DNA of 50,196 nucleotides. It comes from an uncultured bacterium. GTDB taxonomy: Bacteria; Actinomycetota; Actinomycetes; Mycobacteriales; SCTD01. The stretch lies in the NCBI GenBank assembly GCA_964243385.1, contig CAXTFU010000001.1, forward strand, positions 6,312 to 56,507. The letters are read 5' to 3'. Positions 1 through 50,196 of the stretch are shown here, in pieces. The stretch's first letter is position 1; every line of letters begins with the position of its first letter. The notes below the pieces were generated by a model that saw only the letters and a list, made by a program, of their open reading frames with translations, searched no databases and was not told the origin of the DNA. Position numbers and translations under genes: made by a program.

Positions 1-462
1 CTCGGCCCGCGCCTCGGCGACGTCGTGTGGGACGTCGGCGCCGGCAGCGGCTCGGTCGGCGTCGAGTGCGCCCGCTTCGGCGCCGACGTGTGCGCGGTCG
101 AGCGCGACCCCGCCGACGCCGCCCGCGTCGCCGAGAACGCCGCCACGCACGGGGTCGTCGTCCGCGTCGTCGTGGGGGAGGCGCCCGAGGCGCTGGCAGC
201 GCTGCCCGACCCCGACGCCGTGTTCGTCGGCGGCGGCGGCCCGGTGGTCGTCGCGGCGTGCGCCGCCCGCCGTCCGGCCCGCCTGGTCGTCGCGCTGGCC
301 ACCGTCGAGCAGGTCGCGCCGACGCGCGAGGCGCTCGCCGGCTACGACGTCGAGGCGGTGCTGCTGCAGGTCAGCGCGCTCGCCCCGCTCGGGACGGGCT
401 CGCGGCTCGTGCCCGCGAACCCGGTCTTCGTCCTGTCGGGGACGCGAGCGGTGCCGGCGTGA
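1..462 (+). CDS. cobL: Precorrin-6Y C5,15-methyltransferase (decarboxylating), C-terminal CbiT-type domain; 5' end cut by the window edge
   Basis: Frame 1 is open from nt 1. Translation LGPRLGDVVWDVGAGSGSVGVECARFG... carries the SAM-binding DVGAGSGS motif of CbiT/CobL. High GC3. TGA 460-462 overlaps the next GTG (GTGA). Confidence 0.85.
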   Translation, partial: LGPRLGDVVWDVGAGSGSVGVECARFGADVCAVERDPADAARVAENAATHGVVVRVVVGEAPEALAALPDPDAVFVGGGGPVVVAACAARRPARLVVALATVEQVAPTREALAGYDVEAVLLQVSALAPLGTGSRLVPANPVFVLSGTRAVPA

Positions 463-665
463 TCGGCCTGGGTGCGTCCGTCGCAGCAGCTGCCCAGCCG
501 TGCGTCCAGCTCGAGGCCCGGCTGCCACTTCCCCTGCGATCCGGTACGCCTGGAGGCCCCATCGCGTACCAGCACGCAGGGGAAGACGCCGACAGCACGT
601 CCCCAGGTGCGGCGAGCCCGGTCGGCGGGAACCCGTGCCCCTCGACGCTGGCGGTGCCGGCGTGA
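459..665 (+). CDS. Hypothetical 68-aa mini-ORF occupying the junction duplication between cobL and cbiG
   Basis: GTG 459 overlaps the cobL stop (GTGA), and its own TGA 663-665 overlaps the cbiG GTG 662 (GTGA). It starts VIGLG (CbiG starts VIGLV) and ends TLAVPA (CobL ends TRAVPA). 14 of 68 codons end in A/T, a lower GC3 than the neighbouring genes. No recognisable family. Confidence 0.3.
   Translation: MIGLGASVAAAAQPCVQLEARLPLPLRSGTPGGPIAYQHAGEDADSTSPGAASPVGGNPCPSTLAVPA
528..585 (+). other. Nested RNA/DNA stem-loop inside the 179-bp insert
   Basis: 11-bp outer stem cttcccctgcg (528-538) / cgcaggggaag (575-585). 7-bp inner stem ggtacgc (543-549) / gcgtacc (564-570). Confidence 0.5.
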
Positions 666-2314
666 TCGGCCTGGTCACCACGACCGCGGCCGGACGCGCG
701 GCCGCGGCCCGCCTCGCTGCCGCCCTGCCCGAGACGCAGGAGTACGACGTCCGCTCGTTCGAGGACGCGTTCGCCGAGTGCGACGCGCTCGTGTCGTTCC
801 TCGCCGTCGGCGCGACCGTCCGGCTGCTCGCGCCGCTGCTGCGCGGCAAGCGGGTCGACCCCGGGGTCGTCGTCGTCGACGAGGCCTCGCGCTTCGCCGT
901 CGCGCTCGTCGGCGGGCACGGCGGCGGGGCGAACGCGCTCGCCGAGCAGGTGGCCGACGTCCTCGGCGCCACCGCCGTCGTCACCACCGCGACCGACGCG
1001 GTCGGCCTGCCGGGGCTCGACACCCTGGGCTGGCCGGTCGAGGGGGCCGTCGCGGCCGTGAGCCGCGCGATGCTCGACGGCCGGCCCGTGCGGCTCGACG
1101 CCGACGCGACCTGGCCGCTGCCGCCGCTGCCCGTCGGCGCGGACGGCGACCACGTCGTCCGCGTCACCGACCGCGTCGTCGAGCCGGACGGGCGCACGGT
1201 CGTGCTGCGGCCGCCGTCGCTCGTGCTCGGCCTGGGCGCCTCGCGCGGCGTGGGCGCGGACGAGGTGCTCGGGCTGATCGACCGGGCTCTGGCCGGTGCG
1301 GGGCTGTCCGCCGCGTCCGTCGTCGCCGTCGGGACCGCCGACGCCAAGGCCGACGAGGCCGGGCTCGTCGAGGCGTGCGCCCGGCGCGGGTGGCCGCTCA
1401 CGACCTTCCCGTCCGACCGGCTGGCCGAGGTCGACGTGCCGAACCCGAGCGGGCACCCACTCGCGGCGGTCGGCACGCCGAGCGTCGCCGAGGCCGCAGC
1501 GCTGCTGCTCGGCGACGAGCTCGTCGTCGAGAAGGCCAAGAGCGCCGCGGCGACCGTCGCGGTGGCGCGCCGCCGTCCGCGCGGAAGGCTGGCGCTCATC
1601 GGGCTCGGCCCCGGCGCCCGCGACCTGCTGACGCCCCGGGCGGAGGCCGAGCTGCGCCGGGCCGCCGTGTGGGTCGGGCTCGACCAGTACGTCGACCAGG
1701 TGCGCGACCTCGCCCGTCCCGGCACCCGGATGCTCGTCACCGGGCTCGGCGAGGAGGAGGAGCGCGCGCACAGCGCCGTCGCCGAGGCTGCGGCCGGGCA
1801 CGCCGTCGCGCTGCTCGGCTCGGGTGACGCGGGCGTCTACGCCATGGCGAGCCCCGCGCTCGAGGTGGCCGGCGACGACCTCGACGTCGTCGGCGTGCCC
1901 GGTGTGACCGCCGCGCTGGCCGCGAGCAGCCTGCTCGGCGCGCCGCTCGGCCACGACCACGCGAGCATCAGCCTGTCCGACCTGCACACGCCCTGGCCGG
2001 CGATCGAGGCGCGGGTGCGAGCCGTCGCGCAGGGCGACCTCGTCGTCACCTTCTACAACCCGCGCAGCCGCGGGCGCGACTGGCAGCTGCCCCGGGCGGT
2101 CGAGCTGCTGCGCGAGCACCGTCCGGGCTCGACCCCCGTCGGGATCGTCACCGACGCGTCGCGGCCGCGCGAGCACGTCGTCCTCACGACCCTCGCCGAG
2201 CTCGACTGCGCCGCGGTGACGATGCTCGCGTGCGTCGTCGTCGGCTCCTCGCAGAGCACCGTGGTGTCCGCCCGGATGGTCACCCCGCGCGGCTACCGGT
2301 GGTCCGGCGCATGA
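662..2314 (+). CDS. cobJ: Fusion of CbiG (cobalt-precorrin-5A hydrolase) and precorrin-3B C17-methyltransferase (CobJ/CbiH)
   Basis: N-terminal half resembles CbiG (LVLGLGASRGVGADEVLGLIDRAL..., VGTPSVAEAAALL). C-terminal half has the tetrapyrrole methylase motifs LALIGLGPGARDLLTP, GDAGVYAMAS and ISLSDLHTPW. GTG 662 was chosen because it overlaps the preceding stop; the upstream part of ORF 500-2314 is Arg/Pro-rich read-through. Confidence 0.85.
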   Translation: MIGLVTTTAAGRAAAARLAAALPETQEYDVRSFEDAFAECDALVSFLAVGATVRLLAPLLRGKRVDPGVVVVDEASRFAVALVGGHGGGANALAEQVADVLGATAVVTTATDAVGLPGLDTLGWPVEGAVAAVSRAMLDGRPVRLDADATWPLPPLPVGADGDHVVRVTDRVVEPDGRTVVLRPPSLVLGLGASRGVGADEVLGLIDRALAGAGLSAASVVAVGTADAKADEAGLVEACARRGWPLTTFPSDRLAEVDVPNPSGHPLAAVGTPSVAEAAALLLGDELVVEKAKSAAATVAVARRRPRGRLALIGLGPGARDLLTPRAEAELRRAAVWVGLDQYVDQVRDLARPGTRMLVTGLGEEEERAHSAVAEAAAGHAVALLGSGDAGVYAMASPALEVAGDDLDVVGVPGVTAALAASSLLGAPLGHDHASISLSDLHTPWPAIEARVRAVAQGDLVVTFYNPRSRGRDWQLPRAVELLREHRPGSTPVGIVTDASRPREHVVLTTLAELDCAAVTMLACVVVGSSQSTVVSARMVTPRGYRWSGA

Positions 2315-2496
2315 GCAACCGCACGAGGTACGTCGTCACCGCCGACTGCACCGCCTGCGGGGCCTGCCTGCTCACCTGCCCCGAGCACGCGATCGTCGTG
2401 GGCGTCCCGCTGCAGGTGCGCGCCGACCGCTGCACCTCCTGCGGCGAGTGCGTCGAGGTGTGCCCCGCCGACGCCGTCCTCGAGCTGCCCGCGTGA
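2311..2496 (+). CDS. Small 2x[4Fe-4S] ferredoxin embedded in the cob cluster (61 aa)
   Basis: Two CxxCxxCxxxCP motifs (CTACGACLLTCP, CTSCGECVEVCP). ATG 2311 overlaps the cobJ stop (ATGA), and its stop overlaps the cobA GTG (GTGA). Confidence 0.8.
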   Translation: MSNRTRYVVTADCTACGACLLTCPEHAIVVGVPLQVRADRCTSCGECVEVCPADAVLELPA

Positions 2497-3266
2497 GGCC
2501 CGGGACGGTGGCGCTCGTCGGGGCGGGGCCGGGCGACCCGGGCCTGCTGACGCTGCGCGCGGCCGAGCTGCTCGGGGAGGCCGACGTCGTGCTCGTCGAC
2601 CGGCTGGTGCACCCGGACGTGCTGCGGCACTGCCGCGACGACGTCCAGCTCGTCGACGTCGGCAAGACCAGCTGGACGGGGACCGCCCCGCGCCAGGAGG
2701 AGATCAACGCCCAGCTCGTCGAGCACGCGCAGGCGGGGCGCCGCGTCGTGCGGCTCAAGGGCGGCGACCCGTTCGTGTTCGGACGCGGGTCGGAGGAGGC
2801 CGCCGCGCTCGTCGCGCAGGGCATCCGGTTCCAGGTCGTGCCGGGCATCTCGTCCGCGCTGGCCGCGCCCGCGTACGCCGGCATCCCGGTCACCGCCCGC
2901 GGCTCGACGCAGGACGTCTGCATCGTCACCGGCCACCTCGACCCCGAGGACCCGGCCAGCCGGGTGCGGTGGCAGGCGCTCGCCACCGGCCCGGGCACGC
3001 TCGTCGTGCTCATGGGGCACGACCGGCTGCCGCTGCTGACGCGCTCGCTGATCCGCTGGGGGCGCGCGCCGTCGACGCCCGCGGCCTGCATCCAGGACGG
3101 CACCCACGCCGGCCAGCGCGTCGTCGTCAGCACGCTCGAGCACCTCGCCGACGACGTCGCCGCGGCCGGGCTGCGCGCGCCGGTCGCCACGGTGATCGGC
3201 GACGTCGTCCGCCTGCGGGAGACGCTGCAGTGGTTCGACCCCCAGGAAGCCGAGGACGACGCATGA
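2493..3266 (+). CDS. cobA: Uroporphyrinogen-III C-methyltransferase (SUMT)
   Basis: VALVGAGPGDPGLLTLRA, RLKGGDPFVFGRG and VVPGISS motifs. GTG 2493 overlaps the upstream stop. Confidence 0.9.
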   Translation: MRPGTVALVGAGPGDPGLLTLRAAELLGEADVVLVDRLVHPDVLRHCRDDVQLVDVGKTSWTGTAPRQEEINAQLVEHAQAGRRVVRLKGGDPFVFGRGSEEAAALVAQGIRFQVVPGISSALAAPAYAGIPVTARGSTQDVCIVTGHLDPEDPASRVRWQALATGPGTLVVLMGHDRLPLLTRSLIRWGRAPSTPAACIQDGTHAGQRVVVSTLEHLADDVAAAGLRAPVATVIGDVVRLRETLQWFDPQEAEDDA

Positions 3267-3850
3267 CCGCAGCTGCACCGCGCCCCCGGGTGCACGCCAT
3301 CGAGCAGGAGTCGTACGCGATCCTGCGCCGCCGGGTCGACCTGTCGCACCTGCCGCCGCGATCGCGCGCGGTCGTCGAGCGGGTCGTGCACGCCAGCGCC
3401 GACCTGTCCTACGTCGACGACCTCGTGCTGGACGAGGACGCCCTGCGCCGCGGGACGGACGCGCTGCGCGCCGGCGCCCCCGTCGTCGCGGACGTGCAGA
3501 TGGTCGCCGCGGGCATCACCCGCCGCACGGCCGTGTGCCGGCTCGCCGACGCCCGGGCGGACGGCGCGCTGACCCGCAGCGCCGCCGCCGTCCGGCTGGC
3601 GCTGGCCGAGGTCGGTCCCGGCGCCGTCTGGGTCGTCGGCTGCGCGCCGACCGCGCTGTTCGAGCTGCTCGCCCTGGACGCGCAGCCGGCGCTCGTCGTC
3701 GGGCTGCCCGTCGGCTTCGTCGGCGCGGCGGAGTCCAAGCAGGCGCTGCGCGACAGCGGCCTGCCCGCCGTCTCGAACACCAGCGAGAAGGGCGGCTCCG
3801 CCGTCGCCTCCGCCGCCCTGAACGCCCTGCTCTACGAGGAGACCCCGTGA
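3263..3850 (+). CDS. cobH: Precorrin-8X methylmutase (CobH/CbiC)
   Basis: IEQESYAILRRRVDLSHL, VHASADLSYV, VVGCAPTALFELL and GFVGAAESK resemble CobH/CbiC. ATG 3263 overlaps the cobA stop (ATGA). Confidence 0.9.
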   Translation: MTAAAPRPRVHAIEQESYAILRRRVDLSHLPPRSRAVVERVVHASADLSYVDDLVLDEDALRRGTDALRAGAPVVADVQMVAAGITRRTAVCRLADARADGALTRSAAAVRLALAEVGPGAVWVVGCAPTALFELLALDAQPALVVGLPVGFVGAAESKQALRDSGLPAVSNTSEKGGSAVASAALNALLYEETP

Positions 3851-4815
3851 CCCGAGTCGCCGCCCGTCCCGCACTGCTCGTCGTCGGGCACGGCACCAAG
3901 AGCGAGCAGGGGTGCGCGGAGTTCGCCGAGCTCGTCGAGCGGACGCAGCTGCGCGCCCCGTGGGCCGACGTCGCCGGCGGCTTCCTCGAGCTGGCGCCGC
4001 CGCCGATCCAGGACGCCGTGCGCCGCATGGTGGAGGCCGGCCACCGGACGATCGACGTCGTCCCGCTGGTGCTCGTCGCGGCGGGTCACAGCAAGGGCGA
4101 CATCCCGGCGGCGCTCGAGCGCGAGAAGGCGCGCCACCGGGGGCTGTCGTTCCGGTACGGGCGGCCGCTGGGCAGCCACCCCGACCTGCTCGCCGTCGCC
4201 GAGCAGCACCTCGAGCAGGTCGTCCCGCGCGCCGACTGGCCGGACACCGCCGTGGTGCTCGTGGGCCGCGGCGCCACCGACCCCGACGCCAACGCCGAGA
4301 TCGCCAAGACCGCACGGCTGCTCCAGGAGGGCCGCGAGCTCGGCACCGTCGAGACGGCGTTCATCTCGCTGGCGCAGCCGTCCGTCCCGGCCGGGCTGGA
4401 CCGCGCGCTGCGGCTCGGGTTCCGCCGCGTCGTCGTGCTGCCGTGGTTCCTGTTCGCCGGGGTGCTGCCCGACCGGATCGTCGCGCAGTCGCAGGCCTGG
4501 GCGGCCGGGCACCCGGACGTCGAGGTGCACGTCGCGGGCCTGCTCGGCCCGACCGACGCGCTCGCCGGCGTGGTGCTCGAGCGGTGGGCCGAGATCGACG
4601 GCGGCGACCTGCGGATGAACTGCGACACCTGCGCCTACCGCGTCGCACTGCCCGGGTTCGAGGACAAGGTCGGCGCCCCGCAGACCCCGCACGACCACCC
4701 GGACGACCCGACCCACGGCCACGGGCACGGGCATGGGCACGGCCACGGACCTGGGCACGGCCACGGGCACGACCAGCACGGGCACGAGCACGCCCCCGAC
4801 CCGGTCGCCGGCTGA
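3847..4815 (+). CDS. cbiX: Sirohydrochlorin cobaltochelatase, long two-domain CbiX with a His-rich C-terminal tail
   Basis: Duplicated CbiX half-domains (LLVVGHGTKSEQG; VVLVGRGATDPDANAE), a CDTCAYR motif and the tail HDHPDDPTHGHGHGHGHGHGPGHGHGHDQHGHEH (4690-4791). GTG 3847 overlaps the cobH stop. Confidence 0.85.
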   Translation: MTRVAARPALLVVGHGTKSEQGCAEFAELVERTQLRAPWADVAGGFLELAPPPIQDAVRRMVEAGHRTIDVVPLVLVAAGHSKGDIPAALEREKARHRGLSFRYGRPLGSHPDLLAVAEQHLEQVVPRADWPDTAVVLVGRGATDPDANAEIAKTARLLQEGRELGTVETAFISLAQPSVPAGLDRALRLGFRRVVVLPWFLFAGVLPDRIVAQSQAWAAGHPDVEVHVAGLLGPTDALAGVVLERWAEIDGGDLRMNCDTCAYRVALPGFEDKVGAPQTPHDHPDDPTHGHGHGHGHGHGPGHGHGHDQHGHEHAPDPVAG

Positions 4816-4816
4816 G

Positions 4817-5887
4817 GTGCCGCCCGAGCCCGCGACCCCGGACGACGCCCACGACCTGCGCCACCACGGCGACGCCGAGCTCGACCCCGGGCTGCTCGAC
4901 CTGGCCGTCAACGTCCGCGGGACGGCCCCGCCGGCCTGGCTCCGCGGACGCCTGGTGCGCGGGCTCGACCAGCTCGGCGCCTACCCCGAACAGCGGGCCG
5001 GCGTCGCCGCGGTCGTCCGGCGGCACGAGCGGCCCGAGGCCGAGGTGCTGCTGACCGCCGGCGCCGCGGAGGCCTTCGTCCTGCTGGCGCGGGTGCTGCA
5101 GCCGCGGCACGCGGTGGTCGTGCACCCCGGGTTCACCGAGCCGGAGGCCGCCCTGCGCGCGGCCGGCCACCAGGTGCACCGGCTCGTGCTCGAGCCGCCG
5201 TACGTGCTCGACCCGGCGCAGGTGCCGGACGAGGCCGACCTCGTCGTCGTCGGCAACCCCACGAACCCGACCGGGATGGTGCACCACCGGCTCGCCGAGC
5301 TGTGCCGCCCCGGCCGCACGGTGGTGGTCGACGAGGCCTTCGCCGACGCCGTGCCGGGCGAGCCGCAGTCGCTGGCCGGACGCGGCGACCTGCCGGGGCT
5401 GGTCGTCGTCCGCAGCCTCACCAAGACCTGGGCGCTCGCCGGGCTGCGGGTCGGCTACCTGCTCGCGCCGGCCGGGCTCGTCGACCGGCTGCGCGACGCC
5501 CAGCCGCTGTGGCCGGTGTCGACGCTCGCGCTGGTCGCCCTCGACACCTGCCTGGCGCGCGGGCCGGTGGCGAGCGCCCGCCGCGACGCCGTCGCCCTGG
5601 CCGAGCAGCGCCGACAGCTCCAGCAGGCCCTGACGGACGTCGGCGTCGAGGTCAGCCCGGGCTCGCAGGCGCCCTACCTGCTGTGCCGCGTCCCCGGACG
5701 CCCCGACGTCCGCGACGGCCTGCGCGCGCGGGGGATCGCCGTGCGCCGTGGCGACACGTTCCCCGGCCTGACGCCGGAGCACTGGCGCACCGCCGTGCGG
5801 GGGGACGACGAGACCGCGCGCCTGGTGGCCGCGGTCCGCGACGTGCTCACGAGCGAGGACGGTCCAGGAGCCTCGACAGCACGATGA
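4817..5887 (+). CDS. cobC: Class I/II aminotransferase-fold threonine-phosphate decarboxylase (CobC/CobD type)
   Basis: LLTAGAAEAFVLLARV, VVVGNPTNPTGMV and VVVRSLTKTWALAGLRVGY (PLP lysine context). GTG 4817 lies 2 nt after the cbiX stop; the start choice is uncertain. Confidence 0.75.
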   Translation: MPPEPATPDDAHDLRHHGDAELDPGLLDLAVNVRGTAPPAWLRGRLVRGLDQLGAYPEQRAGVAAVVRRHERPEAEVLLTAGAAEAFVLLARVLQPRHAVVVHPGFTEPEAALRAAGHQVHRLVLEPPYVLDPAQVPDEADLVVVGNPTNPTGMVHHRLAELCRPGRTVVVDEAFADAVPGEPQSLAGRGDLPGLVVVRSLTKTWALAGLRVGYLLAPAGLVDRLRDAQPLWPVSTLALVALDTCLARGPVASARRDAVALAEQRRQLQQALTDVGVEVSPGSQAPYLLCRVPGRPDVRDGLRARGIAVRRGDTFPGLTPEHWRTAVRGDDETARLVAAVRDVLTSEDGPGASTAR

Positions 5888-6284
5888 CGCTGCGGGTGTG
5901 GTCGACGTTGCGCTCGTCGCGCACCCGCTCGAGGGCCTGCTCGAGCTGGCCGACGTCGGCCGCCAGCATGTGCACGAGCGCGTCCGCGGACCCCGACACG
6001 GTGCAGGCGCTGACGACCTCGGGCACCCTCTCGAGGCTCCGTCGCAGGTCCTGCGGCGAGACCGTCCCCTTGCAGTGCAGCTCGACGTACGCCTCGGTCG
6101 TCCAGCCGAGCACGGCGGGGTCGACGACCGCGGTGAAGCCGCGGATGGCGCCCGAGGCGAGCAGCCGGTCGACCCGCCGCTTGACCGCCGGGGCCGACAG
6201 GCCCACCTGCGCGCCGATCTCGGCGTAGGTCGACCGCGCGTCGCGCAGCAGGCAGCCCACGACGCCCCGGTCCAGCTCGTCCAC
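5847..6284 (-). CDS. lrp: Lrp/AsnC-family transcriptional regulator (145 aa)
   Basis: VDELDRGVVGCLLRDARSTYAEIGAQVGLSAPAVKRRVDRLLASGAIRGFTAVVDP... contains the HTH plus an RAM/AsnC_trans_reg domain. The GTG is preceded by GGAGGAG. The 3' end overlaps the cobC 3' end by 41 nt (convergent). Confidence 0.85.
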   Translation of the reverse strand: MDELDRGVVGCLLRDARSTYAEIGAQVGLSAPAVKRRVDRLLASGAIRGFTAVVDPAVLGWTTEAYVELHCKGTVSPQDLRRSLERVPEVVSACTVSGSADALVHMLAADVGQLEQALERVRDERNVDHTRSVIVLSRLLDRPRS

Positions 6285-6440
6285 GTCGGTCTCCTCCCGC
6301 GCAACGGATCGCCGCCATCGTGCCAGAGCGCGCAGCGGATCGCCGTCAGCGGCGAAGAGAACGACACCACCGGCTGCCGATCCGGTCCGTAGCGTCGACA
6401 GGACGCGCCGGCGCCCCGGCCCACCTGAGCTGGAGCGTCC

Positions 6441-7295
6441 TTGAGCGTCCTGACCGCCCCCGAGACCGCGTCGCCCGAGCGCGTCGCCACCCGCCGGCAC
6501 TACCTCATGTGCCCGCCCGAGCACTTCGCGGTGAGCTACGCGATCAACCCGTGGATGGACGTCACCGTCCCGGTCGACCGCGACCTCGCGATGCGGCAGT
6601 GGTCGGCCCTGCGCGCCACCTACGAGCGGCTCGGCCACCGCGTCGACGTCATCGAGGCCGCACCCGGCCTGCCGGACATGGTCTTCGCGGCGAACGGCGG
6701 CCTGGTCGTCGGCGGACGGGCGCTCGGTGCGCGCTTCACCCATCCCGAGCGGCAGGACGAGGGCCCGGCCTACCTGCGCTGGTTCGCGGGCGCCGTCGCG
6801 GCGGGCGACCTCGTCGAGGCGGTCGAGCCCCGGGCGACCAACGAGGGGGAGGGCGACTTCCTGGTCGTCGGCGACCTCGTGCTGGCGGGCCACGGGTTCC
6901 GCACCGACCCCGGGGCGCACGGCGAGGTGCAGGAGCTGTTCGGCCGGCCGGTCGTCGGGCTGCACCTCGTCGACCCGCACTACTACCACCTGGACACCGC
7001 GCTGGCGGTGCTCGACGACCGCTCGGTCGCCTACTACCCGGGGGCGTTCAGCCCGGGCAGCCTGGCGGTGCTCCGGCGGCTGTTCCCGGACGCCGTGCTC
7101 GCGAACGCCGAGGACGCCGCCGTGCTCGGCCTCAACGCCGTGTCGGACGGCCGGCACGTCGTCCTGCCCACGGCGGCGCGGCGGCTCGCCGACCAGCTGC
7201 GCGAGCGCGGCTACGAGCCGGTGGGGGTCGACCTGTCCGAGCTGCTGCGGGCCGGTGGCGGCGTCAAGTGCTGCACCCTCGAGCTGCGCTCCTGA
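6441..7295 (+). CDS. ddaH: Amidinotransferase-superfamily enzyme, dimethylarginine dimethylaminohydrolase-like
   Basis: YLMCPPEHFAVSYAINPWM, PDMVFAANGG, HLDTALAVL and the C-terminal GGGVKCCTLEL (catalytic Cys context of the guanidino-modifying superfamily). TTG start. Divergent from the Lrp gene. Confidence 0.8.
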   Translation: MSVLTAPETASPERVATRRHYLMCPPEHFAVSYAINPWMDVTVPVDRDLAMRQWSALRATYERLGHRVDVIEAAPGLPDMVFAANGGLVVGGRALGARFTHPERQDEGPAYLRWFAGAVAAGDLVEAVEPRATNEGEGDFLVVGDLVLAGHGFRTDPGAHGEVQELFGRPVVGLHLVDPHYYHLDTALAVLDDRSVAYYPGAFSPGSLAVLRRLFPDAVLANAEDAAVLGLNAVSDGRHVVLPTAARRLADQLRERGYEPVGVDLSELLRAGGGVKCCTLELRS

Positions 7296-7379
7296 CGGGA
7301 CGGCGTCCGCGCGCCCGGCGGGCAGGCGCTCCGCGTCCTGGACGGGGCCGCCGACCTCCGGCCGGCACGGTCAGGGGCG

Positions 7380-7586
7380 TCAGACCAGGCGGACCTTCTC
7401 GTCGCCGACCGCGACGACGTCGCCCTTCTTGAGCTGCCGGCCGCGCCGCTGCTCCAGGCGCCCGCCCACGGTCACGACGCCCTGCTCGAGCAGCGGGCGG
7501 ACGTCGGAGCCCGCGTCGACCAGCCCGGCGAGCTTGAGCAGCTGGCCGAGCCGGATGCCGTCGTCCCGCACCTCGATGTCCCGCAC
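7380..7586 (-). CDS. Small RNA-binding S4-domain protein (68 aa)
   Basis: VRDIEVRDDGIRLGQLLKLAGLVDAGSDVRPLLEQGVVTVGGRLEQRRGRQLKKGDVVAVGDEKVRLV matches YbcJ-like S4 proteins. The rest of ORF 7380-8294 is antisense to the transporter. Confidence 0.75.
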   Translation of the reverse strand: MRDIEVRDDGIRLGQLLKLAGLVDAGSDVRPLLEQGVVTVGGRLEQRRGRQLKKGDVVAVGDEKVRLV

Positions 7587-7644
7587 GCCGCCATGCTGCC
7601 GGACGCGCGCCCGCGCACGGACACGGGCCCAGCCGACGGGGACG

Positions 7645-7765
7645 GGGCGGTAGGTTCTGCGCGACCCCCTCCGCCGGGGAAGTCCGGTGAGAGCCCGGTG
7701 CAGGTGCGCTACTGACGTCTCCCCGCCCGCGCGGCAGGGGAGCGAGCCAGATCGCCGGCGGGGTC
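7645..7765 (+). promoter_or_regulatory. Cobalamin (B12) riboswitch in the leader of the cobalt transporter gene
   Basis: Core GGGGAAGTCCGGTGAGAGCCCGGTGCAGGTGCGCTACTGACG (7676-7717) fits the conserved GGGAA..CCGGTG.GA..CCGG...GC.ACTG core. GAGCCAGATCGCCGGC (7743-7758) fits the B12-box (AGYCMGgAgaCCkGCc) loosely. It lies about 50 nt upstream of RBS GGGAGAG and ATG 7816. Boundaries are approximate. Confidence 0.65.
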
Positions 7766-7815
7766 CAGGGCCGACTCGCACGCTGACCTCCGCCCACGAG
7801 GGAGAGCCGGACTCC

Positions 7816-8766
7816 ATGCTCGACGTGCTCGCTGCTGTGCTCGAGGGGGCTGTCCTCGAGGGGGCAGTCCTCCCGGAGGCTGTCCTCCAGGGGGCTGTCC
7901 TCCAGTGGGCCGCCCACCTCGGCGCTGCCGTCCCGGGCGCTGCCTCCCTCGGCGCCGCCGCCTGGACCGCCACCTCGCTCGGGGACGTCCCCGTCGCGGC
8001 CGTCCCGCTCGCGCTCGCCGGCACCAGCTTCGCGCTCGGTGCCCGGCACGGGCTCGACTGGGACCACGTCGCGGCGATCACCGACCTCACGGCGCCCCGG
8101 CCCGGCGACGAGCGCCCGCCGGGTCCCGGGTCCGCGGACCGCACCCGTCCGGGACGACGCGGGCTGGCCCTGTCGGCCTGGTACTGCACCGGGCACGGGC
8201 TGGTGCTCGCCGTGTTCGGCGCGCTCGTCCTGCTGCTCGGCCTGCGGCTGCCGTCGTCGCTCGACGTCGCCTTCCAGGCCGTCGTGGGGCTCACCCTCGT
8301 GACGCTCGGCGGCGTCGTGCTCTACCAGCTCGGGCGCTACCGGGCCGACTACCGCTACACCGGGCGGATCAGCCTCGTCGTCGGCGCGCTGCGCCGCGGC
8401 TGGGCGCGGGCCCGCCGGCGGGAGGTGCCCGGCGACGTGCTCGACGTCGACCGGCGCGGCGCCTTCCTCGTCGGCCTGCTGCACGGGACGGGCGCCGAGA
8501 CCCCGACGCAGGTGGCGCTGTTCGCCGCCGCGGGCGCGTCCGGCTCGACCGGGACGGCGGCGCTCGTGCTCGGGGCGTTCGTCGCCGGGCTGGTCGTCGC
8601 CGACCTCGGCATCGCCGCGGCCTGGCTGTCCGGGGTGCTCGGCAGCCGCAGGGCGCCGCGGGTGCAGCTCGCCCTGGGCGCGCTCACCGGCGTCGCCTCG
8701 CTGACCCTCGGCGTGCTCATCCTCACCGGCCACAGCACCGTCGTCCCGGGGCTGCTAGCGTCCTGA
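7816..8766 (+). CDS. NiCoT/NicO-type nickel/cobalt transporter, predicted cobalt importer (316 aa)
   Basis: Multi-pass hydrophobic protein with ARHGLDWDHVAAI (HxxDxDH signature of NiCoT TMS II) and LLHGTGAETPTQ. Preceded by a B12 riboswitch. ATG 7816 follows GGGAGAG. Confidence 0.62.
   Translation: MLDVLAAVLEGAVLEGAVLPEAVLQGAVLQWAAHLGAAVPGAASLGAAAWTATSLGDVPVAAVPLALAGTSFALGARHGLDWDHVAAITDLTAPRPGDERPPGPGSADRTRPGRRGLALSAWYCTGHGLVLAVFGALVLLLGLRLPSSLDVAFQAVVGLTLVTLGGVVLYQLGRYRADYRYTGRISLVVGALRRGWARARRREVPGDVLDVDRRGAFLVGLLHGTGAETPTQVALFAAAGASGSTGTAALVLGAFVAGLVVADLGIAAAWLSGVLGSRRAPRVQLALGALTGVASLTLGVLILTGHSTVVPGLLAS
7834..7908 (+). repeat. Five in-frame 15-bp tandem repeats encoding (AVLEG)-like pentapeptides at the transporter N-terminus
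   Basis: gctgtgctcgagggg / gctgtcctcgagggg / gcagtcctcccggag / gctgtcctccagggg / gctgtcctccagtgg, translating to AVLEGAVLEGAVLPEAVLQGAVLQW. Confidence 0.9.
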
Positions 8767-8905
8767 CGGGTTGCGCGCCCGCCACTCCTGTGTGGCGTCG
8801 GTCGCCTCCTGTGAGTCACGACGTCGGAACGGGCAGGACGAGGGCGTCCGCACCTGCGGGCCCTGACCCGCACGCCGCCGACCGCCGACGAAGAGGTGCT
8901 CCGCT

Positions 8906-9619
8906 GTGCTCCTGCGCCAGGAGGCGGGCAACGGCATCGCCGTGCTGGCCGTGGCCGGACCCGTGGCCGACGAGGACGCGCAGGTGCTGCAGTCCGCCGT
9001 CGACGCGGCCGTGGACCGCCGTCCGCGCGGCGTCGTGGTCGACCTGCGCGACGTCACGACCGTCACGCCGGACGCCGTCGAGACGCTGCGCGGGCTGACC
9101 GCCCGGGCGCCGGGGTGGCCGCGATCGTCGTTCGGCCTGTGCGGGGCGCCGCCCGCGGTGCGCAGCGCGCTGCCGGACCGGGTCGTCCACGACACCCGCG
9201 CGCAGGCCCTCGAGCACGTCGACGACCGGCCCGCCGCGCAGCATGTCGTCACCATCGAGCACACGGTCCGCGGCCCGGCGCAGGCCCGGCGCGTCGTCGC
9301 CGAGTGCGCGGAGCGGTTCGGGCTGGCCGACGCCGGCGACGACCTGGTGCTCGTCGTCAGCGAGATGGTGACGAACGCCGTGCGGCACGGCGCGCCCCCG
9401 GTGCGGCTCGAGGTGCTCGCCGACGACGAGACCGTCCTCGTCGCGGTCGCCGACGGCAGCGAGCGGGCTCCCGTCGCGCGCACCGCCGGCGAGCTGGAGG
9501 AGGGCGGGCGCGGGATGACCCTGGTCGACCTGCTGACGCTCGACCACGGCGTGCGGCCGGGTCCTCCCGGCAAGACGGTCTGGGCCACCGTGCGCCGGCC
9601 GGCGGCGCCCGGCGCCTGA
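8906..9619 (+). CDS. Fusion protein: STAS (anti-sigma-factor antagonist) domain plus RsbW/SpoIIAB-like HATPase_c anti-sigma kinase domain (237 aa)
   Basis: N-terminus GIAVLAVAGPVADEDAQVLQSAVDAAV...GVVVDLRDVTTVTPDAVETL is STAS-like. C-terminus ARRVVAECAERFGL...LVVSEMVTNAVRHG...VAVADGS...GGRGMTLVD carries the N-box and G-box. GTG 8906 is preceded by GAAGAGG. Confidence 0.75.
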   Translation: MLLRQEAGNGIAVLAVAGPVADEDAQVLQSAVDAAVDRRPRGVVVDLRDVTTVTPDAVETLRGLTARAPGWPRSSFGLCGAPPAVRSALPDRVVHDTRAQALEHVDDRPAAQHVVTIEHTVRGPAQARRVVAECAERFGLADAGDDLVLVVSEMVTNAVRHGAPPVRLEVLADDETVLVAVADGSERAPVARTAGELEEGGRGMTLVDLLTLDHGVRPGPPGKTVWATVRRPAAPGA

Positions 9620-9663
9620 TCGAGCGGGTCGGCTGCCGGGCCGGCGGCTCGTACTGTGGCGCG

Positions 9664-11091
9664 GTGCCGTCAGCCCGCGTCGTCCTGCCCGAGGTCGTGC
9701 TGCACGACGGGCGGCTCGACCTCGACGCGCTGCGCGCCGAGCTGGACGCGCCCGGCCCGTTCCCGGCCGCGGCCCTCGCCGAGGCCGAGCAGGCCGCCCG
9801 CGCTCCGCGGCTGCCCGGCCGCGACGGCACCGACCTGCCGCTGCTGACGATCGACCCGCCCGGCAGCCGTGACCTCGACCAGGCGCTGCACCTGGCCCGC
9901 ACCGCCGCGGGCTACCGGGTGTCCTACGCGATCGCCGACGTCGCCGCGTTCGTCGTGCCCGGGGGCGCGCTCGACGCCGAGGTCGAGCGGCGCGGCGTGA
10001 CGCTGTACGCGCCGGACACCCGCATCCCGCTGCACCCGCCGGTGCTCGGCGAGGGGGCGGCGAGCCTGCTGCCGGACGAGCCCCGCCCGGCGCTGCTGTG
10101 GGAGCTCGACCTCGACGCCGACGGCGAGCTGGTCGGCACCTCGGTCGGGCGGGCCCTCGTCCGGTCGCGCTCGCGGCTCGACTACGCCGGCGTGCAGGCC
10201 TCGCTCGACGCCGGGACGGCCGGTCCGGTGCTCGAGCTGCTGCGGGAGGTCGGGCAGCTGCGCCAGGCCCGCGCGCGCGACCGCGGCGCCGTCGACCTCC
10301 CGACGCCCGAGCAGGAGGTCGTGCTCGACGGCGACGGGCGGCCGCACCTCGAGCTGCGCGCGCAGCTGCCGGTCGAGGGCTGGAACGCCCAGATCAGCCT
10401 GCTCACCGGCATCGCCGCCGCCGGGCTCATGCTCGACGCGGGCGTCGGGCTGCTGCGCACGCTGCCGCCGGCTGCTCCGGAGGACGTCGCGGCGCTGCGC
10501 CGCAGCGCGCACGCCCTCGGCGTGGCCTGGCCGGACGGCGCCTCCTACGGCGAGGTCGTGTCCGCTCTCGACCCGGCCGACCCCGGCTCGGCGGCGCTGC
10601 TCGTGCTCGCCACCCGGCTGCTGCGCGGCGCCGGGTACGCGGCCTTCGACGACGGCGCGCCGCCCGAGCAGCGCCGGCACAGCGGGGTCGCCGCGTCGTA
10701 CGCCCACTGCACCGCTCCGCTGCGGCGCCTGGCCGACCGGCACGTGGGCGAGGTCTGCCTCGCGGTCTCGGCGGGCGCAGCGGTCCCCGGCTGGGCGCGC
10801 GAGGCGCTGCCCCGGCTGCCCGAGCTCATGACGGCGGCGAACCGGCGGGCCAGCGCCCTCGAGCGGGCGGTCGTCGACGCCGCCGAGGCGATCGTGCTCG
10901 CGCCCCGGGTCGGCGAGCGCTTCGACGCGGTGGTCGTCGAGGCCGGCGAGAAGGGCGGCGTCGTGCAGCTGCGCGAGCCGGCCGTGCGGGGACGGTGCGC
11001 GGGCGCCGGCCTGCCCCTCGGCGAGCGGCTGGTGGTCGAGCTGGTGCACGCCGACCCGGCAGCCCGGACGGTGCAGTTCCGCCCCGCCTGA
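9664..11091 (+). CDS. RNB-domain exoribonuclease (RNase II/R family, short form without N-terminal CSDs; S1-like C-terminus)
   Basis: LLTIDPPGSRDLDQALHL, YAIADVAAFV, TLYAPDTRIPLHPP, YAHCTAPLRRLADRHV (RNB motifs I-IV) and the C-terminal ERFDAVVVEAGEKGGVVQL. GTG 9664 chosen; the upstream part of ORF 8896-11091 overlaps the previous gene out of frame. Confidence 0.8.
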   Translation: MPSARVVLPEVVLHDGRLDLDALRAELDAPGPFPAAALAEAEQAARAPRLPGRDGTDLPLLTIDPPGSRDLDQALHLARTAAGYRVSYAIADVAAFVVPGGALDAEVERRGVTLYAPDTRIPLHPPVLGEGAASLLPDEPRPALLWELDLDADGELVGTSVGRALVRSRSRLDYAGVQASLDAGTAGPVLELLREVGQLRQARARDRGAVDLPTPEQEVVLDGDGRPHLELRAQLPVEGWNAQISLLTGIAAAGLMLDAGVGLLRTLPPAAPEDVAALRRSAHALGVAWPDGASYGEVVSALDPADPGSAALLVLATRLLRGAGYAAFDDGAPPEQRRHSGVAASYAHCTAPLRRLADRHVGEVCLAVSAGAAVPGWAREALPRLPELMTAANRRASALERAVVDAAEAIVLAPRVGERFDAVVVEAGEKGGVVQLREPAVRGRCAGAGLPLGERLVVELVHADPAARTVQFRPA

Positions 11092-11133
11092 GCTGACCCG
11101 GCTGAGCCCGCTCGACCGCCGCGCCCTCGCCGG

Positions 11134-11192
11134 CCCGACCGGCCGCTCCCGACCGGCCCGCCCCCGACCGGCCCGCCCCCGACCGGTCAGCC
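11134..11192. repeat. Four tandem copies of a 14-15-bp C-rich unit (CCCGACCGGCCCGCC) in the RNB-npdG intergenic region
   Basis: cccgaccggccgct cccgaccggcccgcc cccgaccggcccgcc cccgaccggtcagcc. The complementary strand carries G-runs. Confidence 0.85.
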
Positions 11193-11218
11193 GTGGGCCG
11201 TCCTGCCAGGATGGTGGC

Positions 11219-11911
11219 ATGACCTCCGCCGCTGCGACGCCGACCGCTCCCGACGTGTCCGGGCTCGTGGTGGCGGTGCTCGGCGGGACGGGGGAGCAGG
11301 GCCGCGGGCTCGCCCGGCGGCTCGCCCTGGCCGGGTCGAGGGTCGTGCTCGGCTCGCGCGACGCCGCGCGGGCGCAGGCGGCGGCCGAGGTCCTGCCGGG
11401 CGAGGTGAGCGGCACCGACAACGCCTCGGCCGCCCGTGCCGGCGACGTCGTGGTCGTCGCCGTCCCCTGGGACGGCCACCGCGAGCTGCTCGCCGGGCTC
11501 GCCGACGACCTCGTCGGCAAGGTCGTCGTCGACTGCGTCAACCCGCTCGGCTTCGACCGGCAGGGGGCCTTCGCCCTGGCCGTCGAGGAGGGGAGCGCCG
11601 CCCAGCAGGCGCAGGCCGTCCTGCCCGGCAGCCGGGTCGTCGCCGCCTTCCACCACGTGAGCGCGGTCCTGCTGCTCGACGAGGCCGTGGAGCAGGTCGA
11701 CACCGACGTGCTGGTGCTCGGCGACGACCGGGAGGCGACCGACCTGGTCGCCGCGCTCGCCGGCCGCATCCCCGGCATGCGCGGCGTCTACGGCGGGCGG
11801 CTGCGCAACGCCCACCAGGTCGAGGCGCTGACGGCGAACCTCATCTCGGTGAACCGCCGCTACCGGGCGCACGCCGGGCTGCGGGTGACGGACGTGGAGG
11901 TGGCGCCCTGA
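11219..11911 (+). CDS. npdG: NADPH-dependent F420 reductase
   Basis: VAVLGGTGEQGRGLARRLALAG Rossmann motif, VVVAVPW and the C-terminal LISVNRRYRAHAGLRV, typical of NpdG. Confidence 0.85.
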   Translation: MTSAAATPTAPDVSGLVVAVLGGTGEQGRGLARRLALAGSRVVLGSRDAARAQAAAEVLPGEVSGTDNASAARAGDVVVVAVPWDGHRELLAGLADDLVGKVVVDCVNPLGFDRQGAFALAVEEGSAAQQAQAVLPGSRVVAAFHHVSAVLLLDEAVEQVDTDVLVLGDDREATDLVAALAGRIPGMRGVYGGRLRNAHQVEALTANLISVNRRYRAHAGLRVTDVEVAP

Positions 11912-11927
11912 TTGGAGCGGTCACCCT

Positions 11928-14792
11928 GTGGGGCTCTGCGTGCCCGGCTCGTCACGTTGTGTGGCGTACCCTGCGGGCGGGCGACCGGAGCGACCGCTGC
12001 GGCAGCGAGGAGGCGGGCGTGCTCGGCGCAGCGTCCCGGACAGGCACGGCCCCGTGCTGACCGTCGCCGAGCTCGTCCTCAGCTCGGAGCCGGACGCCGC
12101 CGCGCGCGCCCGCCGCGCCGTCGCTGCCGCGCTCCCGCACGCCGATCCCGAGGTGCTCGACGCGGCGCGGCTCGTCGTGACCGAGCTGGTCACCAACGCG
12201 CAGCTGCACGGCGCGGCCCCCATCTCGGTGCGGGTCGGCGCCGAGGGCGAGCGGGTCCGGCTCGAGGTCGAGGACCGCGGACGGCAGCGGCTCGTGCTCC
12301 CGACCAGCAGTCCCGAGGCGATGACCGGCCGCGGGCTGTCGCTGGTCCGCGCGCTCGCCGACACCTGGGGCATCACGCCGGCCGCCGCCGGCGGGAAGGT
12401 GGTCTGGGCCGCCATGGCCCCCGCCCCTGCCTCGCAGGAGGAGGTCACGGACGAGCAGGCGGCCGGGGCGGACGCCACCGAGGCCGACCTCGACGCGCTG
12501 CTCGACGCCTGGCCGGACGACGAGCCGGTCGAGCAGGAGCACACCGTGCGGCTCGGCCAGGTCCCGACCGACCTGCTGCTGGCGGCCAAGCGGCACATCG
12601 ACAACGTCGTCCGCGAGCTCACCCTGGAGCAGGGCGCCGGGTCCGACGAGCTCGTCCCGAGCGGCTGGTCGGCGCTGGTCGAGACCGTGACCAAGGACTT
12701 CGCGCTCGCCCGGAGCGCCATCAAGCGGCAGGCCGTCGCGGCCGCCGCCCGCGGGGAGAGCGTCACCGAGCTGGTGCTGCGCCTGCCGGCCAGCGCCGCC
12801 GAGGCGGGGGAGCGCTACCTCGTCGCGCTGGACGAGGCCGACCGCCTGTCCCGGGCGGCCCGCCTGCTGACCCTCGAGTCGCCGCTGCTGCACCGGGTGT
12901 TCCGCACCTGGTACGTCTCGGCGATCGTCGAGCAGCTGCGGGCCGCCGAGCACGGGCGGACGGCGCCGGTCCCGCGCACGCTCGTCGAGGTGCTCGGCGA
13001 GCAGGTCGTCGAGCTGGCCGGGCTGCAGGAGGACGCCGACCGGCTGGTGCTGCTGCAGCGGGTGAACCGCGAGCTCACCTCCGCGGGCACCCCGACCGAG
13101 ATCGCCGAGGTCGTCGCCCGCACGGCCGACGAGGCCCTCGGCGCGGTCGCCGTCCGGGTGCTCGTGGCGGCGGACGACGGCACGCTGCACACGGTCGCCG
13201 CCCGCGGCGGCAGCCCCGAGTGGGTCGAGCGCTTCGCGACGCTGGCCCCCGACGCCGACCTGCCGTGGACGCACGTGTTCGTCAGCGGGCAGCCGCTGCT
13301 GCTGCCGAACCTCGCCCAGCTCGCGGCCGCCTACCCGGAGGTGGCCGACGCCTTCGCCAGCCCGCGGTCGCTGCACGTCGTCCCGCTCGTGGTCGGCGAG
13401 CACCGCCTGGGCGTGCTGAGCCTGTCGTTCGCGGCGGGCGGCGAGCGCGACGAGGCCACGCTCGCCCGCTTCGTCCAGGCCCTCGCCGACGCGCTCGCGC
13501 AGGCCCTCGAGCGGGCGCAGGCGCGCGAGGCGGCGGCGGCCTCGGCTCGGCGGCTCGCGTTCCTCGCCGACGCGTCGGTGGCCCTGTCGGCGAGCCTGGA
13601 CCTCGCCCAGACCGTGCAGGCGATCACGACGCTGTTCGTCCCGCGGCTCGCGGACTGGTGCGTGGTGCACCTGCTGGAGGACGGCCGGCTCGTGCCGGCG
13701 GGGCTGCGGCACCTCGACCCGGCCCGGCAGGCGGTGGCCGAGCGCCTCGTCGAGCGCTGGCCGGTGCGCACGGACGCGCCGGGCGGGGTCGGCGACGTGC
13801 TGCGCACCGGTGAGAGCCAGCTGCTCGCGACGGTGCCCGACGAGCTGCTCGTGCTCGGCGCGCACAGCGACGAGCACCTCGCGCTGCTGCGCGAGCTCGG
13901 CTTCGCGAGCGCGCTGTCGGTCGCGCTGCCGGGGCGGGACGGCCGCATCGGCGTGCTCCAGCTCGTCTGCGACGCCTCGGGCCGCCGCTACGGCCCGTCC
14001 GACGTCGGCTTCGTCGAGGACGTCGCCCGCCGCGCGGCGCTCGCGCTGGAGGCCGCGCAGGTCGTCCGGCAGCAGTCCGGCCGGCTCGCCGAGGTCGCCC
14101 GCGTCGCCGACGCGGCGCAGAAGGCCATCCTCGCGCCGCCGCCCGCGCGGGCGCGCTCGGTCGCGCTCGCCGCGCGGTACGTGAGCGCGTCCGCCGAGGC
14201 GCTCGTCGGCGGTGACCTGCACGAGACCGTGGTGCGCTCCGGCTCGGTGCGCATGGTGGTGGGCGACGTCCGCGGCAAGGGGCTGGCCGCCGTCCGGACG
14301 ACGACCGTGGTGCTCGGGGAGTTCCGCGCCACCACCGACGTCGACGACCTGGCCGACGTCGCCCGCCTGCTGGACCGGCGGCTGCGCAGCTACCTCGGCG
14401 AGGAGGACTTCGTCACGGCCGTGCTCGCCGAGGTCGCGGACGACGGCACCTTCTCCATCGCCTCGTGCGGGCACCCCGCGCCGCTGCTCGCCTCGCAGGG
14501 CAGGGTCGGCGAGCTGCCGGTGCAGCCGTCGCTGCCGCTCGGGCTCGGCGCCGACCCGGTGGTGCTCCGCGGCCGGCTGGACGTCGGCGACCGCCTGCTG
14601 CTCCACACCGACGGCGTGCTGGACGCCCGCGACCGCAGCGGTGCGTTCGTCGAGCTGCTGCCGCTGGCCGCGCACCTCGGCGAGGGCAGCCTGGACGAGG
14701 CGCTCGACGGGCTGCTCGCGGCGCTGCACGCGCGGGTCGGCGGCGAGCTCGGCGACGACGTCGCGCTCCTCGTCGCCGAGCACACCGGCTGA
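11928..14792 (+). CDS. Multidomain SpoIIE/PP2C-family protein phosphatase with an N-terminal RsbW-like HATPase_c domain and central GAF-type sensor region (up to 954 aa)
   Basis: N-terminus LVVTELVTNAQLHG...VEDRG...GRGLSLV. C-terminus GGDLHE...VVGDVRGKGLAAV...FVTAVLAEV...CGHPAPLL...LLLHTDGVLDARD (PP2C/SpoIIE motifs). The middle has GAF-like LHVVPLVVGEHRLGVLSL and ALSVALPGRDGRIGVLQL. Start uncertain (GTG 11928 or GTG 12054). Confidence 0.8.
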   Translation: MGLCVPGSSRCVAYPAGGRPERPLRQRGGGRARRSVPDRHGPVLTVAELVLSSEPDAAARARRAVAAALPHADPEVLDAARLVVTELVTNAQLHGAAPISVRVGAEGERVRLEVEDRGRQRLVLPTSSPEAMTGRGLSLVRALADTWGITPAAAGGKVVWAAMAPAPASQEEVTDEQAAGADATEADLDALLDAWPDDEPVEQEHTVRLGQVPTDLLLAAKRHIDNVVRELTLEQGAGSDELVPSGWSALVETVTKDFALARSAIKRQAVAAAARGESVTELVLRLPASAAEAGERYLVALDEADRLSRAARLLTLESPLLHRVFRTWYVSAIVEQLRAAEHGRTAPVPRTLVEVLGEQVVELAGLQEDADRLVLLQRVNRELTSAGTPTEIAEVVARTADEALGAVAVRVLVAADDGTLHTVAARGGSPEWVERFATLAPDADLPWTHVFVSGQPLLLPNLAQLAAAYPEVADAFASPRSLHVVPLVVGEHRLGVLSLSFAAGGERDEATLARFVQALADALAQALERAQAREAAAASARRLAFLADASVALSASLDLAQTVQAITTLFVPRLADWCVVHLLEDGRLVPAGLRHLDPARQAVAERLVERWPVRTDAPGGVGDVLRTGESQLLATVPDELLVLGAHSDEHLALLRELGFASALSVALPGRDGRIGVLQLVCDASGRRYGPSDVGFVEDVARRAALALEAAQVVRQQSGRLAEVARVADAAQKAILAPPPARARSVALAARYVSASAEALVGGDLHETVVRSGSVRMVVGDVRGKGLAAVRTTTVVLGEFRATTDVDDLADVARLLDRRLRSYLGEEDFVTAVLAEVADDGTFSIASCGHPAPLLASQGRVGELPVQPSLPLGLGADPVVLRGRLDVGDRLLLHTDGVLDARDRSGAFVELLPLAAHLGEGSLDEALDGLLAALHARVGGELGDDVALLVAEHTG

Positions 14793-18314
<3,522 letters not shown>

Positions 18315-18353
18315 GCCCTAGGTTCCGGGTACCACCCGACTCCAGGAGGACCG

Positions 18354-18761
18354 ATGGCCAGCCTTTCCGACCCCGGCGTGCAGGCGCTGCTCGAGGGGCC
18401 CCGTCCCAACCACGCCGTGGTCTCGACCGTCAACGAGGACGGCTCCATCCACGCCACCGTGGTGTGGGCCTCGGTCGAGGACGGCCGCATCGCCGTGAAC
18501 AGCGCGGTCGGCCGCAAGTGGCCGACCAACCTCGAGCGGGACCCGGCCATCACGGTCCTCGTCTACGACGAGACCAACCCCTACGACTACGTCGAGGTGC
18601 GCGGCACCGCGCAGGGGACCACCGAGGGCGCCGACGACCACATCGACCGGCTCGCCAAGCGCTACCTCGACGCCGACAGCTACCCGTTCCGCGTCGCCGA
18701 CGAGCAGCGCATCACCTACGTCGTCGAGCCCTCCCTCGTCCGGCACCAGAAGCAGGGCTAG
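18354..18761 (+). CDS. PPOX-class (pyridoxamine 5'-phosphate oxidase fold) probable F420-dependent enzyme
   Basis: 135 aa; NHAVVSTVNEDGSIHATVVW...RKWPTNLERDPAITVLV...YVEVRGTA...RLAKRY pattern of the split-barrel family. RBS AGGAGGA lies upstream. Confidence 0.78.
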   Translation: MASLSDPGVQALLEGPRPNHAVVSTVNEDGSIHATVVWASVEDGRIAVNSAVGRKWPTNLERDPAITVLVYDETNPYDYVEVRGTAQGTTEGADDHIDRLAKRYLDADSYPFRVADEQRITYVVEPSLVRHQKQG

Positions 18762-18826
18762 GGCACGGGACAGGGGGCGGGGGGCGCGGGCAGGGGGCAG
18801 GGTCAGGGGCGGGGCGGTCGGAGGCG
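18761..18826 (+). other. G-run tract (at least 9 runs of 3 or more G) with G-quadruplex potential immediately after the PPOX stop
   Basis: gggcacgggacagggggcggggggcgcgggcagggggcagggtcaggggcggggcggtcgg. Confidence 0.6.
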
Positions 18827-18887
18827 TGGCGCACACGTCCTGATCACGCCCGCGCCGGGACGGCCGGGCGGCTGGGCGCGTCGGGGC

Positions 18888-19192
18888 GACCCGCCCAGCC
18901 CGCCCAGCCCGCCGCAGCCCGCCGCAGCACCGACGGCGATGTGTCCGGCGCGGGGCACCGCCCAGCCCGCCCAGCCCGCCGCAGCACCCGACGGCGACGT
19001 GTCCGTCGCGGAGCACCGCCCAGCCCGCCCAGCCCGCCGCAGCACCCGACGGCGACGTGTCCGTCGCGGAGCACCGCCCAGCCCGCCCAGCCCGCCGGAG
19101 CACCCGACGGCGACGTGTCCGTCGCGGGGCACCGCCCAGCCCGCACAGCCCGCCGCAGCACCCGACGGCGACGTGTCCGTCGCGGAGCACCG
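18888..19192. repeat. Non-coding minisatellite: about 5 tandem copies of a 58-bp unit (first copy 68 bp with an internal 10-bp duplication)
   Basis: The motif 'caccg' recurs at 18956, 19014, 19072, 19130 and 19188 (period 58). Unit: caccgcccagcccgcccagcccgccgcagcacccgacggcgacgtgtccgtcgcggag, with the hairpin CGACGG-N8-CCGTCG. The array is flanked by direct repeats CACACGTCCTGATC at 18832 and 19211. Confidence 0.9.
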
Positions 19193-19319
19193 CGATCTGC
19201 AACCCTGGTGCACACGTCCTGATCGCGACCCGACCGGGGACCGGCGGGCTCGTGCGGTGCTTCGGCAGGGCGACGATCACGATGTGTGCAGCGCGGCCGG
19301 GCGGGGCCGCTGCACGGAA

Positions 19320-19369
19320 GCCTCAGCGGGCGGCGGACGCCTCAGCGGGCGGGGGACGCCTCAGCGGGC
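19320..19369. repeat. 2.6 tandem copies of a 19-bp unit (GCCTCAGCGGGCGGSGGAC)
   Basis: gcctcagcgggcggcggac gcctcagcgggcgggggac gcctcagcgggc, read directly. Confidence 0.85.
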
Positions 19370-19512
19370 TTGCGACGAGTGCATGATCGGCAGGCCGCCC
19401 GCCGATGCTTCACGCAGCGCTCGCCCGAGGGCGCCTGACGCTCCGCGCGCGTGCCACGAGTGCAGGAGCGGGCGAGACACGGTCCCGCACGAGCGGGTGC
19501 GGTGCGGCTGCG

Positions 19513-21318
19513 TCAGGCCAGGTCCGGTCGGGCCTGCTCGGGCTCGCCGGCGGTGGGTGCAGCCGTCTCGCGCCAGCGCGACGTGATGGGCAGGCGCCGG
19601 TCGCGGCCGAACGCGCGGCCGGTGACCTTGGGCCCGGGCGGCGACTGCCGGCGCTTGTGCTCGGCGGCGTCGACGAGCGCGATGACCCGGTCGACGACCT
19701 GCTCGTCGAAGCCGTCCTGCAGCAGCTCGGCCCGGCCGCGGTCGCGCTCGACGTAGGCGTCGAGCAGCGGGTCGAGCACGTCGTAGGGCGGCAGCCGGTC
19801 GCTGTCGAGCTGGCCCGGCGCGAGCTCGGCCGACGGCGGCTTCTCGATGCTGTTCTCGGGGATCGGCGGCGTCTCGCCCCGCTCGGCCGCGACGCGGTTG
19901 CGCCAGCGGGCGAGCGCCCAGACGAGCGTCTTCGGCACGTCCTTGATCGGCGCGAAGCCGCCGGCGCTGTCGCCGTAGAGCGTCGAGAAGCCGGTGGCGG
20001 CCTCGCTCTTGTTGCCGGTCGTCAGCACGAGGTGGCCGTGCTCGTTCGACAGCGCCATGAGGGTCGTCCCGCGCACGCGCGCCTGCAGGTTCTCGACCGA
20101 CAGGCCGGTCAGCTCCACCGACGCCCGCCAGGCGTCGACCATCGGGGCAATCGCCACCACCGACCAGGACAGCCCCTGGCGCTTCGCCAGGTCCTCGGCG
20201 TCGGTCACCGAGTGGTCCGACGACCACTCGCTCGGCATCCCGACGACGTGCACGCGGTCGGGGCCGAGGGCGTCGCAGGCGATCGTCGCGACGAGCGCCG
20301 AGTCGATGCCGCCGGACAGCCCGAGCACCACCGAGCGGAAGCGGTTCTTCTCGACGTAGTCGCGCACGGCGGTGACGAGCGCGCCCCAGACCTCGGCCTC
20401 GTCGTCGAGGCGCACGGCCAGGCCCGGGACGACCGGCTCGTACGGCGCCAGCGGCTCGTCCGACAGCACGACCCGCTCGACGCTCATCGTCGTGCCGTCG
20501 CCCGCGTCGACCGGACCGGTGTCGTCGCCGGTGGCCGCCGCGAGGTCGAGGTCGACGACCATGAGGCCCTGCTCCCAGACCGGCGCCCGTGCGACGACCT
20601 CGCCGGCGGCGTCGACGACGAGGGAGTCGCCGTCGAACACCAGCTCGTCCTGGCCGCCGACGCAGTTCACGTAGACGAGCGGCGCGCCCGCCTCGGCGGC
20701 CCGCCGGGCGGCCAGCGGGCCCCGCAGGTCGTCCTTGCCGCGCTCGTAGGGCGAGCCGTTGATGCAGACGACGAGCCCCGCCCCCGCGGATCGGGCGACG
20801 CGGACCGGGCCGCCCTCCTGCCACAGGTCCTCGCAGACGACGGTCGTGACGTCGACGCCGTGCAGGCGGACCACGGGCAGCCGGTCGCCGCGCACGAAGT
20901 AGCGGAACTCGTCGAAGACGCCGTAGTTCGGCAGGTGGTGCTTGGCGTACCGCGACACCACCCGTCCGCCGTGCAGGACCGCGGCGCTGTTCTGCGGCTC
21001 GCCCGCCGGGCGGCCGAGGGCGGGGGAGGGCGTCTCGCTGCGGCCGCAGTAGCCGACGACGACGGCGACGTCGCCGGCGCCCTCGTCCGCCAGGCGCTGG
21101 GCCAGCTGCTCGAGCGCGTCGAGGCTCGCCTGGACGAACGAGCGGCGCAGCACGAGGTCCTCGGCCGGGTAGCCGGTCAGGACCATCTCGGGGAACGCGA
21201 CGAGGTGGCAGCCGGCGGCGACCGCCTCGGCCGTCCAGCGGCTGACGAGGTCGGCGTTGCCGGTCAGGTCGCCGACTGTCGGGTCGATCTGCGCCAGTCC
21301 GACGCGAAGCTGCGGCAT
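19513..21318 (-). CDS. nadE: Glutamine-dependent NAD+ synthetase (CN-hydrolase domain plus NAD synthase domain)
   Basis: 601 aa. N-terminal nitrilase-type domain (LVAFPEMVLTGYP, VCEDLW, NGSPY) and a C-terminal ATP-PPase domain with the LGLSGGIDSALVA P-loop and TGNKSE. Confidence 0.93.
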   Translation of the reverse strand: MPQLRVGLAQIDPTVGDLTGNADLVSRWTAEAVAAGCHLVAFPEMVLTGYPAEDLVLRRSFVQASLDALEQLAQRLADEGAGDVAVVVGYCGRSETPSPALGRPAGEPQNSAAVLHGGRVVSRYAKHHLPNYGVFDEFRYFVRGDRLPVVRLHGVDVTTVVCEDLWQEGGPVRVARSAGAGLVVCINGSPYERGKDDLRGPLAARRAAEAGAPLVYVNCVGGQDELVFDGDSLVVDAAGEVVARAPVWEQGLMVVDLDLAAATGDDTGPVDAGDGTTMSVERVVLSDEPLAPYEPVVPGLAVRLDDEAEVWGALVTAVRDYVEKNRFRSVVLGLSGGIDSALVATIACDALGPDRVHVVGMPSEWSSDHSVTDAEDLAKRQGLSWSVVAIAPMVDAWRASVELTGLSVENLQARVRGTTLMALSNEHGHLVLTTGNKSEAATGFSTLYGDSAGGFAPIKDVPKTLVWALARWRNRVAAERGETPPIPENSIEKPPSAELAPGQLDSDRLPPYDVLDPLLDAYVERDRGRAELLQDGFDEQVVDRVIALVDAAEHKRRQSPPGPKVTGRAFGRDRRLPITSRWRETAAPTAGEPEQARPDLA

Positions 21319-21324
21319 GGCTCG

Positions 21325-21330
21325 AATCTA
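21325..21330 (-). promoter_or_regulatory. Candidate -10 hexamer TAGATT 6 nt upstream of the nadE ATG (implies a leaderless mRNA)
   Basis: The minus strand reads cggaacgTAGATTcgagccATG. It fits the actinobacterial TANNNT -10 consensus, and no Shine-Dalgarno lies between the hexamer and the ATG. Confidence 0.3.
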
Positions 21331-21428
21331 CGTTCCGGCACGGGAGCCGGCGCGCAGCCGCGGCGCGGGGTCCGTCCACGGCGCCGCGCCGAGCGGCGCT
21401 CCGTCCGTCCACATCGACGAGCCGCGGC

Positions 21429-21641
21429 GCATGTCTGTCCGCAGCGACGTCCGCAGGCGCTCGGGACGTCGGTGCGGGCAGACAAGCGCGAGGGTTGCTG
21501 CATGTCTGTCCGTACCGACGTCCGCAGGCGCTCGGGACGTCGGTGCGGGCAGACAAGCGCGAGGGTTGCAGCCTGTCTGCCCGCAGCGACGTCCGCCGGC
21601 GCTCAGGACGTCGGTGCGGGCAGACAAGCCGCGAAGGTGGC
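21429..21641. repeat. Three tandem copies of a 71-bp unit, each folding into a 21-bp-stem hairpin
   Basis: Period 71 (atgtctgtcc at 21431 and 21502; cctgtctgcc at 21573). In copy 1 the arm tgtctgtccgcagcgacgtcc (21432-21452) pairs with ggacgtcggtgcgggcagaca (21464-21484), with 1 G-T wobble, 1 mismatch and an 11-nt loop. Confidence 0.9.
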
Positions 21642-21720
21642 TCCCGGCGGCAGCCTGGAGGTCGCCCGCCCGGCACGGGGTGATCGGACGAGTCCCGCAC
21701 CCGCGCTGCCGGGACCTGGA

Positions 21721-22587
21721 CTACTGCCCTGCGGCGGTGAGGGCCTCGTACTCGTCGTCGGTGAGCTCGACGAGGGCGGCGGCGCAGTTCTCCTCGAGGT
21801 GCGCGACCGAGCCGGTGCCGGGGATCGGGAGCATCACCGGCGAGCGGCGCAGCAGCCAGGCCAGCGCGAGCTGGGCGTGCGTGGCCTCGTGCGCGGACGC
21901 GATCTCGTCCAGCAGGCCGCCCGGACGGGCCAGCTCGCCGGCCGCGACCGGGAACCACGGGATGAAGCCGATGCCTTCGGCCTCGCAGTAGTCGAGGACG
22001 GCCTCGGACTGCCGGTTGCCGAGGTTGTAGAGGTTCTGCACGCTGACGACCTCGATGATCTCGCGGGCCGCCTTGACGTCGTCGACGGACACCTCGGACA
22101 GGCCCAGGTGGCGGATCTTGCCCTCGTCCTGCAGGTCCTTCATGACGCCGAACTGGTCGGCGGCCGGGACCTCGGGGTCGATGCGGTGCAGCTGCCACAG
22201 GTCGAGGCGCTCGACGCCGAGGCGGCGCAGCGACATCTCGACGCCCTGGCGCAGGAAGTCCGGGCGGCCGCAGACCGGCCAGACCTCGGGGCCGGTGCGC
22301 AGCAGGCCGCCCTTGGTGGCGACGACGACGCCCTCGTACGGGTGCAGCGCCTTGCGGATGAGCTCCTCGGAGACGTACGGGCCGTAGCTCTCGGCCGTGT
22401 CGATGAAGTCGACGCCGAGCTCGACGGCGCGGCGCAGGACCGCGAGCGCGGTGTCCTCGTCGGCCGGAGGTCCCCAGATGCCGGGGCCGGTGATGCGCAT
22501 GGCGCCGTAGCCGAGCCGGCGGACGGGCAGGTCGCCGCCGAGGGAGAAGGTGCCGCTGGCCGCGACGGGCGAGGTGGTGCTGGTCAT
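21721..22587 (-). CDS. Aldo/keto reductase (288 aa)
   Basis: [41 protein letters not shown] and [14 protein letters not shown] are AKR family blocks. The ATG is preceded by GGAGGA. Confidence 0.88.
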
Positions 22588-22824
22588 GCGTCCTCCAGAG
22601 GTCACGGGTAGGTGCTCCGTGCGGCAACCCGGCGGTGTCCGTGCCTCTTCCCCGGCCGCGACCGACGGTTCTGGCGTCCGTGACCGGGCAGGTGAGGTCA
22701 GTCGGTGGCACGGCCGGGGCGTCACGTCCCGTGCCGAGCCGGGTCCGACGCACGCACCGCCCCTGGCCGACCACCCCGCCGACACGCGGGCCAGGCCGGC
22801 CCGACGATCCAGGAGCCGCCCGTC

Positions 22825-23820
22825 ATGAGCACCTCTTCGACCGCCCTGTCCCGAGGCCTCGGACTGGCCAGCCTCGCCCTCGGCGTCCCGCAGGTCGCCG
22901 CCCCGGACCGCTTCGCCCAGGCGATCGGCGCGTCCGGTCGCGGCGACGCCCGGGACGCCACCGTCGCGGTGGGCCTGCGCGAGCTGACCGTCGGCCTCGG
23001 CCTGCTCGGGCGCCGCAGGTCGACGCCGGTCTACCTGTGGGCCCGGGTCGCCGGTGACGTCATGGACCTCGTCCTGCTCGGCCGCACCCTGCGGTCGTCC
23101 GGCCGCGGCAACCCGCGCACCGCTGCCGCGACCGCCGCGACGCTCGGGCTGACCGCCGTCGACCTGCATGCCGCCCGTCGCGCCGGCCGCGCCCAGACGG
23201 CCCAGGGCGCACCGACGGCCGAGGGCGCACCCACGGCCCAGGACGCTCAGACCGGGAAGGACGCTCGGGCTGGGAAGGGTCGCGGCGCGAGCTCGTCGGC
23301 GCTCGAGCTCACGGCGGCGATCACCGTCGGCAAGCCGCCGCAGGAGGTGTACGACTTCTGGCGCGGCCTCGAGCGGCTGCCGACCTTCATGCACCACCTG
23401 CAGTCGGTCGAGTGGACCGGCGAGGGACGCACCCGCTGGACGGCGAACGCGCCGGTGAAGAAGCAGGTCACCTGGGACGCCGAGCTCGTCGACGACGTCC
23501 CCGGCGAGGTCATCGCCTGGCGCTCGCTGCCGGGTGCCGACATCGCCAACGAGGGCAGCGTCCGCTTCACGCCGGCGCCGGGCGACCGGGGCACCGAGGT
23601 CCGCGTCCGGCTGCGTTACGACCTGCCCGGCGGACGGGCGGGCGCCCTGGTCGCCCGCGTGCTGGGGGAGGAGCCCCACCAGCAGGTCGAGGACGACCTG
23701 CGCCGCTTCAAGCAGGTGCTCGAGACCGGCGAGGTCGTCCGCTCCGAGGGCACCCCCGAGGGGTCGAGCGCGCGTCGCCACCTGTTCCAGCACCCGGCCC
23801 AGCCCCTGGCCTCCTCGTGA
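22825..23820 (+). CDS. SRPBCC (cyclase/dehydrase, START-like) domain protein with a hydrophobic N-terminal region and a low-complexity linker
   Basis: C-terminal [32 protein letters not shown]...WTANAPV...[19 protein letters not shown]...[23 protein letters not shown]. The linker [27 protein letters not shown] is encoded by degenerate 18-bp repeats (about 23200-23289). The ATG follows AGGAG. Confidence 0.7.
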
Positions 23821-23863
23821 GGCTCCGACCGCAGTCCGCCCGCTCGACGACAGGAGACACTCC

Positions 23864-25042
23864 GTGAAGGCCACCTGCTGGATGGGACGCAACACCGTCG
23901 AGGTGACCGAGGTCCCCGACCCGACGATCCTCAGCGACCGCGACGCGATCATCAAGGTCACGTCGACGGCGATCTGCGGCTCCGACCTGCACCTGTACGA
24001 CGGCTACGTCCCCGAGATGAAGCGCGGCGACATCATGGGCCACGAGTTCATGGGCGAGGTCGTCGAGACCGGCAAGGGCGTGCGTTCGAGCGACCTGAAG
24101 GTCGGCGACCGGGTCGTCGTGCCGTTCCCCATCGCCTGCGGCGCCTGCAGCCAGTGCCGCGCCGGCATGACGAGCATCTGCGAGAACAGCAACCCCAACG
24201 CCGGGATCGCCGAGAAGCTCTGGGGGCACGCGACGTCGGGCATCTTCGGCTACTCGCACCTCACCGGCGGCTACGCCGGCGGGCAGGCCGAGTTCGTGCG
24301 CGTGCCGTTCGCCGACGTCGGCCCGATGAAGGTGCCGAGCTCCCTCACCGACGACCAGGTGCTGTTCCTCACCGACATCTTCCCGACCGGCTACATGGGC
24401 GCCGAGCTGTGCGACATCAGCGAGGGCGACGTCATCGCGGTCTGGGGCGCCGGACCGGTCGGGCAGTTCGCGGCCGCCAGCGCCTTCCTGCTCGGCGCGC
24501 ACCGGGTGATCGTGATCGACCGGTACGACTACCGGCTCGACATCGTCCGGGCGAACACCCGCGCCGAGACGCTGAACTACGAGCAGGTCGACGTGCGCGA
24601 CGCCCTCGCGGAGATGACGGCCGGACGCGGTCCGGACGCGGTCATCGACGCCGTCGGGCTCGAGGCGCACCACGACAACGCGCTGCTGCACTCCTACGAC
24701 CGGGTGAAGCAGGCCGCGCGGCTCGAGACCGAGCGCGGGCACGCGCTGCGCCAGGCGATCCTGGCGTGCCGCAGCGGCGGCATCGTGTCGCTCGTCGGCG
24801 TCTACGGCGGGTTCATGGACAAGTTCCCGATCGGCTCGCTCATGAACCGGTCGCTCACGCTGCGCGGCGGGCAGACGCACGTGCACCGCTACCAGCACCA
24901 GCTGCTCGAGCGCATCGAGCAGGGCCAGATCGACCCGAGCTTCATCATCACGCACAAGGCGAAGCTCGCCGACGCCCCGGCCATGTACGAGACGTTCAAG
25001 CACAAGCAGGACGACTGCCTGAAGGTCGTCCTGACGCCCTGA
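23864..25042 (+). CDS. Zinc-dependent alcohol dehydrogenase family (glutathione-independent formaldehyde dehydrogenase-like)
   Basis: [21 protein letters not shown] (Zn signature), [10 protein letters not shown] (structural Zn) and VWGAGPVG (Rossmann). The GTG is preceded by AGGAGA. Confidence 0.88.
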
Positions 25043-25154
25043 GGCTGGGCCGGACGGGAGGTCCAGCCACCGGACGGGGCCGACGCGCTCCGGACCCGCG
25101 GGTCCGGAGCGCGTCGGCCCCGTCCGGTGGCTGGACCTCCCGTCCGGCCCAGCC
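25043..25154. other. Palindrome axis: a 112-nt perfect hairpin-forming segment between the two ADH stop codons; may include a native terminator-like stem
   Basis: Axis at 25098|25099, 56 nt after the ADH TGA. Within one arm there is also a local stem ggctgg(25043-48)/ccagcc(25063-68) and a triple CCGGAC motif. Confidence 0.9.
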
Positions 25155-26333
25155 TCAGGGCGTCAGGACGACCTTCAGGCAGTCGTCCTGCTTGTGCTTG
25201 AACGTCTCGTACATGGCCGGGGCGTCGGCGAGCTTCGCCTTGTGCGTGATGATGAAGCTCGGGTCGATCTGGCCCTGCTCGATGCGCTCGAGCAGCTGGT
25301 GCTGGTAGCGGTGCACGTGCGTCTGCCCGCCGCGCAGCGTGAGCGACCGGTTCATGAGCGAGCCGATCGGGAACTTGTCCATGAACCCGCCGTAGACGCC
25401 GACGAGCGACACGATGCCGCCGCTGCGGCACGCCAGGATCGCCTGGCGCAGCGCGTGCCCGCGCTCGGTCTCGAGCCGCGCGGCCTGCTTCACCCGGTCG
25501 TAGGAGTGCAGCAGCGCGTTGTCGTGGTGCGCCTCGAGCCCGACGGCGTCGATGACCGCGTCCGGACCGCGTCCGGCCGTCATCTCCGCGAGGGCGTCGC
25601 GCACGTCGACCTGCTCGTAGTTCAGCGTCTCGGCGCGGGTGTTCGCCCGGACGATGTCGAGCCGGTAGTCGTACCGGTCGATCACGATCACCCGGTGCGC
25701 GCCGAGCAGGAAGGCGCTGGCGGCCGCGAACTGCCCGACCGGTCCGGCGCCCCAGACCGCGATGACGTCGCCCTCGCTGATGTCGCACAGCTCGGCGCCC
25801 ATGTAGCCGGTCGGGAAGATGTCGGTGAGGAACAGCACCTGGTCGTCGGTGAGGGAGCTCGGCACCTTCATCGGGCCGACGTCGGCGAACGGCACGCGCA
25901 CGAACTCGGCCTGCCCGCCGGCGTAGCCGCCGGTGAGGTGCGAGTAGCCGAAGATGCCCGACGTCGCGTGCCCCCAGAGCTTCTCGGCGATCCCGGCGTT
26001 GGGGTTGCTGTTCTCGCAGATGCTCGTCATGCCGGCGCGGCACTGGCTGCAGGCGCCGCAGGCGATGGGGAACGGCACGACGACCCGGTCGCCGACCTTC
26101 AGGTCGCTCGAACGCACGCCCTTGCCGGTCTCGACGACCTCGCCCATGAACTCGTGGCCCATGATGTCGCCGCGCTTCATCTCGGGGACGTAGCCGTCGT
26201 ACAGGTGCAGGTCGGAGCCGCAGATCGCCGTCGACGTGACCTTGATGATCGCGTCGCGGTCGCTGAGGATCGTCGGGTCGGGGACCTCGGTCACCTCGAC
26301 GGTGTTGCGTCCCATCCAGCAGGTGGCCTTCAC
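25155..26333 (-). CDS. Zinc-dependent alcohol dehydrogenase (mirror copy)
   Basis: Exact reverse-complement twin of 23864-25042 (+); identical translation in the ORF track. Confidence 0.88.
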
Positions 26334-26376
26334 GGAGTGTCTCCTGTCGTCGAGCGGGCGGACTGCGGTCGGAGCC

Positions 26377-27372
26377 TCACGAGGAGGCCAGGGGCTGGGC
26401 CGGGTGCTGGAACAGGTGGCGACGCGCGCTCGACCCCTCGGGGGTGCCCTCGGAGCGGACGACCTCGCCGGTCTCGAGCACCTGCTTGAAGCGGCGCAGG
26501 TCGTCCTCGACCTGCTGGTGGGGCTCCTCCCCCAGCACGCGGGCGACCAGGGCGCCCGCCCGTCCGCCGGGCAGGTCGTAACGCAGCCGGACGCGGACCT
26601 CGGTGCCCCGGTCGCCCGGCGCCGGCGTGAAGCGGACGCTGCCCTCGTTGGCGATGTCGGCACCCGGCAGCGAGCGCCAGGCGATGACCTCGCCGGGGAC
26701 GTCGTCGACGAGCTCGGCGTCCCAGGTGACCTGCTTCTTCACCGGCGCGTTCGCCGTCCAGCGGGTGCGTCCCTCGCCGGTCCACTCGACCGACTGCAGG
26801 TGGTGCATGAAGGTCGGCAGCCGCTCGAGGCCGCGCCAGAAGTCGTACACCTCCTGCGGCGGCTTGCCGACGGTGATCGCCGCCGTGAGCTCGAGCGCCG
26901 ACGAGCTCGCGCCGCGACCCTTCCCAGCCCGAGCGTCCTTCCCGGTCTGAGCGTCCTGGGCCGTGGGTGCGCCCTCGGCCGTCGGTGCGCCCTGGGCCGT
27001 CTGGGCGCGGCCGGCGCGACGGGCGGCATGCAGGTCGACGGCGGTCAGCCCGAGCGTCGCGGCGGTCGCGGCAGCGGTGCGCGGGTTGCCGCGGCCGGAC
27101 GACCGCAGGGTGCGGCCGAGCAGGACGAGGTCCATGACGTCACCGGCGACCCGGGCCCACAGGTAGACCGGCGTCGACCTGCGGCGCCCGAGCAGGCCGA
27201 GGCCGACGGTCAGCTCGCGCAGGCCCACCGCGACGGTGGCGTCCCGGGCGTCGCCGCGACCGGACGCGCCGATCGCCTGGGCGAAGCGGTCCGGGGCGGC
27301 GACCTGCGGGACGCCGAGGGCGAGGCTGGCCAGTCCGAGGCCTCGGGACAGGGCGGTCGAAGAGGTGCTCAT
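26377..27372 (-). CDS. SRPBCC domain protein (mirror copy)
   Basis: Exact reverse-complement twin of 22825-23820 (+). Confidence 0.7.
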
Positions 27373-27609
27373 GACGGGCGGCTCCTGGATCGTCGGGCCG
27401 GCCTGGCCCGCGTGTCGGCGGGGTGGTCGGCCAGGGGCGGTGCGTGCGTCGGACCCGGCTCGGCACGGGACGTGACGCCCCGGCCGTGCCACCGACTGAC
27501 CTCACCTGCCCGGTCACGGACGCCAGAACCGTCGGTCGCGGCCGGGGAAGAGGCACGGACACCGCCGGGTTGCCGCACGGAGCACCTACCCGTGACCTCT
27601 GGAGGACGC

Positions 27610-28476
27610 ATGACCAGCACCACCTCGCCCGTCGCGGCCAGCGGCACCTTCTCCCTCGGCGGCGACCTGCCCGTCCGCCGGCTCGGCTACGGCGCCATGC
27701 GCATCACCGGCCCCGGCATCTGGGGACCTCCGGCCGACGAGGACACCGCGCTCGCGGTCCTGCGCCGCGCCGTCGAGCTCGGCGTCGACTTCATCGACAC
27801 GGCCGAGAGCTACGGCCCGTACGTCTCCGAGGAGCTCATCCGCAAGGCGCTGCACCCGTACGAGGGCGTCGTCGTCGCCACCAAGGGCGGCCTGCTGCGC
27901 ACCGGCCCCGAGGTCTGGCCGGTCTGCGGCCGCCCGGACTTCCTGCGCCAGGGCGTCGAGATGTCGCTGCGCCGCCTCGGCGTCGAGCGCCTCGACCTGT
28001 GGCAGCTGCACCGCATCGACCCCGAGGTCCCGGCCGCCGACCAGTTCGGCGTCATGAAGGACCTGCAGGACGAGGGCAAGATCCGCCACCTGGGCCTGTC
28101 CGAGGTGTCCGTCGACGACGTCAAGGCGGCCCGCGAGATCATCGAGGTCGTCAGCGTGCAGAACCTCTACAACCTCGGCAACCGGCAGTCCGAGGCCGTC
28201 CTCGACTACTGCGAGGCCGAAGGCATCGGCTTCATCCCGTGGTTCCCGGTCGCGGCCGGCGAGCTGGCCCGTCCGGGCGGCCTGCTGGACGAGATCGCGT
28301 CCGCGCACGAGGCCACGCACGCCCAGCTCGCGCTGGCCTGGCTGCTGCGCCGCTCGCCGGTGATGCTCCCGATCCCCGGCACCGGCTCGGTCGCGCACCT
28401 CGAGGAGAACTGCGCCGCCGCCCTCGTCGAGCTCACCGACGACGAGTACGAGGCCCTCACCGCCGCAGGGCAGTAG
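27610..28476 (+). CDS. Aldo/keto reductase (mirror copy)
   Basis: Exact reverse-complement twin of 21721-22587 (-). Confidence 0.88.
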
Positions 28477-28555
28477 TCCAGGTCCCGGCAGCGCGGGTGC
28501 GGGACTCGTCCGATCACCCCGTGCCGGGCGGGCGACCTCCAGGCTGCCGCCGGGA

Positions 28556-28768
28556 GCCACCTTCGCGGCTTGTCTGCCCGCACCGACGTCCTGAGCGCCG
28601 GCGGACGTCGCTGCGGGCAGACAGGCTGCAACCCTCGCGCTTGTCTGCCCGCACCGACGTCCCGAGCGCCTGCGGACGTCGGTACGGACAGACATGCAGC
28701 AACCCTCGCGCTTGTCTGCCCGCACCGACGTCCCGAGCGCCTGCGGACGTCGCTGCGGACAGACATGC
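28556..28768. repeat. 3 x 71-bp hairpin tandem repeat (mirror copy)
   Basis: Twin of 21429-21641. Confidence 0.9.
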
Positions 28769-28866
28769 GCCGCGGCTCGTCGATGTGGACGGACGGAGCG
28801 CCGCTCGGCGCGGCGCCGTGGACGGACCCCGCGCCGCGGCTGCGCGCCGGCTCCCGTGCCGGAACG

Positions 28867-28872
28867 TAGATT
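28867..28872 (+). promoter_or_regulatory. Candidate -10 hexamer TAGATT for leaderless nadE (mirror copy)
   Basis: Twin of 21325-21330; reads ggaacgTAGATTcgagccATG on the + strand. Confidence 0.3.
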
Positions 28873-28878
28873 CGAGCC

Positions 28879-30684
28879 ATGCCGCAGCTTCGCGTCGGAC
28901 TGGCGCAGATCGACCCGACAGTCGGCGACCTGACCGGCAACGCCGACCTCGTCAGCCGCTGGACGGCCGAGGCGGTCGCCGCCGGCTGCCACCTCGTCGC
29001 GTTCCCCGAGATGGTCCTGACCGGCTACCCGGCCGAGGACCTCGTGCTGCGCCGCTCGTTCGTCCAGGCGAGCCTCGACGCGCTCGAGCAGCTGGCCCAG
29101 CGCCTGGCGGACGAGGGCGCCGGCGACGTCGCCGTCGTCGTCGGCTACTGCGGCCGCAGCGAGACGCCCTCCCCCGCCCTCGGCCGCCCGGCGGGCGAGC
29201 CGCAGAACAGCGCCGCGGTCCTGCACGGCGGACGGGTGGTGTCGCGGTACGCCAAGCACCACCTGCCGAACTACGGCGTCTTCGACGAGTTCCGCTACTT
29301 CGTGCGCGGCGACCGGCTGCCCGTGGTCCGCCTGCACGGCGTCGACGTCACGACCGTCGTCTGCGAGGACCTGTGGCAGGAGGGCGGCCCGGTCCGCGTC
29401 GCCCGATCCGCGGGGGCGGGGCTCGTCGTCTGCATCAACGGCTCGCCCTACGAGCGCGGCAAGGACGACCTGCGGGGCCCGCTGGCCGCCCGGCGGGCCG
29501 CCGAGGCGGGCGCGCCGCTCGTCTACGTGAACTGCGTCGGCGGCCAGGACGAGCTGGTGTTCGACGGCGACTCCCTCGTCGTCGACGCCGCCGGCGAGGT
29601 CGTCGCACGGGCGCCGGTCTGGGAGCAGGGCCTCATGGTCGTCGACCTCGACCTCGCGGCGGCCACCGGCGACGACACCGGTCCGGTCGACGCGGGCGAC
29701 GGCACGACGATGAGCGTCGAGCGGGTCGTGCTGTCGGACGAGCCGCTGGCGCCGTACGAGCCGGTCGTCCCGGGCCTGGCCGTGCGCCTCGACGACGAGG
29801 CCGAGGTCTGGGGCGCGCTCGTCACCGCCGTGCGCGACTACGTCGAGAAGAACCGCTTCCGCTCGGTGGTGCTCGGGCTGTCCGGCGGCATCGACTCGGC
29901 GCTCGTCGCGACGATCGCCTGCGACGCCCTCGGCCCCGACCGCGTGCACGTCGTCGGGATGCCGAGCGAGTGGTCGTCGGACCACTCGGTGACCGACGCC
30001 GAGGACCTGGCGAAGCGCCAGGGGCTGTCCTGGTCGGTGGTGGCGATTGCCCCGATGGTCGACGCCTGGCGGGCGTCGGTGGAGCTGACCGGCCTGTCGG
30101 TCGAGAACCTGCAGGCGCGCGTGCGCGGGACGACCCTCATGGCGCTGTCGAACGAGCACGGCCACCTCGTGCTGACGACCGGCAACAAGAGCGAGGCCGC
30201 CACCGGCTTCTCGACGCTCTACGGCGACAGCGCCGGCGGCTTCGCGCCGATCAAGGACGTGCCGAAGACGCTCGTCTGGGCGCTCGCCCGCTGGCGCAAC
30301 CGCGTCGCGGCCGAGCGGGGCGAGACGCCGCCGATCCCCGAGAACAGCATCGAGAAGCCGCCGTCGGCCGAGCTCGCGCCGGGCCAGCTCGACAGCGACC
30401 GGCTGCCGCCCTACGACGTGCTCGACCCGCTGCTCGACGCCTACGTCGAGCGCGACCGCGGCCGGGCCGAGCTGCTGCAGGACGGCTTCGACGAGCAGGT
30501 CGTCGACCGGGTCATCGCGCTCGTCGACGCCGCCGAGCACAAGCGCCGGCAGTCGCCGCCCGGGCCCAAGGTCACCGGCCGCGCGTTCGGCCGCGACCGG
30601 CGCCTGCCCATCACGTCGCGCTGGCGCGAGACGGCTGCACCCACCGCCGGCGAGCCCGAGCAGGCCCGACCGGACCTGGCCTGA
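28879..30684 (+). CDS. nadE: Glutamine-dependent NAD+ synthetase (mirror copy)
   Basis: Exact reverse-complement twin of 19513-21318 (-). Confidence 0.93.
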   Translation: MPQLRVGLAQIDPTVGDLTGNADLVSRWTAEAVAAGCHLVAFPEMVLTGYPAEDLVLRRSFVQASLDALEQLAQRLADEGAGDVAVVVGYCGRSETPSPALGRPAGEPQNSAAVLHGGRVVSRYAKHHLPNYGVFDEFRYFVRGDRLPVVRLHGVDVTTVVCEDLWQEGGPVRVARSAGAGLVVCINGSPYERGKDDLRGPLAARRAAEAGAPLVYVNCVGGQDELVFDGDSLVVDAAGEVVARAPVWEQGLMVVDLDLAAATGDDTGPVDAGDGTTMSVERVVLSDEPLAPYEPVVPGLAVRLDDEAEVWGALVTAVRDYVEKNRFRSVVLGLSGGIDSALVATIACDALGPDRVHVVGMPSEWSSDHSVTDAEDLAKRQGLSWSVVAIAPMVDAWRASVELTGLSVENLQARVRGTTLMALSNEHGHLVLTTGNKSEAATGFSTLYGDSAGGFAPIKDVPKTLVWALARWRNRVAAERGETPPIPENSIEKPPSAELAPGQLDSDRLPPYDVLDPLLDAYVERDRGRAELLQDGFDEQVVDRVIALVDAAEHKRRQSPPGPKVTGRAFGRDRRLPITSRWRETAAPTAGEPEQARPDLA

Positions 30685-30827
30685 CGCAGCCGCACCGCAC
30701 CCGCTCGTGCGGGACCGTGTCTCGCCCGCTCCTGCACTCGTGGCACGCGCGCGGAGCGTCAGGCGCCCTCGGGCGAGCGCTGCGTGAAGCATCGGCGGGC
30801 GGCCTGCCGATCATGCACTCGTCGCAA

Positions 30828-30877
30828 GCCCGCTGAGGCGTCCCCCGCCCGCTGAGGCGTCCGCCGCCCGCTGAGGC
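30828..30877. repeat. 19-bp tandem repeat (mirror copy)
   Basis: Twin of 19320-19369. Confidence 0.85.
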
Positions 30878-31004
30878 TTCCGTGCAGCGGCCCCGCCCGG
30901 CCGCGCTGCACACATCGTGATCGTCGCCCTGCCGAAGCACCGCACGAGCCCGCCGGTCCCCGGTCGGGTCGCGATCAGGACGTGTGCACCAGGGTTGCAG
31001 ATCG

Positions 31005-31309
31005 CGGTGCTCCGCGACGGACACGTCGCCGTCGGGTGCTGCGGCGGGCTGTGCGGGCTGGGCGGTGCCCCGCGACGGACACGTCGCCGTCGGGTGCTCC
31101 GGCGGGCTGGGCGGGCTGGGCGGTGCTCCGCGACGGACACGTCGCCGTCGGGTGCTGCGGCGGGCTGGGCGGGCTGGGCGGTGCTCCGCGACGGACACGT
31201 CGCCGTCGGGTGCTGCGGCGGGCTGGGCGGGCTGGGCGGTGCCCCGCGCCGGACACATCGCCGTCGGTGCTGCGGCGGGCTGCGGCGGGCTGGGCGGGCT
31301 GGGCGGGTC
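31005..31309. repeat. 58-bp minisatellite (mirror copy)
   Basis: Twin of 18888-19192. Confidence 0.9.
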
Positions 31310-31370
31310 GCCCCGACGCGCCCAGCCGCCCGGCCGTCCCGGCGCGGGCGTGATCAGGACGTGTGCGCCA

Positions 31371-31436
31371 CGCCTCCGACCGCCCCGCCCCTGACCCTGC
31401 CCCCTGCCCGCGCCCCCCGCCCCCTGTCCCGTGCCC
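31371..31436 (-). other. G-run tract with G-quadruplex potential (mirror copy; G-rich strand is minus here)
   Basis: Twin of 18761-18826. Confidence 0.6.
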
Positions 31437-31843
31437 TAGCCCTGCTTCTGGTGCCGGACGAGGGAGGGCTCGACGACGTAGGTGATGCGCTGCTCGTCGG
31501 CGACGCGGAACGGGTAGCTGTCGGCGTCGAGGTAGCGCTTGGCGAGCCGGTCGATGTGGTCGTCGGCGCCCTCGGTGGTCCCCTGCGCGGTGCCGCGCAC
31601 CTCGACGTAGTCGTAGGGGTTGGTCTCGTCGTAGACGAGGACCGTGATGGCCGGGTCCCGCTCGAGGTTGGTCGGCCACTTGCGGCCGACCGCGCTGTTC
31701 ACGGCGATGCGGCCGTCCTCGACCGAGGCCCACACCACGGTGGCGTGGATGGAGCCGTCCTCGTTGACGGTCGAGACCACGGCGTGGTTGGGACGGGGCC
31801 CCTCGAGCAGCGCCTGCACGCCGGGGTCGGAAAGGCTGGCCAT
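31436..31843 (-). CDS. PPOX-class probable F420-dependent enzyme (mirror copy)
   Basis: Exact twin of 18354-18761 (+). Confidence 0.78.
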   Translation of the reverse strand: MASLSDPGVQALLEGPRPNHAVVSTVNEDGSIHATVVWASVEDGRIAVNSAVGRKWPTNLERDPAITVLVYDETNPYDYVEVRGTAQGTTEGADDHIDRLAKRYLDADSYPFRVADEQRITYVVEPSLVRHQKQG

Positions 31844-31882
31844 CGGTCCTCCTGGAGTCGGGTGGTACCCGGAACCTAGGGC

Positions 31883-35404
<3,522 letters not shown>

Positions 35405-38269
35405 TCAGCCGGTGTGCTCGGCGACGAGGAGCGCGACGTCGTCGCCGAGCTCGCCGCCGACCCGCGCGTGCAGCGCCGCGAGCAGCCCGTCGAGCGCCTC
35501 GTCCAGGCTGCCCTCGCCGAGGTGCGCGGCCAGCGGCAGCAGCTCGACGAACGCACCGCTGCGGTCGCGGGCGTCCAGCACGCCGTCGGTGTGGAGCAGC
35601 AGGCGGTCGCCGACGTCCAGCCGGCCGCGGAGCACCACCGGGTCGGCGCCGAGCCCGAGCGGCAGCGACGGCTGCACCGGCAGCTCGCCGACCCTGCCCT
35701 GCGAGGCGAGCAGCGGCGCGGGGTGCCCGCACGAGGCGATGGAGAAGGTGCCGTCGTCCGCGACCTCGGCGAGCACGGCCGTGACGAAGTCCTCCTCGCC
35801 GAGGTAGCTGCGCAGCCGCCGGTCCAGCAGGCGGGCGACGTCGGCCAGGTCGTCGACGTCGGTGGTGGCGCGGAACTCCCCGAGCACCACGGTCGTCGTC
35901 CGGACGGCGGCCAGCCCCTTGCCGCGGACGTCGCCCACCACCATGCGCACCGAGCCGGAGCGCACCACGGTCTCGTGCAGGTCACCGCCGACGAGCGCCT
36001 CGGCGGACGCGCTCACGTACCGCGCGGCGAGCGCGACCGAGCGCGCCCGCGCGGGCGGCGGCGCGAGGATGGCCTTCTGCGCCGCGTCGGCGACGCGGGC
36101 GACCTCGGCGAGCCGGCCGGACTGCTGCCGGACGACCTGCGCGGCCTCCAGCGCGAGCGCCGCGCGGCGGGCGACGTCCTCGACGAAGCCGACGTCGGAC
36201 GGGCCGTAGCGGCGGCCCGAGGCGTCGCAGACGAGCTGGAGCACGCCGATGCGGCCGTCCCGCCCCGGCAGCGCGACCGACAGCGCGCTCGCGAAGCCGA
36301 GCTCGCGCAGCAGCGCGAGGTGCTCGTCGCTGTGCGCGCCGAGCACGAGCAGCTCGTCGGGCACCGTCGCGAGCAGCTGGCTCTCACCGGTGCGCAGCAC
36401 GTCGCCGACCCCGCCCGGCGCGTCCGTGCGCACCGGCCAGCGCTCGACGAGGCGCTCGGCCACCGCCTGCCGGGCCGGGTCGAGGTGCCGCAGCCCCGCC
36501 GGCACGAGCCGGCCGTCCTCCAGCAGGTGCACCACGCACCAGTCCGCGAGCCGCGGGACGAACAGCGTCGTGATCGCCTGCACGGTCTGGGCGAGGTCCA
36601 GGCTCGCCGACAGGGCCACCGACGCGTCGGCGAGGAACGCGAGCCGCCGAGCCGAGGCCGCCGCCGCCTCGCGCGCCTGCGCCCGCTCGAGGGCCTGCGC
36701 GAGCGCGTCGGCGAGGGCCTGGACGAAGCGGGCGAGCGTGGCCTCGTCGCGCTCGCCGCCCGCCGCGAACGACAGGCTCAGCACGCCCAGGCGGTGCTCG
36801 CCGACCACGAGCGGGACGACGTGCAGCGACCGCGGGCTGGCGAAGGCGTCGGCCACCTCCGGGTAGGCGGCCGCGAGCTGGGCGAGGTTCGGCAGCAGCA
36901 GCGGCTGCCCGCTGACGAACACGTGCGTCCACGGCAGGTCGGCGTCGGGGGCCAGCGTCGCGAAGCGCTCGACCCACTCGGGGCTGCCGCCGCGGGCGGC
37001 GACCGTGTGCAGCGTGCCGTCGTCCGCCGCCACGAGCACCCGGACGGCGACCGCGCCGAGGGCCTCGTCGGCCGTGCGGGCGACGACCTCGGCGATCTCG
37101 GTCGGGGTGCCCGCGGAGGTGAGCTCGCGGTTCACCCGCTGCAGCAGCACCAGCCGGTCGGCGTCCTCCTGCAGCCCGGCCAGCTCGACGACCTGCTCGC
37201 CGAGCACCTCGACGAGCGTGCGCGGGACCGGCGCCGTCCGCCCGTGCTCGGCGGCCCGCAGCTGCTCGACGATCGCCGAGACGTACCAGGTGCGGAACAC
37301 CCGGTGCAGCAGCGGCGACTCGAGGGTCAGCAGGCGGGCCGCCCGGGACAGGCGGTCGGCCTCGTCCAGCGCGACGAGGTAGCGCTCCCCCGCCTCGGCG
37401 GCGCTGGCCGGCAGGCGCAGCACCAGCTCGGTGACGCTCTCCCCGCGGGCGGCGGCCGCGACGGCCTGCCGCTTGATGGCGCTCCGGGCGAGCGCGAAGT
37501 CCTTGGTCACGGTCTCGACCAGCGCCGACCAGCCGCTCGGGACGAGCTCGTCGGACCCGGCGCCCTGCTCCAGGGTGAGCTCGCGGACGACGTTGTCGAT
37601 GTGCCGCTTGGCCGCCAGCAGCAGGTCGGTCGGGACCTGGCCGAGCCGCACGGTGTGCTCCTGCTCGACCGGCTCGTCGTCCGGCCAGGCGTCGAGCAGC
37701 GCGTCGAGGTCGGCCTCGGTGGCGTCCGCCCCGGCCGCCTGCTCGTCCGTGACCTCCTCCTGCGAGGCAGGGGCGGGGGCCATGGCGGCCCAGACCACCT
37801 TCCCGCCGGCGGCGGCCGGCGTGATGCCCCAGGTGTCGGCGAGCGCGCGGACCAGCGACAGCCCGCGGCCGGTCATCGCCTCGGGACTGCTGGTCGGGAG
37901 CACGAGCCGCTGCCGTCCGCGGTCCTCGACCTCGAGCCGGACCCGCTCGCCCTCGGCGCCGACCCGCACCGAGATGGGGGCCGCGCCGTGCAGCTGCGCG
38001 TTGGTGACCAGCTCGGTCACGACGAGCCGCGCCGCGTCGAGCACCTCGGGATCGGCGTGCGGGAGCGCGGCAGCGACGGCGCGGCGGGCGCGCGCGGCGG
38101 CGTCCGGCTCCGAGCTGAGGACGAGCTCGGCGACGGTCAGCACGGGGCCGTGCCTGTCCGGGACGCTGCGCCGAGCACGCCCGCCTCCTCGCTGCCGCAG
38201 CGGTCGCTCCGGTCGCCCGCCCGCAGGGTACGCCACACAACGTGACGAGCCGGGCACGCAGAGCCCCAC
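35405..38269 (-). CDS. HATPase_c-GAF-PP2C (SpoIIE family) phosphatase (mirror copy)
   Basis: Exact twin of 11928-14792 (+). Confidence 0.8.
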   Translation of the reverse strand: MGLCVPGSSRCVAYPAGGRPERPLRQRGGGRARRSVPDRHGPVLTVAELVLSSEPDAAARARRAVAAALPHADPEVLDAARLVVTELVTNAQLHGAAPISVRVGAEGERVRLEVEDRGRQRLVLPTSSPEAMTGRGLSLVRALADTWGITPAAAGGKVVWAAMAPAPASQEEVTDEQAAGADATEADLDALLDAWPDDEPVEQEHTVRLGQVPTDLLLAAKRHIDNVVRELTLEQGAGSDELVPSGWSALVETVTKDFALARSAIKRQAVAAAARGESVTELVLRLPASAAEAGERYLVALDEADRLSRAARLLTLESPLLHRVFRTWYVSAIVEQLRAAEHGRTAPVPRTLVEVLGEQVVELAGLQEDADRLVLLQRVNRELTSAGTPTEIAEVVARTADEALGAVAVRVLVAADDGTLHTVAARGGSPEWVERFATLAPDADLPWTHVFVSGQPLLLPNLAQLAAAYPEVADAFASPRSLHVVPLVVGEHRLGVLSLSFAAGGERDEATLARFVQALADALAQALERAQAREAAAASARRLAFLADASVALSASLDLAQTVQAITTLFVPRLADWCVVHLLEDGRLVPAGLRHLDPARQAVAERLVERWPVRTDAPGGVGDVLRTGESQLLATVPDELLVLGAHSDEHLALLRELGFASALSVALPGRDGRIGVLQLVCDASGRRYGPSDVGFVEDVARRAALALEAAQVVRQQSGRLAEVARVADAAQKAILAPPPARARSVALAARYVSASAEALVGGDLHETVVRSGSVRMVVGDVRGKGLAAVRTTTVVLGEFRATTDVDDLADVARLLDRRLRSYLGEEDFVTAVLAEVADDGTFSIASCGHPAPLLASQGRVGELPVQPSLPLGLGADPVVLRGRLDVGDRLLLHTDGVLDARDRSGAFVELLPLAAHLGEGSLDEALDGLLAALHARVGGELGDDVALLVAEHTG

Positions 38270-38285
38270 AGGGTGACCGCTCCAA

Positions 38286-38978
38286 TCAGGGCGCCACCTC
38301 CACGTCCGTCACCCGCAGCCCGGCGTGCGCCCGGTAGCGGCGGTTCACCGAGATGAGGTTCGCCGTCAGCGCCTCGACCTGGTGGGCGTTGCGCAGCCGC
38401 CCGCCGTAGACGCCGCGCATGCCGGGGATGCGGCCGGCGAGCGCGGCGACCAGGTCGGTCGCCTCCCGGTCGTCGCCGAGCACCAGCACGTCGGTGTCGA
38501 CCTGCTCCACGGCCTCGTCGAGCAGCAGGACCGCGCTCACGTGGTGGAAGGCGGCGACGACCCGGCTGCCGGGCAGGACGGCCTGCGCCTGCTGGGCGGC
38601 GCTCCCCTCCTCGACGGCCAGGGCGAAGGCCCCCTGCCGGTCGAAGCCGAGCGGGTTGACGCAGTCGACGACGACCTTGCCGACGAGGTCGTCGGCGAGC
38701 CCGGCGAGCAGCTCGCGGTGGCCGTCCCAGGGGACGGCGACGACCACGACGTCGCCGGCACGGGCGGCCGAGGCGTTGTCGGTGCCGCTCACCTCGCCCG
38801 GCAGGACCTCGGCCGCCGCCTGCGCCCGCGCGGCGTCGCGCGAGCCGAGCACGACCCTCGACCCGGCCAGGGCGAGCCGCCGGGCGAGCCCGCGGCCCTG
38901 CTCCCCCGTCCCGCCGAGCACCGCCACCACGAGCCCGGACACGTCGGGAGCGGTCGGCGTCGCAGCGGCGGAGGTCAT
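38286..38978 (-). CDS. npdG: NADPH-dependent F420 reductase (mirror copy)
   Basis: Exact twin of 11219-11911 (+). Confidence 0.85.
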   Translation of the reverse strand: MTSAAATPTAPDVSGLVVAVLGGTGEQGRGLARRLALAGSRVVLGSRDAARAQAAAEVLPGEVSGTDNASAARAGDVVVVAVPWDGHRELLAGLADDLVGKVVVDCVNPLGFDRQGAFALAVEEGSAAQQAQAVLPGSRVVAAFHHVSAVLLLDEAVEQVDTDVLVLGDDREATDLVAALAGRIPGMRGVYGGRLRNAHQVEALTANLISVNRRYRAHAGLRVTDVEVAP

Positions 38979-39004
38979 GCCACCATCCTGGCAGGACGGC
39001 CCAC

Positions 39005-39063
39005 GGCTGACCGGTCGGGGGCGGGCCGGTCGGGGGCGGGCCGGTCGGGAGCGGCCGGTCGGG
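39005..39063. repeat. 14-15-bp tandem repeat (mirror copy)
   Basis: Twin of 11134-11192. Confidence 0.85.
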
Positions 39064-39105
39064 CCGGCGAGGGCGCGGCGGTCGAGCGGGCTCAGCCGGG
39101 TCAGC

Positions 39106-40533
39106 TCAGGCGGGGCGGAACTGCACCGTCCGGGCTGCCGGGTCGGCGTGCACCAGCTCGACCACCAGCCGCTCGCCGAGGGGCAGGCCGGCGCCCGCGC
39201 ACCGTCCCCGCACGGCCGGCTCGCGCAGCTGCACGACGCCGCCCTTCTCGCCGGCCTCGACGACCACCGCGTCGAAGCGCTCGCCGACCCGGGGCGCGAG
39301 CACGATCGCCTCGGCGGCGTCGACGACCGCCCGCTCGAGGGCGCTGGCCCGCCGGTTCGCCGCCGTCATGAGCTCGGGCAGCCGGGGCAGCGCCTCGCGC
39401 GCCCAGCCGGGGACCGCTGCGCCCGCCGAGACCGCGAGGCAGACCTCGCCCACGTGCCGGTCGGCCAGGCGCCGCAGCGGAGCGGTGCAGTGGGCGTACG
39501 ACGCGGCGACCCCGCTGTGCCGGCGCTGCTCGGGCGGCGCGCCGTCGTCGAAGGCCGCGTACCCGGCGCCGCGCAGCAGCCGGGTGGCGAGCACGAGCAG
39601 CGCCGCCGAGCCGGGGTCGGCCGGGTCGAGAGCGGACACGACCTCGCCGTAGGAGGCGCCGTCCGGCCAGGCCACGCCGAGGGCGTGCGCGCTGCGGCGC
39701 AGCGCCGCGACGTCCTCCGGAGCAGCCGGCGGCAGCGTGCGCAGCAGCCCGACGCCCGCGTCGAGCATGAGCCCGGCGGCGGCGATGCCGGTGAGCAGGC
39801 TGATCTGGGCGTTCCAGCCCTCGACCGGCAGCTGCGCGCGCAGCTCGAGGTGCGGCCGCCCGTCGCCGTCGAGCACGACCTCCTGCTCGGGCGTCGGGAG
39901 GTCGACGGCGCCGCGGTCGCGCGCGCGGGCCTGGCGCAGCTGCCCGACCTCCCGCAGCAGCTCGAGCACCGGACCGGCCGTCCCGGCGTCGAGCGAGGCC
40001 TGCACGCCGGCGTAGTCGAGCCGCGAGCGCGACCGGACGAGGGCCCGCCCGACCGAGGTGCCGACCAGCTCGCCGTCGGCGTCGAGGTCGAGCTCCCACA
40101 GCAGCGCCGGGCGGGGCTCGTCCGGCAGCAGGCTCGCCGCCCCCTCGCCGAGCACCGGCGGGTGCAGCGGGATGCGGGTGTCCGGCGCGTACAGCGTCAC
40201 GCCGCGCCGCTCGACCTCGGCGTCGAGCGCGCCCCCGGGCACGACGAACGCGGCGACGTCGGCGATCGCGTAGGACACCCGGTAGCCCGCGGCGGTGCGG
40301 GCCAGGTGCAGCGCCTGGTCGAGGTCACGGCTGCCGGGCGGGTCGATCGTCAGCAGCGGCAGGTCGGTGCCGTCGCGGCCGGGCAGCCGCGGAGCGCGGG
40401 CGGCCTGCTCGGCCTCGGCGAGGGCCGCGGCCGGGAACGGGCCGGGCGCGTCCAGCTCGGCGCGCAGCGCGTCGAGGTCGAGCCGCCCGTCGTGCAGCAC
40501 GACCTCGGGCAGGACGACGCGGGCTGACGGCAC
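39106..40533 (-). CDS. RNB-domain exoribonuclease (mirror copy)
   Basis: Exact twin of 9664-11091 (+). Confidence 0.8.
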   Translation of the reverse strand: MPSARVVLPEVVLHDGRLDLDALRAELDAPGPFPAAALAEAEQAARAPRLPGRDGTDLPLLTIDPPGSRDLDQALHLARTAAGYRVSYAIADVAAFVVPGGALDAEVERRGVTLYAPDTRIPLHPPVLGEGAASLLPDEPRPALLWELDLDADGELVGTSVGRALVRSRSRLDYAGVQASLDAGTAGPVLELLREVGQLRQARARDRGAVDLPTPEQEVVLDGDGRPHLELRAQLPVEGWNAQISLLTGIAAAGLMLDAGVGLLRTLPPAAPEDVAALRRSAHALGVAWPDGASYGEVVSALDPADPGSAALLVLATRLLRGAGYAAFDDGAPPEQRRHSGVAASYAHCTAPLRRLADRHVGEVCLAVSAGAAVPGWAREALPRLPELMTAANRRASALERAVVDAAEAIVLAPRVGERFDAVVVEAGEKGGVVQLREPAVRGRCAGAGLPLGERLVVELVHADPAARTVQFRPA

Positions 40534-40577
40534 CGCGCCACAGTACGAGCCGCCGGCCCGGCAGCCGACCCGCTCGA

Positions 40578-41291
40578 TCAGGCGCCGGGCGCCGCCGGCC
40601 GGCGCACGGTGGCCCAGACCGTCTTGCCGGGAGGACCCGGCCGCACGCCGTGGTCGAGCGTCAGCAGGTCGACCAGGGTCATCCCGCGCCCGCCCTCCTC
40701 CAGCTCGCCGGCGGTGCGCGCGACGGGAGCCCGCTCGCTGCCGTCGGCGACCGCGACGAGGACGGTCTCGTCGTCGGCGAGCACCTCGAGCCGCACCGGG
40801 GGCGCGCCGTGCCGCACGGCGTTCGTCACCATCTCGCTGACGACGAGCACCAGGTCGTCGCCGGCGTCGGCCAGCCCGAACCGCTCCGCGCACTCGGCGA
40901 CGACGCGCCGGGCCTGCGCCGGGCCGCGGACCGTGTGCTCGATGGTGACGACATGCTGCGCGGCGGGCCGGTCGTCGACGTGCTCGAGGGCCTGCGCGCG
41001 GGTGTCGTGGACGACCCGGTCCGGCAGCGCGCTGCGCACCGCGGGCGGCGCCCCGCACAGGCCGAACGACGATCGCGGCCACCCCGGCGCCCGGGCGGTC
41101 AGCCCGCGCAGCGTCTCGACGGCGTCCGGCGTGACGGTCGTGACGTCGCGCAGGTCGACCACGACGCCGCGCGGACGGCGGTCCACGGCCGCGTCGACGG
41201 CGGACTGCAGCACCTGCGCGTCCTCGTCGGCCACGGGTCCGGCCACGGCCAGCACGGCGATGCCGTTGCCCGCCTCCTGGCGCAGGAGCAC
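40578..41291 (-). CDS. STAS plus RsbW-like kinase fusion protein (mirror copy)
   Basis: Exact twin of 8906-9619 (+). Confidence 0.75.
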   Translation of the reverse strand: MLLRQEAGNGIAVLAVAGPVADEDAQVLQSAVDAAVDRRPRGVVVDLRDVTTVTPDAVETLRGLTARAPGWPRSSFGLCGAPPAVRSALPDRVVHDTRAQALEHVDDRPAAQHVVTIEHTVRGPAQARRVVAECAERFGLADAGDDLVLVVSEMVTNAVRHGAPPVRLEVLADDETVLVAVADGSERAPVARTAGELEEGGRGMTLVDLLTLDHGVRPGPPGKTVWATVRRPAAPGA

Positions 41292-41430
41292 AGCGGAGCA
41301 CCTCTTCGTCGGCGGTCGGCGGCGTGCGGGTCAGGGCCCGCAGGTGCGGACGCCCTCGTCCTGCCCGTTCCGACGTCGTGACTCACAGGAGGCGACCGAC
41401 GCCACACAGGAGTGGCGGGCGCGCAACCCG

Positions 41431-42381
41431 TCAGGACGCTAGCAGCCCCGGGACGACGGTGCTGTGGCCGGTGAGGATGAGCACGCCGAGGGTCAGCGAG
41501 GCGACGCCGGTGAGCGCGCCCAGGGCGAGCTGCACCCGCGGCGCCCTGCGGCTGCCGAGCACCCCGGACAGCCAGGCCGCGGCGATGCCGAGGTCGGCGA
41601 CGACCAGCCCGGCGACGAACGCCCCGAGCACGAGCGCCGCCGTCCCGGTCGAGCCGGACGCGCCCGCGGCGGCGAACAGCGCCACCTGCGTCGGGGTCTC
41701 GGCGCCCGTCCCGTGCAGCAGGCCGACGAGGAAGGCGCCGCGCCGGTCGACGTCGAGCACGTCGCCGGGCACCTCCCGCCGGCGGGCCCGCGCCCAGCCG
41801 CGGCGCAGCGCGCCGACGACGAGGCTGATCCGCCCGGTGTAGCGGTAGTCGGCCCGGTAGCGCCCGAGCTGGTAGAGCACGACGCCGCCGAGCGTCACGA
41901 GGGTGAGCCCCACGACGGCCTGGAAGGCGACGTCGAGCGACGACGGCAGCCGCAGGCCGAGCAGCAGGACGAGCGCGCCGAACACGGCGAGCACCAGCCC
42001 GTGCCCGGTGCAGTACCAGGCCGACAGGGCCAGCCCGCGTCGTCCCGGACGGGTGCGGTCCGCGGACCCGGGACCCGGCGGGCGCTCGTCGCCGGGCCGG
42101 GGCGCCGTGAGGTCGGTGATCGCCGCGACGTGGTCCCAGTCGAGCCCGTGCCGGGCACCGAGCGCGAAGCTGGTGCCGGCGAGCGCGAGCGGGACGGCCG
42201 CGACGGGGACGTCCCCGAGCGAGGTGGCGGTCCAGGCGGCGGCGCCGAGGGAGGCAGCGCCCGGGACGGCAGCGCCGAGGTGGGCGGCCCACTGGAGGAC
42301 AGCCCCCTGGAGGACAGCCTCCGGGAGGACTGCCCCCTCGAGGACAGCCCCCTCGAGCACAGCAGCGAGCACGTCGAGCAT
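41431..42381 (-). CDS. NiCoT/NicO-type cobalt transporter (mirror copy)
   Basis: Exact twin of 7816-8766 (+). Confidence 0.62.
   Translation of the reverse strand: MLDVLAAVLEGAVLEGAVLPEAVLQGAVLQWAAHLGAAVPGAASLGAAAWTATSLGDVPVAAVPLALAGTSFALGARHGLDWDHVAAITDLTAPRPGDERPPGPGSADRTRPGRRGLALSAWYCTGHGLVLAVFGALVLLLGLRLPSSLDVAFQAVVGLTLVTLGGVVLYQLGRYRADYRYTGRISLVVGALRRGWARARRREVPGDVLDVDRRGAFLVGLLHGTGAETPTQVALFAAAGASGSTGTAALVLGAFVAGLVVADLGIAAAWLSGVLGSRRAPRVQLALGALTGVASLTLGVLILTGHSTVVPGLLAS
42289..42363 (-). repeat. 5 x 15-bp in-frame tandem repeat (mirror copy)
   Basis: Twin of 7834-7908. Confidence 0.9.
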
Positions 42382-42431
42382 GGAGTCCGGCTCTCCCTCG
42401 TGGGCGGAGGTCAGCGTGCGAGTCGGCCCTG

Positions 42432-42552
42432 GACCCCGCCGGCGATCTGGCTCGCTCCCCTGCCGCGCGGGCGGGGAGACGTCAGTAGCGCACCTGCACC
42501 GGGCTCTCACCGGACTTCCCCGGCGGAGGGGGTCGCGCAGAACCTACCGCCC
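42432..42552 (-). promoter_or_regulatory. Cobalamin riboswitch (mirror copy)
   Basis: Twin of 7645-7765. Confidence 0.65.
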
Positions 42553-42610
42553 CGTCCCCGTCGGCTGGGCCCGTGTCCGTGCGCGGGCGCGCGTCCGGCA
42601 GCATGGCGGC

Positions 42611-42817
42611 GTGCGGGACATCGAGGTGCGGGACGACGGCATCCGGCTCGGCCAGCTGCTCAAGCTCGCCGGGCTGGTCGACGCGGGCTCCGACGTCCGC
42701 CCGCTGCTCGAGCAGGGCGTCGTGACCGTGGGCGGGCGCCTGGAGCAGCGGCGCGGCCGGCAGCTCAAGAAGGGCGACGTCGTCGCGGTCGGCGACGAGA
42801 AGGTCCGCCTGGTCTGA
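42611..42817 (+). CDS. S4-domain RNA-binding protein (mirror copy)
   Basis: Exact twin of 7380-7586 (-). Confidence 0.75.
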   Translation: MRDIEVRDDGIRLGQLLKLAGLVDAGSDVRPLLEQGVVTVGGRLEQRRGRQLKKGDVVAVGDEKVRLV

Positions 42818-42901
42818 CGCCCCTGACCGTGCCGGCCGGAGGTCGGCGGCCCCGTCCAGGACGCGGAGCGCCTGCCCGCCGGGCGCGCGGACGCCGTCCC
42901 G

Positions 42902-43756
42902 TCAGGAGCGCAGCTCGAGGGTGCAGCACTTGACGCCGCCACCGGCCCGCAGCAGCTCGGACAGGTCGACCCCCACCGGCTCGTAGCCGCGCTCGCGCAG
43001 CTGGTCGGCGAGCCGCCGCGCCGCCGTGGGCAGGACGACGTGCCGGCCGTCCGACACGGCGTTGAGGCCGAGCACGGCGGCGTCCTCGGCGTTCGCGAGC
43101 ACGGCGTCCGGGAACAGCCGCCGGAGCACCGCCAGGCTGCCCGGGCTGAACGCCCCCGGGTAGTAGGCGACCGAGCGGTCGTCGAGCACCGCCAGCGCGG
43201 TGTCCAGGTGGTAGTAGTGCGGGTCGACGAGGTGCAGCCCGACGACCGGCCGGCCGAACAGCTCCTGCACCTCGCCGTGCGCCCCGGGGTCGGTGCGGAA
43301 CCCGTGGCCCGCCAGCACGAGGTCGCCGACGACCAGGAAGTCGCCCTCCCCCTCGTTGGTCGCCCGGGGCTCGACCGCCTCGACGAGGTCGCCCGCCGCG
43401 ACGGCGCCCGCGAACCAGCGCAGGTAGGCCGGGCCCTCGTCCTGCCGCTCGGGATGGGTGAAGCGCGCACCGAGCGCCCGTCCGCCGACGACCAGGCCGC
43501 CGTTCGCCGCGAAGACCATGTCCGGCAGGCCGGGTGCGGCCTCGATGACGTCGACGCGGTGGCCGAGCCGCTCGTAGGTGGCGCGCAGGGCCGACCACTG
43601 CCGCATCGCGAGGTCGCGGTCGACCGGGACGGTGACGTCCATCCACGGGTTGATCGCGTAGCTCACCGCGAAGTGCTCGGGCGGGCACATGAGGTAGTGC
43701 CGGCGGGTGGCGACGCGCTCGGGCGACGCGGTCTCGGGGGCGGTCAGGACGCTCAA
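42902..43756 (-). CDS. ddaH: Amidinotransferase / DDAH-like enzyme (mirror copy)
   Basis: Exact twin of 6441-7295 (+). Confidence 0.8.
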   Translation of the reverse strand: MSVLTAPETASPERVATRRHYLMCPPEHFAVSYAINPWMDVTVPVDRDLAMRQWSALRATYERLGHRVDVIEAAPGLPDMVFAANGGLVVGGRALGARFTHPERQDEGPAYLRWFAGAVAAGDLVEAVEPRATNEGEGDFLVVGDLVLAGHGFRTDPGAHGEVQELFGRPVVGLHLVDPHYYHLDTALAVLDDRSVAYYPGAFSPGSLAVLRRLFPDAVLANAEDAAVLGLNAVSDGRHVVLPTAARRLADQLRERGYEPVGVDLSELLRAGGGVKCCTLELRS

Positions 43757-43912
43757 GGACGCTCCAGCTCAGGTGGGCCGGGGCGCCGGCGCGTCCTGTC
43801 GACGCTACGGACCGGATCGGCAGCCGGTGGTGTCGTTCTCTTCGCCGCTGACGGCGATCCGCTGCGCGCTCTGGCACGATGGCGGCGATCCGTTGCGCGG
43901 GAGGAGACCGAC

Positions 43913-44350
43913 GTGGACGAGCTGGACCGGGGCGTCGTGGGCTGCCTGCTGCGCGACGCGCGGTCGACCTACGCCGAGATCGGCGCGCAGGTGGGCCTGT
44001 CGGCCCCGGCGGTCAAGCGGCGGGTCGACCGGCTGCTCGCCTCGGGCGCCATCCGCGGCTTCACCGCGGTCGTCGACCCCGCCGTGCTCGGCTGGACGAC
44101 CGAGGCGTACGTCGAGCTGCACTGCAAGGGGACGGTCTCGCCGCAGGACCTGCGACGGAGCCTCGAGAGGGTGCCCGAGGTCGTCAGCGCCTGCACCGTG
44201 TCGGGGTCCGCGGACGCGCTCGTGCACATGCTGGCGGCCGACGTCGGCCAGCTCGAGCAGGCCCTCGAGCGGGTGCGCGACGAGCGCAACGTCGACCACA
44301 CCCGCAGCGTCATCGTGCTGTCGAGGCTCCTGGACCGTCCTCGCTCGTGA
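43913..44350 (+). CDS. lrp: Lrp/AsnC-family regulator (mirror copy)
   Basis: Exact twin of 5847-6284 (-). Confidence 0.85.
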   Translation: MDELDRGVVGCLLRDARSTYAEIGAQVGLSAPAVKRRVDRLLASGAIRGFTAVVDPAVLGWTTEAYVELHCKGTVSPQDLRRSLERVPEVVSACTVSGSADALVHMLAADVGQLEQALERVRDERNVDHTRSVIVLSRLLDRPRS

Positions 44351-45380
44351 GCACGTCGCGGACCGCGGCCACCAGGCGCGCGGTCTCGTCGTCCCCCCGC
44401 ACGGCGGTGCGCCAGTGCTCCGGCGTCAGGCCGGGGAACGTGTCGCCACGGCGCACGGCGATCCCCCGCGCGCGCAGGCCGTCGCGGACGTCGGGGCGTC
44501 CGGGGACGCGGCACAGCAGGTAGGGCGCCTGCGAGCCCGGGCTGACCTCGACGCCGACGTCCGTCAGGGCCTGCTGGAGCTGTCGGCGCTGCTCGGCCAG
44601 GGCGACGGCGTCGCGGCGGGCGCTCGCCACCGGCCCGCGCGCCAGGCAGGTGTCGAGGGCGACCAGCGCGAGCGTCGACACCGGCCACAGCGGCTGGGCG
44701 TCGCGCAGCCGGTCGACGAGCCCGGCCGGCGCGAGCAGGTAGCCGACCCGCAGCCCGGCGAGCGCCCAGGTCTTGGTGAGGCTGCGGACGACGACCAGCC
44801 CCGGCAGGTCGCCGCGTCCGGCCAGCGACTGCGGCTCGCCCGGCACGGCGTCGGCGAAGGCCTCGTCGACCACCACCGTGCGGCCGGGGCGGCACAGCTC
44901 GGCGAGCCGGTGGTGCACCATCCCGGTCGGGTTCGTGGGGTTGCCGACGACGACGAGGTCGGCCTCGTCCGGCACCTGCGCCGGGTCGAGCACGTACGGC
45001 GGCTCGAGCACGAGCCGGTGCACCTGGTGGCCGGCCGCGCGCAGGGCGGCCTCCGGCTCGGTGAACCCGGGGTGCACGACCACCGCGTGCCGCGGCTGCA
45101 GCACCCGCGCCAGCAGGACGAAGGCCTCCGCGGCGCCGGCGGTCAGCAGCACCTCGGCCTCGGGCCGCTCGTGCCGCCGGACGACCGCGGCGACGCCGGC
45201 CCGCTGTTCGGGGTAGGCGCCGAGCTGGTCGAGCCCGCGCACCAGGCGTCCGCGGAGCCAGGCCGGCGGGGCCGTCCCGCGGACGTTGACGGCCAGGTCG
45301 AGCAGCCCGGGGTCGAGCTCGGCGTCGCCGTGGTGGCGCAGGTCGTGGGCGTCGTCCGGGGTCGCGGGCTCGGGCGGCAC
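44310..45380 (-). CDS. cobC: Threonine-phosphate decarboxylase-type aminotransferase (mirror copy)
   Basis: Exact twin of 4817-5887 (+). Confidence 0.75.
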   Translation of the reverse strand: MPPEPATPDDAHDLRHHGDAELDPGLLDLAVNVRGTAPPAWLRGRLVRGLDQLGAYPEQRAGVAAVVRRHERPEAEVLLTAGAAEAFVLLARVLQPRHAVVVHPGFTEPEAALRAAGHQVHRLVLEPPYVLDPAQVPDEADLVVVGNPTNPTGMVHHRLAELCRPGRTVVVDEAFADAVPGEPQSLAGRGDLPGLVVVRSLTKTWALAGLRVGYLLAPAGLVDRLRDAQPLWPVSTLALVALDTCLARGPVASARRDAVALAEQRRQLQQALTDVGVEVSPGSQAPYLLCRVPGRPDVRDGLRARGIAVRRGDTFPGLTPEHWRTAVRGDDETARLVAAVRDVLTSEDGPGASTAR

Positions 45381-45381
45381 C

Positions 45382-46350
45382 TCAGCCGGCGACCGGGTCG
45401 GGGGCGTGCTCGTGCCCGTGCTGGTCGTGCCCGTGGCCGTGCCCAGGTCCGTGGCCGTGCCCATGCCCGTGCCCGTGGCCGTGGGTCGGGTCGTCCGGGT
45501 GGTCGTGCGGGGTCTGCGGGGCGCCGACCTTGTCCTCGAACCCGGGCAGTGCGACGCGGTAGGCGCAGGTGTCGCAGTTCATCCGCAGGTCGCCGCCGTC
45601 GATCTCGGCCCACCGCTCGAGCACCACGCCGGCGAGCGCGTCGGTCGGGCCGAGCAGGCCCGCGACGTGCACCTCGACGTCCGGGTGCCCGGCCGCCCAG
45701 GCCTGCGACTGCGCGACGATCCGGTCGGGCAGCACCCCGGCGAACAGGAACCACGGCAGCACGACGACGCGGCGGAACCCGAGCCGCAGCGCGCGGTCCA
45801 GCCCGGCCGGGACGGACGGCTGCGCCAGCGAGATGAACGCCGTCTCGACGGTGCCGAGCTCGCGGCCCTCCTGGAGCAGCCGTGCGGTCTTGGCGATCTC
45901 GGCGTTGGCGTCGGGGTCGGTGGCGCCGCGGCCCACGAGCACCACGGCGGTGTCCGGCCAGTCGGCGCGCGGGACGACCTGCTCGAGGTGCTGCTCGGCG
46001 ACGGCGAGCAGGTCGGGGTGGCTGCCCAGCGGCCGCCCGTACCGGAACGACAGCCCCCGGTGGCGCGCCTTCTCGCGCTCGAGCGCCGCCGGGATGTCGC
46101 CCTTGCTGTGACCCGCCGCGACGAGCACCAGCGGGACGACGTCGATCGTCCGGTGGCCGGCCTCCACCATGCGGCGCACGGCGTCCTGGATCGGCGGCGG
46201 CGCCAGCTCGAGGAAGCCGCCGGCGACGTCGGCCCACGGGGCGCGCAGCTGCGTCCGCTCGACGAGCTCGGCGAACTCCGCGCACCCCTGCTCGCTCTTG
46301 GTGCCGTGCCCGACGACGAGCAGTGCGGGACGGGCGGCGACTCGGGTCAC
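45382..46350 (-). CDS. cbiX: Sirohydrochlorin cobaltochelatase with His-rich tail (mirror copy)
   Basis: Exact twin of 3847-4815 (+). Confidence 0.85.
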   Translation of the reverse strand: MTRVAARPALLVVGHGTKSEQGCAEFAELVERTQLRAPWADVAGGFLELAPPPIQDAVRRMVEAGHRTIDVVPLVLVAAGHSKGDIPAALEREKARHRGLSFRYGRPLGSHPDLLAVAEQHLEQVVPRADWPDTAVVLVGRGATDPDANAEIAKTARLLQEGRELGTVETAFISLAQPSVPAGLDRALRLGFRRVVVLPWFLFAGVLPDRIVAQSQAWAAGHPDVEVHVAGLLGPTDALAGVVLERWAEIDGGDLRMNCDTCAYRVALPGFEDKVGAPQTPHDHPDDPTHGHGHGHGHGHGPGHGHGHDQHGHEHAPDPVAG

Positions 46351-46934
46351 GGGGTCTCCTCGTAGAGCAGGGCGTTCAGGGCGGCGGAGGCGACGGCGGA
46401 GCCGCCCTTCTCGCTGGTGTTCGAGACGGCGGGCAGGCCGCTGTCGCGCAGCGCCTGCTTGGACTCCGCCGCGCCGACGAAGCCGACGGGCAGCCCGACG
46501 ACGAGCGCCGGCTGCGCGTCCAGGGCGAGCAGCTCGAACAGCGCGGTCGGCGCGCAGCCGACGACCCAGACGGCGCCGGGACCGACCTCGGCCAGCGCCA
46601 GCCGGACGGCGGCGGCGCTGCGGGTCAGCGCGCCGTCCGCCCGGGCGTCGGCGAGCCGGCACACGGCCGTGCGGCGGGTGATGCCCGCGGCGACCATCTG
46701 CACGTCCGCGACGACGGGGGCGCCGGCGCGCAGCGCGTCCGTCCCGCGGCGCAGGGCGTCCTCGTCCAGCACGAGGTCGTCGACGTAGGACAGGTCGGCG
46801 CTGGCGTGCACGACCCGCTCGACGACCGCGCGCGATCGCGGCGGCAGGTGCGACAGGTCGACCCGGCGGCGCAGGATCGCGTACGACTCCTGCTCGATGG
46901 CGTGCACCCGGGGGCGCGGTGCAGCTGCGGTCAT
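46347..46934 (-). CDS. cobH: Precorrin-8X methylmutase (mirror copy)
   Basis: Exact twin of 3263-3850 (+). Confidence 0.9.
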   Translation of the reverse strand: MTAAAPRPRVHAIEQESYAILRRRVDLSHLPPRSRAVVERVVHASADLSYVDDLVLDEDALRRGTDALRAGAPVVADVQMVAAGITRRTAVCRLADARADGALTRSAAAVRLALAEVGPGAVWVVGCAPTALFELLALDAQPALVVGLPVGFVGAAESKQALRDSGLPAVSNTSEKGGSAVASAALNALLYEETP

Positions 46935-47704
46935 GCGTCGTCCTCGGCTTCCTGGGGGTCGAACCACTGCAGCGTCTCCCGCAGGCGGACGACGTCGCCG
47001 ATCACCGTGGCGACCGGCGCGCGCAGCCCGGCCGCGGCGACGTCGTCGGCGAGGTGCTCGAGCGTGCTGACGACGACGCGCTGGCCGGCGTGGGTGCCGT
47101 CCTGGATGCAGGCCGCGGGCGTCGACGGCGCGCGCCCCCAGCGGATCAGCGAGCGCGTCAGCAGCGGCAGCCGGTCGTGCCCCATGAGCACGACGAGCGT
47201 GCCCGGGCCGGTGGCGAGCGCCTGCCACCGCACCCGGCTGGCCGGGTCCTCGGGGTCGAGGTGGCCGGTGACGATGCAGACGTCCTGCGTCGAGCCGCGG
47301 GCGGTGACCGGGATGCCGGCGTACGCGGGCGCGGCCAGCGCGGACGAGATGCCCGGCACGACCTGGAACCGGATGCCCTGCGCGACGAGCGCGGCGGCCT
47401 CCTCCGACCCGCGTCCGAACACGAACGGGTCGCCGCCCTTGAGCCGCACGACGCGGCGCCCCGCCTGCGCGTGCTCGACGAGCTGGGCGTTGATCTCCTC
47501 CTGGCGCGGGGCGGTCCCCGTCCAGCTGGTCTTGCCGACGTCGACGAGCTGGACGTCGTCGCGGCAGTGCCGCAGCACGTCCGGGTGCACCAGCCGGTCG
47601 ACGAGCACGACGTCGGCCTCCCCGAGCAGCTCGGCCGCGCGCAGCGTCAGCAGGCCCGGGTCGCCCGGCCCCGCCCCGACGAGCGCCACCGTCCCGGGCC
47701 TCAC
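46931..47704 (-). CDS. cobA: Uroporphyrinogen-III C-methyltransferase (mirror copy)
   Basis: Exact twin of 2493-3266 (+). Confidence 0.9.
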   Translation of the reverse strand: MRPGTVALVGAGPGDPGLLTLRAAELLGEADVVLVDRLVHPDVLRHCRDDVQLVDVGKTSWTGTAPRQEEINAQLVEHAQAGRRVVRLKGGDPFVFGRGSEEAAALVAQGIRFQVVPGISSALAAPAYAGIPVTARGSTQDVCIVTGHLDPEDPASRVRWQALATGPGTLVVLMGHDRLPLLTRSLIRWGRAPSTPAACIQDGTHAGQRVVVSTLEHLADDVAAAGLRAPVATVIGDVVRLRETLQWFDPQEAEDDA

Positions 47705-47886
47705 GCGGGCAGCTCGAGGACGGCGTCGGCGGGGCACACCTCGACGCACTCGCCGCAGGAGGTGCAGCGGTCGGCGCGCACCTGCAGCGGGACGCCCACG
47801 ACGATCGCGTGCTCGGGGCAGGTGAGCAGGCAGGCCCCGCAGGCGGTGCAGTCGGCGGTGACGACGTACCTCGTGCGGTTGCTCAT
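47701..47886 (-). CDS. 2x[4Fe-4S] ferredoxin (mirror copy)
   Basis: Exact twin of 2311-2496 (+). Confidence 0.8.
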   Translation of the reverse strand: MSNRTRYVVTADCTACGACLLTCPEHAIVVGVPLQVRADRCTSCGECVEVCPADAVLELPA

Positions 47887-49535
47887 GCGCCGGACCACCG
47901 GTAGCCGCGCGGGGTGACCATCCGGGCGGACACCACGGTGCTCTGCGAGGAGCCGACGACGACGCACGCGAGCATCGTCACCGCGGCGCAGTCGAGCTCG
48001 GCGAGGGTCGTGAGGACGACGTGCTCGCGCGGCCGCGACGCGTCGGTGACGATCCCGACGGGGGTCGAGCCCGGACGGTGCTCGCGCAGCAGCTCGACCG
48101 CCCGGGGCAGCTGCCAGTCGCGCCCGCGGCTGCGCGGGTTGTAGAAGGTGACGACGAGGTCGCCCTGCGCGACGGCTCGCACCCGCGCCTCGATCGCCGG
48201 CCAGGGCGTGTGCAGGTCGGACAGGCTGATGCTCGCGTGGTCGTGGCCGAGCGGCGCGCCGAGCAGGCTGCTCGCGGCCAGCGCGGCGGTCACACCGGGC
48301 ACGCCGACGACGTCGAGGTCGTCGCCGGCCACCTCGAGCGCGGGGCTCGCCATGGCGTAGACGCCCGCGTCACCCGAGCCGAGCAGCGCGACGGCGTGCC
48401 CGGCCGCAGCCTCGGCGACGGCGCTGTGCGCGCGCTCCTCCTCCTCGCCGAGCCCGGTGACGAGCATCCGGGTGCCGGGACGGGCGAGGTCGCGCACCTG
48501 GTCGACGTACTGGTCGAGCCCGACCCACACGGCGGCCCGGCGCAGCTCGGCCTCCGCCCGGGGCGTCAGCAGGTCGCGGGCGCCGGGGCCGAGCCCGATG
48601 AGCGCCAGCCTTCCGCGCGGACGGCGGCGCGCCACCGCGACGGTCGCCGCGGCGCTCTTGGCCTTCTCGACGACGAGCTCGTCGCCGAGCAGCAGCGCTG
48701 CGGCCTCGGCGACGCTCGGCGTGCCGACCGCCGCGAGTGGGTGCCCGCTCGGGTTCGGCACGTCGACCTCGGCCAGCCGGTCGGACGGGAAGGTCGTGAG
48801 CGGCCACCCGCGCCGGGCGCACGCCTCGACGAGCCCGGCCTCGTCGGCCTTGGCGTCGGCGGTCCCGACGGCGACGACGGACGCGGCGGACAGCCCCGCA
48901 CCGGCCAGAGCCCGGTCGATCAGCCCGAGCACCTCGTCCGCGCCCACGCCGCGCGAGGCGCCCAGGCCGAGCACGAGCGACGGCGGCCGCAGCACGACCG
49001 TGCGCCCGTCCGGCTCGACGACGCGGTCGGTGACGCGGACGACGTGGTCGCCGTCCGCGCCGACGGGCAGCGGCGGCAGCGGCCAGGTCGCGTCGGCGTC
49101 GAGCCGCACGGGCCGGCCGTCGAGCATCGCGCGGCTCACGGCCGCGACGGCCCCCTCGACCGGCCAGCCCAGGGTGTCGAGCCCCGGCAGGCCGACCGCG
49201 TCGGTCGCGGTGGTGACGACGGCGGTGGCGCCGAGGACGTCGGCCACCTGCTCGGCGAGCGCGTTCGCCCCGCCGCCGTGCCCGCCGACGAGCGCGACGG
49301 CGAAGCGCGAGGCCTCGTCGACGACGACGACCCCGGGGTCGACCCGCTTGCCGCGCAGCAGCGGCGCGAGCAGCCGGACGGTCGCGCCGACGGCGAGGAA
49401 CGACACGAGCGCGTCGCACTCGGCGAACGCGTCCTCGAACGAGCGGACGTCGTACTCCTGCGTCTCGGGCAGGGCGGCAGCGAGGCGGGCCGCGGCCGCG
49501 CGTCCGGCCGCGGTCGTGGTGACCAGGCCGATCAC
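47883..49535 (-). CDS. cobJ: CbiG / precorrin-3B C17-methyltransferase fusion (mirror copy)
   Basis: Exact twin of 662-2314 (+). Confidence 0.85.
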   Translation of the reverse strand: MIGLVTTTAAGRAAAARLAAALPETQEYDVRSFEDAFAECDALVSFLAVGATVRLLAPLLRGKRVDPGVVVVDEASRFAVALVGGHGGGANALAEQVADVLGATAVVTTATDAVGLPGLDTLGWPVEGAVAAVSRAMLDGRPVRLDADATWPLPPLPVGADGDHVVRVTDRVVEPDGRTVVLRPPSLVLGLGASRGVGADEVLGLIDRALAGAGLSAASVVAVGTADAKADEAGLVEACARRGWPLTTFPSDRLAEVDVPNPSGHPLAAVGTPSVAEAAALLLGDELVVEKAKSAAATVAVARRRPRGRLALIGLGPGARDLLTPRAEAELRRAAVWVGLDQYVDQVRDLARPGTRMLVTGLGEEEERAHSAVAEAAAGHAVALLGSGDAGVYAMASPALEVAGDDLDVVGVPGVTAALAASSLLGAPLGHDHASISLSDLHTPWPAIEARVRAVAQGDLVVTFYNPRSRGRDWQLPRAVELLREHRPGSTPVGIVTDASRPREHVVLTTLAELDCAAVTMLACVVVGSSQSTVVSARMVTPRGYRWSGA

Positions 49536-49749
49536 GCCGGCACCGCCAGCGTCGAGGGGCACGGGTTCCCGCCGACCGGGCTCGCCGCACCTGGGGACGT
49601 GCTGTCGGCGTCTTCCCCTGCGTGCTGGTACGCGATGGGGCCTCCAGGCGTACCGGATCGCAGGGGAAGTGGCAGCCGGGCCTCGAGCTGGACGCACGGC
49701 TGGGCAGCTGCTGCGACGGACGCACCCAGGCCGATCACGCCGGCACCGC
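49523..49749. repeat. 24-bp direct-repeat pair bracketing the 179-bp insert (mirror copy)
   Basis: Twin of 448-674. Confidence 0.95.
49532..49738 (-). CDS. Hypothetical 68-aa junction mini-ORF (mirror copy)
   Basis: Exact twin of 459-665 (+). Confidence 0.3.
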   Translation of the reverse strand: MIGLGASVAAAAQPCVQLEARLPLPLRSGTPGGPIAYQHAGEDADSTSPGAASPVGGNPCPSTLAVPA

Positions 49750-50196
49750 TCGCGTCCCCGACAGGACGAAGACCGGGTTCGCGGGCACGAGCCGCGAGCC
49801 CGTCCCGAGCGGGGCGAGCGCGCTGACCTGCAGCAGCACCGCCTCGACGTCGTAGCCGGCGAGCGCCTCGCGCGTCGGCGCGACCTGCTCGACGGTGGCC
49901 AGCGCGACGACCAGGCGGGCCGGACGGCGGGCGGCGCACGCCGCGACGACCACCGGGCCGCCGCCGCCGACGAACACGGCGTCGGGGTCGGGCAGCGCTG
50001 CCAGCGCCTCGGGCGCCTCCCCCACGACGACGCGGACGACGACCCCGTGCGTGGCGGCGTTCTCGGCGACGCGGGCGGCGTCGGCGGGGTCGCGCTCGAC
50101 CGCGCACACGTCGGCGCCGAAGCGGGCGCACTCGACGCCGACCGAGCCGCTGCCGGCGCCGACGTCCCACACGACGTCGCCGAGGCGCGGGCCGAG
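49735..50196 (-). CDS. cobL: Precorrin-6Y methyltransferase C-terminal part, truncated by the window edge (mirror copy)
   Basis: Exact twin of 1-462 (+). Confidence 0.85.
   Translation of the reverse strand, partial: LGPRLGDVVWDVGAGSGSVGVECARFGADVCAVERDPADAARVAENAATHGVVVRVVVGEAPEALAALPDPDAVFVGGGGPVVVAACAARRPARLVVALATVEQVAPTREALAGYDVEAVLLQVSALAPLGTGSRLVPANPVFVLSGTRAVPA

Follow-up and report, generated by a model that had tools for sequence, protein, structure and literature searches.

A 50,196-nt perfect palindrome in an actinobacterial contig, most likely a technical fold-back of 25,098 nt of ordinary chromosome

In bacteria, kilobase-sized perfect palindromes are unstable, being exposed to SbcCD cleavage and replication slippage, and in Salmonella the symmetric junctions of tandem inversion duplications are soon lost. 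Real tandem inversion duplications usually show an asymmetric loop at the junction, a second junction and rapid remodelling. In Actinomycetota, linear replicons are capped by protein and possess tap/tpg genes; their ends comprise some 150 nt of stacked terminal palindromes together with long terminal inverted repeats. To our knowledge no hairpin telomere has been described in this phylum. Hairpin telomeres do occur in Borrelia, on the linear chromosome of Agrobacterium and in phage N15, and read-through of such a structure gives a spacerless perfect palindrome at the contig end, as in the long-read contigs of Borrelia replicons (PMC6945570). For one actinobacterial plasmid, hairpin ends have been raised only as speculation (PMC3666418). 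Palindromic contigs of technical origin are also well documented. For example, SPAdes assemblies of M. bovis contained 81 contigs that were palindromic over their whole length, and these were attributed to assembly error (PMC9455707); exact mirror-image contigs have been taken out of amplified single-cell genomes as artefacts (bioRxiv 10.1101/2023.06.06.543983). At the level of reads, about 0.55-0.6% of ONT genomic-DNA reads are fold-back, one illustrated example having no sequence between its halves (PMC12870357), and whole-genome amplification can likewise produce artificial palindromes (PMC6218980).

The window analysed here is a stretch of 50,196 nt (Table 1). As the original prediction had it, this is a perfect palindrome: a full-length self-comparison found the reverse complement identical to the window at every position, with 0 mismatches, and the base counts are balanced accordingly (A=T=5992; G=C=19106). 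Any feature at position x reappears at 50197-x on the opposite strand. The centre, also foreseen as spacerless, reads ...GCGCTCCGGACCCG followed directly by CGGGTCCGGAGCGC..., with no nucleotide between 25098 and 25099; it lies 56 nt 3' of the stop codon of an alcohol dehydrogenase (ADH) gene, and as a single strand the region is predicted to fold into a perfect hairpin. Over positions 1-25000, the remainder of the arm, perfect spacerless palindromes reach at most 16 nt, making a chance origin of the 50,196-nt symmetry untenable. Self-complementary words of at least 8 nt occur once per ~93 nt in the arm, so frequently that a spacerless snap-back site is on offer almost anywhere.

Table 1 Features of the left arm and the axis; genes of the left arm recur in mirror image in the right arm.
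Feature	Position	Strand	Basis
Left arm, sole real copy (most likely); cobL/cbiT fragment to ADH plus 56-nt tail	1..25098	+	Reverse-complement identity with 25099-50196; Pfam; gene order of relatives
Right arm, exact reverse complement of 1-25098	25099..50196	-	Self-comparison, 0 mismatches
Axis region, CCGGACCCG then CGGGTCCGG at 25098/25099, without spacer or adapter	25085..25112	.	Self-comparison
Cobalamin-biosynthesis block	1..5887	+	Pfam; homology
cobL/cbiT C-terminal piece	1-462	+	Cobalamin block
cbiG-cobJ fusion	500-2314	+	Cobalamin block
TP_methylase	2448-3266	+	Cobalamin block
CbiC	ORF end 3850	+	Cobalamin block
CbiX	ORF end 4815	+	Cobalamin block
Class I/II aminotransferase	4733-5887	+	Cobalamin block
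RNase II exoribonuclease (RNB + S1); start inferred from 474-478 aa homologues	9654..11091	+	Pfam
F420-dependent NADP oxidoreductase	11219..11911	+	Pfam; exact protein on 62,818-bp record
HATPase-GAF-GAF-SpoIIE phosphatase	11928..14792	+	Pfam
panB, ketopantoate hydroxymethyltransferase; approximate start	14817..15650	-	Pfam
TetR regulator, directly upstream of MFS gene	about 15994-16665		Pfam
MFS efflux transporter	16662..18314	+	Pfam; exact protein on 62,818-bp record
PNPOx-like protein	18354..18761	+	Pfam; exact protein on 62,818-bp record
nadE, glutamine-dependent NAD+ synthetase, 601 aa	19513..21318	-	Pfam; exact protein on 62,818-bp record
Aldo/keto reductase (AKR)	21721..22587	-	Pfam; exact protein on 62,818-bp record
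SRPBCC / polyketide-cyclase-like protein	22825..23820	+	Pfam; exact protein on 62,818-bp record
Zn-dependent alcohol dehydrogenase (ADH), 392 aa, final gene before axis	23864..25042	+	Pfam ADH_N, ADH_zinc_N; exact protein on 62,818-bp record
56-nt tail, ADH stop to axis	25043..25098	+	Without counterpart in any relative examined

In its overall form the window resembles the SPAdes and single-cell palindromic contigs, in which the whole contig is a sequence plus its exact reverse complement and every gene is twinned on the opposite strand. The M. bovis case (PMC9455707) also shares with it a high-G+C actinobacterial host. At 25 kb per arm the window is long compared with these contigs, which could be checked against a reference genome, whereas the window is without a strain reference. 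There is a further likeness to fold-back reads and to the chimeras of multiple displacement amplification, where template and complement lie head-to-head with symmetry about the midpoint, sometimes without a spacer (PMC12870357; PMC6218980), and 25 kb is a length that one molecule of this kind could plausibly have. Fold-back reads and chimeras are, however, read-level artefacts that are normally outvoted and need an assembly dead end to enter a contig, and the perfect identity of the arms here points to consensus polishing or graph traversal rather than to one raw read.

The edges of the window are also informative. Both ends are the same nucleotide inside the cobL/cbiT coding region, in agreement with an earlier placement in cobL, and the homology of cobL/cbiT to relatives extends up to window nt 1. 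Exact look-ups of seven window proteins (nadE, ADH, AKR, SRPBCC, MFS, F420 oxidoreductase and PNPOx) assigned all of them to the same public record, 62,818 bp in length, which also includes the called cobL/cbiT piece. Each of the exact proteins was found on a single record only, so the structure is reproduced by no independent assembly. The description of the record as a 25.1-kb segment plus its own reverse complement is correct for the window and needs amending in that the record is 62,818 bp long rather than 50,196 bp; the palindromic block is probably one gap-free piece within it. On that record the cobL/cbiT call begins at GTG 25, the first in-frame start codon past window nt 1, even though homology reaches nt 1, which means that the frame is interrupted at the window edge or immediately before it.

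Taken from the sequence, there is a strong case that the window is a technical fold-back, in which a 25,098-nt stretch of normal chromosome has been written forwards and then as its reverse complement. The arms are 100% identical and end on the same nucleotide, as expected when one sequence is traversed twice. The original prediction had likewise called the palindrome most likely technical, a view strengthened by the identical arms with the same end base, by a core-chromosome locus that continues in relatives, by the lack of telomere or mobile genes in the window and by the documented type of artefact. Starting from a low-abundance, 76% G+C soil-type actinobacterium, the assembly may have lost the true continuation a few dozen bases past ADH, at a spot where related genomes differ from one another and where their contigs tend to break too, and the fold-back junction would then have been the only extension left to it. 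The kind of fold-back molecule and the assembler involved are matters that we infer. One possible source of the junction is a chimeric molecule in the library, formed when a short self-complementary word such as CCCGCGGG primed snap-back synthesis; another is a nanopore read, left unsplit, that runs from the template strand into its complement. The assembler would have crossed this junction and retraced the same sequence to the same break inside cobL, and such retracing of its own path would account for arms of equal length that share their end points and show zero divergence. The proposal of an untrimmed SMRTbell adapter is not supported: the junction is spacerless, and a screen with adapter sequences found nothing adapter-like at the axis or elsewhere in the window, only chance matches of 9-12 nt off the axis.

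A genuine spacerless palindrome, or a read-through closed DNA end, would yield exactly the same sequence. The first of these could arise through a very recent fold-back inverted duplication in the strain, of the tandem-inversion-duplication or palindromic-amplification type. Here a broken or stalled 3' end would snap back at a self-complementary word downstream of ADH and copy its own strand, doubling at least 25 kb that includes nadE, panB, the cob genes and the MFS pump. Described events of this type have in common with the window the head-to-head copies that result from snap-back at a short inverted repeat and self-templated synthesis. The sequence is compatible with such an event, given an axis in a G+C-rich intergenic stretch able to form hairpins and an arm in which 8-nt self-complementary words are common; zero divergence fits a very young event, and a de Bruijn assembler would collapse both copies and emit exactly this symmetric contig. 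We nevertheless regard an inverted duplication as unlikely. The window is symmetric to both ends, with no second junction into the chromosome visible there, nothing similar is present in contigs of relatives (0/13), and the structure comes from a single record in which the two arms share an end base within a gene. Artefacts with this pattern are documented, and the instability of kilobase perfect palindromes in bacteria, together with the shedding of symmetric junctions by Salmonella duplications, also speaks against it. None of the asymmetric loop, second junction or remodelling of tandem inversion duplications is seen in the window; an asymmetric quasi-palindrome loop is absent from the junction and the centre is perfectly self-complementary, though a self-complementary loop of even length (CGCG) is possible.

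Related organisms show how the same locus is arranged elsewhere. The comparison set comprised 13 metagenome contigs from at least 4 related lineages and 9 assemblies, all from other species, with ADH at most 89% identical. The order RNase II...nadE-AKR-SRPBCC-ADH is kept in all 13 contigs at ~80-89% nucleotide identity; the gene order in common with the window spans about 6.8 kb to 25,042, and homology ends precisely at the ADH stop codon. Past this point all 13 contigs run on into other DNA, the longer ones into a variable gene and then glnA, several also reaching glnE. None of the 13 matches itself in inverted orientation over 80 nt or more, and none folds back. Sister contigs continuing past 25098 into different sequence had been named in the original prediction as evidence against a biological palindrome, and they are found here in a weaker form, coming from related species and not from the same strain. 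By this comparison, the relatives' contigs can be taken to show the ancestral arrangement rather than the arrangement in the source strain. Two contigs of relatives, from different assemblies, both stop 184 nt beyond the ADH stop, marking the ADH 3' neighbourhood as a recurrent assembly break. An exact 35-nt search of metagenome contigs returned 4 matches, all diverged ADH homologues at about 77-81% identity, and the same search of viral contigs returned no match.

Since the locus continues beyond ADH in relatives, the axis is not an ancestral replicon end. This bears on the second possibility, that DNA truly ends at the axis, whether in a covalently closed hairpin telomere of a linear replicon that sequencing passed through or in a blunt or protein-capped end with a pile-up of fold-back reads. 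Read-through of a hairpin end does give a perfectly spacerless palindrome, of the kind that terminates Borrelia long-read contigs (PMC6945570), and a real end, having no competing path, would also produce a symmetric contig. A telomere resolvase gene is nevertheless absent within 25 kb of the axis (0 of roughly 21 distinct window genes are of the ResT/TelK/TelN/TelA type), and no resemblance to a resolvase target motif was seen by eye at the axis. Unlike the hairpin-telomere systems, the window has no resolvase gene and no recognisable telomere motif, and its locus is core chromosome that lies internally in all relatives examined. A housekeeping-type gene lies just 56 nt from the axis, without actinomycete telomere structure, and the phylum is one in which we know of no hairpin telomeres. 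A true DNA end is very unlikely. For the broader claim that the axis is a physical structure of either sort, a hairpin end of a linear replicon or a perfect palindrome of giant size (at least 50 kb) kept in the chromosome in vivo, we see very little likelihood. Either finding would be striking in an actinobacterium if true, whether a replicon with hairpin ends or a 50-kb perfect palindrome that is stably kept, and the hairpin end would be the first in Actinomycetota.

A search for the 56-nt tail between ADH and the axis in all retrieved loci of relatives yielded no more than chance matches, 12-20 nt long. Within the tail lies a small hairpin of native appearance with a 9-bp stem (25043-25068); the fold z-score of -1.2 is not significant. 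We weighed a Streptomyces-type telomere at the axis but discarded it, since the tail is not long enough for one and the locus belongs to the core chromosome; stacked terminal palindromes are absent, the tail having one weak hairpin, and the window contains no tap/tpg-like gene. Also rejected was a long native palindrome or REP-like hairpin that caused a simple graph collapse, given the 16-nt maximum elsewhere in the arm and the different character of the hairpin repeats near 21.4 kb, which have loops of odd length and no relation to the tail.

With a technical fold-back as the preferred reading, the palindrome is most likely not a real feature of the genome and carries little biological weight. 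It can still have practical consequences. About 21 genes, among them nadE, panB, the cob genes and the efflux pump, are present twice in the record, which inflates estimates of duplication, contamination and gene dosage for the bin and could introduce spurious paralogues into pangenome or copy-number analyses. Gene counts from the window should be halved, and the contig should be cut at 25098 and one arm dropped.

What remains is an arm of ordinary core chromosome from an uncultured actinobacterium with 76% G+C, whose nearest named relatives are Frankiales/Mycobacteriales MAGs. It carries roughly 21 distinct genes, all of housekeeping type and each doubled in the window by symmetry. Genes were assigned by Pfam and by homology to the gene calls of relatives, as gene finding from G+C by codon position left the strand ambiguous. 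Pfam agrees with the gene content named in the original prediction, namely the cob genes, panB, nadE, an MFS efflux pump and an axis-adjacent ADH. Scans of the arm with Rfam and for tRNAs gave no match, and Pfam found no telomere resolvase, phage, plasmid or transposase genes among the roughly 21 distinct genes of the window. In the slot of the HATPase-GAF-GAF-SpoIIE phosphatase, relatives have a gene of ~250 aa instead. Homologues of ADH are 84-89% identical; among species-representative genomes, the best identity is 74% and the matches are spread over phyla, making ADH a poor taxonomic marker in that set.

The palindrome is most likely not a real feature but a technical fold-back, the kind of origin that the original prediction had favoured. 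As had also been stated there, the symmetry takes in the whole window: the reverse complement of the sequence is the sequence itself, with 0 mismatches over 50,196 positions and A=T and G=C counts, and the centre at 25098|25099 can be read directly as ...GCGCTCCGGACCCG|CGGGTCCGGAGCGC..., with no spacer. The two arms share their terminal base, which lies within a gene. Chance can be ruled out as the cause, since perfect spacerless palindromes elsewhere in the arm (positions 1-25000 searched) reach 16 nt at most. G+C content is 76% over the window and about 70 to 72% near this symmetry axis. An untrimmed SMRTbell adapter, one of the technical sources that had been proposed, is not responsible, because the whole window is free of adapter remnants.

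Gene content was assigned by Pfam scans of open reading frames and by homology to gene calls in relatives, and on these assignments the arm looks like one ordinary chromosomal segment. The named homologues of its NAD+ synthetase gene, nadE, belong to Frankiales, Frankiaceae and Mycobacteriales MAGs. Scans for tRNAs and Rfam families gave no hit in the window. The tail that follows the Zn-dependent alcohol dehydrogenase (ADH) gene includes a single small hairpin directly after the stop codon (stem 9 bp), and its folding energy is not unusual; the 56-nt tail as a whole has no match in any of the fetched loci.

Genes of one arm in order, followed by intergenic features, in window coordinates
Feature	Strand	Position	Mirror position	Details
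cobL/cbiT				C-terminal piece
cbiG-cobJ fusion
Second corrin methylase
CbiC
CbiX
Aminotransferase
Amidinotransferase-like
Unknown gene
Anti-sigma-type kinase
RNase II
F420-dependent oxidoreductase
HATPase-GAF-SpoIIE phosphatase		11928-14792		954 aa; HATPase-GAF-GAF-SpoIIE
panB	minus
TetR
MFS pump
PNPOx-like
nadE	minus
Aldo-keto reductase (AKR)	minus
SRPBCC protein
Zn-dependent ADH		23864-25042
PNPOx/nadE spacer		18762-19512		750 nt
58-nt tandem array		18900-19193	31004-31297	5.1 copies, 95% identity
71-nt tandem array		21429-21642	28555-28768	3 copies, 90% identity

A spacerless palindrome would also be expected from read-through of a covalently closed telomere, or from a real DNA end gathering fold-back reads; Borrelia long-read contigs, for example, carry one at their ends (PMC6945570). 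Such an end is very unlikely here. Judged by Pfam, the window lacks genes for a telomere resolvase, a transposase or an integrase as well as phage and plasmid genes, and a metabolic gene, that for ADH, stops only 56 nt from the axis. Actinomycete linear replicons are known for protein-capped ends rather than hairpins. Hairpin ends have been raised for an actinobacterial plasmid as speculation only (PMC3666418).

The locus is, moreover, internal core chromosome in all relatives. ADH homologues with 84 to 89% identity were found in ENA and JGI metagenome assemblies, and the comparison set consisted of 13 contigs (L085-L097) from 9 assemblies and at least 4 lineages. These share the order RNase II - F420 oxidoreductase - ... 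- panB - TetR - MFS - PNPOx - nadE - AKR - SRPBCC - ADH, and their main blocks have about 80 to 89% nucleotide identity to the window. In all 13, homology to the window ends at the ADH stop codon, with other DNA beyond, and none contains an inverted self-match of at least 80 nt. Because the relatives continue past ADH in this way and none folds back, the axis is not an ancestral replicon end. It borders a spot that varies between strains. The gene directly 3′ of ADH differs by lineage: a convergent GAF-GGDEF-EAL gene in L092, L095 and L096 (in that position L091 has an EAL gene and L094 a convergent gene that is cut off), a 246-aa gene, also convergent, in L093 and L097, and a 277-aa gene plus a methyltransferase in the L085 group. 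Further on, contigs long enough to show it carry a glutamine-synthetase gene, which in L085, L086 and L095 is followed by a GATase gene; glnE is next in L085 and L097 and probably also in L086, for whose matching gene no Pfam hit is recorded.

The same sequence would result from a genuine inverted duplication by fold-back, and de Bruijn assembly would turn it into the same symmetric contig. We consider it unlikely, however: a second junction is lacking, the 13 related contigs offer no parallel, and a single record speaks for it. Long perfect palindromes are also known to be unstable in bacteria. The exact nadE, ADH, AKR, SRPBCC, MFS, F420-oxidoreductase and PNPOx proteins of the window each occur on a single 62,818-bp contig (NCBI, ENA), and no second contig with them is present in the public protein collection. 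This record exceeds the window by 12,622 bp. Its own cobL/cbiT call, P0264, has 145 aa and opens at GTG 25, there being no in-frame start codon between nt 1 and that point. Conserved coding sequence nevertheless reaches nt 1: the eight residues before GTG 25 (LGPRLGDV) recur unchanged in two close relatives (P0265, P0266) and nearly unchanged in three others. The reading frame evidently breaks off at the window edge or immediately before it, because a gene caller would have carried an open one further upstream; the cut may be an N-gap, a scaffold joint or a junction. We infer that the palindrome is one gap-free block within a longer scaffold or record, and think it less probable that it was cut symmetrically from a palindrome of 62,818 bp.

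Under a technical fold-back, a single stretch would have been walked twice, up to the junction and then back, a course proposed because the arms are equal, their end points identical and their divergence zero. The junction could be a chimeric library molecule whose 3′ end folded onto a short self-complementary word and then primed synthesis on its own strand. The centre includes CCCGCGGG, and self-complementary words of at least 8 nt occur every ~93 nt in the arm. Alternatively, a long read could have carried the complement strand after the template strand, unsplit. Fold-back reads make up about 0.55 to 0.6% of nanopore genomic-DNA reads (Heinz et al., PMC12870357), and artificial palindromes are frequent after whole-genome amplification (PMC6218980). 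Such junctions are normally outvoted by other reads and persist when the correct path is absent, as can happen with low coverage or heterogeneous strains. The region just past ADH fits this description. Assemblies are prone to break there, since two contigs of relatives from different assemblies (L087, L089) both end 184 nt past the ADH stop; this shared end point adjoins a SNP separating strains. Whole-contig palindromes just like this one have been reported as assembly errors in small number in amplified single-cell genomes (10.1101/2023.06.06.543983), and 81 were reported as assembly errors in SPAdes assemblies of Mycobacterium bovis (PMC9455707), likewise a high-G+C actinobacterium and one with a well-known reference genome. 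In practice the contig should be cut at 25098 and one arm retained, and all gene counts should be halved, as had been advised for gene dosage.

Several smaller features deserve mention. The 108-kb JGI contig L097 contains numerous fragmented gene calls (glnA, glnE, nadE), which suggests uncorrected long-read indels. In L091 (ENA ERZ25039504 contig_9529, 57-5893) two direct copies of the TetR-MFS pair flank a split panB, the result of a genuine local duplication or of a further assembly problem. The SRPBCC-ADH pair is kept together across many phyla, among them Actinomycetota, Acidobacteriota, Gemmatimonadota and Cyanobacteriota, at 65 to 74% protein identity (genome contig loci L001-L080), suggesting a widely exchanged two-gene cassette.

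Two additional intergenic insertions, which carry tandem arrays, set the arm apart from the related contigs. The 58-nt array, two consecutive units of which are identical, sits between PNPOx and nadE, which almost abut in relatives having both. Near-identical 18-nt motifs (GCACACGTCCTGATCNCG) lie on both sides, and scanned open reading frames overlapping the array gave no Pfam hit. The 71-nt array lies in a nadE/AKR spacer of ~390 nt, compared with only ~20 to 120 nt in relatives. Each unit forms an imperfect hairpin (arms ~26 nt, loop 11 to 12 nt) and resembles a REP or MITE element; no further copies were found in the arm or any fetched locus. Finally, the phosphatase gene between the F420 oxidoreductase and panB is a lineage-specific replacement amid otherwise conserved order, as most relatives (L085-L087, L095, L097) have there an unrelated ~250-aa gene with a faint Peripla_BP_2 hit.
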